Virus record (IMG/VR): IMGVR_UViG_3300027970_000001
Location: 1 to 64,000 of that record
DNA from: a virus
Strand: one strand, 5' to 3'
Length of the DNA stretch: 64,000 bases
The position numbers and the translations under genes are program-made. Numbering within the stretch: position 1 is the first letter of the stretch; every line of letters begins with the position of its first letter. This document shows positions 1 to 64,000 of the stretch, in pieces. Under the pieces are notes generated by a model. The model was not told where the DNA came from and searched no databases. It was given only the letters and a program-made list of their open reading frames with translations.

Positions 1-1
1 G

Positions 2-313
2 GCCCTCGTGAGGGTCGGGCGCGTCGCCTGGACCGGCGACGGGATCACGCTGGCCGAGGCTGGCGATGAGGTGCGCGAGCCGCGCGGCGGGACGCGCCGA
101 GCCGCGCCCGTCGAGGCGCCGCGCGTCGAGGCGCCGCGCGTCGAGGCCGCGCCCGCGCCCGTCCAGGCGCCCGCGCCGGTCGCGGCGGCGCCCGTCCAGG
201 CCGCCGAGCCCGCGCGTGCGGCGGGCTGCAAGCCGTGGCGCCGCTGCATGAGCGACGGATGCGCGGCGTGCGCGCCCGGTGCGCCCGCGCCCGGTGCGCC
301 CGCGCCCGTCTGA
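2..313 (+). CDS. Ala/Pro-rich hypothetical protein, 5' end outside window
   Basis: Frame open from the window edge to TGA 311-313; VEAPR and APGAP repeats; followed by the intergenic hairpin repeat. Confidence 0.4.
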   Translation, partial: ALVRVGRVAWTGDGITLAEAGDEVREPRGGTRRAAPVEAPRVEAPRVEAAPAPVQAPAPVAAAPVQAAEPARAAGCKPWRRCMSDGCAACAPGAPAPGAPAPV

Positions 314-319
314 CGGGCT

Positions 320-400
320 GGCGGCCCCTCCGGGGGCCGCCCCTCGCGAGCAGCGCACGGGCCTCCGGGTCGGTGCTCTGCTCGCGCGGACAGACCGCGC
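320..400 (+). repeat. Intergenic double-hairpin element, copy 1
   Basis: GGCGGCCCC-TCCG-GGGGCCGCC (320-341), then a long stem 345-386 also capped by TCCG; near-identical copy at 2631-2708. Confidence 0.85.
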
Positions 401-435
401 GGCGGCCCCCACGGGGGGCAGAGGAGGGTGAGATC

Positions 436-1227
436 ATGGGAGAGCATGGACAGGGGCAGGGCGCGCGCGGCCTCGACGCGATCATCGCGACGGTGCGGCG
501 CCTCCACCGGCTGGCGGGCGACCCCGGCGCGACCGAGGGCGAGGCGGCGGCGGCGGCGGCGGCGGCGGCGCGGCTCATCGAGCGCCACCGGCTCGACGTC
601 GCGAGCCTGGGGAGCGGCGAGGACGCGGCGCCCGCGCCCGTGGAGGCCCCGGAGATCGACGCTCACCCGCTCGACGCGGCGCGGGTGCGGATCGCATGGC
701 GGGGCATCCTGGCGGGAGCCGTCGCCCGCTCGCAGGGCTGTCGCGTCTGGTGGAGCGGTCCCCGCCTCCACGTCGCGGGGACGCCCTCGCGCGTCCAGGC
801 GTGCCGGTCGCTCTATGCGTGGCTCGCCCGGGAGATCGACAGCCTGGGGGCCCAGGCCGCGCGCGGCCACGGGCGGTCGTACGGGCACGCCTGGAGGGTC
901 GGCTGCGCGACCCGTATCGGAGAGCGGCTCCGCGCCGCCGCCGCCGAGGGCGCGACCGAGGCCGCCACCCGCGCACGGGCCGAGGCGTACGCCCGGGGCG
1001 GCGAGGGCGCCCTGGTCCGAGTTGAGGCCCGGATCGCGACGCTCGCGGGCGACGCGGCCAGGACCGACGATCTGGTGCGCGCCAGCGTCGGCCCCCTGCG
1101 TCCGGGCAGGGCCGCCACCGTCCGATCGGCCAGCGGCTGGCAGGACGGGCACGCTGCGGGCGACCGGATGCGCCTCGACGCCCGCGCCTCGCTGGGCAGC
1201 GGCGGCGGCGGCACCCTGCCCCGGTGA
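436..1227 (+). CDS. DUF2786-like domain protein
   Basis: SD GAGGAG at 421-426; N-terminal IATVRRLHRLAGDPGATEGEAAAAAAAAARLIERH matches the DUF2786 pattern. Confidence 0.75.
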   Translation: MGEHGQGQGARGLDAIIATVRRLHRLAGDPGATEGEAAAAAAAAARLIERHRLDVASLGSGEDAAPAPVEAPEIDAHPLDAARVRIAWRGILAGAVARSQGCRVWWSGPRLHVAGTPSRVQACRSLYAWLAREIDSLGAQAARGHGRSYGHAWRVGCATRIGERLRAAAAEGATEAATRARAEAYARGGEGALVRVEARIATLAGDAARTDDLVRASVGPLRPGRAATVRSASGWQDGHAAGDRMRLDARASLGSGGGGTLPR

Positions 1228-1234
1228 CGTCCGC

Positions 1235-1271
1235 GCGGGGTGCCCGGGGTCCACGCCCCGGGCACGCCCGC
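1235..1271 (+). terminator. GC-rich hairpin after DUF2786 gene, no U-tract
   Basis: GTGCCCGGGG (1240-1249) pairs with CCCCGGGCAC (1256-1265), extended by GCGGG/CCCGC. Confidence 0.4.
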
Positions 1272-1314
1272 CCCGAGGCCCGCGACCTCGACGGATGAAT
1301 TTTCGATCGACCCC

Positions 1315-1343
1315 TTGACTTTCAGCGGACCCGACACACACTC
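1315..1343 (+). promoter_or_regulatory. Putative sigma70-type promoter
   Basis: Intergenic TTGACT at 1315-1320 with CACACT 16 nt downstream, upstream of the DUF932 gene. Confidence 0.4.
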
Positions 1344-1416
1344 CACACTCACCGCACGCGACCGACCGGCGAGGGGCTGAGCGGCGCGGGCCAGACCAGA
1401 GAGAGCAGACGACGCC

Positions 1417-2619
1417 ATGACCACCACCGAGACCACCACCACCGGCTCCACCTTCGACCCGAGCACCATGCCGATCCGCACCCTCCCCGACGTGCCCGAG
1501 CGGTGGCACGCGCTCGATCGCGGGCGGCGCGGCGGCCAGGACCGCGAGCCGCTGACCTTTGAGGCCGCCTACCGCCTCGTCGAGGAGGCCGCGCGCGAGG
1601 ACGGGGCGCGCGAGGACATCGCGTCGGGGGCGCTCGATCGGCTGGCGGTCGACGTCGACCCGCGCAGCGGGATCGTCCACGTCGTCCGCACGCAGCAGGT
1701 CGGCGCGGGCCTCGCCCCCGTGGGCGAGCCTATGCCGCTGCGGCGGTCGGCCCTGGCGGACCTCTGCACCCGGGCGCACGCGCCCGCCGACTACCTGAGC
1801 CGCCTCCCGGCGACCCTGGCCCGCGCGTGTCTCCAGCACGGGCTGGTCGCGTCGACCGGCGACCGGACGGGCACCCTGCGGCTTGCGCGGCGGGAAGTCC
1901 GCGCGGTCGTCGGCGAGCGGTACGCCGCTTACGACGACCTCACGGTGCTGGACGCCATGGGGGAGGTGCTCTACTCCCAGGGTCTGCTCTCCGACGTGCG
2001 GGTGCGCGCGGTCGGCACCGGACCGCGCCTCACGCTGCGGGTCACCGTGCCGACCGGCGCGGAGACCATCCGCCCCGGCGACGGCGCGGAATGGGGGGTG
2101 GATCTCAACAACGGGGAGTTGGGTAACGCCTCCGTCTCGGTGACCCCTATCAGCTACCGGCTCGTGTGCGCCAACGGCATGCGCGGGTGGGCGAGCGGCG
2201 ACCGGCGCGCGATCCGGCACGTGGGCGACCCCACGCGCGTCCAGGCGTACCTCTCGGACGCTCTGCCCGCCGCTATCACGGCGGCGCGGGGCATCCCTGA
2301 CGCGCTCCGCGCCGCGACGGCGCGCATGGTCGACGACGTCGCCGCCGAGTTTGACCTGCTGCGCTCGCCCCGCTACGGGCTGGCGCAGTCCGAGGTCGCG
2401 GGCGTGGCCCGCAGCCTCTTCGGGGACCGGGGCATCGCGCTCCCGGCCTCGACGACGGACGCGGCCTGGACGGAGGCGCTCCGTGAGGTGAGCGGGATCA
2501 GCAGCTACGACGTGATCCAGGGGATCACCGAGTACGCCCAGGGGCGCCCCGTCGAGCGGCGCCTCGACCTGGAGGAGGCGGCGGGGCGCTACCTCGCGCA
2601 GCGCACGGGGCGCGCGTGA
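1417..2619 (+). CDS. DUF932 family phage/plasmid protein
   Basis: GVDLNNGELGNASVSVTPISYRLVCANG matches the DUF932 core motif. Confidence 0.75.
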   Translation: MTTTETTTTGSTFDPSTMPIRTLPDVPERWHALDRGRRGGQDREPLTFEAAYRLVEEAAREDGAREDIASGALDRLAVDVDPRSGIVHVVRTQQVGAGLAPVGEPMPLRRSALADLCTRAHAPADYLSRLPATLARACLQHGLVASTGDRTGTLRLARREVRAVVGERYAAYDDLTVLDAMGEVLYSQGLLSDVRVRAVGTGPRLTLRVTVPTGAETIRPGDGAEWGVDLNNGELGNASVSVTPISYRLVCANGMRGWASGDRRAIRHVGDPTRVQAYLSDALPAAITAARGIPDALRAATARMVDDVAAEFDLLRSPRYGLAQSEVAGVARSLFGDRGIALPASTTDAAWTEALREVSGISSYDVIQGITEYAQGRPVERRLDLEEAAGRYLAQRTGRA

Positions 2620-2630
2620 GGTGAGCGGGC

Positions 2631-2708
2631 GGCGGCCCTCCGGGGCCGCCCCTCGCGAGCAGCGCACGGGCCTCCGGGTCGGTGCTCTGCTCGCGCGGCA
2701 GACCGCGC
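2631..2708 (+). repeat. Intergenic double-hairpin element, copy 2
   Basis: Matches 320-400 except one C-G pair lost from stem 1 and one A lost near the 3' end; precedes SD AGGAG and ATG 2726. Confidence 0.85.
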
Positions 2709-2725
2709 AGAGGAGAGGGGTGAGC

Positions 2726-2980
2726 ATGGACGAGCAGATCAGGGCAGCACTCGACAGGCTGGCGGCGGCGGCGGCACGCGCCGCGACGGCCACCGCCGCG
2801 ACGGCCACCGAGACCCGCGCCGCTGAGCGCGCGGCGTGGCTCGATGCGATCGAGGTCGCGCAGCAGCACGGGCGCACGTGCGAGGTGCGCGGCTACCGCG
2901 CGGGCTGGCGCGAGGAGCAGCGCATCCAGGCCCAGCGGGCCGCGCGAGCGGCGCGGGCCAGCAAGCGGGCCGCGACGTGA
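2726..2980 (+). CDS. Ala/Arg-rich helical hypothetical protein
   Basis: SD AGGAG then ATG 2726; stop overlaps the next start (TGATG). Confidence 0.6.
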   Translation: MDEQIRAALDRLAAAAARAATATAATATETRAAERAAWLDAIEVAQQHGRTCEVRGYRAGWREEQRIQAQRAARAARASKRAAT

Positions 2981-3219
2981 TGCGCCTCCGAGTGACGCAC
3001 CCGAGCCGAGCCGTGACCCGGTTCGGCGTCCTGGCCTCGCCCGAGGCCATGGACCCGCGCAACGTCGCGCGCCAGGAGGCGCTCCGCGCCGCCGACGAGG
3101 CGGCCGAGCGGGCCAAGCGGGCCGAGGCCCGTCGCGAGCGAGCCGCCGCCAAGCGGCGCGCGAGCGGCCCGAGGGGCTGGTGCGACCAATGCCGACGTCG
3201 AGGCGATCCGCGCGGCTGA
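2980..3219 (+). CDS. Hypothetical protein, possibly the 5' part of a frameshifted gene
   Basis: Coupled TGATG start; helical Ala/Arg/Glu segment. Confidence 0.4.
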   Translation: MRLRVTHPSRAVTRFGVLASPEAMDPRNVARQEALRAADEAAERAKRAEARRERAAAKRRASGPRGWCDQCRRRGDPRG

Positions 3220-3555
3220 GGCCGCGCTAGAGGCCGCGACGGTCGACGCGGACGCTATCCGCTCCGACGAGCGCGCGTGGCCCCTGACGATCGAGCGCGC
3301 GTCGAGGTCGACGGTAGACCCCTCGACATGGATCGTGCGCTACAGCGCGCACGCCCCCACGGGCGAGCACATCGCGCACGATGCGAGGTACACACCAATG
3401 CGTGGCCGTCTGCCGCCATTGGCAGGACGACAGGGACGACAGGCACGACGACCTCGTGGCCGAGTCGCTCGCGCAGGGGGTCCGAGTGCCGCACCCTGGG
3501 CATCTACTCCGGGGCATGCAGCTATAGCTGGACCCCCTACGTCGGGCCTCCGACG

Positions 3556-3646
3556 TAGCCTAGACCCCGGCGCGTAGCGTCCGGGCCCATCATCCCCCTC
3601 TCTCACGTCGTCTGCCCCGGGCGGGGCGTGGTCGGGGTCTAGGCTA
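3556..3646. repeat. 14-bp perfect inverted repeat enclosing 63 bp
   Basis: TAGCCTAGACCCCG (3556-3569) and CGGGGTCTAGGCTA (3633-3646); adjacent 9-bp hairpin at 3537-3558. Confidence 0.7.
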
Positions 3647-3667
3647 GGTCGGAGGACAGGAGACAGC

Positions 3668-3889
3668 ATGCTGGTTTGGATTGTGCGGCTCCGAGAGGAG
3701 CACGGGCTGGCGCGCGTGCGCGAGGTCCGGGTGCGCTGCGCCTCGATCGCGGAGGCTCAGCGGGTCGCCGTGCGGCGCCTCTACGGGCCCCGCGCGACGT
3801 GGACCCCGTCGCATGCCGACGTGGGCACCCTGCGGCGCGCCGACTCGCTCCCAGGCGGGCGGCTGATCGTGCAGACCGAGGCCGAGTAA
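3668..3889 (+). CDS. Small hypothetical protein
   Basis: SD GGAGG/AGGAG upstream of ATG; 73 aa. Confidence 0.6.
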   Translation: MLVWIVRLREEHGLARVREVRVRCASIAEAQRVAVRRLYGPRATWTPSHADVGTLRRADSLPGGRLIVQTEAE

Positions 3890-3925
3890 GAAGTAGGTCG
3901 CAGAAAAAAAAACAACGGGCACCCA

Positions 3926-3965
3926 TTGACAGACGCGATCGAGTGCCCAACATACCAGACACACG
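3926..3965 (+). promoter_or_regulatory. Putative early promoter
   Basis: TTGACA at 3926-3931 after an A-tract; downstream CAGACACACG shared with the promoter at 6707. Confidence 0.55.
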
Positions 3966-3989
3966 AGACGGACTGACGGGGAGGCGACG

Positions 3990-4103
3990 ATGGGAACTTG
4001 GCAGCATGCGGGTCGTCTCGGTCTCGATCGCGGGGATCTGATTCTGTCCGCTCACGGTGAGCGGGCTGAAACGCGCGGATGCCGCGCGGAAGGTGAGTTC
4101 TAA
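3990..4103 (+). CDS. 37-aa small ORF (not in the ORF track)
   Basis: SD GGGGAGG; MGTWQHAGRLGLDRGDLILSAHGERAETRGCRAEGEF; TAA directly abuts ATG 4104. Confidence 0.45.
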   Translation: MGTWQHAGRLGLDRGDLILSAHGERAETRGCRAEGEF

Positions 4104-5237
4104 ATGCGTATCAAGGTCGGCGTGGATACCTCCAAGGCGATCCTCCTGGGGGTGGAGCCGGTGCGTGGCACCGTGGTAGTGGACGTGCCGATTGCGTCGC
4201 TTGGCGAGGCCGAGCGCGCATGGGTTGCCGAGCGCGCCAAGCCGTACGCCGAGGCCGATTGCGACGTGTCGCTGGCGTTGTTTTTGGCGCCGGTCACGGC
4301 CGAGTCGGTGGCCTCCGAAATCTCCAGGCTCGTCAAGTGCGCGACCGAGCAGCGCATGGCCGCCGCCCGCGCGAGCTTGGCGGTCTGCGTCGGAGACCCC
4401 TGGTACTTCCGGGTGCCCGGGTGTTTGGACGAGTTGCGTCAGATCTTGGGGGCTGACGTCGAGCCTCAGATCGCGGGCATCTGGGCCGAGCGCGCCCAGG
4501 ACGTCGAAGCGACCATCCAGCGAGTGCTCTCCGGTGACGTGCGCTGGGAGCGGACCGGCGGTTTCAAGGGCCACTACTGGCTCGCCACCGAGGACGGTGG
4601 AGCCGGTACGCACGGGTGCGAGGCCGTCCCCACGTCTGGCCCGCTGCGCGGGTGGAGCGAGGCGTCGCAGGACGAGCGGGTGATTGAGGTCGCGCGTGCC
4701 GCCGTCAGGCGGCTCAACGCGGAGGAGGAGGCGCGCAGGGTCGCGCGTGTGCAGGCCGAACAGAAGGCCGAGGCCGCCAAGGCCGCCAAAACGGCGCGGC
4801 GCGGGGCGCTCGTCAAGGAGTGGGGGTCCGAGGCCCAGCGGCAGCGGCTGGCCGAGGGGCGCATGCCGAGCAGCGATCAGGGCGAGATCATCGATCTGAG
4901 GCTCGCGATCCCGGGGTGCGCGGTCTACCCGAAGCTGACGGTTTCGGATATCGCGCACAGGGAGGACTGCGACGCGCGGGGCGCGAGGTTCAGCGTCATC
5001 GAGGACAGCGCGGGGGAGCCTGTGGCCCTCGACGAGGCCGAGTACCGGCGTCTGACGATCTTGCGGGATGCCGCCTCCGAGACGCTGGCGGGCTGGACCC
5101 ACACCCTCACCGTGCGGCGGCATGAGGGCACGTGCAGCGATTGCGGCGAGGCCGTCTACCGTTGCGGAGTCCGCGTGTGGATCGACCTGGGCGAGGGGCT
5201 GACGACCTCGACCGAGTACACCCTGGGGGGCGAGTGA
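4104..5237 (+). CDS. Hypothetical early protein (377 aa)
   Basis: Natural-looking composition; coupled to flanking ORFs. Confidence 0.7.
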   Translation: MRIKVGVDTSKAILLGVEPVRGTVVVDVPIASLGEAERAWVAERAKPYAEADCDVSLALFLAPVTAESVASEISRLVKCATEQRMAAARASLAVCVGDPWYFRVPGCLDELRQILGADVEPQIAGIWAERAQDVEATIQRVLSGDVRWERTGGFKGHYWLATEDGGAGTHGCEAVPTSGPLRGWSEASQDERVIEVARAAVRRLNAEEEARRVARVQAEQKAEAAKAAKTARRGALVKEWGSEAQRQRLAEGRMPSSDQGEIIDLRLAIPGCAVYPKLTVSDIAHREDCDARGARFSVIEDSAGEPVALDEAEYRRLTILRDAASETLAGWTHTLTVRRHEGTCSDCGEAVYRCGVRVWIDLGEGLTTSTEYTLGGE

Positions 5238-5410
5238 TGCCTCGCTATCGGAGGATCGTGGAAGAGACGCGCGTCCACTACCACGTGATCGACGCCCCGG
5301 ACGAGGCCAGCGCTCGCGATGCCGTCGCGTCGCTGCGGGCCGAGCAGTACACCGAGACCGACGCAAGCGGCCGGTGGGGCTGCGACGTCCTCGAAATCAT
5401 CGAGGAATGA
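5237..5410 (+). CDS. Small hypothetical protein
   Basis: TGATG overlap; MPRYRRIVEETRVHYHVIDAPDE. Confidence 0.65.
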   Translation: MPRYRRIVEETRVHYHVIDAPDEASARDAVASLRAEQYTETDASGRWGCDVLEIIEE

Positions 5411-5459
5411 CCAGAGCGGGCAGCCCACGGGCTGCCCCTCGACAGGGGCGCGCGGCTTG

Positions 5460-5828
5460 GTGGAGCCGTGCGAGCACGAGGACGACAGCGTCGGAGCGTG
5501 CGTCATCTGCGGGGCCGAGGGCTGTCATATCAATGGCGGCGGGACTCATTGGTGGGCCGAGGCTGTTGTCGAGGGCCAGCAATACCTCGTTCACTACTGC
5601 CAGGGTCACGACGGCACGTTGCTCGACGGCCCTCACGCTGGCGGGTTCGCTGTCTGGAGGTGCGACTGCGACGGTGACCAGCATTGGCCCGAGGCGGCGA
5701 CCGATCCGCGTAACCAGCAGGACGTTTTGGACGTCAGCGGGGCTGCGTCCAGCAGCGAGAACGTGGGCGACACGTGCAACTCCTGTGGAGCCAAGCGTGG
5801 CGAAAAGTGCTGGGGCTTGTTCGACTGA
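5460..5828 (+). CDS. Cys/His-rich hypothetical protein
   Basis: CEH..CVICGAEGC and CNSCGAKRGEKC motifs; GTG start uncertain. Confidence 0.55.
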   Translation: MEPCEHEDDSVGACVICGAEGCHINGGGTHWWAEAVVEGQQYLVHYCQGHDGTLLDGPHAGGFAVWRCDCDGDQHWPEAATDPRNQQDVLDVSGAASSSENVGDTCNSCGAKRGEKCWGLFD

Positions 5829-5839
5829 GGGAGGGGCAG

Positions 5840-6160
5840 ATGGGAGACGTGGCCAAGCTGGAGCAGGGCAACCTGCTCGTGGAGTTGGAGTGGATCGGAG
5901 AGGGGCTCAGCGGGGACTACGACCCCAACGACCCCAACGACGTGCCGCTACTCCGCTTCTCTCTCTGGGAGCGGCACGGGGGCGGATGGGACTACGTCGA
6001 GGACACCAGCTACTGCTGTCAGGTGAGCCGCGACGCCCCAATGGAGCAGATCGAGGCCGCACTCCGCACCCTGATGCGTGAGTTCCGGTCGACCGTCGAT
6101 TCCGGTGGAAGCGTGAAGAAGGCGGGCGAGAAGCTCTCGTGGATCGGAGGAGACAAGTGA
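5840..6160 (+). CDS. Hypothetical protein
   Basis: SD GGAGG; coupled to the next gene. Confidence 0.7.
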   Translation: MGDVAKLEQGNLLVELEWIGEGLSGDYDPNDPNDVPLLRFSLWERHGGGWDYVEDTSYCCQVSRDAPMEQIEAALRTLMREFRSTVDSGGSVKKAGEKLSWIGGDK

Positions 6161-6327
6161 CGGAAGAGAACAACGCCCCCTCCGACGACGACTACCGCAT
6201 GGCGGCGAAGGACCGGGAGCAGGACGGTGAAGTTGAGTTCGACGCCGACGCACCCGTGTCCCGTACCGAGGCGGGAGCGTACGTCCAGGCGTGGGTCTTC
6301 GTGTCCAAGGAAGAGGTGGCCAAGTGA
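6157..6327 (+). CDS. Small acidic hypothetical protein
   Basis: GTGA overlap; SD GGAGG. Confidence 0.6.
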   Translation: MTEENNAPSDDDYRMAAKDREQDGEVEFDADAPVSRTEAGAYVQAWVFVSKEEVAK

Positions 6328-6710
6328 CCGACAACGATCTGATGATTGCGCGCCTCGACCTTGCCGAGCGCATGGCGTGGCTCGACCGCAACAAGGCGAG
6401 CGGGCGAGTGCTCCATCCGGCCGACACCAAGGGCTGGATCTACGACGGACTGATGACCGGCTACGCGCACGACGACTCGATCGAGGTGCCCCTGGAAGGC
6501 CCCGTGCGAGTGCTGCCCGTGAGCGAGCGCAGCCGGAACGAGTGGATCGCAAGCAACACGCTGTACGACGGACCCGGGGGCAGGTACGCGGCCTTGATCG
6601 ACGTGTACTGGGACGTCGAGCCTGTGGGTTGGGTGCTCAAGTGCCCCAAGACCGGCGAGGTTCTCACGTCCTGCTGGGTCTTCGGCCCCACGGTCTACCT
6701 TGAGCGTTGA
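6324..6710 (+). CDS. Hypothetical protein
   Basis: GTGA overlap; 128 aa. Confidence 0.65.
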   Translation: MTDNDLMIARLDLAERMAWLDRNKASGRVLHPADTKGWIYDGLMTGYAHDDSIEVPLEGPVRVLPVSERSRNEWIASNTLYDGPGGRYAALIDVYWDVEPVGWVLKCPKTGEVLTSCWVFGPTVYLER

Positions 6711-6744
6711 CAGAGTCTCGGGGGCCGGTTACATCAGACACACG
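6707..6744 (+). promoter_or_regulatory. Putative promoter with TTACATCAGAC box
   Basis: TTGACA 6707-6712; TTACATCAGAC 6729-6739 identical to 11196-11206; CAGACACACG 6735-6744. Confidence 0.55.
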
Positions 6745-6758
6745 CAACGGAGGCGCGA

Positions 6759-7064
6759 ATGTTCATCCTAATCTGGCATCACAAGTACGGCGAAGAGCTT
6801 TACACTTTCTACACGCTGGACGAGGCGCACATGGGCGTCCGTCAGATCGTCCTAGACAACGCGTCTGAGTCTTCGGGGGAAGCGTGGGCGCAGAAGGTGC
6901 TGCGGTTCGCTGTCGCGTCGGAATGGAAGGACGCGCGGGTGTGCTACGAGGAATACAAAGACAACGAGTGGTTTCATATTTCTGAGCCTCTTCCCATTTC
7001 GGTGATTTCCGAAGGCGCGATGGTCGAACAGGCGCGTCGATATCTGGAAGGGTCCGCATCGTGA
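6759..7064 (+). CDS. Hypothetical protein
   Basis: SD GGAGG; 101 aa; coupled to the AAA gene. Confidence 0.7.
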   Translation: MFILIWHHKYGEELYTFYTLDEAHMGVRQIVLDNASESSGEAWAQKVLRFAVASEWKDARVCYEEYKDNEWFHISEPLPISVISEGAMVEQARRYLEGSAS

Positions 7065-8185
7065 GCGATCCGATCATCGACGCTGTTGCGATCTCGTTGC
7101 AGGCGCGGCTGCCCTGCAACATCGAGGGCGCCCCGGGCACCGGCAAGACCTCTATCACCAAGGCGATCGTGGGTCGCATGGGCGAGACGGCGCACACCGT
7201 GATCTTGTCGGTGCGCGATGCGACCGACCAGGGCGGGTTGCCATCGATCGCGACCGACCCGCAGACCGGCGAAAAGTACGTCGTCATGGTCCCTCCCGCA
7301 TGGGCCCGGAACGTCAAGCGGGACGGCAAGGGGGTTGTGATCTTCGATGAGTTCACTACGGCACCGGGGGGCGTCCAGAACTCCGCTCTGCGTGTGGTGA
7401 ACGAGCGGTACGCTGGCGACACGTATCTCGGAGACGAGGTGTCGTTCGTTCTGATCAGCAATCCGCCTCAGTACAGCGTCGCGGTCAACGAACTGATCCC
7501 GACCATGGCCAACCGGCTCCTCCATTTCTCGTGGCCGTTCAAGCCGCGCGATTGGACGGAGGCTTCGCGCAAGGGCTTCCCGGCGCCCGAGATCCCGCGC
7601 GTGTCCTCGTGCTGGCGCGAACTGGTGCAGGTCTACCGCATTTACTACACCGAGTTCTTAGACTCTCGGCCCGAACTGGCCCTCAAGTGGCCAGAGCAAA
7701 TCTCGGCGCAATCGGGTGCGTGGCCTTCGCCCCGCATGTGGGACCAGCTTGCCCACGCCTTAGCCGCCGCCGAGTCGGCAGGTCACGGCCCCAAGAGCAA
7801 GGTGGCGTCCGTGCTCTGCGACGCTGCAATCGGAGAGGGGCCCGCCAAGGAGTTCAGGTCGTGGTTCGTCAACCGCGACCTGCCCGACCCGGAGTCCATC
7901 CTGTCCAACCCCAAGGGGGCCGCCGTTCCGACGCGGCAAGACCAGCAGATGGTCACGCTGGCCAGCGTCGCGGCAAGCGCCGTGCGCCCCCACGCCAAGC
8001 TGGTGGAACGCTACCGTGCCGCCTGGGCGTACTGGTCGCGCGTCTGCGGCGACAAGCCCGACGTTGGATTCTCTGCGGCGCGCATCATGGCGTTCCATGC
8101 GCCCGCCGGCATCGAGCGGGACATTCCTCCCGAGATCAGCAAGGTCATTCCCCTGCTCCAGAAGAGCGGGATCAACCTGGGCTGA
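7061..8185 (+). CDS. MoxR-like AAA+ ATPase
   Basis: Walker A GAPGTGKT, Walker B VVIFDEF, sensor SNPP, arginine finger ANR, SPRMW motif. Confidence 0.88.
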   Translation: MSDPIIDAVAISLQARLPCNIEGAPGTGKTSITKAIVGRMGETAHTVILSVRDATDQGGLPSIATDPQTGEKYVVMVPPAWARNVKRDGKGVVIFDEFTTAPGGVQNSALRVVNERYAGDTYLGDEVSFVLISNPPQYSVAVNELIPTMANRLLHFSWPFKPRDWTEASRKGFPAPEIPRVSSCWRELVQVYRIYYTEFLDSRPELALKWPEQISAQSGAWPSPRMWDQLAHALAAAESAGHGPKSKVASVLCDAAIGEGPAKEFRSWFVNRDLPDPESILSNPKGAAVPTRQDQQMVTLASVAASAVRPHAKLVERYRAAWAYWSRVCGDKPDVGFSAARIMAFHAPAGIERDIPPEISKVIPLLQKSGINLG

Positions 8186-8192
8186 ACTGAAC

Positions 8193-9446
8193 ATGGGCTG
8201 GAAGAACCAAGAGGCGTACGAAACCGTCGCCGCCGCCCGCGTCAAGCTGGCAGAGGAAATCCGACCCTACCTGGCCACCTCGCTCTACGCATGCGTCCTG
8301 CTGGAAGAGCCGATGTGCTCGTCCGCTGCCGTGGACGAGTTCTGGCGCATGTACTGGAATCCGAAACAGGCGATCGCCTGGGGTGTCAGCGGATGCGTCG
8401 CGGTCATGTACCACGAGATCATGCACCCGCTACGAGAACACCACGCTCGCGCCAGGACCATGGGCGTGCTGATTGGCGAGGAAGTCGCCAACATCGCAGC
8501 GGACCTTGAAATCAACGACGATCACGAGCAGGAAAACCGCACTCTCGGAGACATCCCGCCGCTGCCCGAGGGTGCCTACTACCCTCGCATGTTCAAGCTG
8601 CCCGAAAACCTGACCTTTGAGCGGTACTACGAGGCCCTCAAGGACAAACAAGGCAAGAAGTCAGGCACCGGATGGAAGCCAGATTGCGGCTCCGGGGCCA
8701 CCGGCAACCCCAGACCGTGGGAAAAGGGGTCTCCAGAGTCATCGGGCGTCGATGGGCTGGAAGAAGCGGACGCCTACGACGTCATCCGTCGCACCGCAGA
8801 GCAGGTACGACAGGCCGCCGAGGCCACGCGAGGCGTTGTCCCCGGGTCGCTCGTGTCATGGTCCGAGGCGATCTTGAAGCCCAGGCCCATCCCTTGGCAG
8901 CGTGAGATCGGAGCATGCGTTCGGCGCACCGTCGAAGACGTGAAGGGGCACCTGTTTTCTTCCTATGCCAGGCCCTCTCGGCGCCAAAGCGCGCTGCCCG
9001 ACTTCGTCCTGCCGTCCATGCGGTCTCCTGTGCCGATCATCACCGTGGTGGGCGACACCAGCGCATCCATGGACGACGAAAAGGCCCTTCCCATCGTGCG
9101 CGGCACCATTGAAGACCTCTGCCGAGCCCTTGGGGCCACCGTGACCTTCATCGCGTGCGATTCGGCCGTTGCTGCCGTCCAGCACAACGTCTCCAAGGGC
9201 AGCACCGTCAAGCTCGCTGGCCGAGGTGGCACCGATATGCGCGTCGGAATCAAGGCTGCGCTGGAACGAAAGCCAAGGCCCGATGCGGTGATCGTCGTGA
9301 CAGACGGCGAGACCCCTTGGCCGAGCGTCGAACCTAAAGGCACCCGCATCGTCGCGGCAATCGTCAACGACCGAAAGGTTGAGACGCCGCCCAGCTTCAT
9401 CCGTACCGTTCACGTCAATCCAGAGCACATCGAGGCAAGCAAGTGA
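8193..9446 (+). CDS. VWA-like protein with N-terminal HExxH metallopeptidase-like domain (DUF2201 type)
   Basis: HEIMH; MIDAS-like GDTSASM, GRGGTD, VVTDG; usual partner of the upstream AAA+. Confidence 0.85.
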   Translation: MGWKNQEAYETVAAARVKLAEEIRPYLATSLYACVLLEEPMCSSAAVDEFWRMYWNPKQAIAWGVSGCVAVMYHEIMHPLREHHARARTMGVLIGEEVANIAADLEINDDHEQENRTLGDIPPLPEGAYYPRMFKLPENLTFERYYEALKDKQGKKSGTGWKPDCGSGATGNPRPWEKGSPESSGVDGLEEADAYDVIRRTAEQVRQAAEATRGVVPGSLVSWSEAILKPRPIPWQREIGACVRRTVEDVKGHLFSSYARPSRRQSALPDFVLPSMRSPVPIITVVGDTSASMDDEKALPIVRGTIEDLCRALGATVTFIACDSAVAAVQHNVSKGSTVKLAGRGGTDMRVGIKAALERKPRPDAVIVVTDGETPWPSVEPKGTRIVAAIVNDRKVETPPSFIRTVHVNPEHIEASK

Positions 9447-10240
9447 CCAGCATCGTTCTGCACTCCAAGGCAGCGGCTCCCAAGAAGAAGTCCAAGGCCC
9501 AGAAGGCAGTCTCGGTTGACCCGAGCGAGCCGCAGCCCATCTGCTCGACTCGCATCCTATGCTTCGACAAGCACGGAGAGAGCGTCAAGCATCAGATCTT
9601 GTGGTTCGGGGACAGGTTCGTGTGCCGCGGATGCCAGGAAGCGGACGCACGAAGCTCCAAGAACGCGGCCATGGCGGCCCTTGGCGGCAAGGCATACTGG
9701 GGAGAAGAGGACTCGGGGTGCGAAGCTCTGATGACCCTGCTCAAGATGGTCCCGTACATGAACGTCGGCGACCAGGACGACCGATTCTTGGGTAACACCG
9801 TCAAGCCGGGTCCGTTCCGAGACCTGTACTACGACTACGAGAGCAACTCCCTCTTCAAGGCGGTACAGAAGGCCAAGAAGGCCAGAGACCTCATGGGCAA
9901 AGAGCACGTCTACGACGCAGCACTCAAGGCCGCCGTGAAGCACGCCGACACCTACGACAACGACGACGTGACCGAGGACATGATCGTGTTCAAGTGGAAC
10001 GTCCCCACGTCGAAGATGAACGGACAGCGGGTCGCGTGGTGGCCGCTCGATACGTGGCACCTGCCGATCGCCCCCGACTGGTACGACACCGTATACAAGT
10101 CGTGCAAGGGCATCATCGGCGGCAAGTTCGTCTGCGGCATCTCAGAAGACGGCGTCGTGTATGCCGTGGACTGCTCGGGAGATGGCAAGATGGTCGTTCG
10201 CCCGTTCGCCAAGCAAGGAAACAGGCTCTCGCCGGCATGA
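9443..10240 (+). CDS. Hypothetical protein
   Basis: Coupled ORF, 265 aa, CRGC motif. Confidence 0.7.
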   Translation: MTSIVLHSKAAAPKKKSKAQKAVSVDPSEPQPICSTRILCFDKHGESVKHQILWFGDRFVCRGCQEADARSSKNAAMAALGGKAYWGEEDSGCEALMTLLKMVPYMNVGDQDDRFLGNTVKPGPFRDLYYDYESNSLFKAVQKAKKARDLMGKEHVYDAALKAAVKHADTYDNDDVTEDMIVFKWNVPTSKMNGQRVAWWPLDTWHLPIAPDWYDTVYKSCKGIIGGKFVCGISEDGVVYAVDCSGDGKMVVRPFAKQGNRLSPA

Positions 10241-10572
10241 CCTTCGATTGCACCAAGTGCGGAGCCTGTTGCGTCAGCGACGGGGGAGTCGAGGCACCGT
10301 GGATTCCTCTGACCGCAGCGGAGCGCCGAAGGCTCCCCGCCGCTGCCAAGAAGCTCACGGTCCTCAACCGACCCTGGGTCGACGGTCACGCAATCTGCAC
10401 GAAGCTGAACGCCGACTCAGACCGAGTCTGCGCCATGCTCGAAGGTAGCGTCGGGGTCGACGTCCGCTGCGCGGTGTACGACAAGCGACCGTCCCTGTGC
10501 CGGGACTTCGCCCCCGGCAGTCGAGGGTGCCTGGAAGCCAGGAAAGAAAACCTGACTGATCCCGTCAGGTAG
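10237..10572 (+). CDS. YkgJ family CxxCxxCC cysteine-cluster protein
   Basis: CTKCGACC ... C ... CAVYDKRPSLCRDF. Confidence 0.85.
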   Translation: MTFDCTKCGACCVSDGGVEAPWIPLTAAERRRLPAAAKKLTVLNRPWVDGHAICTKLNADSDRVCAMLEGSVGVDVRCAVYDKRPSLCRDFAPGSRGCLEARKENLTDPVR

Positions 10573-11161
10573 GACGGGAGGTCTTGCGCGAACGGGCCTT
10601 GGCAGTCCGAGACTGCTTTTCCCTCTGGAGCAAGTGCCCGAACGCCTGTCCGAAGGTGTTCGGGTCTCCTCCCCAGTCCTTCCACCGTGCAGCGGCGGTC
10701 GTCGCGGTCATGAAGGCTTCGGCCTTGCCGCTGGGGCTCGCCCGCACGAGAATCCCGGGCTTGCCGGTGTCGGGATTCGTCACCTCGTCCATGGCCCAGA
10801 TGAACTCTTCACGAGACTTCCTGGGGTGAACGACGATGCCCCCGGGCGAACGCTTCACGTGGATGACGAACGCCTTCTTGCGGCCCCGCGAGGGCTTCGA
10901 GGATGAACCGGAAGACGACTTTTTGGGGGCTGACGCGGCAGACTCGGGGAGCATGTGCCCGAACGCCTTGAGGTAGTCCTCGCGCGTGACGCCCTCCTTC
11001 TTGAGCAACGCCCACGCCTGAGTCGCATCCGGCCACCCAGCCATGCCATCGAGGTCAACAAAGACGCAGTCTTCGCCCGTCACCGGGTTGACGTCCTGCT
11101 TGGCTAGGACTGGCAGCAGCCCGGAGATCTTGAGGTAGCCCTTGCGTACTGTGGTTTCCAT
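10565..11161 (-). CDS. Hypothetical protein with basic C-terminal tail
   Basis: Lone reverse gene; TAGCTT 8 nt before ATG; ends KARSRKTSRPT. Confidence 0.65.
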   Translation of the reverse strand: METTVRKGYLKISGLLPVLAKQDVNPVTGEDCVFVDLDGMAGWPDATQAWALLKKEGVTREDYLKAFGHMLPESAASAPKKSSSGSSSKPSRGRKKAFVIHVKRSPGGIVVHPRKSREEFIWAMDEVTNPDTGKPGILVRASPSGKAEAFMTATTAAARWKDWGGDPNTFGQAFGHLLQREKQSRTAKARSRKTSRPT

Positions 11162-11195
11162 CGTGCCAAAAGCTAGCAGACCCCCTTCCACTTGT

Positions 11196-11243
11196 TTACA
11201 TCAGACTTATGCTATTGACCCGCCACACCGAACATGGTATCGG
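11196..11243 (+). promoter_or_regulatory. Divergent promoter region with TTACATCAGAC box
   Basis: TTACATCAGAC 11196-11206; TTGACC 11215-11220; precedes the replication operon. Confidence 0.45.
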
Positions 11244-11269
11244 CGGGTCTCCAACAAAGGAGAAACGTC

Positions 11270-11509
11270 GTGACTGCTCCCGGTGCAATCAAAAGTCGGG
11301 GTCTGCTTTCCACAGGGGAAGTGGCCGAGAAGATGTCCGTCCACAGGTCGACGGTCTGGCAGTGGATCTCATCGGGCGCTCTGAAAGCCCAGAAGATCGG
11401 CCCGAAGTACATGGGCATCAAGCCGTCAGACCTGGCCGAATTTGAGCGACGTTACGTTCAGGACGTCGGCTCCACAGCAGCAAGCAAGCCAAAGAAGGGG
11501 AAGAAGTGA
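11270..11509 (+). CDS. Excisionase/MerR-like HTH DNA-binding protein
   Basis: LLSTGEVAEKMSVHRSTVWQWISSGALKAQKIG; SD AAAGGAG. Confidence 0.85.
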   Translation: MTAPGAIKSRGLLSTGEVAEKMSVHRSTVWQWISSGALKAQKIGPKYMGIKPSDLAEFERRYVQDVGSTAASKPKKGKK

Positions 11510-12501
11510 TGGAACAGGGAATCAGGGAGCGAACCGTGGTGGAGGGGTCGGTGGTCAAGGAAGCCCACCCGCTGGCCGCCCCTGCTCAGTCGACGATCAC
11601 GCTCGACCAGCTCGGGAACCTGGGCTTCATCACGCCGATTGCGAGCCCCGAGGTGCTCCGCGCGGCGTTCGACCAGCGCCAGAAGATGATTGCGGCGATC
11701 TTGGACCCGCGCGACTTCATCTACACCGTTCCCTACGTCGAGAACGGCCGCCAGAAGCAGCAGGTCTGCAACTCACGGGAAGAGGCCGAGAAGTGGTCTG
11801 CCCAGTACGGCACCCGCTACACGGCCAACCCCAAGAAGTCCGGCGTCGTGAAGCTCGCGGTCGCCCTTGGCATCGAGGCCAAGCGCACCGGATGCAGCGG
11901 GCTTCCCGATGACGGCATGGCCAACTTCTCCTACGCGACATACGTGGCACGCCACACCCGCACGGGTGCCGAGGCCGAGGGCGTGGGCTGGTGCGACCGA
12001 GCCGAGCGCGGCGGACGCATGAGCACGCACGATATCATCGCCATGGCCGACACGCGCGCCTACTGCCGCGCGGTCCTGCGCCTCGCCGGCCTTGGGGACG
12101 TCTCGGCCGACGAGATTCTCGGCAGTCCCGACTTCATCGGCGGTGGAACCCAGGTCGTGGACGGCCCCGCGCCGACTTCGCCCCCCAAGCGCCCCGCTCA
12201 GGCGGCTATCCAGGCTCCGGTTGCGGAGGCCAAGCTGGAAGCGGTCGTCGAGTCCAGGGTCGAAGCGGAGCCTGAGACGGTCTCGCAGGGCTGGAGCCTG
12301 TCGCCCAGCGGCAACGACGATGAGATCCTCGTCACCCAGGCCCAGGCCCAGAAGCTCTCTCTTCTCGCTGTCGAGAAGCTGGGAACCAAGGAGGACGCCC
12401 GTAAGTGGCTGAACCAGACGTTCGGCCTGTCCCGTTCCACGGACATGCCCGCATCGAAGTACGAACACGCAATCGCTCTGCTGAACAACACCGGAAAGTG
12501 A
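11509..12501 (+). CDS. Putative single-strand annealing protein (Rad52/Sak-like)
   Basis: HDIIAMADTRAYCRAVLRLAGLGDVSADE motif; Pro/Ala linker; adjacent to an SSB-like gene. Confidence 0.6.
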   Translation: MEQGIRERTVVEGSVVKEAHPLAAPAQSTITLDQLGNLGFITPIASPEVLRAAFDQRQKMIAAILDPRDFIYTVPYVENGRQKQQVCNSREEAEKWSAQYGTRYTANPKKSGVVKLAVALGIEAKRTGCSGLPDDGMANFSYATYVARHTRTGAEAEGVGWCDRAERGGRMSTHDIIAMADTRAYCRAVLRLAGLGDVSADEILGSPDFIGGGTQVVDGPAPTSPPKRPAQAAIQAPVAEAKLEAVVESRVEAEPETVSQGWSLSPSGNDDEILVTQAQAQKLSLLAVEKLGTKEDARKWLNQTFGLSRSTDMPASKYEHAIALLNNTGK

Positions 12502-12509
12502 GAGACTGA

Positions 12510-12992
12510 ATGGCCAAGATCGCTGTCAAGCACCAGGGGATGACGGATCCTGATGCGAAGAAGATCCCTCCTCGCACCCCCATCGCCGCTGGCGTCTACC
12601 AGGCTGCAATCGTCAACGTGCAGACCGGCCTGACCAAGACGACGCCGAGCCTCCAGAAGCTGACTGTCGAGTTCCAGGTGCTTTACAACGCAGAAACCAA
12701 AGACGACGGCTTCAAGAACCGTCGCGTCTACCAGGACTACGTGCTGGAGCCGGGGGTCAACGAGGAGGCCAACCACATGCAGCGAGCCCGCCTCGTTCAG
12801 CTTCTCGACGCGGCCAAGGTGCCGTTCGACAACTCCGGTTTCGACGACGAAGACCTCAAGAGCAAGGCGGTCAAGATCACCGTCCGCACCCGCCAGGGCA
12901 CCCAGCAGTCGCAGGACGGCACCTTCCCCGTGTTCGCCAACGTCGTCATGGTGGACGCACCGGACGACGTCAATCCCGACGATCTTCTCTGA
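12510..12992 (+). CDS. DUF669-like phage ssDNA-binding protein
   Basis: PIAAGVYQAAIVNV ... KLTVEFQV ... KAVKITV; acidic C-terminus. Confidence 0.7.
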   Translation: MAKIAVKHQGMTDPDAKKIPPRTPIAAGVYQAAIVNVQTGLTKTTPSLQKLTVEFQVLYNAETKDDGFKNRRVYQDYVLEPGVNEEANHMQRARLVQLLDAAKVPFDNSGFDDEDLKSKAVKITVRTRQGTQQSQDGTFPVFANVVMVDAPDDVNPDDLL

Positions 12993-13006
12993 GATAAGGA
13001 GCAGCC

Positions 13007-15538
13007 GTGGCCTGGATCCGAATGGCACCCATCGTCCACTCACCGTGGACCTCGCAAGACAGGCGACCCTGGACCCATCAGCCCGATGGGCACTCCTACT
13101 GGGTTGACGTCCAGCCTTCCAGCGAGAGACTTGCGATCCAGGCCACGGGCACCGCCGAGCCCAAGCTGGTCATCCCAGCAGAAAGCAGCGAAGCGAGAAG
13201 TCAGCGCACAGTCATTCGCCTCAGGGACTATCAAATCGAGGCGATTGATGCGGTAGAATCGTCGTGGAAGAGCGATAAAAAATCGCCACTTGTTGTGCTC
13301 CCGACCGGGTGCCACCGCGCCGGCCAGGGCATACTGATGTTCGACGGCTCGATCAAGAAGGTCGAAGACGTCGAACAGGGTGACCTGTTGATGGGGCCCG
13401 ATTCTAAGCCAAGGACGGTTCTCGCCCTCTGCCGTGGCGAAGGCCCCATGGCGACAGTCCGGCCCGTGAAGGGGCGCGAGTGGACCGTCAACGATGAGCA
13501 CGTTCTCTCGATCTGTTTTGACGAGCGCCCGGACGACCTGATTGATTTGACGGTCAGAGACTTCGAGGGCCGATCGGATGAGTATAGGTCGGCAGCGAGG
13601 ATCTTCCGCGCAGGCATCGTTCGGGAGCGCGTATCGTTTACGACTGAGCGCACCGGCACGGTGGAGCCGTACTTTGGCTTCGTCCTCGACGGCGATCACC
13701 GCTACCTGCTTGACGACTTCACCGTCACGCACAATAGCGGCAAGACCATCCTCGCCGCAGAGACTATCCACCGTTTCTGCACCGCAAACCCGATGTCTAG
13801 CGCTCTGTTCGTTGCCCATCGCAAGGAACTTCTTGAGCAGACGAGGGGCAAGATCGTTGCGGTGAGCGACAAGGTATCGGTTGGCGTCGTCCAGGCGAAG
13901 ACGAACCAGCTTGGCCGCAAGGCGACGGTGGCCTCGATTCAGACGATCGGCCACAGCAGCGGGGCGCGACTTGCGGACCTGATGCAGCATGGGCCCATCG
14001 GCCTGGTGATCGTGGACGAAGCTCATCACGCCATCAGCGGGTCGATGTACGACCGCGTGATTCGGCGGCTTCGAGAGGTCAACCCTGGCCTTGTCATCAT
14101 GGGAATCACCGCGACCCCGGGGCGCGCGGACGGCACCGGCCTCGACACGATGTTCGATAGCATCGCGTACGAGCGGGACATCTTCTGGATGATCGACAAC
14201 GGCTGGCTCGTGCCGCCGACCGGCGTTCAGGTTCCGATCAACATCGACCTGGACCAGGTGGCGACCAGGGAGGACGGCGACTACGTCGAAAGCCAGCTTG
14301 CCAAGGTCATGGACCAGGAGCCTGTCAGGCAAGCCATCGTCCGAGCCTGGATGCAGCACGGCCAGGACCGCAAGATGCTCGTGTTCTGCGTGAACGTGGC
14401 CCACGCCCAGAGCCTCGCGCAGGACTTCTGCGATGCGGGCTACGCGGCAGGGTGCGTCTGGGGCGCGATGCCAGACGCAGAGCGAGAAAGAACCCTCAAC
14501 GACTTCCGCCTGGGCAAGCTCAAGCTGCTTTGCAACGTGGGCGTCCTGACCGAGGGCTACGACGATCCGTCGTGCGAGGGAATCCTCTTCGCAAGGCCCA
14601 CCCAATCGCAAGGTCTCTACCTTCAGGTCGTCGGAAGGGCGCTTCGCCTCTACCCCGGCAAGACCGAGGCGCTCATCATCGACTGCGTCGGGAACTCCGA
14701 GCGGCACAGCCCCGTTCAGCTTGCGACCCTTGCTGGGCTCTCGGCTCCTGGCACGCCCGCCGAGCTTGAAGAGGGAGAAGAGGAAGAGGGCAACAGCCCC
14801 GAGGACGAGGAAGAGCTTGTCGTCAACGACGCGGAATCTGGCTCGGGCAGGATCATCGACTTTCAGGCAAGGGCCCGGAGGCGAACCCAGAAGTATGCCT
14901 GGCGAGAGAGTTCGGCGGGCTGGCAGTTGTCGGTTCCGGGCCTTGGATACTTCCTCGTCGGCTGGATGGACGCGACCAAGACGAAGTCGAGCGTGTTCTT
15001 CTACGACCAGAGGCCGACCCGCAAGAGCGACCATCCGATTCGCCTCACCACGCGGGCGCTCGATTTTGACCTTGCGTACGGCATGGTCGAAAGCGAAATG
15101 GACCGCCTGGTCTACGCGATGACCTCCAGGCGCGGCTCAAGTCCGCTCGGAGGAGGCGAAAGCGCCACCCCGAGCGACTCGGAGGGTCCTGTAGAAGGCG
15201 AGTGGATTCAGAAGATTCGAGACAACGGGCAGCAAGAACTTCCGGCCGTCCAAGAGCACATGGTTCGCTCTGATGCGGCATGGAGGTCGAAGCCTCCGAC
15301 CGAACGTCAGATTGAACAGTTCCGGCGAGCGAAGGGCAAAAAGGCCAAGCTCCCATCGACCGCTGGAGAAATGTCGGACGCGCTCTCTGCCGTGTTCACG
15401 GAGCGCGACCTGAAGAAGAGAGAGCCGGCGACTGCCGGCCAGTTGAGGTACCTGCACGTGCTTGGAGCGCCAACGCACAATGGGATCACGAAGGGCGAGG
15501 CGGCGAGGCTCATCGCTCAGTACGGGGGTTCGAGATGA
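13007..15538 (+). CDS. SF2 DEAH helicase (RadD/UvsW/Irc3-like) containing an intein
   Basis: LRDYQ, split Walker A LPTG/SGKT, DEAHH, TATPGR, VLTEGYD, QVVGRALR; SD AAGGAG. Confidence 0.9.
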   Translation: MAWIRMAPIVHSPWTSQDRRPWTHQPDGHSYWVDVQPSSERLAIQATGTAEPKLVIPAESSEARSQRTVIRLRDYQIEAIDAVESSWKSDKKSPLVVLPTGCHRAGQGILMFDGSIKKVEDVEQGDLLMGPDSKPRTVLALCRGEGPMATVRPVKGREWTVNDEHVLSICFDERPDDLIDLTVRDFEGRSDEYRSAARIFRAGIVRERVSFTTERTGTVEPYFGFVLDGDHRYLLDDFTVTHNSGKTILAAETIHRFCTANPMSSALFVAHRKELLEQTRGKIVAVSDKVSVGVVQAKTNQLGRKATVASIQTIGHSSGARLADLMQHGPIGLVIVDEAHHAISGSMYDRVIRRLREVNPGLVIMGITATPGRADGTGLDTMFDSIAYERDIFWMIDNGWLVPPTGVQVPINIDLDQVATREDGDYVESQLAKVMDQEPVRQAIVRAWMQHGQDRKMLVFCVNVAHAQSLAQDFCDAGYAAGCVWGAMPDAERERTLNDFRLGKLKLLCNVGVLTEGYDDPSCEGILFARPTQSQGLYLQVVGRALRLYPGKTEALIIDCVGNSERHSPVQLATLAGLSAPGTPAELEEGEEEEGNSPEDEEELVVNDAESGSGRIIDFQARARRRTQKYAWRESSAGWQLSVPGLGYFLVGWMDATKTKSSVFFYDQRPTRKSDHPIRLTTRALDFDLAYGMVESEMDRLVYAMTSRRGSSPLGGGESATPSDSEGPVEGEWIQKIRDNGQQELPAVQEHMVRSDAAWRSKPPTERQIEQFRRAKGKKAKLPSTAGEMSDALSAVFTERDLKKREPATAGQLRYLHVLGAPTHNGITKGEAARLIAQYGGSR
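13310..13735 (+). mobile_element. Mini-intein (142 aa, no homing endonuclease) in helicase Walker A
   Basis: Begins Cys (CHRAGQGILMFDG), block B NDEHVL, ends DFTVTHN followed by Ser+1. Confidence 0.9.
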
Positions 15539-16173
15539 TTGACCATTATTCCTCCTGGCTCAAGCAACCCATGGTCAGCATCGACGTGGAAACGACGGGC
15601 CTCGACCACAAGAACGAGCGTGTCGTCGAGCTTGGCCTTGTCCGCATCGAGGGCGGGGTCGTTGTTGAAAAGTGGTCGTCCCTGCTGAACCCAGGCAAGC
15701 CCATCCCCAGGGAAGTGTCCAACATCCATGGGATCTTCGACCGCGATGTCGAAGGGCAGCCCAAGTTCGTCCATGTGATGGAGTCGGCCCTGCGAATCCT
15801 GCGAGACGCCATCCCTGTGGCCTACAACGCTGACTTCGACCAGAAGTTCATCTGGGAAGAGGCGTACAGGTGCGGCGTCTACAACACGCTCTCCCATATC
15901 CCAGCGCTCGACCCGAACTTCCCATGGATCGATCCGATGGTATGGTCGCGGCACTTCCACGGGAACAACGGACGAGGCGAAAACACCCTCGGTAGGTCGT
16001 GCGAGAGGCACGGCATCTCCATCAAGGACGCCCATCGCGCGGGCGATGATGCAGAGGCTTGCGGCAAGCTGCTTTTGGCCATGTCCGAGAAAATCGGCAT
16101 CGAACAGACGTTTGGTCAGATCATCATGCGCCAGCGTGATATCAAGGCCACCAGGGGCGCTCGCAGGCAATGA
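15535..16173 (+). CDS. DEDDh 3'-5' exonuclease (DnaQ-like)
   Basis: IDVETTG, AYNADFD, HRAGDDA. Confidence 0.9.
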   Translation: MIDHYSSWLKQPMVSIDVETTGLDHKNERVVELGLVRIEGGVVVEKWSSLLNPGKPIPREVSNIHGIFDRDVEGQPKFVHVMESALRILRDAIPVAYNADFDQKFIWEEAYRCGVYNTLSHIPALDPNFPWIDPMVWSRHFHGNNGRGENTLGRSCERHGISIKDAHRAGDDAEACGKLLLAMSEKIGIEQTFGQIIMRQRDIKATRGARRQ

Positions 16174-16409
16174 GAGTCACGGCTCGCAAGCCAGGGCAAC
16201 AGGCCGACGACTGGTTTGAGGCCGTCAAAAGAAGAAGGTCTCGCGAGCCAGACCTTCGCATCGCGGCCATGGCAAAGCTTGGTGCCCCAAGCAGCAGATG
16301 CCCCGTGTGCGACCACGTGTTCTTGACGTCCGGCGGCAAGTCGGTCTGCTCAGGCGAATGCGAAAGCCTGCACTCAACAGGTCCTCTAGGTTGGCGCGAT
16401 GACCCCTGA
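16170..16409 (+). CDS. Small zinc-finger protein
   Basis: CPVC..CSGEC; coupled. Confidence 0.6.
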   Translation: MRVTARKPGQQADDWFEAVKRRRSREPDLRIAAMAKLGAPSSRCPVCDHVFLTSGGKSVCSGECESLHSTGPLGWRDDP

Positions 16410-17529
16410 AGACAAGGTTCGCATACTCCGAGAACTCACCCGTGGCGCAGACGATGTCTACGCGCTGCGTGGCGAAGAGCACTGGAGGCCCGTCTACGGG
16501 AAGCTCAACGACTCGATGCTCGTCAGGCACCTGACAGGTGACGTCGAGGTCGGAAGCTACCCGCTGCTTCCGAACGGAAACGAGCTGCCGACCGTCTGGT
16601 GGATTGCCGCCGACTTCGACGGCAAGCGGACAGGCTCCGACTGGGAGTCCGACGTCACCCGCGCAACCTCCTTCATGCTTGAGACGGGATGCTCCATCCT
16701 GGTCAACCGCTCCAGGTCTGGTGACGGGGCCCACGTCCGGGCGCTCTTCAAAGAGCCCGTGCCCGCATGGATGGCAAGGAGATGGATGACAGCGTGGCTT
16801 GAAGAAGCCCAGGTCGTCCGAGAAGAGGGAGACAGCTTCGATGTGCCATCCAGCTTCGATAGGCTGATCCCGCCTCAGGACACCCTGCTCACAGGGCTGA
16901 CCAAGTTCTCGCAGAGGCGGCCAGGCAACCTCATCGGAAGCCCCCTGAACGGCAAGCTCGCCCGCAGGAAGGGCGGAACCCTGCCCATCTGCCCGGAGAT
17001 GGCCTCCAAGGGGAAGTTCGAGCCAGACGGCCGGCATTGGTTCTGGGCGAGCAAGGCCCTGGAAGAGCGCTCGTGGGGAGTCTCCGAGCTTCGCGCTGGG
17101 CTCGCGGAGACGCCAGGCGTCCCCGACCTCAACCCTCCAGCAGGATACCGTCGCCTCGACGGCGCGTACGCCCTGAGGGTCATCAAGGCCGACGACACGC
17201 ACCTCGATTTCAGCGCTCACTTCTGCGAGTTCTTCAAACAGATGGCCGAGGGCAAGCTGACCTACGAACTCTGGGTGGCGCTCGCATCTCAGCTCCACAG
17301 GTTCGGAGAGGCAGGCAAGGGGCTGTTCCATCAGATCAGCTCGACTGACCCGCGCTATGATCCTGACAACACCGAAATGAAGTGGGACCAGACCTCCGAC
17401 ATGATGCCCGTCCGATGCGACACCCTCGCATCCAAGGGATGGACCTGTCCGCACCTTCGCACCGAGCGCTGCGGAGGAGCCGGGGCGCCCAGCTACTTCC
17501 ACGACCACCAGGAGCACGAGAGCCTGTGA
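16399..17529 (+). CDS. Archaeo-eukaryotic primase with Cys-rich C-terminal domain
   Basis: AEP motifs AADFDG and SRSGDGAH; C-terminal FC...RC...TCP...RC. Confidence 0.8.
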   Translation: MTPEDKVRILRELTRGADDVYALRGEEHWRPVYGKLNDSMLVRHLTGDVEVGSYPLLPNGNELPTVWWIAADFDGKRTGSDWESDVTRATSFMLETGCSILVNRSRSGDGAHVRALFKEPVPAWMARRWMTAWLEEAQVVREEGDSFDVPSSFDRLIPPQDTLLTGLTKFSQRRPGNLIGSPLNGKLARRKGGTLPICPEMASKGKFEPDGRHWFWASKALEERSWGVSELRAGLAETPGVPDLNPPAGYRRLDGAYALRVIKADDTHLDFSAHFCEFFKQMAEGKLTYELWVALASQLHRFGEAGKGLFHQISSTDPRYDPDNTEMKWDQTSDMMPVRCDTLASKGWTCPHLRTERCGGAGAPSYFHDHQEHESL

Positions 17530-17702
17530 GCCACCAGGAGCGGAGCCCGCTGCCGTTCAACAAAGACGTGGACAAGTACGTTCGCTTCTGCTGGCGAGCC
17601 GTGTCAGGCCGCTCGTGCAATTGCAGCGAGGTCGACGAACAAGAGAGGCCCTGCCTCTGGTGTGAGTGCAAGCGTTCGATCCGAGAGCGCTCGAAGCTGT
17701 GA
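17526..17702 (+). CDS. Small Cys-rich protein
   Basis: GTGA overlap; CNC..CLWCEC. Confidence 0.55.
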   Translation: MSHQERSPLPFNKDVDKYVRFCWRAVSGRSCNCSEVDEQERPCLWCECKRSIRERSKL

Positions 17703-18115
17703 CCTCAAAGGCTCAAAAGATCCTCGACGTTGAAAGGCAGATCGACTCCCTCACCAAGGAGCGAGAAAAGCTGCTTGGAGCCGTTGGTCCGAGACAGAGC
17801 GGGTACGCAGACGGACGACGCGTCTCGCCCACGCCCTACACCCAGTTTGAGATCGCTGCCATCAAGAGGGCCAACATCACCGCCAGGCAGATAGCCGACG
17901 CTGAGGACTCTCTGTACAACCTCCGCATCGACTTCCTTGAAGAGCTTGCGGGCAAGGTAAACGAGGAGGTCGATCAAGACCCCGAGACGCTGCTCAGAGC
18001 CTCCCTGTCGGTCTTCCACAGGCTCTACAAAAAGGGGCACAAGGAGCCCGAGCAGATCGTCCTGATGAAGATGCTGGTGGACTACATCCGCTCCCTCAAG
18101 GATGACGATGACTAG
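17699..18115 (+). CDS. Hypothetical helical protein
   Basis: Coupled ORF, coiled-coil N-terminus. Confidence 0.65.
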   Translation: MTSKAQKILDVERQIDSLTKEREKLLGAVGPRQSGYADGRRVSPTPYTQFEIAAIKRANITARQIADAEDSLYNLRIDFLEELAGKVNEEVDQDPETLLRASLSVFHRLYKKGHKEPEQIVLMKMLVDYIRSLKDDDD

Positions 18116-18293
18116 CCTTCTCGATGCCGCTTACGCCATCCTCGAAGACGTCCTCAAGCACGATGACGTTCGGGATGAGGCCCTGAGAAGGCGCATCGAG
18201 GCGATGCTGCTGGAAATCGACGACCTGCGCGTCAAAGCCATGCTGCTGGGACCGTCGGACGATCGGCCGAATCTTGACAGGCCCAAGAACTGA
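18102..18293 (+). CDS. Small hypothetical protein
   Basis: Overlaps the upstream stop; amphipathic helices. Confidence 0.55.
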   Translation: MTMTSLLDAAYAILEDVLKHDDVRDEALRRRIEAMLLEIDDLRVKAMLLGPSDDRPNLDRPKN

Positions 18294-18578
18294 ACGGTTT
18301 CTTGAGGCAGCCGCAACTTTTGTCGCGCAGCAGAGGCCCCTACGTTGACAGGCGGCCCAGGGCAGGGCAGGGTGGCCGAGCACGCTCCATGAAACACAAA
18401 GACCCAGGAGGTACTCCCCCCTGGGTCTATTGCGGCGGAAACAGAGGGGTCGCAGCCTCTGAATCCGCTGAGCCTACGCCGACCTGACCGACGTAATGAA
18501 CTCTGAAGCCGACTATAACCTCGTTTTCCTCGGCGGACAACCCTCTGCTGATCTGACCTCCAATAAGGAGGCCCGGTC

Positions 18579-21500
18579 ATGAGCGAGGCGCTTCGCCAGC
18601 TATACGAGTGGTACCGCACCGCCCCTGAGTCCGAGGTCTACACAGGCTGGGACAAGCCAGGGTGGATCGACGCAAGGCGCGGCACCAGGGCACGAGAGCT
18701 TCTGGCCGAGCTAGTCGACCTGGAAGACAGCATCGAGTCCGCAGACGCCGCGCTCGCGCGCTTGTGCTCCGACTCGGTCAATCCATGCCTCGGCTTCAAC
18801 AAGCCTGAGATCAGCATCCAGGTGTCTAGGCGAAAGGCCGGAAGCGCCGCTCTGCTCGTCAAGTTCGCCCTTGCGGACCGCAACAGGGCGAAGAAGCTCT
18901 CCGATCGAGGACTGCTGCCGCCGTCCAACACTCAGTTTGACCTCTTCGGAGAGCGCCCAGCAGCGACCGAGACAGACCAAAGCGCACCTTCAGGAGGCCA
19001 CGCAAGCAAGGGAGACGGCTTTCGTGAGGCCACTTTGTATGGTCAAAGCAACGAAGATGGCTTTCGTGAGGCCACTTTCGAGCCAGCTTGTCACGCTCAA
19101 AGCAACGAAGATGGCTTTCGTGAGGCCACTTTCGAGCCAGCTTGTCACGGCTCGGTCCTCAACAACCAGACACCTTTGCTTGGTGTGTCCTCCAAAAACG
19201 CGCCTTCAAGCAAGGGTGACTGTTTGGAGGGTGGCTCATCAGGGGCTCTCGGTGGCACATGTTCGGACGTCGGCGGCTCTGATTGGCACAGCGCAGACGA
19301 GCTTGACAATCTGACAATCGAGGCCGATTTGTTCGCCTCTGGCACAGTTGAAGAGACCCCTGTTGGGGGCGACGAGGGGGCTGGCTGGGCGGACTGGAAG
19401 GTGGACGCCAGCACGTGGGCCAAGCTCCCAGAAGAAGAGCGTCAGCTCATCTTGGAGTGCGACGACTGGCGGTACGAGGACCTCGAAGCGACGTTCCAGG
19501 GCACCGAGCAGCCGCCTGAGGAGGAGGCGGGCGATACCTGCCAGCAGGATGCGGTCAACGAAGCCATCGAGGCCATGGGCAAGAAGGCCCGCTCGGCAAG
19601 CGCGTACGTTGACCCCCCCGAGACCAAGGACTGGTCCGATGTCAGCCAGTCCGTGCTCCTTCAGACCTTTCAATGGGTCCATCAAGCAAGGCAGCGTCCG
19701 GGGCAGCTACTCGTTAGCGCACCAAGCCCCGGAACCGGCAAGACCTTTGCCCTGGTCCAGGCCGCGTGCGACGAGCAGGACAACGAACGTCGCGTAATCT
19801 TTGCAGTTTTCAGCAAAGATCAAATCCTTGAGGTGGCCGACCGGTTCCGAAAGGCCAAGACGATGGTGCGGCTCCGCGTCATCACCGGCCGAGATGAGTC
19901 AAACTGCTGGAACTACTCAGCAATCGAGGCGGCGGTGGCATCCGGCTACTCGCCCGGAAGCACCGTGTGCGTGGGGTGCGACAGCTACCCAAAGAATACT
20001 GGGGCACCGTCCGAAATCTGCCCGTACTACACGACCAGGCTCCTGGCGACGCAGGAGTACAGGGTCGCCAGGCGGATGATCCCGGCCAGGTTCCCGATCA
20101 TCCTCACGACCCACCAGGGCGCTGTGCAGGCCCAGCGCCTTGCTCGTTCGCGTTACGGCCGGTTCTGGGCTGTGAACACGGTCATTTTCGACGAAGACCC
20201 GTCGGCCGCGTTTGAAAAGATCGACGTCATCCAGTCAGATCACCTCAACTACCGCAACCCGCGAGACCCCAAGTCCGAGCTGAGCGCCCTGTTGGCCGAA
20301 TCCATCAGGATCGCCACCTATGAGCGGCAGGTAGCCCAGGCGCGTCATTGGACCAGCGTGACCGAGCCGTCGGAGTCGGATGCCATCCACTCGCCCCGAG
20401 GCTCGACCTATGTCTCGACGGAACTCCATGACTTGCTTGAGAAATCCGCCTCGTCTCCGATGATGGCAGCCCTGGCGCGAGGCAAGACGAAGTCCGCCCG
20501 AGACCTGGTGCGCTCCATCCTCTCGCAGAACGCCGACTTCGCCCCCGCCCCCGGAACCCTGGCAAACCTCAGCGCGGCCCAGGTCGCCGCCGCCTACCCG
20601 CACAGGGGCCTCTACACCATCGCAGAGCTGCTGGACCGGGAATACTGGGCGGTCGATGCAGACCGGGCCTCAGGGGCGAACTCAAGGCTCAGCTACCAGG
20701 TCCGCCTGGAGCTTTCCGGCGGCGAATGGCAGTTCGTGACCCATCAGTACGAGTCGTACATGGTCCCCAACCATACGATCATCGTCGGAGACGCGTACGC
20801 CAGACCAGACCACTACTCGGCGCACCTCTTCCCGAGATACCAGACCACGGTCATCCAAGACGTGGCTCATTGGCCAGAAAACGCCTACTTGATGAGGCAT
20901 TTGTCCAGGTCCAGCCTCTCGGACATCGCCAACAGCAAGGAGCAGTTCAGGACGTACCTGAACGCAGGTGTGGCAGACGTGCTGCGTGTTCAGTTCGGGC
21001 GAAGCGTCCTGATGTACTGCCACATGGCCGTCAAGGAGTGGCTGACCGAGTGGATTTTGGAGACCGAATCACGTTGGGGCATGAAAGAGTGGGCGATCGA
21101 GCACTTCGGCAGCGGGCGCGGCAAGGACCAGTACAAGGACTTTGACACGTTCATCGCAACAACCGAGTACATCCCCAACATGGGCGGCCTGGTCCACGCT
21201 GCCAACGCCCTCTACCCAGGGCTTGCAAGGGTTGAGCATTGGAGCGGCGGCAAGCAGCGCAGCGGCTGGCAGAGCTTCGGGCACTCCATCTCCAGCATGG
21301 ACGAGCGCCTGCGCTCCGTGTTCGACCGCAAGTGCGTCGATGAGCTTGCCCAGGCCATCCACCGCGTCCGCCCTGCCATTCCACGCCCGAGCGGCGCACC
21401 GCCCAAGCTGATGGTCGTCTTCGGGCACCACATCCCGCTGAACCGAGAGCTTCTCTCTGCTACGAGCTTTGCCCGGTTCCCCTGGAGCGCCGAAAACGAG

Positions 21501-21989
21501 GGCTTGCAGGTCGACGAGAACAAGGGCCAGCGCATCACCTCAGACAGCCTCACGGCGTTCGTCAACCCGGAGGAAATGGCAGATGCCATTTTGTCAATCT
21601 ACGAGCGGATGGGGTACTGGTCGAGCAGTATGGCACACGTCTTGACGGTTGATGGCACAGATGGATTGGCACAGATTGATGCAGCAAAGCAGAGTAACGT
21701 GTTTGCTGAGGCCCAGGCTCTAATTACTCTCTTAAGCTGTGGCCTTAGCAAACAGTCAACTCTGCTTGATCGAGTCCAGCATCCTCCGGCGGACTGGGAG
21801 GACATGTCGCTTCGTGTAAGAAACTCCCGCACCTACAAGACCGCCATCGAGATTGCGTCCAAGCGCATGCCAGCCCCAGCCCAGTGCAGCTTCGGGAAGC
21901 GACGGGCGTCCTGCTGGGGCGATACCAAGAAGTTTCTCCTGCTGATGCAGGGGTACCTGCAACCGAAGACCTCCGAGGTGCCGTTTTGA
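18579..21989 (+). CDS. Large helicase-like replication/origin-binding protein with 4-Cys cluster
   Basis: PGTGKT, VIFDED, C..CxxC..C between motifs (DinG/XPD-like), GRGKDQY, QAIHRVR; SD AAGGAGG. Confidence 0.65.
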   Translation: MSEALRQLYEWYRTAPESEVYTGWDKPGWIDARRGTRARELLAELVDLEDSIESADAALARLCSDSVNPCLGFNKPEISIQVSRRKAGSAALLVKFALADRNRAKKLSDRGLLPPSNTQFDLFGERPAATETDQSAPSGGHASKGDGFREATLYGQSNEDGFREATFEPACHAQSNEDGFREATFEPACHGSVLNNQTPLLGVSSKNAPSSKGDCLEGGSSGALGGTCSDVGGSDWHSADELDNLTIEADLFASGTVEETPVGGDEGAGWADWKVDASTWAKLPEEERQLILECDDWRYEDLEATFQGTEQPPEEEAGDTCQQDAVNEAIEAMGKKARSASAYVDPPETKDWSDVSQSVLLQTFQWVHQARQRPGQLLVSAPSPGTGKTFALVQAACDEQDNERRVIFAVFSKDQILEVADRFRKAKTMVRLRVITGRDESNCWNYSAIEAAVASGYSPGSTVCVGCDSYPKNTGAPSEICPYYTTRLLATQEYRVARRMIPARFPIILTTHQGAVQAQRLARSRYGRFWAVNTVIFDEDPSAAFEKIDVIQSDHLNYRNPRDPKSELSALLAESIRIATYERQVAQARHWTSVTEPSESDAIHSPRGSTYVSTELHDLLEKSASSPMMAALARGKTKSARDLVRSILSQNADFAPAPGTLANLSAAQVAAAYPHRGLYTIAELLDREYWAVDADRASGANSRLSYQVRLELSGGEWQFVTHQYESYMVPNHTIIVGDAYARPDHYSAHLFPRYQTTVIQDVAHWPENAYLMRHLSRSSLSDIANSKEQFRTYLNAGVADVLRVQFGRSVLMYCHMAVKEWLTEWILETESRWGMKEWAIEHFGSGRGKDQYKDFDTFIATTEYIPNMGGLVHAANALYPGLARVEHWSGGKQRSGWQSFGHSISSMDERLRSVFDRKCVDELAQAIHRVRPAIPRPSGAPPKLMVVFGHHIPLNRELLSATSFARFPWSAENEGLQVDENKGQRITSDSLTAFVNPEEMADAILSIYERMGYWSSSMAHVLTVDGTDGLAQIDAAKQSNVFAEAQALITLLSCGLSKQSTLLDRVQHPPADWEDMSLRVRNSRTYKTAIEIASKRMPAPAQCSFGKRRASCWGDTKKFLLLMQGYLQPKTSEVPF
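19017..19149 (+). repeat. Three 20-bp direct repeats within a 54-bp tandem duplication
   Basis: GGCTTTCGTGAGGCCACTTT at 19017, 19059 and 19113; 52-bp units 19044-19095 and 19098-19149 are identical. Confidence 0.9.
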
Positions 21990-22633
21990 ACCAGAGCCGA
22001 GTGGAGCACGACGGGTTCGTGCATGAGTTGAACATCCCCGACGAGCTGCTTGCGTGGGGCGAAGACCCGAAGGTCCACAGGCGATGGCTCGACAAGGGTC
22101 TCGTTGCGGACATCCGCAGGTTTGCGATTGCCGCCGCCGAGGCGCCCCTTGAGCCTGCCGACACCGAGCGTCTGCTGGCGAGCCTTGAGTCGCTGTGCCG
22201 AGAGGCTGCTGCGGCAAAGCGGGTTGACCTGCTGATGAGCCTCGACCTGGCGACGGCCGAGTGGCTTGACCTGACAATGTCTGCGCCGACGGGGGATGGC
22301 GGCCAGATCGTGATCGGACGCGGCGGCCAGTTCAGTTTTCAGGAGATGCGAGCCATCCTGGCATCGTCCGATCCGGCCAAGGCAGCGGCTGTGACCAGGC
22401 AGACCAAGCAGCTTTTGGAAGCCGCCGGATGGGGCGACCAGCTCCACACGGAGGTCAAGGTTGATTCCGACCCGATTGTGTGCGAGTCTTGCGCCCAGCC
22501 TATGGGTTCGGTCATCATCCACACGCATGGCGGGGGAGCGTACTGCGGTCGCTGCTGGTCCGACATGACCTCACCGATGCCGACCCACCTCCAAAAGATC
22601 GCTGCTGCGGCGGCTCGAACCAAGGCGAAGTGA
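21986..22633 (+). CDS. Hypothetical protein with C-terminal zinc ribbon
   Basis: TTGA overlap; CESC...CGRC. Confidence 0.65.
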   Translation: MNQSRVEHDGFVHELNIPDELLAWGEDPKVHRRWLDKGLVADIRRFAIAAAEAPLEPADTERLLASLESLCREAAAAKRVDLLMSLDLATAEWLDLTMSAPTGDGGQIVIGRGGQFSFQEMRAILASSDPAKAAAVTRQTKQLLEAAGWGDQLHTEVKVDSDPIVCESCAQPMGSVIIHTHGGGAYCGRCWSDMTSPMPTHLQKIAAAAARTKAK

Positions 22634-23322
22634 TGCAGGGCGCAGAGTTTGGTGGGATTCAGCCGCTCAACAGCACGGGCCAGCTCGCAAAGTACGGCGA
22701 CACCGCGCAGAGCTTTTTGATCCTGTCTGGCGCAGGCGGGGACATCAACTACGGGGCGATTCGGGAGGTCTCGTCGTCGATCGGCGCCTACCGCATCGGC
22801 CAGCAGATCTGGTTTCAGCTCAGCATCTTCCAGAATCCCGTAGGTTCCGCAAACTGGCTCACCCGCCTGCGCCTGAAGCCCTGGTGGCTTTGCGAGAACA
22901 TCGAGTTCCGCGCACCCGGCGTGCCCTCGTGGCTCGGCGTGGACCAAGCAGCTTTTTCTGGCGGCACGCGCACGGACAACCGGTACTGCTGGAGCCCGAG
23001 CCCCAAGCGGCTTGACATCACTCCGTACAACACCGCCCCGCCGGCAATCCCCGTCCTGCCGAACAGCGACTCGGTGTTCCTCGACGACGCGTGGACGTTC
23101 GACCTCGAAGACCCGAACGACCCAGCGTACGCGGCAACGGTGCTGACCGGCCAGCTTCCCGTCCGAACGGCATCGTTCTACTACCCGTCCCACGGCGTGG
23201 CGATTGGGTTCACGTACGAGGCCACGTGGGACTCTACGCCTGGCGAAGGCGACGACGTCAGAATCCTTCTCCGCTGGAAGACTGGCACGACGAACTCGCT
23301 CGTGCAGGAATCGATCGGCTGA
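22633..23322 (+). CDS. Beta-rich putative virion structural protein
   Basis: First gene of the spike cluster; aromatic/beta-strand pattern. Confidence 0.55.
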   Translation: MQGAEFGGIQPLNSTGQLAKYGDTAQSFLILSGAGGDINYGAIREVSSSIGAYRIGQQIWFQLSIFQNPVGSANWLTRLRLKPWWLCENIEFRAPGVPSWLGVDQAAFSGGTRTDNRYCWSPSPKRLDITPYNTAPPAIPVLPNSDSVFLDDAWTFDLEDPNDPAYAATVLTGQLPVRTASFYYPSHGVAIGFTYEATWDSTPGEGDDVRILLRWKTGTTNSLVQESIG

Positions 23323-23325
23323 ACC

Positions 23326-24534
23326 ATGCGTTGGCCCGTACGAATCTCACAGCCTGGAAGCGGCGGGGGGCCTCCGCCTCCCGGCGACTCACTAGACCGC
23401 TTCGCGCCGAAGTACCTCGTCGGCAACACGCCGAACGGCGACACGGCGACCACGACCGGCACCGCCGCGGGCTTCACCTACTTCGCGGACCCCGGCGACG
23501 GCACGGGCATTATCGCTGCTCTCGCGGCGGCTGCGACCACCGCGGGGGATGTTTGGATTCGCCCGGGGACGTACGTCATCTCGCAGAACCTCGTCGTGCC
23601 TCCCGACGTCGCGGTGCGGGGCGCGGGACCGTCCACGATCATCGTCGGGGCTCTGGGCACCATCAACCAGGGCCTGTTCACGATGCGGGCCGGCTCAAGC
23701 CTTCGGAGCATGGCTATCACCCACAACGAACCGACAGCGCCCGCGGTCCCCGGCACGAGCTTCGGCGTGGTGGGCCTGTACGAGGCGGGTTCGGTTGTGA
23801 TCGAGGACGTGAGCGTCACCTCGGTGTGGAGCGGAGCGACGAACACCACGCTTAACGCTTGCTTCTCGGTGTCCACGCCGGCCCCCGCCAGCGCAGCTTT
23901 CATGAAGTGCTTCCGGTGCAGCGCCACCTACGAAGCCAACGGCGACAACGACCCGGTGTCGAACATCCTGCTGCCTCTTTGTGGGTACCGGGCCTTCGAC
24001 GCCAACCTCGAACTTCTTGAGTGCGACAGCGCGTTCTCGCAGTTCGGGTTCGGCCCTTCGGTGCTGTGCGCCGGCAGTTCGGCCATCGCGGGCAGGGCAG
24101 CGCAGTCCCTTCGAGTTGAAGGTGGCAGGTACACGGCCCAGGCCATCGGGATTGCATCGCAGTCCACCGGGGGCTTCATCCCTCAGATCTCGCTCGTCGG
24201 GACGCGGGTTCGCTGTGCCACCGGGTTCAGCAACAACTCGTATGCCGTGGTCAAGCTGGTGGGCGACGGGAGCCACAGCGTGACGGGCTCTTGGCTCAAG
24301 GCCGCGACGAACGCGGGCGTCCTGATCGATCCGTTCGGGGCGGCGGCGGGGGCGTGTAGGGGTCAGATCGGAAACAACACGATCGAGACCGCCGCGCTTT
24401 CCAGCGCCTGGCAGAGCAACCCCGGCGGGGCGACCGAGAGCTACCACACCTTCATCGGAAACACCTACAAGGGTGTCATCGCCGGTCAGACGACCGCGAA
24501 CGACGAAGTGGCTCACAACATCAGTCTTCCTTGA
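23326..24534 (+). CDS. Spike protein A, pectin-lyase-like beta-helix
   Basis: GDVWIRPGTY..VAVRGAG motif; G/A/S/T-rich; ends DEVAHNISLP. Confidence 0.7.
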   Translation: MRWPVRISQPGSGGGPPPPGDSLDRFAPKYLVGNTPNGDTATTTGTAAGFTYFADPGDGTGIIAALAAAATTAGDVWIRPGTYVISQNLVVPPDVAVRGAGPSTIIVGALGTINQGLFTMRAGSSLRSMAITHNEPTAPAVPGTSFGVVGLYEAGSVVIEDVSVTSVWSGATNTTLNACFSVSTPAPASAAFMKCFRCSATYEANGDNDPVSNILLPLCGYRAFDANLELLECDSAFSQFGFGPSVLCAGSSAIAGRAAQSLRVEGGRYTAQAIGIASQSTGGFIPQISLVGTRVRCATGFSNNSYAVVKLVGDGSHSVTGSWLKAATNAGVLIDPFGAAAGACRGQIGNNTIETAALSSAWQSNPGGATESYHTFIGNTYKGVIAGQTTANDEVAHNISLP

Positions 24535-24545
24535 GGTGATTGCAC

Positions 24546-26924
24546 ATGGCTCTCCGATCTCCCGTTGCGTTCCACAACTTCTGGGGCGCGACGTTCGCAA
24601 ACGCGGGCGTGCTACCAAACACCGCAGGCTTCGTCATCGCTGCGCCCCTCAACCTTGAGGCTGGCGACTTCGCCTATGTGACCGGAGATTCGACGTTCTA
24701 CGTCTGCACGTCGCAGGGAACGCCGGGAGGCGGGGATGCGGTCTGGGTGGCCCTCGCAACTGGACCCGTTGCAGACGCCGATCGATTCGCGCCCAAGTAC
24801 CTCGTCGGCGGACCCAGCGACAGCGCCGCTGCCCTCCTGAACGTGAACGGCTTCAGCTACTACCCAGACCCTGGAGATGGGTCGGGCATCGAGCTGGCTC
24901 TTCAAGCCGCCTTGGCTGCGCCTGGAGACGTGTACATTCGTCCCGGCGCGTTCGACCTTACCGGAGTTTCCTCCCTCCCTCTGGTAGTCCCTGCGGACGT
25001 GCGCGTAGTCGGCGCGGGCAACACTACTGTGCTCCAGCACTCGTTCGCGGCAGGCTCGGGGACCGTGTTCCAGCTTGGCGCGGGCGCAGAGCTTCGGGAC
25101 ATGAAGATCGAGGTGACAGACACCGGAGACGGTAGCGGCAACGGCGTTGTCGAGGCGACCGGCATCGGTCGGGCGTACTGCGAGCGAGTCGAGGTGACGC
25201 TCATTCGTGACCCTGCCAGCACGAGCACTCTGCTCGCTGCGTTCTTCGCGGGCGACGGGGCAACGCTTGAGCAGGATCGCTGCGCTGCGCTCCTCGACGG
25301 CACCAACAGCACGCCTGGAGGCCCCCCTGCGCCCATCGAGCCGGTGGCCCCTCCCGCTCCCACGGGCACGACGTGGACCGTGGGCACTCTCGGTGGCGAG
25401 GACTACCCAGACATCAACACCGCTCTGGCGAACGCGAGCGTGGTCAACGGTGATCGCCTTCTCCTTTCAGCGGAGACGTTCACCTCGACGGCTATCACCG
25501 TCAGCAAGCAGGTGACCATCCAAGGTGCGGGGCTTGCCTCGACCGTGGTGCAGACGGCGGGAGCGGCGGGCGATCCGGTCGTTCTGTTCACCGTCTCTAC
25601 CAGCAACGTCACGCTGCGCGATATGACGATCAAGCAGCGCAAGACGACCAACACGAGCATCGAGGCCGCCGTTTCGATCACGGCGGGTGCGGGGTCGAGC
25701 GGGCACTACATCGAAGCCGTGCGCGTCGAGACGATGGAGTTTGGCATCGTCGTGAAGAGCGACGGGTGGCAGGTCAACAACTGCGAACTCGCCTACGTCG
25801 GCCCCAACAACTCGACGCGACAGCTGCTCGCGATCTACAGGTCGGCCATCCAGGGTCTGTTCACGAACAGCACGTTTGACTCCGGTCAAGACGGCATCAT
25901 CACCGGAAACACGCGAGTGGTCGCAGTCACTACGGGCGCGGCTCCTCCTGACGAGGTGCTTGGAGGGTATCTCAGGCTCGGGAACATCACCCCCTCCAAT
26001 GCCTACCCGGTGCAGCAGTTCTTCAACTGCGACTACTTCGCACCGGCGGCGGCGGCGTTGACGTTCTACGTTGACGGCTGCACCACCAACGAGACGAGCG
26101 CGTTCATCGTTTTCGCGGAGGGTCCGACGCAGCCTCCTCTTTCGCAGAGCGCGTCCATCGTGCTGTCGGGCAACACCCTGACGAACGCTCACGGCAAGGG
26201 AGCGATTGCGCTGAACGGATCCGGCGCACTTGGCAACCCCGGCACCACCGTCTTCTACGCAGACAGCAACACTCTCGCGAGCACGGCGTTCCTCGGCACG
26301 TTCGTCACGGGGATCTCCCCGGCATCTTCTCCCGCAGTCGAGGCGCAGCTTGGCTACGATACCGTCCAGTGGACGAACCCGTCGCAGACGATCCAGGCCA
26401 GTCCAGACGTGCCTCCCATCCCTGCCGACTCGCTGGCGGGGTGGAGGGCGACGGCGGGGAGCATCGGCGGCAAGCTGCGCCTCGATATGGTGCGGCACAT
26501 CGGAGGAGACGCTGGTGTGGTGGCCTTCGGGCAGACCGACGTGGACGAGAGCAGCTTCAACCAGTTCGGCGTCGTGGGCGTCTACTGCGCTGGCGCGGAC
26601 CTCGCTGTGACTGGCGGCACCAAACTCGCCAGCACCAATCCGGCAGCAATCGGGATCCAGATCGCCCAGACCGTGTCGGACATCAACCTGCTCGTGAACG
26701 CTCGCATCGCGCTTTCCGTAGATCAGGCCACCTCTGTCGGGATCTTGAGCGATGCGGCGACGGGTCAGATCACGGCGTGCCGGATCTCGGCCAACACAGG
26801 CATCGACACGAGTGCGGGAGCGGGAGCGGGTGTCGCTATCGGCTTCAACGTGATCAACGGCACCGCTCCTCAGATCGTAGACAACGGAACGACCGACGAG
26901 GTCGCCCACAACATTCTGTTCTGA
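24546..26924 (+). CDS. Spike protein B, beta-helix with inserted second beta-helix
   Basis: Shares DRFAPKYLVG, GDVYIRPG and DEVAHNI with spike A; Pro-flanked insert of about 360 aa. Confidence 0.75.
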   Translation: MALRSPVAFHNFWGATFANAGVLPNTAGFVIAAPLNLEAGDFAYVTGDSTFYVCTSQGTPGGGDAVWVALATGPVADADRFAPKYLVGGPSDSAAALLNVNGFSYYPDPGDGSGIELALQAALAAPGDVYIRPGAFDLTGVSSLPLVVPADVRVVGAGNTTVLQHSFAAGSGTVFQLGAGAELRDMKIEVTDTGDGSGNGVVEATGIGRAYCERVEVTLIRDPASTSTLLAAFFAGDGATLEQDRCAALLDGTNSTPGGPPAPIEPVAPPAPTGTTWTVGTLGGEDYPDINTALANASVVNGDRLLLSAETFTSTAITVSKQVTIQGAGLASTVVQTAGAAGDPVVLFTVSTSNVTLRDMTIKQRKTTNTSIEAAVSITAGAGSSGHYIEAVRVETMEFGIVVKSDGWQVNNCELAYVGPNNSTRQLLAIYRSAIQGLFTNSTFDSGQDGIITGNTRVVAVTTGAAPPDEVLGGYLRLGNITPSNAYPVQQFFNCDYFAPAAAALTFYVDGCTTNETSAFIVFAEGPTQPPLSQSASIVLSGNTLTNAHGKGAIALNGSGALGNPGTTVFYADSNTLASTAFLGTFVTGISPASSPAVEAQLGYDTVQWTNPSQTIQASPDVPPIPADSLAGWRATAGSIGGKLRLDMVRHIGGDAGVVAFGQTDVDESSFNQFGVVGVYCAGADLAVTGGTKLASTNPAAIGIQIAQTVSDINLLVNARIALSVDQATSVGILSDAATGQITACRISANTGIDTSAGAGAGVAIGFNVINGTAPQIVDNGTTDEVAHNILF

Positions 26925-26932
26925 GGTAGACC

Positions 26933-28858
26933 GTGGCAACCCGCTCACCGACGCAGACTCACAGCTACTGGGGTTCTTTCGCGACGACGGGAGTCCTCCC
27001 TGGTGTTGCCACGCCCGTCACCACTCTACAGGCTGGAGACACGGCGTTCGTCGCGCCCTCCCTCTACGTCTGCACCTCGGCAATCTTCCCCGCGACGTGG
27101 GCGGCTGTCGGGGCGGCGACGGCGGCAACTTCGACGCCACTGAGCATCGGCACCGCAGCCGTAGGTACCTCGACCGACTACGCCCGAGCGGACCATGTTC
27201 ACGACGGCAGCCTTTCGGACCTCGATGACGTAAGTGCCACCGCCCCGACTACTGGACAAGTGCTGGCGTGGTCGGGGAGTGAGTGGGCACCCAGCGGTTT
27301 CGCTGCTTACGACCAGATGCTCTACGTTGCTGACGGCGCGGACGCGGCTCTTGCCAACGGCTCTCCCGTCTACCCGTTCGCGAGCATCTCTGCTGCCCTC
27401 GCCAGCATCACAGATGCAACTCCCACGAAGAGATACACGATCCTCATCACCGCTGGTGAGTACGTCGAGGCGGGCACGGTCAACCTCAAGCCCAACGTCT
27501 TCCTCTGCGGAGTAGTCCCCGATGCCGTCCGCATCACGGCCACCTCGTGGGGTCTTGACCCGACGTTTACCGGGGGTGGAGATAACCGCACGGGCATAAG
27601 CAACTGCGTCGTGAACGGCGCAGTCAGCCTGAACTTCACGACCGTGACGAGCGCGTCGGGCAAGTTCTACGCGAGGTCTGCCCTCTTCAACGGCGCTGTG
27701 ACGCTGACGGGATACAACAACGCCACCGTCCAAGCGCAGTTCTCGGGCTGCCAGTTCTTCGCCCTCGTGACGGTGCAGGGCGTCAACGTCGGGGTGGCGA
27801 ACGACAACATCTACTTCAATGGACTGACCCTGACGCAGTCGCCATTCGGCGGCGTGCCGACTATCTGGAACGCAACGGGCGGAACCCTCGGCGGCACGTT
27901 GACGGCGACGACGACCGTCTCCGACTTCAATCGGCGGATCAGCGTGTTCGCCAAGTCGTTCTGGATGGACACCGTAGTCATCGACGGACCCAGCACCTAC
28001 CTCGACTACACCGTAGACTGTCTGCCGGTTGCGGGCGCGACGGTCTTGAACGGTGCCAACCTCGTGCTGATCAACCCAGCACCCGTCGTGGGCGCGAACA
28101 CGTCTCTGAGCAATCTGGTCTTTCCGACTGCGGTCAACAACCCGATCATCCCCGCCGCTACCAACGCCACCAACATGGGCGACTGGGGCAAGCAGTGGTT
28201 CTTCTCTTTCGGGTATGTCCACCTCTCAAGTGCGACGGACCTCTACGTCGCCAGCGCGGGTGCTGCGGCAGCACCGGACAGCGCGGGTCGCTCAATCTTC
28301 GTTGAGTCGGACACCTACGGGCTGTCCGCGAACGTCAACGGCGGTGACATCAACCTCACGACGCAAGCGGGCGTCAGCGGAACGGGGGTCCGAGGCAAGA
28401 TCGCTCTGACGGCTCGCGAGATCGATCTCAGCTTGGCGGGAGCGTTGAACGTAAACGGCGCTTCGGGCGCTTCGGGCGAGGTGCTCACGTCGAACGGCCC
28501 CGGCGTTGCTCCGACGTGGCAAGCGGGCGGCGGGGCGAGTTCAGCGATCAACGTCTCGCTCGACGGCACCTCGGCAGCGACCGTCGCGACCTACGTCGGC
28601 GCGGTCTATGTCCCTGCGGGCATCACGCTCGGCGCTTCTTCGCAAGCCTTCCTCGGAACGGCGGGAGCGGGAGAGACGGTCACCCTCGCCCTCATGTCGG
28701 GCATAACCGTCGTCGCGACGTTCTCGGCATCTATCACAGGCTTCCAGGCAGTCCTGGTCACAGGCACGCCCGCTCTTGCGGCGGGGTGGTATGACCTCGT
28801 GCTCACCGCTGGCGCGACCTCGGCCGCTTTCGCTCGCGGCCTCTACCTCACCGTCTGA
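26933..28858 (+). CDS. Spike/fibre protein C
   Basis: N-terminus homologous to spike B; LSDLDDVS..PTTGQVLAWSGSEW fibre motif; beta-helix-like middle. Confidence 0.7.
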   Translation: MATRSPTQTHSYWGSFATTGVLPGVATPVTTLQAGDTAFVAPSLYVCTSAIFPATWAAVGAATAATSTPLSIGTAAVGTSTDYARADHVHDGSLSDLDDVSATAPTTGQVLAWSGSEWAPSGFAAYDQMLYVADGADAALANGSPVYPFASISAALASITDATPTKRYTILITAGEYVEAGTVNLKPNVFLCGVVPDAVRITATSWGLDPTFTGGGDNRTGISNCVVNGAVSLNFTTVTSASGKFYARSALFNGAVTLTGYNNATVQAQFSGCQFFALVTVQGVNVGVANDNIYFNGLTLTQSPFGGVPTIWNATGGTLGGTLTATTTVSDFNRRISVFAKSFWMDTVVIDGPSTYLDYTVDCLPVAGATVLNGANLVLINPAPVVGANTSLSNLVFPTAVNNPIIPAATNATNMGDWGKQWFFSFGYVHLSSATDLYVASAGAAAAPDSAGRSIFVESDTYGLSANVNGGDINLTTQAGVSGTGVRGKIALTAREIDLSLAGALNVNGASGASGEVLTSNGPGVAPTWQAGGGASSAINVSLDGTSAATVATYVGAVYVPAGITLGASSQAFLGTAGAGETVTLALMSGITVVATFSASITGFQAVLVTGTPALAAGWYDLVLTAGATSAAFARGLYLTV

Positions 28859-28870
28859 TAAGGAACTCGC

Positions 28871-29944
28871 ATGGCCTACGTTGGAACAACGAACACCCTG
28901 ATCGCGAACGGCGGGTCCGCTGACTACCTGTTCGTCATCAAGCAGTCTCTGATCTCGGCGGGCTGGACGCTGCTCGCGTCTTCCAACGGAGTCACGCTCA
29001 ACACCGGCACGCCCGCGACCGACAACCTCACGACCGCCGCGCAGTTCAACGTCGCCAACGCTTGGTGCAGGTTGCGCGAGCCGGGTGGCGCGGGAGGCCG
29101 CGAGTTCATTCTCTTGCACGGTGCGGCGAGCGGTAACACAGCCTTGATCAAGTACAGCCGCTCGACGGGCTTCGGCACGGGCGGCACCGCGACGACGTGC
29201 TCGACCACGGGCGTCGGCGGCGACGGGCAGTTGATCGTCGCGGGAGGCACGGCTTCTTTGCCGACCTACACCGATCTGACCGCCACGTCCCTGACGCAAG
29301 CCACTCAGGTGTGCGGCAGCACGGGCTATGTCCAATGCGTCGCGAGCAACGTGAGCGTCAACGGAGCCTACGGTTTCTGGGCCTTTCAGTACCCCGTCGG
29401 CGGCTCGGCCATCGGCGCGGCATGTCTGTTCCAAGAGCCAGCCGCGCCGGGTTCCACGCCCACCGGGGACGCCGATCCTTCGGCGCGGTACTACATCGAA
29501 ACCAACGCCGGCTCGACTCCGTCTATCGTCGGCAACGTATCGACCACCGTGTCGAACACCACCACCTACCGGGGCTGGAGCTACTGGAACGCCTACGGCC
29601 TGGGGGGCGCGACCTACGTCCGCAACCGTGGCGCGAACGTCTACTTCGCGTGGAACAACACCACGGGCACCATCGGCGGGATCTCGTTCTCGACTGTCGC
29701 CCCTGGAAGCCTCTCGCCCTACGACGGCAAGGTGTCGATGCTCCCCGTGTTGCTCGGCGGGGCGAGTACCGCCGACGTGGTGTTGTGGAAGGGCTTCTCG
29801 TCGTCGCTGCTGACCTTCAGCACGACGCAGAACTTCGCGGACACGTTCAACTTGTCGTCCGCTGACCCCCGCATCGCGGTGCAGGTTGGACCCGCCGGTA
29901 GCTGTGCGATTCCCTGGGTGACCGGCGTCGTGCCCACGGTCTGA
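28871..29944 (+). CDS. Putative virion structural protein
   Basis: G/T/S/A-rich beta protein in the structural operon; SD AAGGA. Confidence 0.6.
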   Translation: MAYVGTTNTLIANGGSADYLFVIKQSLISAGWTLLASSNGVTLNTGTPATDNLTTAAQFNVANAWCRLREPGGAGGREFILLHGAASGNTALIKYSRSTGFGTGGTATTCSTTGVGGDGQLIVAGGTASLPTYTDLTATSLTQATQVCGSTGYVQCVASNVSVNGAYGFWAFQYPVGGSAIGAACLFQEPAAPGSTPTGDADPSARYYIETNAGSTPSIVGNVSTTVSNTTTYRGWSYWNAYGLGGATYVRNRGANVYFAWNNTTGTIGGISFSTVAPGSLSPYDGKVSMLPVLLGGASTADVVLWKGFSSSLLTFSTTQNFADTFNLSSADPRIAVQVGPAGSCAIPWVTGVVPTV

Positions 29945-29946
29945 AC

Positions 29947-30219
29947 ATGGCTGACTTCAACGCCAGCTACTTCACGCAGCCGGGGGTCTACAGCTACACG
30001 CAGAACCCCTCGGAGGCGACGTACCTTGCCCCTTCGACGGTCACAGTGGCCGCGAACATCAGGTACTTCCAGAGGGTCTACTCGTCGGGCCTTTCGGCGT
30101 GGTGCTACTACTCGACGCTCAACGCAACCAACCCGACGCCGCTGTCGTCCGCGACGACTCCCAACTGGACCGGCAGCATCAGCAATTTCCAGGTCGTGCA
30201 AGCGGTGATCGAGCCGTGA
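29947..30219 (+). CDS. Small structural protein, paralog of the next gene
   Basis: RYFQRVYSSG..W.YY domain shared with 30216-30632. Confidence 0.65.
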   Translation: MADFNASYFTQPGVYSYTQNPSEATYLAPSTVTVAANIRYFQRVYSSGLSAWCYYSTLNATNPTPLSSATTPNWTGSISNFQVVQAVIEP

Positions 30220-30632
30220 CAACCAGATATTTTCAGCGAGTATATTCCAGCGGAGTAGGCAACTGGTCATACTACGAGTCTTTTGATGGGCCCAACAAAG
30301 TCCCAGATCCAGAAGATACGTCGCCGCCATGGTCCGGCGAAATCGAGATGTATCAACTGATTCAAGTTGTGCAGGGGGCGACCCGTGTCTACAATGATAC
30401 ACCGTCTGGACCCGTCGATGGGATGAACACCACTTTCGGTGTCCCGTATTTTGTGAGCGCTCATCACGCTTCGGAGTCTGTGACGTTGAACGGCGTTAGG
30501 CTCAACCCAGGGGTGGGAAACGACTACATCGCCGCTGAATCAGGCGGCGTTGGGACCGGATACGACACCCTGGTTTTGGCAGTTCCGCCCTCACCTGGAT
30601 CGTCGCTTCTGGTGGACTACGACCCCATCTGA
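30216..30632 (+). CDS. Small structural protein with fibre-associated beta domain
   Basis: RYFQRVYSSG domain plus TPSGPVDGMNTTF...LNGVRL...NDY...LLVDY. Confidence 0.65.
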   Translation: MTTRYFQRVYSSGVGNWSYYESFDGPNKVPDPEDTSPPWSGEIEMYQLIQVVQGATRVYNDTPSGPVDGMNTTFGVPYFVSAHHASESVTLNGVRLNPGVGNDYIAAESGGVGTGYDTLVLAVPPSPGSSLLVDYDPI

Positions 30633-30644
30633 AAGAGGAATACC

Positions 30645-33600
30645 GTGGCGAGAACTTTCATCAATCAGTCGAACCAGATTGCCAACAGCGAGAGCTACGT
30701 TAGCGACCTCCCGCTTGGTGTGACGCTGACGACGCCGACCGAGCAGAACGCCAATATCCAGTGGGATCTGAACGCGTTGCGTTCGCTCATTTTCGCCGCT
30801 GTCGGCGGAAGCGAGTGGTACGAAGCCCCTGCGACGTCCATCGGCCTGCTGAACTCGGGGCTCATCTCGGCGCAGTCGAGCATCACGTCGCTCGCTGCGA
30901 GTGTTGCTTCGATTGACGCGAGCATCGTGTCGATCAACGGCAGCATCGTCACGCTGAACACAAGCGTGGGCCAGCTTCAGGTTGACCTCGATGCCGTCGA
31001 GGCGTTCCAGGCGACCGCGACCGGCCAGATTTCGGCGCTTGAGACGCTGACGCAGGCGCAGGCTGTTTCCATCGCGGCGCTTCAGGGCGACGTGACGGAT
31101 CTTGAGGCGTTCCAGGTGACCGCCACCCAGCAGATCTCTGGTCTTGAGGCGTTCCAGGCGACTGCGACCGGCCAGATCTCGGCGCTCGACGCCCAGGTCG
31201 CGGCTGACGGGCAGGCGATTGCCGGCCTTCAGACCGACCTGACCAGCCTGACCAGCACGGTCACTCTCCAGGGCAACGCGATCAGCGTTCTTGAGACGAC
31301 GGTGGCCTCGCAGGGCAAGTCGATCAGCACGCTGAACAGCCAGGTCGCGGCGGACGGGCAGGCGATCACCGCGCTTCAGAGCGGCCTCGCCACCTCGGAC
31401 GCGAACATCGCCAGCCTTCAGTCCTTCCAGGCCACTGCGAGCCAGGAGATCTCTGCGCTTCAGAGCGGTCTTGCTGGCGAAATCACCAGCCGTGAGAACG
31501 CGGACCTCGCGCTCCAGAGCCAGATCACGGCGCTCGATGGCGCGGTGATCAAGAAGGACGGCTCGGTCGCCTTCACGGGCAACCAGTCGATGGGCGGCAA
31601 TCTGCTGACCGACCTCGGCTCGCCCGCGAGCGCGCTGGACGCGGCCAACAAGGCGTACGTTGACTCGGTCGCGCAGGGTCTCAAGATCCTCGCGCCGGTC
31701 GATGCGAAGTACGACTTCCAGGGCGGCGTGCAGCCCTCGGTGCCGTCGCTCCCGACCGAGCCCGCTAGCTCGACTTACCTCGGGACGATCTACACGGTCA
31801 CGACAGAGGCGGAGTTCGACTCTTACCTCGCGCAGTGCGTGGACGGGGATCAGATCTTCGTTCCCACCAACGTCACCATCACGCTGACCTCGGTCAAGAC
31901 GATCAACAAGAGCATCAGGATCTTCGGCGGCAAGCAGACCTCCTCGGTCTTCTCGGCGTCGTTCGCGGTGCCCGCCAACAGCGGCTTGTTCGTCATCTCG
32001 GGCAAGAAGGCGGATGGCGTCACCCAGAACAACGCCGTGACGTTCTCGTCGTTGACGATCACCTCGTCGAGCAACGCGGCGGATCACGCCTGCGTCACCG
32101 CGAGCACGCTCTCGACCGCGTTCCCGAACGGGTCGCTTGGGATCCGGTTCCAGGAGTGTACCTTCAATCACACCGAGTTCGGCGTGACGGTCGCCGCCGA
32201 CTCTTGGGTGGTCAAGGACTGCACGTTCAACTACATCCCCGCGAGCGGCGCGGCAGACACCTCGCGCCATCTCGGCATCTACAACATCGGCACGATGGGC
32301 TGGGTCGAGAACTGCTCGTTCCCGGCGACCACGGAGGCGACCCCGCGCATCATCGCGATGTTGCTTACCTCCTCGGACTACGACTTCACCCCGGGCGCGA
32401 CCAAGAGCGGTGGCTTCTCGGGTGACTTCGTCGTCAAGGGCTGCTCGCAGCTTTCGGGCAACCTTCGCCAGTGGATGGTGATGGAGGTCTTCAAGGCCAA
32501 CGGCTTGAACTCGGCTCCGATGGCGGAGCACGGGTTCAACTTCTGGGCGATCGACAACACGCACGGGACCACCTCGGGCGGGTCGTTCAACTTCTACGAA
32601 GGCTCGGGCACCAAGGCTCCGCTGAACTTCTTCGGCACGATGTACACGTCGGGCAACTCCATCGGGAGCACGTCGGGTACCGCGAAGGGGATGCTCGCCA
32701 TTGACGGCCTCGGGTCCGTTCGCTCGGCTGGCGCTCCGACGTCCTTCTACGTCGATGCGGAGAACAGCGGAGCCGTGTTCTCGCAGGCGCTTGGCGGCGA
32801 GTATGTCCAGGGGTCGGCCACGGACAACCTGCTGGCAATCAACTCGACGTTCTACAACAGCCCGAACCCGAACGCCCTCGTGACGATTCTGGCTCCCACC
32901 TCGGGCGGCCCTGTCGTTCCGAGCGGCACTGGCGTGAACGTCGGAGGGTACGTCGCTCAGTCGGGCGACCGCATCTTCGTCGTGAACTCGTTCAGCGCCG
33001 TGGAGAGCGGCATCTACGTCTGCGACGCGGGTGACTGGCCGCGCGCTGCGGACTACGCCGCCGGAGCGGACGTCGCCTCGACGTTCTTCTTCGTGTCGCA
33101 GGGCGACGCCGCTGACACGTCGTGGGTGGAGGTCGGCGACCCGGCAATCGTCGGGACGAATGATCTCATCTTCGCCCAGTTCTCGGGCGCAGGCACCTAC
33201 ACGGGCAGTGGCGCTATCAACGTGAGCGCGCAGAACGTCATCTCCGTCATCGAAGGTGGCATCACCACCTCGATGCTGGCGGACGGCAGCGTCACCCCGG
33301 AGAAGCTCTCGTTCGACGCGGCGACGGAGCAGGAACTGATCGACGGGCTCGTGCTCAAGCTCTCGCTCTCGGGCGGAGTGATGAGCGAGAACTCCTCGAT
33401 CTCGTTCGCGAACGACTCGGGGTCCATCCTCGGCCTTGCAGATCTGAGCGCGAACTCGGATCTGAGCGCGGCGGCCAACAAGCGGTACGTTGACGCTGCG
33501 GTGGCTGGCCTCGACTCCCGCACCAGCAAGACCTACGCGCTGGTGCTCTCCGAGGTCCAGGCTGGCACCCCGCTCGTGGGCGGACCCAACGGGAACCTCG

Positions 33601-33788
33601 ATGCGGAGCTTCCCGTGATGCCCTCCGACCCTGCGGAGCTTTCTGCCAACTTCGACATCTACCTCAACGGGCAGCTTTTGCAGTCCGGCGCGGGCAACGA
33701 TGTCGAGCGCGGAGTCAACGCGCAGTCCCTCGTGTTTTCCTTCCCGGTGGTCGCAGGCGACAAGCTCTGCGTGGTTCAGTACGCCTGA
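30645..33788 (+). CDS. Long fibre protein: coiled coil, fibre module and inserted beta-helix
   Basis: Heptad repeats FQATATGQISAL; DAANKAYVDSVAQGL and GDRIFV..ESGIYV..W.RA fibre motifs. Confidence 0.8.
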   Translation: MARTFINQSNQIANSESYVSDLPLGVTLTTPTEQNANIQWDLNALRSLIFAAVGGSEWYEAPATSIGLLNSGLISAQSSITSLAASVASIDASIVSINGSIVTLNTSVGQLQVDLDAVEAFQATATGQISALETLTQAQAVSIAALQGDVTDLEAFQVTATQQISGLEAFQATATGQISALDAQVAADGQAIAGLQTDLTSLTSTVTLQGNAISVLETTVASQGKSISTLNSQVAADGQAITALQSGLATSDANIASLQSFQATASQEISALQSGLAGEITSRENADLALQSQITALDGAVIKKDGSVAFTGNQSMGGNLLTDLGSPASALDAANKAYVDSVAQGLKILAPVDAKYDFQGGVQPSVPSLPTEPASSTYLGTIYTVTTEAEFDSYLAQCVDGDQIFVPTNVTITLTSVKTINKSIRIFGGKQTSSVFSASFAVPANSGLFVISGKKADGVTQNNAVTFSSLTITSSSNAADHACVTASTLSTAFPNGSLGIRFQECTFNHTEFGVTVAADSWVVKDCTFNYIPASGAADTSRHLGIYNIGTMGWVENCSFPATTEATPRIIAMLLTSSDYDFTPGATKSGGFSGDFVVKGCSQLSGNLRQWMVMEVFKANGLNSAPMAEHGFNFWAIDNTHGTTSGGSFNFYEGSGTKAPLNFFGTMYTSGNSIGSTSGTAKGMLAIDGLGSVRSAGAPTSFYVDAENSGAVFSQALGGEYVQGSATDNLLAINSTFYNSPNPNALVTILAPTSGGPVVPSGTGVNVGGYVAQSGDRIFVVNSFSAVESGIYVCDAGDWPRAADYAAGADVASTFFFVSQGDAADTSWVEVGDPAIVGTNDLIFAQFSGAGTYTGSGAINVSAQNVISVIEGGITTSMLADGSVTPEKLSFDAATEQELIDGLVLKLSLSGGVMSENSSISFANDSGSILGLADLSANSDLSAAANKRYVDAAVAGLDSRTSKTYALVLSEVQAGTPLVGGPNGNLDAELPVMPSDPAELSANFDIYLNGQLLQSGAGNDVERGVNAQSLVFSFPVVAGDKLCVVQYA

Positions 33789-33804
33789 TAGATAGAAGGT
33801 AGCC

Positions 33805-34320
33805 ATGAGTACCCTCCCCCGAGACGTTCGCATCCAGGCTCTTCACGAGGTCGGCGTCAAGATTGACGACACCCTCGAAAGCGCAAGGCTTGAAACGGCT
33901 CGGCGGGAGGGCGCTCACGCAGCCTACGTCAATGCGGCAAAGGCCCTGTCGGCTTACCCCGAGGCCGCCTCCGTGTGCTCCAACCTCGCGGCCCAGGCCC
34001 ACAACCTCGTCTTCGCCTCGAAGGGCGCTGAGATTCAGTCCAAGTCGCTCGTGGCTCTTTTGAAGGGCATGCACGATCTTGAGGTCGCCAGGAAGCAGCG
34101 AGAGACGGAGCCGCTCGTCGCGGCCGAGCCGGCCGCTTCGGATGAAGGGGCTCCTCCAGCTCCGCTTGATGCGCCTCAAGCTCATGGCGCAAAGCCCGTG
34201 AGGAATCTTCGTCGCTCCATAAGAGAGGAGCGCCTCGCTCTTGAGGCTTCTAAGTCGGCTGAGGCAGCAGCAGCGAGCGCTCCAAAGCGCCGCGGACGGC
34301 CTCCCAAGAATACCCGCTGA
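33805..34320 (+). CDS. Hypothetical protein with C-terminal AT-hook-like motif
   Basis: Helical N-terminus; ends KRRGRPPKNTR. Confidence 0.6.
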   Translation: MSTLPRDVRIQALHEVGVKIDDTLESARLETARREGAHAAYVNAAKALSAYPEAASVCSNLAAQAHNLVFASKGAEIQSKSLVALLKGMHDLEVARKQRETEPLVAAEPAASDEGAPPAPLDAPQAHGAKPVRNLRRSIREERLALEASKSAEAAAASAPKRRGRPPKNTR

Positions 34321-34421
34321 GAAGCGGACGCGAAGGGGAACGATCGCCAGGGGCCCGCAGGGGGCCCTTGTCGTTCGCCCTCGTGGCGATTGCCGCCATG
34401 TTGGGCCTTGGAGGCACATCA

Positions 34422-34745
34422 ATGGACGGTAAAGACTTCTCTCTCATCTTCGGAACTTTGTTCCACACCGTGAGCCTGATCGGCGTCTCGGCGATGGTGC
34501 TCTTCCTCTTCGGCAGGGAGAACAGCATCGTCGAAGGATGGCCCAGGTACCGGGCCATGTGGATCAAGGCCGCCCTCTCCCTCGTCGCCGGAGGCCACGC
34601 CCTCGGCCTCATGAGCTTTGCGCCTGTGTCATTCCCAGAGATGGTTCTGGTTGGAGGACTTGCTCTGTTATGGTGCTGGGTTGCGCTGTTTCACTTTCAC
34701 ACGTTTTCTGAGCGCGGCGCGTACACCGACGGAGATCTCGAATGA
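34422..34745 (+). CDS. Multi-pass membrane protein, holin candidate
   Basis: Three hydrophobic segments; overlaps the amidase start; SD GGAGG. Confidence 0.55.
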   Translation: MDGKDFSLIFGTLFHTVSLIGVSAMVLFLFGRENSIVEGWPRYRAMWIKAALSLVAGGHALGLMSFAPVSFPEMVLVGGLALLWCWVALFHFHTFSERGAYTDGDLE

Positions 34746-35434
34746 GCGGCATCAACTTTCTCGACCTGAGGCACCAGCAGAGCAACCCCTTCCCCAGCAA
34801 GAAGAAACTGGACGGCTCTACCATCTCCACCAGCAAGGTCATCAAAGGAAAGACGTACGAGCGAGACCCGAAGACCGTCGATGGGATCGTGATTCATCAG
34901 ACGGCCTGCGTGTTCGGCCCCCAGAGCGACCCGGACCGAAAACACCGTCGGGCTCTCGGCATTCCGGCACACGCCGTCGCCTTCCGTGATGGGTGCGTCG
35001 TGCTCACCGCGCCTTTCTCTTGGTACCTCTACCACGGCAACGGATTCAACCAGCGGTCTCTCGGCCTTGAGTGCGAAGGCCAGTACCCCGGCCTCATGGA
35101 CAACCCCAAGACGCCCAGGCGCGAAGACGAGGCGACCATCTGGAAGAGCGCAACACCAACGCCACTTGACGAACTTGCCGTCCAGACGTTCAGGTCCGCG
35201 CTCACTCGGCTGGTAGAAGACGGCAGGGAGGCCGGCATGCCCATCAAGTACATCTGGGCGCACCGGCAGTCGAACGGCCAGAAGCCCTCCGACCCGGGTC
35301 AGGAAATCTGGCAGCGCGTCGTCGTCGACTTCGGCATCCCAGTGCTTCGCCTTGAGGCACGCGTCACGGACACGTTGGGCGACGGGAAGCAAATCCCCGC
35401 AGCCTGGCACCCTGGCGCAACCGCCCTCTATTGA
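34742..35434 (+). CDS. Endolysin, Amidase_2-type N-acetylmuramoyl-L-alanine amidase
   Basis: GIVIHQT, AHAV, YHGNGFNQRSLGLECEG, WAHRQ. Confidence 0.85.
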   Translation: MSGINFLDLRHQQSNPFPSKKKLDGSTISTSKVIKGKTYERDPKTVDGIVIHQTACVFGPQSDPDRKHRRALGIPAHAVAFRDGCVVLTAPFSWYLYHGNGFNQRSLGLECEGQYPGLMDNPKTPRREDEATIWKSATPTPLDELAVQTFRSALTRLVEDGREAGMPIKYIWAHRQSNGQKPSDPGQEIWQRVVVDFGIPVLRLEARVTDTLGDGKQIPAAWHPGATALY

Positions 35435-35590
35435 AAGCGGACGGCCCGGAACTCGCCTGGGAGGGGGGGAACCCAGACCGCGTCTCGGGCCGTCCTGAAA
35501 CAAAGCTAGCCTCTCGGCTTTTCGCTGTCCAGCTCTAAAGTCTTGTTTTTTCAGCAGAAAACTGATAGAAACGAGTAGAAGTATTTTGTG

Positions 35591-36229
35591 TCAGTCAACG
35601 TCCGCGGCCCAAGACGGACGGATGTAGAAGTCGTTGTGGGTGTGGCCGCACGAGACCGGGATGAGGCCAAGCCGGTTGGCCCTGTTCCTGTCCATGCTTC
35701 CCCCCCAGTCACTCACGGTGCTTTCGCATCGGTCATCGACCTCGCCCCGGACGATCCTTCCCGCGTGCTCGTACAGGGCCATCCACGCCTCCCGATACGC
35801 CGACCACGGCGCGTGGCGCTGGATCCTGACAGACCCGTCTCGCTGAGGAACGTACCGCTCGGTGGGCCAGTTTGCAGGCTCGCTGCCTTGGGGGTTCAAG
35901 AATACCAGCCACGACCGGCCTCCGGTCCTGCTCGTGTCGAACAGCCGTCGCGAGTAGGCGCGGGCAAACGAGATGAACTGCATGTCGGTCTGGTCCGCGC
36001 CAAAGCTCAGCGACGAGTGGATGGCAGCGCAGTCGTCCGAGAAGACAAACTCGCTCCGGTCCCCGTCGCCGTCCCTGTCCTCGGCATCCCGCTCTGGAAG
36101 TCCAGCTTCCGAGGCGCAGATACGCGCAAGACCAAGCTGATCTGATACGCGCTCGCGAGTCTGAGAAACCGCAGTGGACGCGGCCCCGAGAACCGCAGCC
36201 ACGACCAGAATCTTGCTCATGTTTCGCAT
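35591..36229 (-). CDS. Secreted SleB/Hydrolase_2-like cell-wall hydrolase
   Basis: Signal peptide KILVVAAVLGAASTAVS; LARICASEAG catalytic-Glu-like motif; SD AAGGAG. Confidence 0.5.
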   Translation of the reverse strand: MRNMSKILVVAAVLGAASTAVSQTRERVSDQLGLARICASEAGLPERDAEDRDGDGDRSEFVFSDDCAAIHSSLSFGADQTDMQFISFARAYSRRLFDTSRTGGRSWLVFLNPQGSEPANWPTERYVPQRDGSVRIQRHAPWSAYREAWMALYEHAGRIVRGEVDDRCESTVSDWGGSMDRNRANRLGLIPVSCGHTHNDFYIRPSWAADVD

Positions 36230-36369
36230 ACGGGAATCTCCTTCGGCGGCCACAATAGATCGCGATCTTTGATGGCGCAAGCTAGGAAGGCAGATTTGTG
36301 TGTCTCGTTGGTCTCTTTTGTTGGGGCGCCGCTGTTGTGCCAGCTTGGTTTTGGTGTAGAATCTTGCCC

Positions 36370-37326
36370 ATGTCAGCCGCACCGCCCATCCATCCGAACA
36401 GCGCTCGCCTAGTCAGCCGCATGGGCATTCGTCCAGGCCGGACCACCGGAAGTCCTCGCATGCACGCGGGCATCGACGTTGGCTCGACGACTCCCGGCGC
36501 TCCGGTGATGTCGATGTCCAATGGCGTGGTCGAACGGGTTGGCAACAACGCGAGCGTCAACGACCCCCTACGTGGCTATGGCGATGCGGTCGTCATCAAG
36601 TCCGACGGCGAGGACCGCTGGGTTCTCTACGCGCACATGTCGAACCCGCGCGTTCGCACGGGCGAGCGCGTTCAGGCTGGGCAGGTCATCGGCAACGTGT
36701 CGAACACGACGAACGGCCAGTTCAGCCCACTGCCCGGAGAGTCCCTGGCGCAGTTCAGGGCGCGCAAGACTGCCGAGGGCGTTGCTCCGCGCGTGATGGT
36801 TCCTCACCTTCACATCGAGGTGCGCGGGCCCCGCCGCGACGGCACCTCGCCCTTCCTGCCGCTGCCGACGGCGTATCCGCAGACCGTGGCTCAGGCGGTG
36901 TACAACGTGAACCCGCAGGAGTGGATGGCCAGCAAGGGCATCACCTTCGGCGCCCGCGGTGCCACCGTGATTGCCCCCGGCTCTGCTGCCGCGCGTAACC
37001 AGGGCACCTGGAATCGTGGCGTTGCTGGCCTTGGCATGACCACCGCTCAGGCGAACGCTGCGATGGGCTGGACGCCTGCCAAGCTCAAGGCGTACTGGGA
37101 CGCGAAGGCCAACGCCTGCCAGTACATGGCGGACGAGGGAAACTGCTTGGCTCAGGTGGCGCAGCACGTCCCGGTGACGCTGGGCGGCATGGGCCAGTAC
37201 GAACCGGTTCGGTTCGAGCGCGACATCCGGTTCGGCCTGACTCCTCTTCAGTGGGGCCTTGTCGCCGCGACCGGCGTTGCGGCGCTCGGCTCTGTCGCCC
37301 TTCTCATTCGTCGCCGGAGGCGCTGA
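36370..37326 (+). CDS. M23 peptidase with C-terminal membrane anchor
   Basis: HAGID, YAHM, PHLHIE; C-terminal TM then RRRRR. Confidence 0.88.
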   Translation: MSAAPPIHPNSARLVSRMGIRPGRTTGSPRMHAGIDVGSTTPGAPVMSMSNGVVERVGNNASVNDPLRGYGDAVVIKSDGEDRWVLYAHMSNPRVRTGERVQAGQVIGNVSNTTNGQFSPLPGESLAQFRARKTAEGVAPRVMVPHLHIEVRGPRRDGTSPFLPLPTAYPQTVAQAVYNVNPQEWMASKGITFGARGATVIAPGSAAARNQGTWNRGVAGLGMTTAQANAAMGWTPAKLKAYWDAKANACQYMADEGNCLAQVAQHVPVTLGGMGQYEPVRFERDIRFGLTPLQWGLVAATGVAALGSVALLIRRRRR

Positions 37327-38957
37327 TGTACGCGGTCATTCCGAATCCTCCGAACGACCGGCTGAAGTACATCGCCAAGACGTACGAGAGGCAGCCTTGG
37401 ATCGTGATGGACATGATCGACATCATGTCCAACACGGTGGGCGAAGGGTACTGGTTCGACTTCTTCCGCGGCGGAGACGTGATCTCGGCGCCGCTGAAGA
37501 AGGCGCTCAGCATGCTGACCTGGTCTGACGACCAGAGCGTCGGCAAGCAATCCGTCGAGGGCAGGGCCACGATCTCGGATGTTCGCAAGAACGAGATCAT
37601 GCAGGCGGCCAGGAACACCGAGCTTGCCAAAGAGCTTGTCGAACGAATGTCCGAGTGGGACGATTTCAAGGCGCCAAGCGTCGCCGACAAGGCCTATTCG
37701 TGGATGGCCACGCAGCTCGCCAAGCTGTTCAAGGCTGGCGACTTGGATGCCTACACGGACGCGGTGCAGCAGTTCAAGGCGCGTGGCTCGGCCATCGGCG
37801 CGTGGGTGCAGGAGACCGGGCCCAGCCTGACCCAGATGACCTACGGCCAGGTCATAGACGCTGTCGATGAGTTCCAGCCTTCCACCGATACGCCTCCGAC
37901 TCAGTACGAGGCTGTCTACACGTTCCCCGACAAGTGGACCGTACAGAAGCTCCCTGGCGACTACTGCGAAGAAGAGGCGGATGCGATGCAGCACTGCGGC
38001 ACCGCAGAGCGCCGCGGTTCTGTCCTCTACTCGATCCGAGACCCGAAGGGCTTCCCCCACGTCACAGTCGAGTACCACCCGAAGACCAAGGACGTTGTCC
38101 AGGTCAGGGGCAAGCAGAATCAGCCTGCGATTGCGAAGTACCAGAAGTACGCGGACGAGTTCTTGGCGACGCTGCCGAGGCTGCCGAAGCACGTCGAAGC
38201 GCTTATGAAGGTGATCAGAGAAAGCCCGTACGACGACGGCCAAGAGTACGATGTTGAACTCGCCCTGGAGTGGGCAAACGCTGGCTTCAACGCGTCTGAG
38301 CTTTCCGACTGGCTGGACGCGGGTCTTGAAGTGGGACGATCTGACGTGGCAGAGGTTCTTGCGTCGGAAGACGTCTCCCCGGCAGAGTTTACGACCTTCC
38401 CCTACCCGGTGCTTGAGCTGATCCAATACGACAGCGGCGGGTTCGACACGGACCTGATCGGCATTGCCCGCCTGTATGTCGCGATGGCAGGACGCATGCC
38501 GGTTCGTCGTCAAACTGAGTTTGAGTTTGCTGTCCAAAAGAAGCAGCCCCTCCCGCCTGGGAGGTTCAAAGGCACAGAGGGGCTTGCTCAGATGCTCAAG
38601 GATGACCGCCAGCGTCTTCTTGAGGCGCAGGACTGGGTCGACGCTGGGAGGCGCGCGAAGATCTACGCGGAGCCTGGCGCGATGGCTGGCTGGTGGTCTC
38701 GCGGGTTCACTCTGCGTGAGCTTGAACGGTGGAGCGAGGAAGGCATCACCGACAGCCGGGTCGCCGAGGCTCTCGTCAGTTTCGGGATCGGCGCTCATGA
38801 CCTGGAAGATCTGAACGTGGGCGTCAGATCGATGGGCGGTCCGAAGGCAGACGACGTCCAGGGCATCGTTGCCGCCGTGGAGAAGAAGAGGCTCAGCGCC
38901 AACCGCTCCAGGCGCCGAACGTCAGTCCGCGTTGCTAGGAAGACCTCTCGGCGGTAG
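37326..38957 (+). CDS. PcfJ-like domain protein with Arg-rich tail
   Basis: WTVQKL..EADAMQHC..LYSIRD..PHVTVEY..VQVRGKQN; ends LSANRSRRRTSVRVARKTSRR. Confidence 0.7.
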   Translation: MYAVIPNPPNDRLKYIAKTYERQPWIVMDMIDIMSNTVGEGYWFDFFRGGDVISAPLKKALSMLTWSDDQSVGKQSVEGRATISDVRKNEIMQAARNTELAKELVERMSEWDDFKAPSVADKAYSWMATQLAKLFKAGDLDAYTDAVQQFKARGSAIGAWVQETGPSLTQMTYGQVIDAVDEFQPSTDTPPTQYEAVYTFPDKWTVQKLPGDYCEEEADAMQHCGTAERRGSVLYSIRDPKGFPHVTVEYHPKTKDVVQVRGKQNQPAIAKYQKYADEFLATLPRLPKHVEALMKVIRESPYDDGQEYDVELALEWANAGFNASELSDWLDAGLEVGRSDVAEVLASEDVSPAEFTTFPYPVLELIQYDSGGFDTDLIGIARLYVAMAGRMPVRRQTEFEFAVQKKQPLPPGRFKGTEGLAQMLKDDRQRLLEAQDWVDAGRRAKIYAEPGAMAGWWSRGFTLRELERWSEEGITDSRVAEALVSFGIGAHDLEDLNVGVRSMGGPKADDVQGIVAAVEKKRLSANRSRRRTSVRVARKTSRR

Positions 38958-38967
38958 GGTGGTAACG

Positions 38968-39360
38968 ATGGATCGCAAGAAGCTCTGGGCAGAAGACTTC
39001 GAGGGCAATCGCCTTAGCGGCGAGGACATGGAAGCCGACCTGACCTTCGAGGACATGGACAATGTCAACACGAAGGCAGTCAAGAGCGGCATGATCTTGC
39101 GGACCAACTGCCCGCAGTGCGGCAAGCAGGTCAAGGAGCTGGTGAACTGGGCAGAGATTGCCTGCTGGTTCCTCGGCAAGCCCGTCGCCGGGTGTGCTGC
39201 CCGTCGCGATGGCATGCACGTCGTGCTCGCGTGCCGGTGCGGCAAGCCCTCCGAGATGTTCTTCACCTGGACGGAGATCCGGGGATTTGTCGACCAGGGC
39301 GTCGGCGGCGGGTCCCTCAAGCCTCAGATTTATCAGGCGGCGGGCCTCACGGCCGTCTGA
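38968..39360 (+). CDS. Zinc-finger hypothetical protein
   Basis: CPQC...CRC. Confidence 0.65.
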   Translation: MDRKKLWAEDFEGNRLSGEDMEADLTFEDMDNVNTKAVKSGMILRTNCPQCGKQVKELVNWAEIACWFLGKPVAGCAARRDGMHVVLACRCGKPSEMFFTWTEIRGFVDQGVGGGSLKPQIYQAAGLTAV

Positions 39361-39803
39361 GTCTTCTTGGGCTCGGATTGCCTCGGCTGGGGAGGAAACT
39401 CCCCTCCGAGGCTTTCCAGTCTCTTCTGAGCCGCCTGCCTGAAGCCATCCAGCGCAGCCCTGCATTGGATGATGTGGGCACGCGCGCCCGCGTCCATGCC
39501 GGCCTTGATGCACTCGCAGTCGATCTGGTCGAGCCTGAGCATGAAGCAGAGGAAGAAGGACACGTCGCCGCGCTTGATGGCGACCAGGACCTCCTCCTCG
39601 TCCCTCTCGTAGAACGTCTTGGCGATGCCCTCGCACCAGATGGGCAGCTTCGTCAGGTACCTCTCGTGGAGGTAGACCTTCTCGCGAATCCCACGCCATA
39701 CGCGGCCAAGCGCTCCCTTGGTGGAAGACCCGAGCGTCTTTTTCAAGAGCGCCCTGTCCGCCGCCGACAGCGCGGTCCTAGGGTGGTCCTTGCTGAAGGG
39801 CAT
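39333..39803 (-). CDS. Hypothetical protein
   Basis: 156 aa, directly downstream of the phosphatase gene. Confidence 0.65.
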   Translation of the reverse strand: MPFSKDHPRTALSAADRALLKKTLGSSTKGALGRVWRGIREKVYLHERYLTKLPIWCEGIAKTFYERDEEEVLVAIKRGDVSFFLCFMLRLDQIDCECIKAGMDAGARAHIIQCRAALDGFRQAAQKRLESLGGEFPPQPRQSEPKKTQTAVRPAA

Positions 39804-39804
39804 C

Positions 39805-40278
39805 TTACCTGCGCGCGTTCCGAACGTGCTGCTCGAACATCGGATTGCAGAGCGGCATCATGCCCTCTTCGGGCGCGCGACGGTTGCGGCGGATAAGCTC
39901 AATCGCCTGTCCTCCCGTCATGTTGTACAGGCTCATCAGCGTGAACGCGCTGACAAGGCCCGACCGGTTGACGCCCATCGCGCAGGTGCTCGCGACCGTT
40001 CGTCCCGACCGAATCTGACTGGCCAGCTCTGCGCCGACCGACCGGATGGCCTCCGCGAACTCCTTCGGCAGGGGACGGTACGGGTCATCGTCGAGAGGGA
40101 TTCGGATCACGGCCTTGCCAGGCGGAGGCTTGAGCCTCGGCTGCTTTTCCTCGGCGCACAGCACCAGGGTGTCGATGACCGAAAAAGCCTCGATGGGAGG
40201 GTTTGGAAACCCACCCTGAATGAGCTTCCCCGGCACGACCCAGTCGTAGTTCCAGTCAAGTTGCTTCTTGTATGACAT
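39805..40278 (-). CDS. Dual-specificity/tyrosine protein phosphatase
   Basis: CX5R loop CAMGVNRS; IPLDD acid loop. Confidence 0.85.
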   Translation of the reverse strand: MSYKKQLDWNYDWVVPGKLIQGGFPNPPIEAFSVIDTLVLCAEEKQPRLKPPPGKAVIRIPLDDDPYRPLPKEFAEAIRSVGAELASQIRSGRTVASTCAMGVNRSGLVSAFTLMSLYNMTGGQAIELIRRNRRAPEEGMMPLCNPMFEQHVRNARR

Positions 40279-40366
40279 CGTCGGCGCCACCATAGCACGG
40301 ACGCAGGAAGCGCTTGCGTACATTCGACAGACTCTGCTAGGTTCGGCGCCTCATCCAAGGAGGGGT

Positions 40367-40681
40367 ATGACGATCGTGGACGAACGCGGACACGAGTGGA
40401 GCGGAGGTGTATGCGATCGATGCGGAGGCCGGTCAGACTGGCCCCTTGCCAGGCAGGCTTGCCCGGTACGCCCGACCAAGCGCACATCCGCAAAGCTCTC
40501 TGACGAAGAGGCCCGCGAGCGAGCCAGGCTTCAGCAGCGAGAGCGCAGAGCCCGCATGAACTCCGAATCCCTCCGCGAGATGAACCGTCGGCACAAGCGC
40601 GCCCAGCGGGAGCGGGAGCGTCAGAACCGGATCGATGACGTCGTCTCAGTCCATGGGATCGAGGTTCGGGAGGTCGGCTGA
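40367..40681 (+). CDS. Small Cys/Arg-rich protein
   Basis: SD AAGGAGG; H..CDRC..C then charged helix. Confidence 0.6.
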   Translation: MTIVDERGHEWSGGVCDRCGGRSDWPLARQACPVRPTKRTSAKLSDEEARERARLQQRERRARMNSESLREMNRRHKRAQRERERQNRIDDVVSVHGIEVREVG

Positions 40682-40683
40682 AC

Positions 40684-41289
40684 GTGAAACTGGTGTGGCT
40701 GGACATCGAAACAAGCGGCTTGGACGAGCGCAACGGCCTCATCCTTGAGGTTGCCGTCGCGCTGACCGACGACGCGTCTCTCAGCATCGAGCACGAGCGG
40801 AACTGGGTCGTTCATTGGGACGACATCACCCTCGACTACAAGCTCGGCGGATGGGCTCGGCATCAGCATGGGCAAAGCGGCTTGCTCGATGCGGTGAGGC
40901 TGTCGACGACGGGCATGTGGCCGGTTCGTCAAGAACTCGCAGCCTTCATCGCCCAGCATGTGAAGGAAGGGGACGGTGTCCTGGCGGGCAACAGCGTCGG
41001 TACGTTCGACCGCGTATGGCTCAGGTACCACGCCCCAGAGGTGGTGGAGCGCCTCCACTACCGCGTGTTCGATGTATCCTCACTTCGGATGCAGATGCAG
41101 CTTTGGGCTCCCACGTCACGCGCCGGAGACCTCGCCGCCGAGCGCAGCGAAAGCGGCCATACGCGGCCTCATCGCGCCATGGACGACTTGAGGGAGACGA
41201 TCGAAGAGGCTCGCGTCTACCGCGAGTTCATACGCCAAGCCGCGCTCGCGCCTTCGGTTTTGACGCAAACCACGCGACGCCAACAATGA
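40684..41289 (+). CDS. orn: Oligoribonuclease
   Basis: LVWLDIETSGLD, LAGNSV..FDR..L, LHYRVFDVSS, HRAMDD. Confidence 0.9.
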   Translation: MKLVWLDIETSGLDERNGLILEVAVALTDDASLSIEHERNWVVHWDDITLDYKLGGWARHQHGQSGLLDAVRLSTTGMWPVRQELAAFIAQHVKEGDGVLAGNSVGTFDRVWLRYHAPEVVERLHYRVFDVSSLRMQMQLWAPTSRAGDLAAERSESGHTRPHRAMDDLRETIEEARVYREFIRQAALAPSVLTQTTRRQQ

Positions 41290-41857
41290 GGGCGACGCCG
41301 GCCGCTGACAGGCCGATGACCAGCGGAAGAGGCATCGAACCCTGCGGCCGAGGCGCCCTGTTGGTCAGGACGGACGTCGCGATGGCCTCTCCCCAGGGAC
41401 GCCCGCCTTCGCCAGGAAGGTGAGCCCGGTACGAGTCCCTCGGGATGGTGAGCGGCGTGGTTGGATAGGCGTCGATCCACTTGTCGCCGAATACGGACCG
41501 ATTGGTTTCGCGAATGGAAGCGCCACGGCTCTGTAGCGGCTCTTCTGGGTACCTGGGCGGCCCGCTCATCCAGACCGTCTTGCCGCTGGCGGCGTCCTTC
41601 ATGCGGCGCAGCGCGTCGGGAAGACGCCCGCCCGAGTCGTTGCTGCCGAAGATGAGGATGACGGCGTCCGGCGCGAAGGAGCGCAGGGCCCCCGTGTACT
41701 CCGACCAGAGCGAGTCGGTCGTCGTGTAGTCGATGGCTCCCTTGCCCTGGTGGGCGATGCGCTGAACCTGGTGCCCTGCCGACTCCAGCTTGCGCTGGGC
41801 GTACTGGCCAGGGGTGCCCTGCGACTGACTGTCGCCGACGATGAGGTACTTCGCCAT
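41228..41857 (-). CDS. SGNH/GDSL hydrolase with C-terminal membrane anchor
   Basis: VGDS, FGSND, D..H-like C-terminus; TM then KPKARAR. Confidence 0.75.
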   Translation of the reverse strand: MAKYLIVGDSQSQGTPGQYAQRKLESAGHQVQRIAHQGKGAIDYTTTDSLWSEYTGALRSFAPDAVILIFGSNDSGGRLPDALRRMKDAASGKTVWMSGPPRYPEEPLQSRGASIRETNRSVFGDKWIDAYPTTPLTIPRDSYRAHLPGEGGRPWGEAIATSVLTNRAPRPQGSMPLPLVIGLSAAGVALIVGVAWFASKPKARARLGV

Positions 41858-41859
41858 GC

Positions 41860-42084
41860 TCAGATCATCTTTCCGCTCAGCCGCAGCCCGCGCTCGTGGG
41901 CCCACGCTTCGATCACATTTTGAGCGCACTTGAAGCGCTCCCTTTGAACCGAGCCGTCTGCCATCTCTGCGATGTAGGCCGGCTTCATGACCCCACCATC
42001 GAGCCGGACGCTCTGGATGATGCGGGCCATGACCCGACCGGAGGCGTCCGTGTACCGCACCATCTCACGTGCCGAAGCGCCCAT
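41860..42084 (-). CDS. Small hypothetical protein
   Basis: 74 aa, tightly packed in the reverse operon. Confidence 0.55.
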   Translation of the reverse strand: MGASAREMVRYTDASGRVMARIIQSVRLDGGVMKPAYIAEMADGSVQRERFKCAQNVIEAWAHERGLRLSGKMI

Positions 42085-42087
42085 CTG

Positions 42088-43005
42088 TCACCGTCCTCGC
42101 TTGCTCGTGCGCCGACGCGAGGACTTTCTCCTGCTGGTGCGGCGGTTGGGCGTGATCTTCCAGGTCTTCTCCAGGCTCGCAACCTCGGACCCTTGGCTCA
42201 GCTTCATGCCCATGCTGCGGGGCAGGTCCGTGTAGGCCGACTGAGGGGACTCCTCATCGGCCTTGTACGAATAGTCCACCATCTCAACTCGGACGCCCTC
42301 TTCGGCTGCCTTCTCCAGGAGGAATCCGACAGCGTCCTCGAAGAGCCTGGCCTGCCACGGTTCAACCTTGTCCATCAGGTCGAGCATCTCCTGAGGGTCG
42401 ACGCCGTGCGCTCGAAGCTGCTGCGACATGAACGGGTCGACGGCGTTCTTCCTGACGCCCGTCACGTCCGACTGGACCTCCTCGACGAGCCACACGCCGT
42501 CGCCCTTGTCGCACCATCGGATCCAACCGACGCAGTAAAGCGGGCTCTGCTCCGACGGGTGACCGGAGTTGTCTGAGGCGCGACTGATTGCGTCCAGCAA
42601 GCGCGCCTGGCGATCGTTCAGGTCAAGCTGGTTGTAACGGACGCACAGCTTCAGCACGCGATTGGGCTCGTCGCATAGCTTGCCCTTTGCTGTCAGGGCT
42701 CGGAGGCGCTCCTTCACCCACTCGACGTTCGGCGCGTGGGGGTAGAGCCGAGGGTACTTGCGAAGACCCTCAAGGGCAGAGTCGACGGTGTACTCGTCCT
42801 CGACGACGGTCCATTCGACGGGCGACTGGTACGCCTCGCGCAGCTTGTCGAGAACCTCGTCGCTGAAGTCCCTACCGCCGGTCTGCCCCTTGAGCACCTC
42901 GAAGGCTTCGGGATACATGCGCTTGAAGTCTCGTGCGCCACGGGGTGTCCCGGGCTTACGGAACTTCAACATCGCTGACGTTTTGCGACCTAGTGACCTT
43001 GCCAT
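42088..43005 (-). CDS. Protein with GHP..GWIR..EEVQSD domain and Arg-rich tail
   Basis: Motif recalled from phage large/internal proteins; ends ITPNRRTSRRKSSRRRTSKRGR. Confidence 0.65.
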   Translation of the reverse strand: MARSLGRKTSAMLKFRKPGTPRGARDFKRMYPEAFEVLKGQTGGRDFSDEVLDKLREAYQSPVEWTVVEDEYTVDSALEGLRKYPRLYPHAPNVEWVKERLRALTAKGKLCDEPNRVLKLCVRYNQLDLNDRQARLLDAISRASDNSGHPSEQSPLYCVGWIRWCDKGDGVWLVEEVQSDVTGVRKNAVDPFMSQQLRAHGVDPQEMLDLMDKVEPWQARLFEDAVGFLLEKAAEEGVRVEMVDYSYKADEESPQSAYTDLPRSMGMKLSQGSEVASLEKTWKITPNRRTSRRKSSRRRTSKRGR

Positions 43006-43016
43006 GGTTGCCCCGC

Positions 43017-43463
43017 TTACCGGATGGTGATGTCCTGCCATGTGATCTTGGAGCCGTCCCCGTTTGACCAATGGGTGCTCACCGTCTTTGCGACGGCGTC
43101 GAGATACGCCTTGGTCGGACCGTAGGGGCTCTTGCTCGTCGCGACGTAGGCGATGGCGTCCGCCTTCTCACCGTTCGCCAGCGTCACCTTCATCTTGACG
43201 CGCTTGTAGTTGCCAGACGCGATGCCCTCGAACTTGTCCATCATGGCCAAGTCGTCCTTGGTCACGGGCGCTACAAGGCCGTATGCGACGCCGCCGGGCT
43301 TCTTCACCAGCGTGGCCACGCCACCGCCCCATCGCTGCGAGTAGCCGACGAAGGCGCGGACGTAGCCGTTGACGAAGGCACCGACGGTATCGACGTCGTG
43401 TCCTAGTCGCTCAGCCATCTGTTTGGGATGGTTCGATCCGTAGCTGAAAAGCAGGGTGGTCAT
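43017..43463 (-). CDS. Gamma-glutamylcyclotransferase (GGCT/AIG2-like)
   Basis: LFSYGSN, GGVATLV, MDKFEG, AIAYV, PTKAYL. Confidence 0.85.
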   Translation of the reverse strand: MTTLLFSYGSNHPKQMAERLGHDVDTVGAFVNGYVRAFVGYSQRWGGGVATLVKKPGGVAYGLVAPVTKDDLAMMDKFEGIASGNYKRVKMKVTLANGEKADAIAYVATSKSPYGPTKAYLDAVAKTVSTHWSNGDGSKITWQDITIR

Positions 43464-43469
43464 GGCTGT

Positions 43470-44963
43470 CTACTGGGCGAGCCGCTTGGGACGGACGGGC
43501 TTGCCGCCGCATCCAATGCACTGGATGTCGAGCTTACCGTACTCGATAGGATCTCCAAAGATCAGCTCGGCAATAACGTCGGCGCGACGCTCGACGCCAT
43601 CTGGAAGCTTTTGACCAAACAGCTTTTCCAGGTGCTTCTTGCCGTACCTGAAGTCAACCGCGTGCCCGAACTCGTGGCGCATCAGGCCGCGGATGTAGGC
43701 CACGGGCTGGCCTTCAATCTTCGCTGCGAACGCGATGACGATCGGATCACCGTCCATGCAGTACCCGAACTGCCGCTCGGACCCGGTCCCGTTGTCCGCT
43801 GCGGCCTTCTCGTCGTGATGCAGCTCGCAGGTGCCAAAGTCCCCGAACGCCTGCTCCACCACGTCAAAGCACTCGTCGAAGATCTTGGTCGACTTCGGTA
43901 GCGCCGTGCCCGGGTTGCTGGCCATCTCCACGCTGATGGGCAACGCCCCGCCGCTCTGGCTGCCGTGTCCAAAATCGAACATGACCGCGCGTCCGTCAAG
44001 CGCGACCCCCATGTTGCGAAGGTGAACATCGCGAACCACGAATCCCTTGTCGGAGAGCTTCCTCAGGCCAGCGAAAATGTCAGCCATGTACCGCTCCCCC
44101 ACCTTGCTGTGGCGACCTTCCTTGAGCCGGACCGTGTAAAGGTCGTCAAGCTCCTCGGCTGTCATGGGCTGGGAGCTGTGCTCGATGGCCGTGAAGTCCG
44201 CCTCCTCTCGGAAGTTTCTGCAAATTTGAGCGATGGTCTCCCGAATCAGCTTGTTGTTGAGCTTCTCAGACGGCGGCATGGACGGTTCCGGTATGCTCGG
44301 GTGCTTCTTGTCGAACGGGTCAACAAACTCGGTGACGATTGCGTAGAGCGACCGGATCGAGTCCCCGTGCATGCTGCCCGGGAACTCTTCCCTGACAACT
44401 GTGCCGGGCAGCTTCCAGACCTCAAACACTTCGACAAGACCAGGCGACCTTCCCATCCGGCGAACAGCCTCGGCTGCCAAGCCATCATCCCGGTCGTCGG
44501 TCACCTTGAGGACGCGCCCGTCATCCAGCCGGAACGCATGAGCGTAAGCCCCCGCCCCGATGGTTCGCTTCTCAAGCTCGTCTGCTGTCACGCGCTTGAG
44601 CCCGATGCGCCTGGTGAAGTTGGGCACCTCGCGCAGCCGGTCGACCACATCGTCGAGGAACGGGCGGTTGGGCGTGAGGCCGGCTGCCGCGTACATCTGC
44701 TGAGGTCCGAGCGACACGATCTTGGGGTTTGGAGCGAGCCCCGCCTTCGCGCGCTCCTCCATCTTCATGAGGCGCGCGTAGTAGTCGGGGAACTCGCGCA
44801 GATGGTCCAGGGCAATCCGGCCAGCCTGCATCAGGTCGGACGTGTGCTCCTGCTCGGTCTCAACGCCGAGGCGGAACTCGCCCAAGTCGAACCCCGCCCC
44901 GACCTGTCCGAGAGACGCAAGGATGCGCCTTGCCTGATCAAGTCCAACAGACTGCTTGCCCAT
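43470..44963 (-). CDS. Three-domain protein: DUF5661-like, protein kinase-like and HExxH domain
   Basis: GVETEQEH..ALDHLREFPDYY; IGAGAYA, VLKVT, DVHLRN, FDFG; HEFGH. Confidence 0.75.
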   Translation of the reverse strand: MGKQSVGLDQARRILASLGQVGAGFDLGEFRLGVETEQEHTSDLMQAGRIALDHLREFPDYYARLMKMEERAKAGLAPNPKIVSLGPQQMYAAAGLTPNRPFLDDVVDRLREVPNFTRRIGLKRVTADELEKRTIGAGAYAHAFRLDDGRVLKVTDDRDDGLAAEAVRRMGRSPGLVEVFEVWKLPGTVVREEFPGSMHGDSIRSLYAIVTEFVDPFDKKHPSIPEPSMPPSEKLNNKLIRETIAQICRNFREEADFTAIEHSSQPMTAEELDDLYTVRLKEGRHSKVGERYMADIFAGLRKLSDKGFVVRDVHLRNMGVALDGRAVMFDFGHGSQSGGALPISVEMASNPGTALPKSTKIFDECFDVVEQAFGDFGTCELHHDEKAAADNGTGSERQFGYCMDGDPIVIAFAAKIEGQPVAYIRGLMRHEFGHAVDFRYGKKHLEKLFGQKLPDGVERRADVIAELIFGDPIEYGKLDIQCIGCGGKPVRPKRLAQ

Positions 44964-44982
44964 GTGGCCGCAGCCTAACACG

Positions 44983-45801
44983 TCACGTGCGGGTGATCAG
45001 CTCTCCGCTGTCGAGGAACGTCACGCCGAGCCCCGGGTTCAGGTCGTAGATGCCGCACTGGTTCAGCATGGTGATGCCGATGTCCGACGAAAGCTGAAGG
45101 TCGAGGAAGGCCGCATCAATCCGGGTCTCCAGGTGCAGCTTCATCACCATTTCTCCCCAGTTCTCGGGCTTCCATCCGGCCGACTGGAGCTTCTCCACCG
45201 TGCCGCGGATGTCATCAAGGAAAGACGGGCTGTCGGGCGGAATCTCGTCGTCTGCCACGCTGCCGACCGGCACCAGGCCCGACTGCCCCATGCCAGGAAG
45301 CTCGATGTCGTCATCTTCTGGCTCGACGCGGGGCTGCACGGGCGCCGGCTTTGCGGGTCGGGCCACCGCAGGCTCGTCTGAGCCGGCGGACACGCCCATG
45401 TCGTCCCCGTACGCCACGACGGCTTCCTTGATGGTCTGCGGCCGAAACTCCATCGGCTCCCCGTCCATCCATGCGTGAACGAGCAGGACGTCCGAGACTT
45501 CGTGCGGGAGCTTCTCGATGAAGCTCTCTTCGGCGGCCACCAAGGGCGTGTCCTTGCCCCCGTACACCTCGAACAAGACCCGGTTGGGAGGCAGGGATGC
45601 GATGCCAGCCGCTTCGGCGATCTTGGCCGCCGCGAACCCCTGCCGCTGACCCTCGTGATGAATGAGGGCCTCGATCTTTCCAAGGTTCCTGAATGCGTCA
45701 GCCGCCAGGCCGGGCGGGAGGTGACGAGAGATTCGCAAGAGCATCTCTGCTCGCAGCGCAAGGTAGAGTCGCTCGTCTTGGACGGTTCGGAACCGGATCA
45801 T
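44983..45801 (-). CDS. Hypothetical protein
   Basis: 272 aa in the reverse operon. Confidence 0.65.
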   Translation of the reverse strand: MIRFRTVQDERLYLALRAEMLLRISRHLPPGLAADAFRNLGKIEALIHHEGQRQGFAAAKIAEAAGIASLPPNRVLFEVYGGKDTPLVAAEESFIEKLPHEVSDVLLVHAWMDGEPMEFRPQTIKEAVVAYGDDMGVSAGSDEPAVARPAKPAPVQPRVEPEDDDIELPGMGQSGLVPVGSVADDEIPPDSPSFLDDIRGTVEKLQSAGWKPENWGEMVMKLHLETRIDAAFLDLQLSSDIGITMLNQCGIYDLNPGLGVTFLDSGELITRT

Positions 45802-46032
45802 TCATTCGTCTCCGTGATCAAACTCCTCGCCGAATGGCTCATCGAAATCAGTCGCGTCTTCAGACGAGGCTGTTTCGCGGGCGGCGATTTCCATTAGCTG
45901 AGGCACCAGCCTCGCAAGCCAGGCATCCACCGATCGCTCGGACCCGTCGTCCACGTCCGCCTCTGATGCCGCCTCTTCGAGGTTCTCGTGCAGCCACTCG
46001 AAGAAGCCCTCTTTGTCCATCCTGATCGCCAT
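45802..46032 (-). CDS. Small acidic protein
   Basis: Coupled on both sides. Confidence 0.6.
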   Translation of the reverse strand: MAIRMDKEGFFEWLHENLEEAASEADVDDGSERSVDAWLARLVPQLMEIAARETASSEDATDFDEPFGEEFDHGDE

Positions 46033-46451
46033 CAGTTCATCTCCGCCTGTTCTTTCGCTTCGGCGAAGGCGACGTCATGAAGACCGGTCACCACGCACGA
46101 CACGACGGTTTTCATCATGTCCTCGTCTTCCAAGGAATGGAAGATGCGGCCGGTGTTGAAGTCGAACCAGATGATGTGATCGTAGACGATGGTCGAGCCA
46201 TCCGCGCGCTCCACCTCTTCGCTGACCTTTGGCTGCGGGGTGGCCTTCATCTCGTAGACGCCCCAGACGAGCAGAGTGGCAAGCAGGTTTGGCGGCACGC
46301 CCTGGCCGCCCCCGAAGACCATGGTGTAGCTCATGTCGTCGTCCTCGGTGATGAAGCAGTAGATTTTGAGCCCATGCTCCAGCATGCTCCCCCGAATCTT
46401 GCGAATGGCCTCTCGCCGCTCCTGCTCCGCATCCTTGAGTACGCCGCTCAT
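46032..46451 (-). CDS. Hypothetical protein
   Basis: TATTAT 7 nt before ATG; 139 aa. Confidence 0.65.
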   Translation of the reverse strand: MSGVLKDAEQERREAIRKIRGSMLEHGLKIYCFITEDDDMSYTMVFGGGQGVPPNLLATLLVWGVYEMKATPQPKVSEEVERADGSTIVYDHIIWFDFNTGRIFHSLEDEDMMKTVVSCVVTGLHDVAFAEAKEQAEMN

Positions 46452-46514
46452 GGTGCCGATAATATGTCGCCGACCCCTTTCCGCAACCCCTTCTGACTGC
46501 TAGTATGCCAGACC

Positions 46515-47276
46515 ATGATGCCGTACGTTTCGACCATCACTCCCCTGGACCTACGTGGCATGGGGCTCGGCACCGAGGCGGCGCGCCCCACCGACGAGGA
46601 AATCGCCCGAGGTCGCCTGGACGCTCAGATTTCCCGCGAGTCCGGCGTGCCGGTGCCGTCGCTGCGAGCGATCCGATCCGTAGAGAGCGGCGGCAACCCG
46701 GCGGCGGTGCGATTCGAGACGCGGGTCTTCAGGAACCGAACCGGCCAGACCGTTGAAGGACACGACCGCGCGGCGTTCCAACGCGCGTATGCGATCAATC
46801 CCCTGGAAGCCGTCAACTCGACGTCTTGGGGATGGTTCCAGGTGATGGGGTTCCACGGCTTCCCCGAGATGTTCGGCGGCCCTGGGCAGGCCGTCCGCGC
46901 GTTCGACGCAAACCCCGAAGAGGTCGGGATGCGCCTGTTTAAGCGGTGGATGGACAGTCCACGCCACGCCGCAGCCAAGCTCGCCGCGCGTACGCTCAAC
47001 TTCGCTCAGTTCGCCAGGTTCTACAACGGATGCGGCGACTCGTGCGAACGATACGCGAGCCGCATGCAGCAGAACTACGACCGCGCGTTGCCTGAGTGGC
47101 GACGGGTGGAACCGTACGTCGGCGGCGGTGGCACGCCACAGGTGTGGCCGAAGTGGTCCTATTGGGCCATCGCTGGCGGCAGCGTCGCTGGGGCCTTGGG
47201 ACTCGTCGGCGGCGCGGCTTACCTGCTGCGCCCGAAGAAGAAGCGCCCCGTCTCGGCTAACAGGAGGCTGCGGTGA
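46515..47276 (+). CDS. N-acetylmuramidase (DUF3380 type) with C-terminal membrane anchor
   Basis: AIRSVESGG, RFE, STSWGWFQVMG, FARFYNG; TM then KKKRPVSANRRLR. Confidence 0.85.
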   Translation: MMPYVSTITPLDLRGMGLGTEAARPTDEEIARGRLDAQISRESGVPVPSLRAIRSVESGGNPAAVRFETRVFRNRTGQTVEGHDRAAFQRAYAINPLEAVNSTSWGWFQVMGFHGFPEMFGGPGQAVRAFDANPEEVGMRLFKRWMDSPRHAAAKLAARTLNFAQFARFYNGCGDSCERYASRMQQNYDRALPEWRRVEPYVGGGGTPQVWPKWSYWAIAGGSVAGALGLVGGAAYLLRPKKKRPVSANRRLR

Positions 47277-47626
47277 TTCCGAAGGACAAGCAGATCTACG
47301 TCCTTGTCTTCGCTCTCGTGATGGTGGCGTTCATCGCCTTCGTCGCCGGCAAGGGCTGCGCGCCGACGCCGGTCGACACCCTGCCGACGCAGGGGATAGA
47401 CGCTGGCCCCGGAGAGAGTCAGATAGCCCAAAACCTCGACGCGTCGATTCAGCAAGGCAACGAGCAGCTTGTCGCCATTGAGCACAAGTTTGACGACGAC
47501 ATGGCGGCTTTCAGCGACGCGCAGCGAGCCGAGTACGAACGGCTCCGGCAGGGCAATGTCGCCGCCACGGCCCGGTACCTCTTGGACTGGAACCGCCGCC
47601 GCCAGCAGATCGCAGACGATCTATGA
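47273..47626 (+). CDS. Membrane-anchored coiled-coil protein, spanin-like candidate
   Basis: N-terminal TM ending AGKGC; helical C-terminus. Confidence 0.55.
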   Translation: MIPKDKQIYVLVFALVMVAFIAFVAGKGCAPTPVDTLPTQGIDAGPGESQIAQNLDASIQQGNEQLVAIEHKFDDDMAAFSDAQRAEYERLRQGNVAATARYLLDWNRRRQQIADDL

Positions 47627-48105
47627 TCAAGCTGAAGCTCACCTTCTGGTCGACGTGGCTCTGGGCCTCCGCCGCGTTCGCTCAGGTTGCGCCCTCAGAT
47701 CGGCTCCCAGCACCTGAAGAGCCCATGGTGCTCCAGATGCCCGCCTTCTCTGCCATCCGAAGAGGACAGGCCAGTCCTGTCGATGCTTTGCTCGTCGATC
47801 CCGAAGTGATGGTTCGCATCACCATGGACTACGACAGACTCGCGTTCAGACTCGTCCGAGAACGCTCGGCGGCTGAGGACAGATGTACCGTTCGGCTCGA
47901 TATCGAGAGGGCTCACACTCGGGCCGCAGAGGAACGTGTTGCGCTTCATGACAATCTCTGGGAGGGGCGGCAGCGTGAGCTGAATCAGCGTGTCGAGCAA
48001 GAGCGAAGCGCCGCCGTCCGACAGTGGTACGAGAACCCCGGCTTGTGGGCCGGATTCGGAGCAATCGCAGCGAGCGCGGTCGCTATCCTCGTTTCGCAGC
48101 TCTGA
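47623..48105 (+). CDS. Signal-peptide coiled-coil protein with C-terminal TM, spanin-like candidate
   Basis: ASAAFA signal; coiled coil; GLWAGFGAIAASAVAILV. Confidence 0.55.
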   Translation: MIKLKLTFWSTWLWASAAFAQVAPSDRLPAPEEPMVLQMPAFSAIRRGQASPVDALLVDPEVMVRITMDYDRLAFRLVRERSAAEDRCTVRLDIERAHTRAAEERVALHDNLWEGRQRELNQRVEQERSAAVRQWYENPGLWAGFGAIAASAVAILVSQL

Positions 48106-48119
48106 CAAGAGGCCAGCCA

Positions 48120-49316
48120 GTGCTTACGCCCAACGCCCTACGCAAGCGCATCGAATACGTCGCCAAGCAGTTCCCCTCGGTGCTGTACGAGACGGCTTAC
48201 GTCACAGCTCACACCGTCGGTGCAGACCGCGATGCCATTGAGAAGGACCGCAACAGCGGCGTCGACTTCACCGCTCGGTTTAGCGAAACCGCACATCAGA
48301 ACGAAGCGCTGGTACCTTGGGTCGCTAAAGAACTCAACGCAGCCATGCGCGAGGTGAGGAAGGGGAGGCTCGGCGAGCGAGAGTTCGTTGACTTGGTCAA
48401 CCTGCTTGAAGCCAAGCTGCCGAACATCGCCGCGTGGGCCGAAGCGACCAAGCCGGACCTCACCAAGCTCACCGCAGCCGAGGCGATCACCTCCGCTGCC
48501 AAGTTCGAGCCCGACGACGCCGCGCCCGTGCCGCAGGGGAAGGTCATCTACAGGTTCGCAGACGGCTGGACCGTTCAGGAGCTGACCACCAAAGGGCAGA
48601 TCTTCGCCGAGGGCATAGGCGTTCAGAACTGCTTGAGGGAAACCCAGTACGGCCCTGAATACTTGGAAAGGTCTGAGAACGGAGAGATTCGCATCTTCAG
48701 CCTGCGCACTCCCGCCGGTTCCCCGCGCGTCTCAATGGAGTTCGTTATCGATCCATGCAGAGATGGCGGCGGGCGCTTCCATCAGATCTTTGCAAAGCAG
48801 AACACCAGCCTCAACGCTACTTTGGAGCAGGTGCTAAAGGCAGGATACGACGAAGCCCTCTGGCGCAGTATCCAGCGGTACAAGCCCCGCATCGCGGAGT
48901 TCATCACAGAGAAGTTCGCGTCAGACCCGGATGGGTTGATCATGGCAGGGGCCCCGTTGCCCGCTGGCCTGACAAGCGTGGGAGGGGGCCTCTTTCTGCG
49001 CGGCTACAACCACCCCCTGCCTGCTGGCCTGACAAGCGTGGGAGGGAGCCTCGACCTGACGGACTACAACCACCCCCTGCCTGCTGGCCTGACAAGCGTG
49101 GGAGGGAGCCTCGACCTGCGCGGCTACAACGACCTGCGCGGCTACAACCACCCCCTGCCTGCTGGCCTGACAAGCGTGGGAGGGGGCCTCTTTCTGCGCG
49201 GCTACAGCTACCCTCTGCCTGCTGGCCTGACAAGCGTGGGAGGGAGCCTCGACCTGCGCGACTACAGCTACCCCCTGCCTGCTGGCCTTAAGGCCTCTGG
49301 CCGCGTCGTATCATAG
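48120..49316 (+). CDS. PcfJ-like domain protein with C-terminal 20-aa LRR-like repeats
   Basis: GWTVQEL..AEG..VQNC..IFSLR..PRVSME..QIFAKQN; repeats LPAGLTSVGGxLxLxxYxxP. Confidence 0.75.
   Translation: MLTPNALRKRIEYVAKQFPSVLYETAYVTAHTVGADRDAIEKDRNSGVDFTARFSETAHQNEALVPWVAKELNAAMREVRKGRLGEREFVDLVNLLEAKLPNIAAWAEATKPDLTKLTAAEAITSAAKFEPDDAAPVPQGKVIYRFADGWTVQELTTKGQIFAEGIGVQNCLRETQYGPEYLERSENGEIRIFSLRTPAGSPRVSMEFVIDPCRDGGGRFHQIFAKQNTSLNATLEQVLKAGYDEALWRSIQRYKPRIAEFITEKFASDPDGLIMAGAPLPAGLTSVGGGLFLRGYNHPLPAGLTSVGGSLDLTDYNHPLPAGLTSVGGSLDLRGYNDLRGYNHPLPAGLTSVGGGLFLRGYSYPLPAGLTSVGGSLDLRDYSYPLPAGLKASGRVVS
48957..49289 (+). repeat. About 5.3 tandem 60-bp coding repeats with an 18-bp internal duplication
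   Basis: Unit CTGCCTGCTGGCCTGACAAGCGTGGGAGGG...; GACCTGCGCGGCTACAAC doubled at 49113-49148. Confidence 0.92.
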
Positions 49317-49361
49317 GCGAACCTCGGCGCATGAAGACCAGCCGCAGGTAGCGACAGCAGA

Positions 49362-50417
49362 TCAGTCCCGCTCTGCCTCATCCGTCGCGATGAGGCTCGC
49401 CAGGTTCCGCACGTCGGCCAGCTTGCCCTCAAGAGAAGGCGCGGGGCCCATCAGCTTGCCGAGGTAGATGGCCGTTGTGTTCGGGTTGGCGTGGCCGAGG
49501 AACGCCTGGATGTCCTGAAGGCGGGCACCGGCCTTGTTCAGGTCGCGCGCTGCCATGTGCCGAAGCCCGTGGACCTTCAACGGCTTCCACTCAACCCCTG
49601 CCGCTTTTGCGCGCCTCTTCAAGATGACCTGAGCCATCCTCGGTGAGAGCGGACAGTCGGGCGTCTCACCCATCATCCTTGCGTTTGGGTCGATGCGGGT
49701 GAACACCCCCTGCTCGGGCCTGAGCGTCGAAAGCCTGCCGCTCGCGACCCAGTACGCCTTGAGCGCCGAGTAGCAGATGTCAGGCAGCTCGAACGTCTGA
49801 AGCTTGTTTCCCTTGGTCTTCACCGTGTATGAGCGAGGCTTTGCACCCAGGGCCAGGTCTCTGACGCGCATGCCCGCTACCTCCATCTTTCGTCGCCCCG
49901 TAAAGGCGTAGAAGAGGAGAAGCGCGCGGTCCCGCATGCCCCTCGGGTCCATCGGGATCGAATCAAGAATCGTCTTAAAGGTCTGCCACTCAACCGGAAC
50001 TGACCTGGCGTACGGAGTCGGGCGCACGTCGCTCCGCGATACCGGCCTGAAGGGGTTGCTCTTCACAAGCCCCTCGCCCGTGGCGTCGGACGGCTGCATC
50101 AGAAAATCGAACAGCGCCGTCATCACATCGAGCCTGTGGGCGACCGTGGCGTCGCTCTTGCCGAACTCGATCAACCGGCTTTTGAAGGCCGCGGCGTGCA
50201 TGGTCGTGACCTGGTCCGGGGAGAGCCCGCGTGGCCACATGCCGAAAAACTGCCTCACGGCGTTTCGGTAGGTGCGCCTTGTGTTTTCACCCTTTGAAGA
50301 CAGCCACCCGGCAATCGCCATGGCGTACTTCATTCCCTTTTCATGGTCGCCCGCCCCCAGCCTGTAGGCGACCTCGGTCTGGGCTTCGTCACGATCAACG
50401 ATCAATGATGCAGTCAT
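49362..50417 (-). CDS. XerC/D-like tyrosine recombinase
   Basis: RDRALL..TGRR, HGLRH, LGHANPNTTAIY; catalytic residues appear intact. Confidence 0.92.
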   Translation of the reverse strand: MTASLIVDRDEAQTEVAYRLGAGDHEKGMKYAMAIAGWLSSKGENTRRTYRNAVRQFFGMWPRGLSPDQVTTMHAAAFKSRLIEFGKSDATVAHRLDVMTALFDFLMQPSDATGEGLVKSNPFRPVSRSDVRPTPYARSVPVEWQTFKTILDSIPMDPRGMRDRALLLFYAFTGRRKMEVAGMRVRDLALGAKPRSYTVKTKGNKLQTFELPDICYSALKAYWVASGRLSTLRPEQGVFTRIDPNARMMGETPDCPLSPRMAQVILKRRAKAAGVEWKPLKVHGLRHMAARDLNKAGARLQDIQAFLGHANPNTTAIYLGKLMGPAPSLEGKLADVRNLASLIATDEAERD

Positions 50418-50437
50418 CGTGTCCCGTCAGTAGATGG

Positions 50438-50465
50438 ATGTATGTAGCTCGGATGCTACATATTG
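50438..50465. promoter_or_regulatory. dif-like palindrome: candidate recombination site or operator
   Basis: TATGTAGC-TCGGAT-GCTACATA (50441-50462), 24 bp upstream of the recombinase ATG. Confidence 0.55.
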
Positions 50466-50484
50466 CTGCCGAAGGTAGGTGGTC

Positions 50485-50697
50485 ATGAAGATTGCAGAGC
50501 TACTGTCGTCGGCCAGGAAGGGCGTCCGGGTCAAGGTTCGAGTCCCCTCCTCCAAGAAGGGCGAGCTAGGAGAACTCGCGAAGGGCACTTTTCAGAGGCT
50601 GACGAGGAGCCAAGACAGCAAGCGGATCGTCCGCGTCATCGTGACCGTTGGAGGTCAGGAGTATGAGTTCAGGCCGCAGGATATCTCCCTAGCCTGA
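50485..50697 (+). CDS. Small basic beta-rich protein
   Basis: 70 aa, divergent from the recombinase. Confidence 0.6.
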   Translation: MKIAELLSSARKGVRVKVRVPSSKKGELGELAKGTFQRLTRSQDSKRIVRVIVTVGGQEYEFRPQDISLA

Positions 50698-50725
50698 CAC
50701 GCCCGGCTTCGTCATACTCGCTGAC

Positions 50726-51103
50726 ATGACGCCGCTCGATGCGCTACGACGCTTGGGTGCCCCTGTGTGCGAGGGCTGCAACACCATCACCAAGTCGCCG
50801 CTTGGGGATGTCTACGACCAGGCGTTTGGGTGGAGGCATCGTCGATGCGCCGCATGCCGCACGTCCGTGATGGCCGGCAACGAGCGGCTGGCGTCCGCGC
50901 AGCAGCGTGCTCACGAGGAGAAGCTGAGGGCAATCCGAGATGAGATCCGCCAGAGCGAGCACCGATGGATGATCGAAGACAGCAACAGGGCCAACAGCTA
51001 CTCATACCTCAAGGCCGTCGCCGAGCACCAAGAAGACATCGACGCCGCCATGGGCGAGTGGGGTATGGGGCACGGCATGGCGGGCGCTCGCCGTGGATGG
51101 TAG
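50726..51103 (+). CDS. Zinc-finger hypothetical protein
   Basis: CEGC...CAAC. Confidence 0.6.
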   Translation: MTPLDALRRLGAPVCEGCNTITKSPLGDVYDQAFGWRHRRCAACRTSVMAGNERLASAQQRAHEEKLRAIRDEIRQSEHRWMIEDSNRANSYSYLKAVAEHQEDIDAAMGEWGMGHGMAGARRGW

Positions 51104-51112
51104 GGTGTCGCG

Positions 51113-51577
51113 ATGGACCCCTCCGACGAGAAGGACTTGTACTTCTACTTTGGCCAGTTTTGGCCCGTCGCCGCCGTCGGCGTGATCATCTATCTTGGCG
51201 GCGAGGCCGCCAAGAAGGTGGTTCACATCTGGGTGCCGCAGGGCACCGAGACCAGCAAACAGCCCTTCTGGTACAAGCTATGGTACGCCACGATTGACTG
51301 GCATCCGATTCTCGTCGGCGGCCTGCTCGGCGCCATCCCATGGCCCGTGCCCACCTTCGTGATGCACTGGTGGGTTCGGGTGCTGTGGTTTGCGTTCGTG
51401 GGGGCGTGCTCGGGGCAGATCTACCGCTCGATCAAGAAGAGCTTCGACATGCTCCCCGAGCTTGCGCGCAAGAAGGCGGGGCTCCCAGAGCAAGCCCCGT
51501 CTGTGCGGCCGGAGAGCGACGAAGCGACTGCTGTCAGCGACGCGAACGGCGGCGATTCTTCCGCACCCCGAGCTTGA
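51113..51577 (+). CDS. Three-TM membrane protein, holin-like
   Basis: Hydrophobic segments ending VGACSGQIYRSIKK; charged tail. Confidence 0.55.
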   Translation: MDPSDEKDLYFYFGQFWPVAAVGVIIYLGGEAAKKVVHIWVPQGTETSKQPFWYKLWYATIDWHPILVGGLLGAIPWPVPTFVMHWWVRVLWFAFVGACSGQIYRSIKKSFDMLPELARKKAGLPEQAPSVRPESDEATAVSDANGGDSSAPRA

Positions 51578-51800
51578 GCACCTCCGGTGCCTTCTTGTTC
51601 CACCACCAGAACTGAACACCAAGTAGGCCCACGAGCCCGAAGGTCGCGTACTTCCAGTTCGCGCTGACGGACTCTGACGCCGCATCCCCGAATCCTGCGA
51701 TCGGAATCGACGGCACCGACGCCCCCTGGCCGCAGCCGCAGCCCGACCCGCTCAGCGGGAACCTGTTCGACCTCATCCCTCGCAACGCAATGTACGCCAT
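51534..51800 (-). CDS. Small tail-anchored membrane protein
   Basis: IAGFG motif, TM, ends VRKNRRRSRR; TAGAAT 9 nt before ATG. Confidence 0.7.
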   Translation of the reverse strand: MAYIALRGMRSNRFPLSGSGCGCGQGASVPSIPIAGFGDAASESVSANWKYATFGLVGLLGVQFWWWNKKAPEVLKLGVRKNRRRSRR

Positions 51801-51905
51801 GGTGCAGGCATTCTACGCGTCCGTAGGGGTTGCGCCAAGCCGATTTCGTTCGTAGGGTGCGTCGCATGAACGCGGTGGCTTTCACCGCAACCTGTAGGGG
51901 GTTTC

Positions 51906-52565
51906 ATGGCGATTGCAGATTTGTCGATGGATGTCTCAGACCAGACCCGCGCTCCGGCGTCGTCAGGCGACGAGGGTGGCCCCGCCGCCGTGTCGGGCTT
52001 CGCGGAGTCGTTGCCCCCCGAGGAGCCAGTCGCGCAGGCGCGTGCCGCGGCCTCGTGGGGAGAGGAGCTTCGGGCGCTGAGGCCCGTTCAAGCTTTGGGC
52101 AGGGGAGAGTCGTGGCAGGAGACGTTCCCGGAGTTCGTGCTCAAGGTCGTGGCGGCGGCCAGGCGGCACGGGGTCACAGCGGTCAGCAAGGAGACCGGGT
52201 TCTCGCTGTCCACCGTTCACCGATGGGCCGTGACCTCTGGCCTTCCGATTGGCGGACAAAAGCGCCGGGCGAAGGTCAATCGCAGCAGAAAGACCAGCGA
52301 TAACAAGGTCGTGGACATCAGGCGCAAGCCCGTCAAGGCTCGTGTCGTCAAGGTTCGCCCTGTGGCGGTCGCCGAAGCTCCGCACAAGGAAAAGGACGTC
52401 ACTTTGATGGCGTCCATGATTGATTTCATCGGCAGCTCTGCTGACGACAGGGAGATCTCCGCCATGGTGATCATCTCAGGCGTTCTCAAGAGCCTCACGC
52501 CGGATCAGCGCCGATCGGTCGCAACCTGGTTTGGGATGAAGCTGTCCCGCCTGCTTTCCGAGTGA
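51906..52565 (+). CDS. HTH DNA-binding protein
   Basis: GVTAVSKETGFSLSTVHRW HTH followed by a basic linker. Confidence 0.7.
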   Translation: MAIADLSMDVSDQTRAPASSGDEGGPAAVSGFAESLPPEEPVAQARAAASWGEELRALRPVQALGRGESWQETFPEFVLKVVAAARRHGVTAVSKETGFSLSTVHRWAVTSGLPIGGQKRRAKVNRSRKTSDNKVVDIRRKPVKARVVKVRPVAVAEAPHKEKDVTLMASMIDFIGSSADDREISAMVIISGVLKSLTPDQRRSVATWFGMKLSRLLSE

Positions 52566-52614
52566 GGTCAGACGGCGTGCGTCCCGCGCGTGCAGGAAGT
52601 AGCCTGCACGCGCG

Positions 52615-53184
52615 ATGAACGAAGACACCGAGGCGGTTGCCGAGCACGAGGAAAATCCCGGTGATGACTCGGGCGATGCCCCCATTCCCGTGACCCGCCT
52701 GGAGCCCAGGACGTTCGACCTGTCACGCTTCGAGACGCCCACGGAACGGACGCGCACCATGAGCACCTTCGACGACCGCCCGCAGCACGCCATGGCCCCG
52801 GAAACGCCGGCTCAGTACACGCCGCAGCCCGGAGAGCGCGCTTTCAGGGTCATGCTCGCGTCGGAAGGGGAACCCGGGCAGGTCGTTCTGCGGCACTCAA
52901 GCTGGCTTCCTGCACGCGTGTTTGGACGAGCGGTGGCGGTTCGATACGCCATGTTCGAGGCCAAGCGGTCGCTTGCCGGTCCGCTCCAGGTGCTCATGGA
53001 CGCGTCCGGTCGCGTCATCGGCGTCTACCTTCCGGGCAGCGGCAAGCTCGCTCCTCCTCCTGTTGTGAAGGCCGTGAAGCAGGCTGCCGCTGGTCCCGTC
53101 AAGCGCACCAAGCGGACAAGCCGGTCCGTCACGTCCGAGCGTCCGGCCAAGCGCACGAGCAAGGTGCCCGCCCGTCGTCGATGA
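52615..53184 (+). CDS. Protein with acidic N-terminus and basic KRTS-repeat tail
   Basis: Ends KRTKRTSRSVTSERPAKRTSKVPARRR. Confidence 0.65.
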   Translation: MNEDTEAVAEHEENPGDDSGDAPIPVTRLEPRTFDLSRFETPTERTRTMSTFDDRPQHAMAPETPAQYTPQPGERAFRVMLASEGEPGQVVLRHSSWLPARVFGRAVAVRYAMFEAKRSLAGPLQVLMDASGRVIGVYLPGSGKLAPPPVVKAVKQAAAGPVKRTKRTSRSVTSERPAKRTSKVPARRR

Positions 53185-53228
53185 TCGACTGGCGGAACTA
53201 TCACAACGCGTGGTAGGCTCCGCCAGCT

Positions 53229-53894
53229 ATGCCGATGAAGCACGCGCCTGCATACACGCCTCAGCTATATCTCCCCGGCAGCATGGGGAGGTATCGTACG
53301 TACCCCCGCATGGTGACGACGCCGATTCCGGGGGCTGGGTTCAGCAACGTCGGAAAGCTGGTTTGGGGAGAGCAGGTGCTCGACCTTTCCGGTCGCCATG
53401 GCTTTTACCCTGGCAACTACGAGCGGGTCCCGCTGCGTGGACTGGGCACCGTCGCGTCGCCGTTTGGCGCATCGGTGAGGGTAGTTCCCCCGATCACGGC
53501 CACTCGTGTCGAATGCCGTCGCGTTCCGGCTCCAGAAGGGTGCTACTCGTGCCCGGACGGCTTTGAGCTTAGGCAGTTGACCCCCGGGATGCCCCCGGCG
53601 TGCGTGCGTCCTGGCCAGATGATCGGAGAGGGAGGGTATGCCCCTCCGCCGTCAGATCCTGCCGCAGCGCAGCCGAAGTTCTTCGATGTCGGCAAGGCCA
53701 TCTTCGCCAGCACCCCGGTGCAGAACATCGCTGCGATGGGCCCGATGGGGCAGGAGGCTCTCGTCTCCTACGCCAAGATCACGGCTTTCGGCACCTTTAT
53801 CATCGCCCCGCTGATGGGCGTGGCCGGCTACCTCATCGGCAAGAACAGCAAGAAGATGCAGGCGAATCGCCGCCGCCGCCGGAGCCGTCGATGA
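53229..53894 (+). CDS. Tail-anchored membrane protein with small Cys domain
   Basis: LRGLG; C..C.SCP..C; TM; ends MQANRRRRRSRR. Confidence 0.72.
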   Translation: MPMKHAPAYTPQLYLPGSMGRYRTYPRMVTTPIPGAGFSNVGKLVWGEQVLDLSGRHGFYPGNYERVPLRGLGTVASPFGASVRVVPPITATRVECRRVPAPEGCYSCPDGFELRQLTPGMPPACVRPGQMIGEGGYAPPPSDPAAAQPKFFDVGKAIFASTPVQNIAAMGPMGQEALVSYAKITAFGTFIIAPLMGVAGYLIGKNSKKMQANRRRRRSRR

Positions 53895-54259
53895 GCTACA
53901 GCCCCGTCCCTTATCGCCACGCCTCGCTCGGCGCTGGCCCGTCGGCACAGGATACGGGTCAGACCGTCCTGAACGTGGCCAACGTGGTCGCTGGCCTTGT
54001 GCGAGACCCCGAGGGCACCCTCCGTGTCCAGGGCCCGGGGATCGTCAGCGCGGTCGACCGTCATCTTGTCGGTCCCGTCGTCGACTCGGTTGCCCGAGCG
54101 TCTGCTCCCTACGTTCTCCGCTATGTGCTGCCTGCCCTCGGCGTCCTGTATCTCCTATCAGGTGCCGCGGCGTACTTCTCTTTCGAGGTCCTCCGTCAGC
54201 AGGGGGAGCGAAAGATGAGTCCGAACCGGCGCCGCAGGCGGAGGCGCAGGGTGCGATGA
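53891..54259 (+). CDS. Tail-anchored membrane protein
   Basis: ATGA overlap; TM; ends MSPNRRRRRRRRVR. Confidence 0.72.
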   Translation: MSYSPVPYRHASLGAGPSAQDTGQTVLNVANVVAGLVRDPEGTLRVQGPGIVSAVDRHLVGPVVDSVARASAPYVLRYVLPALGVLYLLSGAAAYFSFEVLRQQGERKMSPNRRRRRRRRVR

Positions 54260-54867
54260 GGAAGATCTACAAGACCGACATTTTCGGTGGCCGCATGGAT
54301 TCTCGGCAGTTCAACGCCGGGCGTTCCATGGAAAAGCGTATGTACCAGGAGGGCAAGGTCCTGGGCAACTCGATGGACGCCGAGAAGCAGGCGCCGAGGA
54401 CCTGGATCTTGTGGGCTGATGGCCCGGACCTTCCCGGCGGCCGAGGCAAGCCGATCATCGAGTGCGAGCTGTACGCGGTGCCTCGCGCGAGCGACAGCAA
54501 CGAGACGGTCGGCATGCTGATCGCCCAGTGCCCCGTCTGCTACATGCACCACAAGCAGGACAACTACATCACCGTGCGCGAGGACAACAAGGGCATGTCC
54601 ATCGGCACCGTCGAGTACGGGCGCTTGCCCAAGGGCCACCACCTTCGAGACAACTACGCGCTCGACTGTGAAGCAAAGGGCCGTCAGCCCCGGTCCACCG
54701 ATAAGATCCCGATGATTTCGTCGCCCGAGCGATGGCAGTGCGACTACTGCATGTCATGGTGCGTCCGCGTGACCGACAGCGTCGCGCACACCGACATGCG
54801 AGGCGCAACCCAGATCATCACGGGCGGCAACCGCATCGTTACCCCTGGCTCCTCCGTGGACATGTGA
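54256..54867 (+). CDS. Zinc-ribbon hypothetical protein
   Basis: CPVC and CDYC..WC. Confidence 0.65.
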   Translation: MRKIYKTDIFGGRMDSRQFNAGRSMEKRMYQEGKVLGNSMDAEKQAPRTWILWADGPDLPGGRGKPIIECELYAVPRASDSNETVGMLIAQCPVCYMHHKQDNYITVREDNKGMSIGTVEYGRLPKGHHLRDNYALDCEAKGRQPRSTDKIPMISSPERWQCDYCMSWCVRVTDSVAHTDMRGATQIITGGNRIVTPGSSVDM

Positions 54868-54869
54868 AC

Positions 54870-55295
54870 ATGGCATATCGAGTCGACCCTCTCGCTTTCG
54901 TGTCTGGCGCGGCCAGCCTTCCAAGGAACAGGGCCATCAGGCCAGACCTTCAGGACCAGTACGCACTGGTGCCCGTGAGCATGCTCGGCGACGAGATGCA
55001 GCCGATTCCTCAGCCCCTTCCGACCCAGCTCGTGCCCGCGAGCAGCGGCAGCATGGCGCTCGTGAAGAAGGTCGTGGCGGTGATCGTGGTCATCGCCATC
55101 TTGGCTGCCATCTACGAGATGTGGCGGCGGATGAGTGGCGCCAAGGACGCGCGCCCTGCCCTGACCGCCAACAAGGCAGCGCGCAAGCTCTCGACGGCTG
55201 CACTTGCAAAGCAGCTTCTTGAGCGCCTTGAAAAGAAGGGGAGCGGCAACCCGACCACTCTCCGCTCGCTCAAGACGTACGCTCGCAAGGCGTGA
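54870..55295 (+). CDS. Single-TM membrane protein with basic C-terminal domain
   Basis: TM VVAVIVVIAILAAIY; LTANKAARK motif. Confidence 0.7.
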   Translation: MAYRVDPLAFVSGAASLPRNRAIRPDLQDQYALVPVSMLGDEMQPIPQPLPTQLVPASSGSMALVKKVVAVIVVIAILAAIYEMWRRMSGAKDARPALTANKAARKLSTAALAKQLLERLEKKGSGNPTTLRSLKTYARKA

Positions 55296-55301
55296 TCTGA
55301 G

Positions 55302-55886
55302 ATGCCGAAAAAAGCTCGGGTGGCCCTGCTGCCCGTTCCGGCAAAGTGCGTGCTGATCGGCATCGACCCGGGCGAATCCAGCGGCTGGGCCGTCCTCTGC
55401 TCTGACGGGTTGCGGATCCAATACATCGGCAGCGGCTGCATCGAGAAGACCTCGGTCTGCGCCGACGAGGTCTCCTGTGCGGTGGGCATCGCCGCCGAGG
55501 CGGCGCTTGACCGCGGGCTTCACCTCGTGGCCATGGGAGAGACGTGGACCTTTGGCGGCCCGGCAAAGGAAAAGGTGGGCGTGCGTGCGCTCATCGGGCT
55601 TGGCGCGGCATGGGAGCGATGGCGCGCGCCGATTGCAGCCGTTGCCCACTCCAACAAAATCCTGCGAGTCAACTCGCGCACCTGGCAGGCCGCGATGCTC
55701 AAGGGGTCCGGTGCCCGTACCAGCGACGCGTTGAAGTCAGCATCCATGCTTGCCGCCCGGAGCCGATATCCTCAGGTCAAGGCAAACTCGCCAGACGAGT
55801 CCGACGCCGCGTGCATTGCCACGTTTGGGATGCACGACCCGCGCGTCGCTGAACTTGTCAGTCGTCGGTTGATTCGACGTACGTGA
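55302..55886 (+). CDS. RuvC-like (RNase H fold) Holliday junction resolvase
   Basis: LIGIDPG..GWA, MGE, WQAAM, DESDAACIA. Confidence 0.8.
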   Translation: MPKKARVALLPVPAKCVLIGIDPGESSGWAVLCSDGLRIQYIGSGCIEKTSVCADEVSCAVGIAAEAALDRGLHLVAMGETWTFGGPAKEKVGVRALIGLGAAWERWRAPIAAVAHSNKILRVNSRTWQAAMLKGSGARTSDALKSASMLAARSRYPQVKANSPDESDAACIATFGMHDPRVAELVSRRLIRRT

Positions 55887-55905
55887 CCGCGTAGCTTCCG
55901 CGGGC

Positions 55906-57249
55906 ATGTCGGAAGAACAGACCGTCGAAACGAATGAGATCGCCTACGAAGACCGGCCGATTCAGGAGGTCGAGTCTCTTCGCGAGACGATCACCAAGTC
56001 GAACTTCGGCGGGTACGCGTACACGGCCGAACCGGCTCCCGGAGCCGACGTCCATGGGATCTGGCACTGCTTCCACACCGACTCGCGCGCCGGATACGCA
56101 GCCCACGCCGTTGCCGCGAGCTGGATGATTCGGGAGGAGATGAAGGCGCCCCTGATGCTCATTCCGCATCGGGTCAAAGACATCGACATCGACAACTTCC
56201 CGGCCGACCGCGACGAGATGCTGCTGCGCTGGCTGTCCAAGTCGCCCGTCGGGTTCCCCGAGATGCTCTTGGTGAGCTTGCCTCCCGAGACGCAGATGTT
56301 CGGCCTTGGCAAGGCGACCGTGTACTACTCGGCATACGAGGCCACCAGGGTCAGCCAGTGGACCGCTGACACCGTCAACAGCAAGGGCATGACGGCCATC
56401 TGGTGCGTCAGCGACTTCGTGAAGAGGGCATTCGAGGCGGGCGGGTGCAACCCGAGCAAGCTCGACGTGGTGCGCCCGATGCTTTGCGGCGGCCCTTGGG
56501 CCATGCCCGAGCAGATGGTCCCGGTGGAGCGCGACGAGTTCGTCTTCGGCACGATGGGGACGTGGCACGAGCGGAAGGGCTTCCCTCACCTCATCCGAGC
56601 GTACTTCTCGCAGTTTCGGCGCGATGAGAATGTCGTCCTCAACATCAGGACGAGCCTGTTCGGGAAGAACAAGACCATCACCGAGTTCACAGACGGCGTC
56701 GTCAAGGAGATCGCCGAAATCGCCAAGGAGTTCGGCGATGACGACTACCCGCGCAGCAAGAAGATGCCCCGCGTGAGGCTTCAGACGGGAACCGACCTGT
56801 CCGATCAGGAAGTCATCGACTGGCTCGCGTCGCTCGACGGGTACGTTCAGCCGAGCTTTGGAGAGGGCCTCGGGATTCCGGCCGTCTGGGCGAAGGCTGT
56901 TGGTTGCCCGCTGGTTTGCACCGACTTTGGCGCGCTGGGTGATTTCGCGGCCGAACTTGAGCGGGAGACAGACTCCGGCACCATCGACGCCATCATCAAG
57001 CACAAGCTCGTGCCGGTCCCCCAGGGGCAGCTCGTCGTCAGCCCGATGTTCCACAAGAAGGCCGAGTGGGGAGACTACGACCCGAAGGATTTCGGAGCGG
57101 CCATGCGGACAGTCTTCGAGCGCGGTCGCAAGAAGGACATTCATGGAGCGGTTGCCACGCGCCGGCTGTTCGGTGCGGAGGCCACGGTGCCGGTCATGGC
57201 AGAGGCCATCAAGCGCAGGACCGGCGTGTCTGAATGGGGCACTCCGTGA
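55906..57249 (+). CDS. GT-B glycosyltransferase (GT4-like)
   Basis: HERKG, YVQPSFGEGLGIPAVWAKAVG. Confidence 0.85.
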   Translation: MSEEQTVETNEIAYEDRPIQEVESLRETITKSNFGGYAYTAEPAPGADVHGIWHCFHTDSRAGYAAHAVAASWMIREEMKAPLMLIPHRVKDIDIDNFPADRDEMLLRWLSKSPVGFPEMLLVSLPPETQMFGLGKATVYYSAYEATRVSQWTADTVNSKGMTAIWCVSDFVKRAFEAGGCNPSKLDVVRPMLCGGPWAMPEQMVPVERDEFVFGTMGTWHERKGFPHLIRAYFSQFRRDENVVLNIRTSLFGKNKTITEFTDGVVKEIAEIAKEFGDDDYPRSKKMPRVRLQTGTDLSDQEVIDWLASLDGYVQPSFGEGLGIPAVWAKAVGCPLVCTDFGALGDFAAELERETDSGTIDAIIKHKLVPVPQGQLVVSPMFHKKAEWGDYDPKDFGAAMRTVFERGRKKDIHGAVATRRLFGAEATVPVMAEAIKRRTGVSEWGTP

Positions 57250-58349
57250 AGCTCGACTTCGTTGGGCACTTCGGCACGACGCTGTCGTTCGCCAGGTTGA
57301 GCGCTGAGATCTGCCGCGCCCTGCGTGCAGACGGCAAGCTCGGCAGGGTTACCAACCTCGATGACGAGTGGCACGAGGCCAACATGGACCTCTGCGACGA
57401 CACGGCACCGACCGGAACCCACTGCTTCATCGCCACGGAGCCAAGGCACTACTTCGAGTCGTACCTGGCTGCATACGAAGCGCGCCGCATCGCCCTGTAT
57501 TCCTCTCCGAACACCAACACGGTCGGCAAGGAGCACGCGCAGCTCGTCTCCAAGGTTGGCAAGGTCTTCGTTCCAAGCGGTTGGTGCGAGGAGAGCATCC
57601 GCAACGGATGCGAGAGCAACGGCGCCCCGAAGCCCGACAACATCACGGTCGTCCCGCTCGGGGTGGCAGACGGGTTCTCGTGGAGCGACGATCGCTACGC
57701 CAGGCTCTCCGAGCGAGCCAAGGACAACAAGCCGTGGACGGCGGTACACTTGTCGTCTGACCATGCGTGGCCGGGCCGGAAGGGCACCGGAGAGCTTCTC
57801 TCTGCCTGGGCCATGCTGCCCCGAGACAAAGAGCGGCAGCTCATTGTCCACGCCCACAGGGCCATCTACGAAGACGTCTTCTACAAGTGCGCCGACCTTG
57901 GCATCTCCGACCAGGTCGAGATCTTGATGCCACCTCTGCGAGGCTCTTCGGACGCAGAGCTTCTGGAGGTCATGGAGCAGGCTGACACGATCATCCTGCC
58001 AACCCGCTGCGAGGGCTTCGGGATGATTGTGCTGAGCGCCCTGTGCCTCGGCATCCCGACGATTGCCACGTGTGAAACGGCGCATGCGGAGTTCATGGGC
58101 TCGTTCGGAGGGTGGCTCGCTGCCCCGGCATCCCCTGGTGGCGAGATGGCCTACGAGGACGGGTCCGTGCCCGAGATCAACATCGGAGCGCTTGCCGACG
58201 CGATGCTCGTGGCCGAGGTGCCGGAGTCGAGGCTTCGGCTCCTGCGAAGCGCGAAGGTCACAAAAGACATCTCCTCGTCGTGGAAATGGTCGCACGTCGC
58301 GGAGCGTTGGGTTTCTGCTGTTTGCGGATGGATGGAGGAGACGTCATGA
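57246..58349 (+). CDS. GT-B glycosyltransferase (GT4-like)
   Basis: GRKG, ILPTRCEGFGMIVLSALCLGIPTI. Confidence 0.85.
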   Translation: MKLDFVGHFGTTLSFARLSAEICRALRADGKLGRVTNLDDEWHEANMDLCDDTAPTGTHCFIATEPRHYFESYLAAYEARRIALYSSPNTNTVGKEHAQLVSKVGKVFVPSGWCEESIRNGCESNGAPKPDNITVVPLGVADGFSWSDDRYARLSERAKDNKPWTAVHLSSDHAWPGRKGTGELLSAWAMLPRDKERQLIVHAHRAIYEDVFYKCADLGISDQVEILMPPLRGSSDAELLEVMEQADTIILPTRCEGFGMIVLSALCLGIPTIATCETAHAEFMGSFGGWLAAPASPGGEMAYEDGSVPEINIGALADAMLVAEVPESRLRLLRSAKVTKDISSSWKWSHVAERWVSAVCGWMEETS

Positions 58350-58660
58350 GCGAAGCTAGTTTGGGTACGGCGCTGCGGGCGATCGGCGGTGGCGAGGTTC
58401 AGGTGATGACCCGTCACAGCGACTTCAACATGATCGAAGTCGAAGACGACTCCGGCGGTCGCCGGTCCATCCCCGCGATGCAGCTTGTGGCTTTCGTCGC
58501 CACCGATTACCGTGAGGTGGGGGCCAGCAGTGACGTGTGGGAGTTCCAGTCGACGATGTCTGCTGGGCCCGCCACGCCCCTCGGTCAGCCCGTCATCAAG
58601 ACCCGAACCTTCCTCCGCGGCACGGACATCCTGATGGTCCGAGCCGTTTCCAAGCTCTGA
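58346..58660 (+). CDS. Hypothetical protein
   Basis: SD GGAGGAG; coupled. Confidence 0.6.
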   Translation: MSEASLGTALRAIGGGEVQVMTRHSDFNMIEVEDDSGGRRSIPAMQLVAFVATDYREVGASSDVWEFQSTMSAGPATPLGQPVIKTRTFLRGTDILMVRAVSKL

Positions 58661-58668
58661 GCAATACC

Positions 58669-59163
58669 ATGAGCAACGACGAATCAAGACGGTTTGCGGC
58701 TGGCGGCCCCGCTGCCATCGTCGTACGTACCCCCGAAGAGGCCGCCCGCCTTGCCAAGCGGCTTGCTGGCGAAGACGACAAGCGCATTCTGTTCTTCTGC
58801 CTCACGTGCGGGTGGAAGAGCACGATGGAGTTCAGCGACGACGAGATCGAAGCGATGCCAACCGGCTCGGCGCGCGACTATCCAGGCCCGTGCCCTGGCT
58901 GCCAGTCGATGACGCTTCGACCGTTCGATGAGATGTTCGGCGGCACCGAGACGATCAACGACATGGCCAAGCGCAACAGGCGCTCGGAGTACGAGGAAGC
59001 CGCTGACGTGTTCCTCGACAGGGCAGTGAACAAGTTCATCGGAGGGATTCCAACCCCTCCAGCATCGCCCAGCTCCGCAGACTCCAACGCGCCTGCCTGG
59101 GCGCAGAACCTCGACGAAAGCCCCGTCGATCCAAACACCGTCAAGCCGCGCGGCGGTCGCTGA
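58669..59163 (+). CDS. Zinc-ribbon hypothetical protein
   Basis: CLTC...CPGC. Confidence 0.62.
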   Translation: MSNDESRRFAAGGPAAIVVRTPEEAARLAKRLAGEDDKRILFFCLTCGWKSTMEFSDDEIEAMPTGSARDYPGPCPGCQSMTLRPFDEMFGGTETINDMAKRNRRSEYEEAADVFLDRAVNKFIGGIPTPPASPSSADSNAPAWAQNLDESPVDPNTVKPRGGR

Positions 59164-59181
59164 AAGCTGAGATCCGGCACG

Positions 59182-59721
59182 ATGTCAGTACATCCGAAAC
59201 TTGAAGCCGCCTACAGGTTCGCTTCCGAGCACCCAAGCGACATTCAGAACCATGTCCCGAGGCTTAGGGATCTGGCGTCGAACTGTCAGTCGGTGACTGA
59301 GTTCGGGACCAGGTCCGCCGTCTCGACTGTGGCGATCTTGCGCGGCCAGCCCGGAAAGTTCGTGGCGTACGACATTCATAAATGCCCGCGAGCCATCGAA
59401 CTCACACCGATTGCTGGGGCCACGAAGTTCAAGTTTGTGGTCGGAGACACTCGCAATATCTCTATTGAGCCCACGGACATGCTCTTCATCGACACGCTCC
59501 ACACGTACGAGCAACTGTCCGCCGAGTTGGCGCGTCACTCGGACAAAGTGGGCAAGTGGATCGCCATGCACGACACCGTCACGTTTGGCGATCGTGGAGA
59601 GCTTCCAAACACCAAGGGACTCCGCCCCGCCATCAATGAGTTCCTGGCAAAAGGCGGCTGGACAGTCGAAGCGGAATACGAGGACAGCAACGGCCTCACC
59701 GTGCTGAAGAGGACTACCTGA
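59182..59721 (+). CDS. Class I SAM methyltransferase (Methyltransf_24-like)
   Basis: VTEFGTR, LFIDTLH.YE, MHD. Confidence 0.82.
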   Translation: MSVHPKLEAAYRFASEHPSDIQNHVPRLRDLASNCQSVTEFGTRSAVSTVAILRGQPGKFVAYDIHKCPRAIELTPIAGATKFKFVVGDTRNISIEPTDMLFIDTLHTYEQLSAELARHSDKVGKWIAMHDTVTFGDRGELPNTKGLRPAINEFLAKGGWTVEAEYEDSNGLTVLKRTT

Positions 59722-60230
59722 TGCACCCTTCTGCATACAGCGCAGTGGAGAAGTTCGCTTTCGATTACAGGTCGGAGGTCTCCGGCAAGTCGGTCGCTGA
59801 CATCGGCGCGTACAACGTGAACGGATGCTTGCGTCCTGTCTTCGACAAGCTCGGGTGCAAGTACGTGGGCATCGACGCGGCAGCAGGCCCCAACGTGGAC
59901 CTCGTGGTGCCTACGGAGCCCCCCTGGCCGTCGGTGCCTGATGCGTCGTTTGATGCGGTCGTGTCGGTGTCCACCCTTGAGCACACGAGGCGCCCGTGGC
60001 TCGTGGTCAAGGAGATGTCACGTATTCTGAAGCCCTCGGGCCTGGCCTGCATCGTCGCCCCGTACGCGTGGGGCTATCACGCCTACCCGATCGACTGCTG
60101 GCGTATTTTCCCAGATGGGATGCAGACGATCGTGGAAGACGCGGGCTTTTCTGTCGTTCAGATGTACATGGTTCCTGGCGGCGGCAAGGCGCCCGTCGGA
60201 GACACGGTCTGCGTCGCAAGAAAGGTCTGA
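59721..60230 (+). CDS. Class I SAM methyltransferase (Methyltransf_11-like)
   Basis: VADIG, YVGID, FDAVVSVSTLEH, LKPSG, YPIDCWR. Confidence 0.85.
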   Translation: MHPSAYSAVEKFAFDYRSEVSGKSVADIGAYNVNGCLRPVFDKLGCKYVGIDAAAGPNVDLVVPTEPPWPSVPDASFDAVVSVSTLEHTRRPWLVVKEMSRILKPSGLACIVAPYAWGYHAYPIDCWRIFPDGMQTIVEDAGFSVVQMYMVPGGGKAPVGDTVCVARKV

Positions 60231-60233
60231 CCC

Positions 60234-60923
60234 ATGGCAACGACGCCTCGTCTTGTGATGCCGACGATCGATAGGACGCCGAAGCACAACTACATCCACC
60301 ACACCATCGAGAGCCTGTACGAGAAGGACCCTACGGCTCCGCCAATCACGCTCTTTGTCGGATGCCGCTCTTCGGACTACCTCGGACCACTGCTTACGCA
60401 CCCGAAGGTGAGTGTTGTCGGCGTCACGTCGGAAGACGCCGACATGCTGGAGGCGCTTCCAGGCGGGTACGATAGGTACATCTGGAATGCGTTCCGATGC
60501 GTTTCTGGACCAGAGTCAGAGGGCGCAGACGGAGTGGTGTTTTTGGAGGACGACTTGACGTTCTCCAAGGACTGGTTTCAGAGGCTGGTCGCTGTCCGCG
60601 ATGAGGTTGTCCGAATCCATGGCCCGATGAACCTGGTTACAGGCATCCGTTTGTACGAGAAGCTGGCGGGGCCCGTCCGCCCTCCTGGATACGGAAGCCT
60701 GCCTGGTTTTTGGGGCTCGCAGTGCGCTTACATGGTAACAGCCGAGGCGCGAAACCGGGTGGCAGAGCGAGGTCCGGGACTGAAGATCGGTTTCGACGTG
60801 TCGCTTGGCAAAGTCGGGCTTGGCCTCTGGACCACCGTCAAGTCGCTGGTGAGACACGACGGCGTGCAGAGCGGATGGACGGACAAGCCTCAAACTTTTA
60901 CGGGGATGAACTTCGAGCCGTAG
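60234..60923 (+). CDS. GT-A fold glycosyltransferase-like protein
   Basis: VVFLEDD; context within the glycan cluster. Confidence 0.6.
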   Translation: MATTPRLVMPTIDRTPKHNYIHHTIESLYEKDPTAPPITLFVGCRSSDYLGPLLTHPKVSVVGVTSEDADMLEALPGGYDRYIWNAFRCVSGPESEGADGVVFLEDDLTFSKDWFQRLVAVRDEVVRIHGPMNLVTGIRLYEKLAGPVRPPGYGSLPGFWGSQCAYMVTAEARNRVAERGPGLKIGFDVSLGKVGLGLWTTVKSLVRHDGVQSGWTDKPQTFTGMNFEP

Positions 60924-60930
60924 GTGCGCC

Positions 60931-61536
60931 GTGATCTGCTGCGACCACATGGTCTTTGTCCACGTCATGAAGACCGGGGGCAAGTGGGTTAGAGACGCTC
61001 TGTCGGGAGGCATTCCGGCCGAGTGGAACGTCTACGACTCGCTTCGCCCCACCCCGACCGACCAGGCTGCTGGACTGCACACCGGGATCCTTGACGCTCC
61101 GAGCGAATACCGCGGGGCTCCGGTCCTTGCGTATGTCAGGAACCCGTGGGACTGGTACGTGAGCTACTTTTCATTCTTCAGGAACAAGTTCGACGCCGGG
61201 GAAGACGTGGGTGTGTTTCGGAGGTCTCTCGCATCGATCCTTGAGCAGAACGCCTGCACCATGCACTCCGTCGGGATGGTGTTGGGAGAAGACGGGGTGG
61301 TGTGCTGCCGAATGAGACGCGTTGAAGACGGCGTCGGCGCACAGCTCCTCAGGTTTATGGACGACAACTGTCCATACGTCCCAGAGGCCGTTCGCGTCGC
61401 CGCGAACAGCATGGAGCGCAAGAACGTCTCAAGGCGCGGAGATTACAGGTCGTACTACACCGACGAGATGGCCGCGTCCGTCGCAATCAGGGACGCGTGG
61501 CTGATCTCCGAGTACGACTACGAGTTCGGGGGCTGA
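60931..61536 (+). CDS. Sulfotransferase family 2-like protein
   Basis: FVHVMKTGG, VRNPWDWYVSY, N.S...Y..YY. Confidence 0.78.
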   Translation: MICCDHMVFVHVMKTGGKWVRDALSGGIPAEWNVYDSLRPTPTDQAAGLHTGILDAPSEYRGAPVLAYVRNPWDWYVSYFSFFRNKFDAGEDVGVFRRSLASILEQNACTMHSVGMVLGEDGVVCCRMRRVEDGVGAQLLRFMDDNCPYVPEAVRVAANSMERKNVSRRGDYRSYYTDEMAASVAIRDAWLISEYDYEFGG

Positions 61537-62310
61537 CTACCGGCGGTACGGGGCGGTCCACAGCATGTGGGACAGGTACCCGCTGATCACGCCACCGATG
61601 ATGCCAATCACCGGCTGCCTGGAGGCGCCGCCGATCAGGCCGCCAACGGCCGCTCCGACGACCGACGCCTGGAGGCCCGACCGGAGCGCCAGGTTGACGT
61701 TCTCGGACAGCATCTGCCCCGCCTGGGTCTCGGAGCACGCGAACTCGGTGAGAGCGCCTCCCATGCCGCGCAGGCTGTAGTTGAAGCGGACGTCAAGCTC
61801 TCCGCTGGGCTTCTGGCTAAGCGTGAAGACCTCGGTGCCGGGCACGAACACGGGGCCAGACGACGGCAGGAAGGCGCGGCAGACGGCGCCGTAGGGCAGC
61901 CGCTGGATCCTACGCTTCGCGGTGCGCATCGCCTCGCGCATGCCCGTGACGACCACGCCTCCGCCGGTCGGGTTCTGCCGCCAGTCGCTGCACGCGATGA
62001 TGTAGTTCTGGTCTTCTAGTCGGCGAACCGACTGCCCGATCGTGAGACCTTCGCTCATGCTGTTGCTCCGGCCACGAGCATGCCCTGAGGAGCTTGCAGC
62101 GTCCAGCCCCATGATTCCTCGGTATGGGTCGCGCGCGTAGCGCATGATGGCGGGCGCTCCTGTCTCGTAGCTGCCGTGCTCGATGTACGGAGCAATCGGC
62201 AGCCCGCGCTCAACGAGCGGCTGGAGGCTAGGAAGCCCCTCTCGGCCAGCCGGCAGCGACGAGAACGACACTTGCCCCGGAATCCATTTCGCCTGACCAA
62301 GCCCCCGCAT
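61537..62310 (-). CDS. Membrane protein with C-terminal glycine-zipper helices
   Basis: MRGLG start, internal LRGMG; VVGAAVGGLIGG..IIGGVISG. Confidence 0.65.
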   Translation of the reverse strand: MRGLGQAKWIPGQVSFSSLPAGREGLPSLQPLVERGLPIAPYIEHGSYETGAPAIMRYARDPYRGIMGLDAASSSGHARGRSNSMSEGLTIGQSVRRLEDQNYIIACSDWRQNPTGGGVVVTGMREAMRTAKRRIQRLPYGAVCRAFLPSSGPVFVPGTEVFTLSQKPSGELDVRFNYSLRGMGGALTEFACSETQAGQMLSENVNLALRSGLQASVVGAAVGGLIGGASRQPVIGIIGGVISGYLSHMLWTAPYRR

Positions 62311-62377
62311 CCGACACCTTCCTGTCAGTCGCAGCGTACCGCGTCAGCACGATTGCCGCTACCATGCTGCCACCTAC

Positions 62378-63124
62378 ATGAGCAAGGCTGAAGACACCGA
62401 ACTCGACGAGCTGATCCGAGCGCCACGCGTCCCCGTGGGCGTTGCGATTTTGAACAACTCGGCCGCTTTGCGGGAGCTTGGGATTCACAGCCCAAAGGCC
62501 CAAAGGTTGGGCAGCGGGAACTTCGGCCAAGCCTTCCAGGTCAAATTCGCCGGCAGGCAGAGCGTGGTCAAGCTGACTGTGGACCCGTACGAGGTCATCA
62601 CGTCGTCGCTGCTCATCGGCAAAGACACCAAGCACACGGTTCACATCTACGGCGTGTGGGAGATGCAGGACACCCGCGGCACCGACTCGTGGATGCCTTG
62701 GTACGTCGTGCATCGAGACATCCTCAACCCGCTCTCGGAAAAGGAAGCCATCCTCGTCGATGCGCTCTGGGAGCTGTACATCGACGAGCAGTACGACCTT
62801 CAGTTTCCGACACCCAAGTCACACGTGATGCGGAGCCGGTGGCGCAACCTCGTGCGAGACACGATGCCGGCGTTCACGCCCACGATGATTGAGCAGGCCC
62901 TCAGGCTGCTTGACTCAATCGCAGCAGGCGCTCGTGAGCTGTCCGCCGTCGGCATCGACTGGTCCGACATGCACAGCGACAACATCATGAGGGACGCCAA
63001 GGGGCTCATCCGAATCTCCGACATCGGGTACAACGCCCCGCGCGAAGACTTCAAGATCGCCCCTCCCATGCTGACCGTGGAAGCGGCCAGGGCGTACACG
63101 TCCGGCCTGATGATGGCTAGATGA
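62378..63124 (+). CDS. Protein kinase-like enzyme
   Basis: LGSGNFG, VVKLT, DMHSDN, ISDIG. Confidence 0.82.
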   Translation: MSKAEDTELDELIRAPRVPVGVAILNNSAALRELGIHSPKAQRLGSGNFGQAFQVKFAGRQSVVKLTVDPYEVITSSLLIGKDTKHTVHIYGVWEMQDTRGTDSWMPWYVVHRDILNPLSEKEAILVDALWELYIDEQYDLQFPTPKSHVMRSRWRNLVRDTMPAFTPTMIEQALRLLDSIAAGARELSAVGIDWSDMHSDNIMRDAKGLIRISDIGYNAPREDFKIAPPMLTVEAARAYTSGLMMAR

Positions 63125-64000
63125 GCAGGCCCTGGGAGCCGTCGCGGCGCTGAACGCCAAGCTCGTACCGCTCCATGGGCTTCAGGCCGCACTCGGTGAC
63201 GAAGTCGCTCGGATTGCTGGAACCGTAGAGGTCTTCAATGGCCCGGCTGATCCAAAGCTCATCCCTTGCCCGGGTGACGGCGACGTAGAACAGCCGTCGC
63301 TCTTCCGTCTTCTCTGCGTTCGCATGAGGGAAGAGCCCGTTGGCGACGCCGGGAAGAAATACGATGGGCCACTCTCGGCCCTTGGCCGCATGGATCGTAC
63401 TCACGGTCACCACGTTGGTCTGGCGCTTGGACTTCTCTCGGTTCTGCTTGACCTTCTCGATCACGGCGATGGCTTCAGCGTGATCTCGGTACTCGGAGAG
63501 GAAGTCCATCAGCCTGCGCCAGTTCATGACCGGCGAGGCGTCGGACTCCGCGCCCTTCTTCTCAAACAGCTTTGAGAGAGGACCGCCGCCTCCTCCGATG
63601 CTGCTCATGAGCTGGGCTGGCGTCTTGTGTGCGTCGAGGGTCAGCCGCTTGATGGCGTTGTACCAGCGGCCCCCGGCGCCATGCACCTTGGTCTTGTCGT
63701 GGTTCCTGGCAACGACGTCGAGCCACCCCTCTCCAGGGCGCTTGTCCGCCAAGATCAGATCGACGAACTGCTGCCCGATCTTACCGCTCGCCGGGTTCAG
63801 GAGAGCCGTCGAGATGTCGCCTGCGCTCCCTCCTCCGAGGACCACCCGGTACCACGCCAGAGCCGCCGACACCTCGAACGCGTCGAAGTAGATTGGCTTG
63901 GGGCTCTTGATGGGGATGTTGTGGATGGAGAGGGCGACGTCGACATGCGCCGCCTGGTCGGCCGTCCTGACCAGGATGGCCATGTCGCTGAAGTGAAGGA
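63117..64000 (-). CDS. UvrD/Rep (SF1) helicase, C-terminal part
   Basis: MAILVRT, STIHAAKGREW, EERRLFYVAVTRA; runs off the window edge. Confidence 0.9.
   Translation of the reverse strand, partial: LHFSDMAILVRTADQAAHVDVALSIHNIPIKSPKPIYFDAFEVSAALAWYRVVLGGGSAGDISTALLNPASGKIGQQFVDLILADKRPGEGWLDVVARNHDKTKVHGAGGRWYNAIKRLTLDAHKTPAQLMSSIGGGGGPLSKLFEKKGAESDASPVMNWRRLMDFLSEYRDHAEAIAVIEKVKQNREKSKRQTNVVTVSTIHAAKGREWPIVFLPGVANGLFPHANAEKTEERRLFYVAVTRARDELWISRAIEDLYGSSNPSDFVTECGLKPMERYELGVQRRDGSQGLLI

Follow-up and report, generated by a model that had tools for sequence, protein, structure and literature searches.

In the phage T4 (gp21 protease, L/I-x-E) and in giant phages such as phiKZ and SPN3US, capsid targeting sequences, or prohead-protease propeptides, have been described (PMC10052503; PMC5694885). 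These are short terminal peptides ending in a fixed protease motif; the many unrelated proteins that bear them enter the head and are ejected afterwards, and some leaders comprise just a few residues. Adenain, of adenovirus, cleaves basic core proteins bound to DNA at (M/I/L)-x-G-G↓x and (M/I/L)-x-G-x↓G, and processing happens inside the DNA-filled particle. Polyvalent proteins are predicted to be packaged with the DNA and self-processed by zincin domains (Iyer et al. 2017, PMC5512222). The virus described here, a large, uncultivated virus of bacteria, carries a motif, Phi-x-x-N (Phi, a hydrophobic residue; a raised dot marks the border after the Asn in written-out sites), at the ends and borders of unrelated protein modules.

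The analyzed window is a stretch of 64,000 nucleotides of an IMG/VR virus record (IMGVR_UViG_3300027970_000001); its features are listed in Table 1. As an initial annotation of this DNA had claimed, six unrelated proteins, on both strands, end in Phi-x-x-N followed by a polybasic tail, the Arg/Lys content of the tails being 50-100%. This full tag closes 6 of the 76 proteins in the curated window set. When the C-terminal 15, 25 or 40 residues of each protein were shuffled, the mean number of tags was 0.23, 0.08 and 0.04, respectively, and never exceeded 3 in 2000 shuffles. Third-position GC is 0.75-0.83 in all six tagged frames, which argues that they are real genes, and codon choice differs between tails, which excludes a DNA repeat, in line with the initial annotation. 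A hydrophobic helix, read from the sequence, lies just upstream of the tag in four of the six (the muramidase and the 88-, 221- and 122-aa membrane proteins); the PcfJ-like and 305-aa proteins have no such helix and are soluble. LDWN·RRRQQIADDL is a weaker, possible seventh tag, and the L012 orthologue of its protein ends in SEWN·RRRRDAGR. The 88-aa membrane protein carries a further MRSN·R at residues 9-12.

Table 1. Features of the Asn motif and associated modules in the window
Feature	Positions	Gene	Strand	Pfam
M23 peptidase, leader MSAAPPIHPN·S	36370..37326		+	PF01551
Leader MYAVIPN·PP of PcfJ-like protein	37326..37346 (VIPN 37335-37346)		+	
Tag LSAN·RSRRRTSVRVARKTSRR of PcfJ-like protein	38892..38957	37326-38957	+	
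Tag ITPN·RRTSRRKSSRRRTSKRGR of soluble 305-aa protein	42088..42156	42088-43005	-	
Three-module polyvalent protein	43470..44963		-	DUF5661
Zincin (minimal gluzincin) module, candidate processing protease	43473..43913		-	
Fusion junctions	LAPN 44727-44738; LTPN 44667-44678; MASN 43914-43925		-	
Tag VSAN·RRLR of muramidase, behind hydrophobic helix	47250..47276	46515-47276	+	PF11860
Weaker possible seventh tag LDWN·RRRQQIADDL	47582..47626	47273-47626	+	
Leader M-LTPN·A of second PcfJ-like protein	48120..48134 (LTPN 48123-48134)	48120-49316	+	
Tag VRKN·RRRSRR of 88-aa membrane protein	51534..51566	51534-51800	-	
Tag MQAN·RRRRRSRR of 221-aa membrane protein	53856..53894	53229-53894	+	
Tag MSPN·RRRRRRRRVR of 122-aa membrane protein	54215..54259	53891-54259	+	
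LTAN·K behind hydrophobic helix of 141-aa protein	55161..55172	54870-55295	+	

Further copies of the bare four-residue core had been reported at LTAN, VIPN, LTPN, LAPN and MASN, and all of them were found. Within the window, the core by itself shows no positional enrichment at termini: the per-residue rates of Phi-x-x-N are 0.0079 (first 15 residues), 0.0083 (last 30 residues) and 0.0084 (interior). The internal and N-terminal copies are supported by homologues and not by window statistics. The LTAN of the 141-aa protein likewise has no statistical support from the window, and the residues that follow it are not Arg-rich. The M23 peptidase ends in a helix and an RRRRR tail with no Asn; its L016 orthologue ends in RRRPMTAN·RGPRKNRLRRWGEK.

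Comparison of the PcfJ-like and 42088 (305-aa protein) families shows that the Asn is kept in distant relatives and that the tail varies. N526, R527 and R530 are invariant in seven PcfJ-like homologues, with identities down to 28% (28-33% for the distant ones). In the leader of the same protein, N7 and P9 are invariant in homologues, and paralogues elsewhere in the virus begin MLTQN·PP. All 34 homologues in the 42088 family (37-98% identity) end in W-K-x-x-P-N followed by tails of 2-25 residues made of [KR]RTSR units. Two orthologues (P0191 and P0192) retain ITPN with just two residues behind it and thus have no tail to remove, which counts against processing. The muramidase Asn tag is retained in P0017 and P0025, and a different one is present in P0013 and P0015 (VKRN, MKRN). 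Most muramidase homologues have a helix and a plain RRR tail without Asn, and these also count against processing. Strain variants of the 221-aa protein show MQSN and four Arg instead of five: variation touches P2 and the number of Arg, never the Asn.

The motif also stands at module borders. The fusion protein of the window is ordered DUF5661, LAPN·, PKIV spacer, LTPN·, kinase-like module, MASN·, zincin module; the LTPN border is a third junction copy, absent from the initial annotation. Among representative homologues, where the motif was counted within an 11-residue span at a background rate of 9%, Phi-x-x-N is found at the start of the zincin in 82 of 89, at the start of the kinase-like module in 35 of 40 and at its end in 27 of 28, and at the end of DUF5661 in 21 of 40. 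Altogether about 135 junctions of representative homologues bear the motif, and a logo built on 135 sites gives the consensus P4 L/M/V/I, P3 A/T/S, P2 P/A/R/S, P1 N and P1' P/R/G/A. P1' is Pro in 33% of junctions; the C-terminal tags carry Arg at this position. Residues at the junction before the zincin module are predicted to be disordered (pLDDT 49-58 in an AF2 model). The 150 representatives of the fusion protein show varied architectures, up to 7917 aa. In a syntenic relative (L011) the same modules occur in another order and every break falls at an Asn; stand-alone forms of the modules begin M-x-x-N. Elsewhere, the same ART module has an Asn at its border both next to a tag and next to a further domain. 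Two observations count against a processing site: a C-terminal basic tag is present in just 1 of the 150 representatives, and the junction between pentapeptide repeats and a 42088-like domain lacks the motif.

Elsewhere in the virus, basic tags are found at N-termini in the mirror layout M-KRTSRR-x-x-N·P (MKRTSRRPRRN·P, MRRTSRLPHQN·P, MRRSSRPRRN·P and MATKRTSRRPVSRN·A). Five consecutive genes end in x-x-x-N·RRTSRR..., and one protein of L012 is tagged at both ends; wherever the tag sits, N- or C-terminal, an Asn separates it from the body of the protein. Of 44 occurrences of PK[ILFVM]V, 33 follow an Asn, and M-PKIVG is the invariant N-terminus of a 264-aa protein (L018:285-1079), 64-99% conserved in 54 metagenome loci. 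This match fits a cut after Asn that would expose a Pro-Lys-Ile-Val end. The 264-aa protein is beta-rich, with a third-position GC of 0.90, and is a candidate capsid protein, considered as a possible jelly-roll major capsid protein like those of viruses with an internal membrane; its model is poor (pLDDT 52.6), with a best fold match at Z 5.0, and the matches are picornavirus-like, PBCV-1 and SPV1 capsid proteins mixed with unrelated beta sandwiches.

A search for the protease that the initial annotation had postulated detected no gp21-like serine protease in the window and yielded one junction-linked candidate, the zincin module of the fusion protein. No match to the gp21/S77 or HK97/S78 prohead proteases was obtained among about 60 window proteins by Pfam and 20 by PHROGs, a scan confined to the window of a genome that has over 160 kb more. 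In the zincin module, HExxH and a downstream Glu (H96, E97, H100, E124) are invariant in 25 sequences. Its AF2 model (pLDDT 89) best matches proabylysin (rmsd 2.8 over 93 residues), and the top 50 fold matches are nearly all zincins. With this HExxH plus Glu signature and the modelled zincin fold, we consider the module established as a gluzincin and a predicted enzyme. Nearly always placed directly behind Phi-x-x-N, it is the best candidate for the processing enzyme. Zincins usually select on P1', and P1' is variable at these sites, which counts against this assignment; we know of no Asn-specific phage protease.

We tentatively favor a reading, to which we give somewhat less than an even chance, in which Phi-x-x-N is a processing site read at P4-P1 and linked to a removable handle that binds nucleic acid or the core. 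An Asn-directed protease acting with a binding tail was already proposed in the initial annotation, and gains from the conserved Asn before a variable tail, the position at borders, the reordering of modules at Asn and the tags at both termini; this is the grammar expected of a P4-P1 protease and a removable tag. Phi-x-x-N is the standard end-of-module mark of the virus lineage, closing PcfJ-like, ADP-ribosyltransferase, kinase-like, DUF5661, hexapeptide-repeat and 42088-family modules; behind it comes a polybasic tail, a short spacer or a further module. We infer that a protease, possibly the small gluzincin located behind such sites, would read the motif on its non-prime side. The Arg/Lys/Ser/Thr tail, often built of [KR][KR]TS[KR][KR] units, would be a fast-evolving, disordered extension, removable from either terminus, whose most likely binding partner is the genome or some other polyanionic component of the particle core. 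Enzymes for anti-defence and entry would thereby be carried along with the DNA, and a cut at Asn would then free them. The Arg run of the four membrane proteins doubles as an ordinary positive-inside anchor; the positive-inside rule explains these runs in part, and most muramidase homologues have the helix and RRR without Asn. If true, this would be a new 'cut-here' and 'address-label' code shared by many unrelated viral proteins.

The motif might instead be an uncleaved domain end, hinge or partner-docking site, and the tail a permanent DNA-, RNA- or lipid-binding extension, as in protamines or the Arg-rich C-terminal domain of hepatitis B core protein, whose binding may be tuned by phosphorylation of RTS units. 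This would agree with the motif being retained before a tail of just two residues and with the one junction type that lacks it; moreover, [KR][KR]TS[KR][KR] resembles basophilic kinase sites, and both a dual-specificity phosphatase and a kinase-like module are among the window's products. However, a structural cap is not expected to close at least eight unrelated folds, and at extreme N-termini (MRRN·P, MLTPN·A) the motif caps nothing. That an Asn always separates the tag from the body, at N- and C-termini alike, and that the junction is predicted to be disordered also speak against this reading, which we consider unlikely. A second view without cleavage takes the tails as mere positive-inside topology signals of membrane proteins anchored at their C-terminus, and regards the Asn as a functionless lineage bias. 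In four of the six tagged window proteins, the basic run indeed follows directly after the last hydrophobic helix, and a helix with an RRR tail is found in muramidase homologues from many sources. Yet this would leave unexplained the two soluble window proteins, the ART, PcfJ and hexapeptide proteins, the N-terminal tags and the internal junctions, and the Asn is invariant amid varying surroundings; we hold this the least likely of the explanations considered.

Cleavage could also be autocatalytic, the Asn side chain attacking its own peptide bond via a succinimide, with no dedicated protease. Asparagine peptide lyases of this kind occur in capsid proteins of nodaviruses, tetraviruses and reoviruses, and Asn-Pro bonds are the most prone to succinimide chemistry; here, Asn is the sole invariant residue and Pro is frequent at P1' of the junctions. 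Known lyases, however, need a folded catalytic environment, whereas these sites lie in predicted disordered linkers; the C-terminal tags have Arg, not Pro, at P1', and the conserved hydrophobic P4 and the P2 Pro resemble enzyme recognition. We judge this highly improbable. It is also quite improbable, in our estimate, that the tail is a translocation signal which, like that of type IV secretion substrates, addresses its protein to an ATPase that translocates DNA; the proteins would then be exported or passed on along with DNA, and the element could be conjugative instead of viral. VirB/D4 substrates carry Arg-rich C-terminal signals; the tags share the positively charged C-terminal tail, which is a resemblance only. 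No terminase, portal or capsid family is detected in the window by Pfam or PHROGs, and PcfJ-like, DUF932, ParB-like and zincin-bearing polyvalent proteins are typical of conjugative elements (PMC5512222). However, no secretion-system family is detected either: neither a coupling protein nor a mating pore was recognized by Pfam in the window and about 60 kb of additional loci, which cover the genome in part. Tags are also present on membrane-anchored proteins and at N-termini, the window contains fibre-like paralogues and wall hydrolases, the feature-space nearest neighbours of a 357-aa protein are tailed-phage proteins, and the lineage has the extremely conserved 264-aa beta-rich protein.

Returning to the processing-site reading, we may extend it to a whole lineage, with contigs of 130 to 298 kb and 57-70% GC, whose tested proteins have no match in isolated phages or plasmids. 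It is possible, if doubtful, that an undescribed and widespread lineage of large bacterial viruses uses the Asn code, portable [KR][KR]TS[KR][KR] tags at either terminus and a PKIV peptide copying the N-terminus of the putative major capsid protein to load dozens of shuffled anti-defence and entry modules into the particle, matured by a new family of minimal gluzincins, each located immediately after its own site.

The analogy with T4 gp21, drawn in the initial annotation, holds at the level of function; motif, position and likely enzyme class all differ. P1 is Asn instead of Glu, N-terminal tags are joined by C-terminal and interdomain ones, many are polybasic, and the candidate enzyme is a zincin. 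A T4-type leader (N-terminal, L/I-x-E or S/A/G-x-E) was accordingly rejected, the fixed residue being Asn at all three locations. Maturation in adenovirus is similar in its hydrophobic P4 and small fixed P1, and adenain substrates include very basic core proteins; here, Asn replaces Gly, the hosts are bacteria, and the search revealed no cysteine protease. Adenain-type sites were likewise rejected, P1 being Asn in all tags and only the hydrophobic P4 being common. Disordered polybasic tails also address proteins to a DNA-handling machine or to nucleic acid: type IV secretion substrates have Arg-rich C-terminal signals, and protamines and hepatitis B core protein have Arg/Ser-rich tails. RTS/SPRRR-like units of such tails can be phosphorylated; to our knowledge, none of these systems has a conserved Asn motif before the tail or a mirror N-terminal form. 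The polyvalent proteins of phages and conjugative elements have the same repertoire, with ART-PolyVal, GNAT, truncated kinases, zincin peptidases and PcfJ-like neighbours (Iyer et al. 2017, PMC5512222). The window fusion of DUF5661, kinase-like and zincin modules is such a protein, and ART-PolyVal (PF18760) is present in L001 and L014. The passages of that study on asparagine, linkers and cleavage sites mention neither the Asn junction motif nor basic tags, and many modules of this virus are encoded by tagged genes of their own. The window zincin has no Pfam match to MPTase-PolyVal and thus belongs to a different family. Its fold is common to the minigluzincins proabylysin, projannalysin and selecase (Z 8.3, 7.4 and 7.1), but a relationship in sequence is not detectable, the best PDB profile match having E = 0.05. 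It has their HExxH plus Glu metal site and, unlike them, is fused behind other modules.

All six C-terminal tags named in the initial annotation, each consisting of Phi-x-x-N (Phi, hydrophobic) and an Arg-rich tail, are present where they had been placed, in frames with coding-type third-position GC. They amount to six of 76 curated window proteins when a tag is counted as Phi-x-x-N followed by a tail that runs to the protein end with at least half Arg/Lys. When the protein ends alone were shuffled (last 15, 25 or 40 residues), full tags averaged 0.23, 0.08 and 0.04, respectively, with a maximum of 3, which rules out chance or composition as their origin. As had also been noted, the DNA differs between copies: tail codons are unlike one another, so that a DNA-level repeat can be ruled out as the source. 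The bare four-residue core, however, shows no positional enrichment in the window, being as frequent inside proteins as at their ends. The window alone thus lends no support to the N-terminal and junction copies listed in the same annotation; their support comes from homologues.

Among these homologues, the Asn is kept in the PcfJ-like family and in that of the protein at 42088, but the tails vary and the muramidase family departs from the pattern. Seven homologues of the PcfJ-like protein, from different contigs and down to 28% identity, retain both the N-terminal Phi-x-x-N-P-P (N7 and P9 invariant) and the C-terminal Phi-x-x-N-R-x-x-R (N526, R527 and R530 invariant); the 40 residues before the C-terminal motif and the tail itself both vary in sequence and length. 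The ending W-K-x-x-P-N is found in 34 of 34 homologues of the 42088 protein (37-98% identity), followed by a tail of 2 to 25 residues with [KR]RTSR units. With the four residues numbered P4 to P1 and the next P1', strain variants differ at P2 (A/S) and in how many Arg they have, but the Asn stays constant. Muramidase homologues mostly carry a helix and a plain RRR tail, with Asn tags in two separate sub-lineages; this family shows the limits of Asn-tag conservation. The M23 protein ends in RRRRR without Asn in the window, and its orthologue in a relative (L016) in MTAN/RGPRKNRLRRWGEK, where the slash marks the border after Asn.

The same motif marks module borders in polyvalent proteins. In the window fusion, DUF5661 comes first and is closed by LAPN/; next are a PKIV spacer ending at LTPN/ and a kinase-like module ending at MASN/, and the zincin comes last. 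The Asn residues of these three junctions are N79, N99 and N350. In a syntenic relative from a 166-kb contig without nucleotide similarity to the window, the order is M-TPN/, kinase-like module, MAMN/, DUF5661, LAPN/, an extra domain, MAPN/ and zincin, and BLASTP aligns the two orthologues in three segments that break at Asn residues. Among 1.8 billion representative proteins, searched exhaustively, 1833 relatives with many architectures were recovered. Within an 11-residue window, Phi-x-x-N occurs at 82 of 89 zincin starts, 35 of 40 kinase starts, 27 of 28 kinase ends and 21 of 40 DUF5661 ends, against 9% of random positions in the same proteins; stand-alone forms start M-x-x-N. A logo of 135 sites gives L 55%, M 23%, V 13% and I 8% at P4, A 38% and T 19% at P3, P 39%, A 13%, R 12% and S 10% at P2, N at P1, and P 33%, R 21%, G 19% and A 10% at P1'. 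The six window tags match this logo, with Arg at P1'. Basic tags are rare on 150 fusion-family representatives (a C-terminal tag in one, an N-terminal tag in two), so tail and junction motif are separable. The second PcfJ-like protein of the window, without basic tag, ends in about six tandem units of some 20 residues (PLPAGLTSVGGSLDLR.YN.).

The spacer after many Asn sites begins P-K-[ILFVM]-V, and 33 of the 44 occurrences of this word in all fetched proteins directly follow an Asn. A 264-aa beta-rich protein of this virus (third-position GC 0.90) has the N-terminus M-P-K-I-V-G, and 27 of 27 sequences agree in the first ten residues. A cut after Asn would leave a Pro-Lys-Ile-Val end identical to that of the 264-aa protein after Met removal. 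Relatives of this protein were found at 54 metagenome loci (64-99% identity, contigs up to 298 kb). Its AF2 model is poor (pLDDT 52.6), and the top fold match (Z 5.0) heads a list in which jelly-roll capsid proteins are mixed with other sandwiches. We regard the protein as a candidate major capsid protein. It adjoins 316- and 228-aa beta-rich proteins, two of the three having third-position GC 0.90.

The virus recurs at 98-99% nucleotide identity in many metagenome assemblies, including a 133-kb ENA scaffold along which a further ~57 kb was read; lake samples contain it. Three more C-terminal tags lie 9-19 kb past the window end (IFKKN/RRRHRRHS, LRLN/KHGRRRRR and KITPN/RKRTSRSPRRSSRRR). At ~30-37 kb, a gene run including three genes with ART-PolyVal domains encodes the N-termini VKRRTSRAPKPVTSN/P, MKRTSRRPRRN/P, MRRTSRLPHQN/P and MRRSSRPRRN/P and the C-termini QRN/RRTSRR..., LKN/RRTSRRTSKRTSRRRR, TRN/RRSSKRTSKRTSRRRR, SKN/RRTSRRTSRRRR and VKN/ARRRTSRARRTSRRRR; a larger protein of the run holds the same ART module between MERN/G and ILRN/P. 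A 1137-aa protein starts MATKRTSRRPVSRN/A, a hexapeptide-repeat protein ends IIPN/RRRP, and one protein of a relative is tagged at both ends. Whichever end is tagged, the Asn thus always stands between tag and body. Near the gene for the 264-aa protein, relatives encode small proteins ending TTKN/RRRTSRR or VSKN/RRSSRRRRTSRR, which extends the tag across the lineage at 57-70% GC. Several tails are built of [KR][KR]TS[KR][KR] units resembling basophilic-kinase sites; since a kinase-like module and a dual-specificity phosphatase are encoded in the same region, tag charge might be regulated. Membrane proteins also share a second leader, which starts M-[SAP]-Y, carries, after 8-20 residues, a word of G-[LM]-G type (as in MSYAMNGLGQ, MMPYVSTITPLDLRGMGLG and MSYSPVPYRHASLGAG) and matches no known signal peptide class.

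Coordinates of features, in the window unless a metagenome locus (L) or homologous protein (P) is named
Position	Strand	Feature	Remarks
1-5000		High-GC stretch	ORF 1417-2619: third-position GC 0.95, weak DUF932 match
7061-9446		MoxR-like AAA ATPase, then DUF2201_N putative metallopeptidase	VWA-like domain
13007-15538		Superfamily-2 helicase (ResIII + Helicase_C)	Hint/homing-endonuclease-associated insert, residues 102-155
23326-24534, 24540-26924		Consecutive fibre-like paralogues	Similar N-termini; identical C-terminal word DEVAHNI
L016:5-1057		Fibre-like counterpart in a relative	SEIAHNII
37320-37330		M23 stop (TGA) overlapping ATG of PcfJ-like gene	
37326-38957		PcfJ-like protein	Tag
38904-38957, 42088-42144, 53100-53184		[KR][KR]TS[KR][KR] tails	Also L014, L015
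39805-40323		Dual-specificity phosphatase	
42088-43005		42088 protein	Tag
43470-44963	-	Fusion	
43473-43913		Zincin module	
43914-44666		Kinase-like module	
46515-47276		Muramidase	Tag; M-[SAP]-Y leader
48900-49316		Tandem C-terminal units of second PcfJ-like protein	
51534-51800	-		Tag; M-[SAP]-Y leader
53229-53894			Tag
53891-54259			Tag; M-[SAP]-Y leader
54870			M-[SAP]-Y leader
59161-60932		Cassette	413-aa methyltransferase/glycosyltransferase gene instead in L006-L008
L011:10714; L017:512; P0013; P0015			M-[SAP]-Y leader
L018:285-1079, 1296-2246, 2262-2948		264-, 316- and 228-aa proteins	

The proteases found in the window are only M23, DUF2201_N with VWA beside the MoxR-like ATPase, and the new zincin. 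MoxR-like ATPase and DUF2201_N possibly form a second protease system of the element. In the zincin, behind the last fusion junction, HExxH is invariant and a Glu lies 24 residues beyond the second His. Foldseek and sequence profiles gave weak zincin matches only. In its model (pLDDT 89, junction residues 49-58), the predicted fold is closest to minimal gluzincins: the best match is proabylysin (Z 8.3, rmsd 2.8 over 93 residues), followed by projannalysin (7.4), selecase (7.1), and then SPRTN and M48/M1 catalytic domains. Iyer et al. (PMC5512222) proposed that polyvalent proteins are cut by their own zincin domains, either ahead of packaging or after it; a term search of that text returned no Asn junction motif. 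We infer that the zincin cuts the Asn sites.

The observed order may be summarized as a grammar in which a module is closed by Phi-x-x-N and followed by another module, by a spacer or by a basic tail; basic leaders show the mirror image. A protease site read on its non-prime side, together with a removable handle, would yield exactly such a grammar. The role proposed for the tail is suggested by its composition and by its carriers, namely ADP-ribosyltransferases, PcfJ-like and pentapeptide-/hexapeptide-repeat proteins, an AcrVA2-like neighbour and wall hydrolases, which are expected to act at entry. With the same Arg-rich tails and border positions, the Asn may instead be an uncleaved hinge and the tail a permanent DNA-binding element, which we consider unlikely. 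That a tag found at either end of proteins is a translocation signal seems decidedly less probable, and autocatalytic cleavage at the conserved Asn a little less probable again. A hydrophobic helix precedes the tag in four of the six window proteins, the PcfJ-like and 42088 proteins being soluble, and to take the tags for plain positive-inside anchors is the least probable alternative of all. A protease site at the Asn joined to a removable tail remains our preferred reading, at somewhat less than even probability.

Window GC is 62-65% except in the first 5 kb (69-79%), which may belong to a flanking host region, have been inserted from elsewhere or reflect a chimeric end of the contig. The replication block comprises a primase of archaeo-eukaryotic type, RNase T-like exonucleases and a helicase that, having a Hint insert, probably contains an intein. 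An enzyme-rich region encodes Amidase_2, M23 peptidase, dual-specificity phosphatase, GDSL hydrolase, gamma-glutamyl cyclotransferase, muramidase, tyrosine integrase and glycosyltransferases. Fibre-like paralogues are also encoded, with similar N-termini and one C-terminal word in common; their block, within which another strain's scaffold stops, is probably a variable receptor-binding region. Strains at 98-99% identity hold a different cassette at one position, indicating that modification genes are swapped. A PHROGs search recognized almost nothing among the window proteins compared with it. No match was obtained by tblastn against isolated phages with the 1136-aa, 357-aa, PcfJ-like and zincin proteins or against plasmids with the zincin, and no close IMG/VR relatives of two tagged proteins were found. 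A genome scan with a single protein matched two contigs from MAGs, one labelled Clostridia and the other Phycisphaeraceae; both contigs are probably viral. Freshwater Planctomycetota or Verrucomicrobiota are candidate hosts.

Should the code prove real, sequence alone would suffice to tell which proteins a virus delivers into its host, throughout an uncultivated lineage, and Asn-directed specificity would be added to the known phage maturation proteases. The free swapping of effector modules between genes would also be explained, since each module would bring its own release site. The T4 targeting sequence has served to load foreign proteins into particles, and the tag pair would offer a compact, portable means to the same end. 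The lineage also deserves attention in its own right: the 264-aa protein is common to more than 50 metagenome loci at 64-99% identity.

Full-text searches of a paper library turned up no account of Asn-specific sites in phage maturation and none of these tags. The initial annotation had likened the system to the T4 prohead protease; the likeness would hold for the mode of working but not for the motif that defines T4. Although its sites lack the defining motif of either, the proposed Asn system would work like the targeting and propeptide system of T4 and giant phages (PMC10052503) and like adenovirus core processing.
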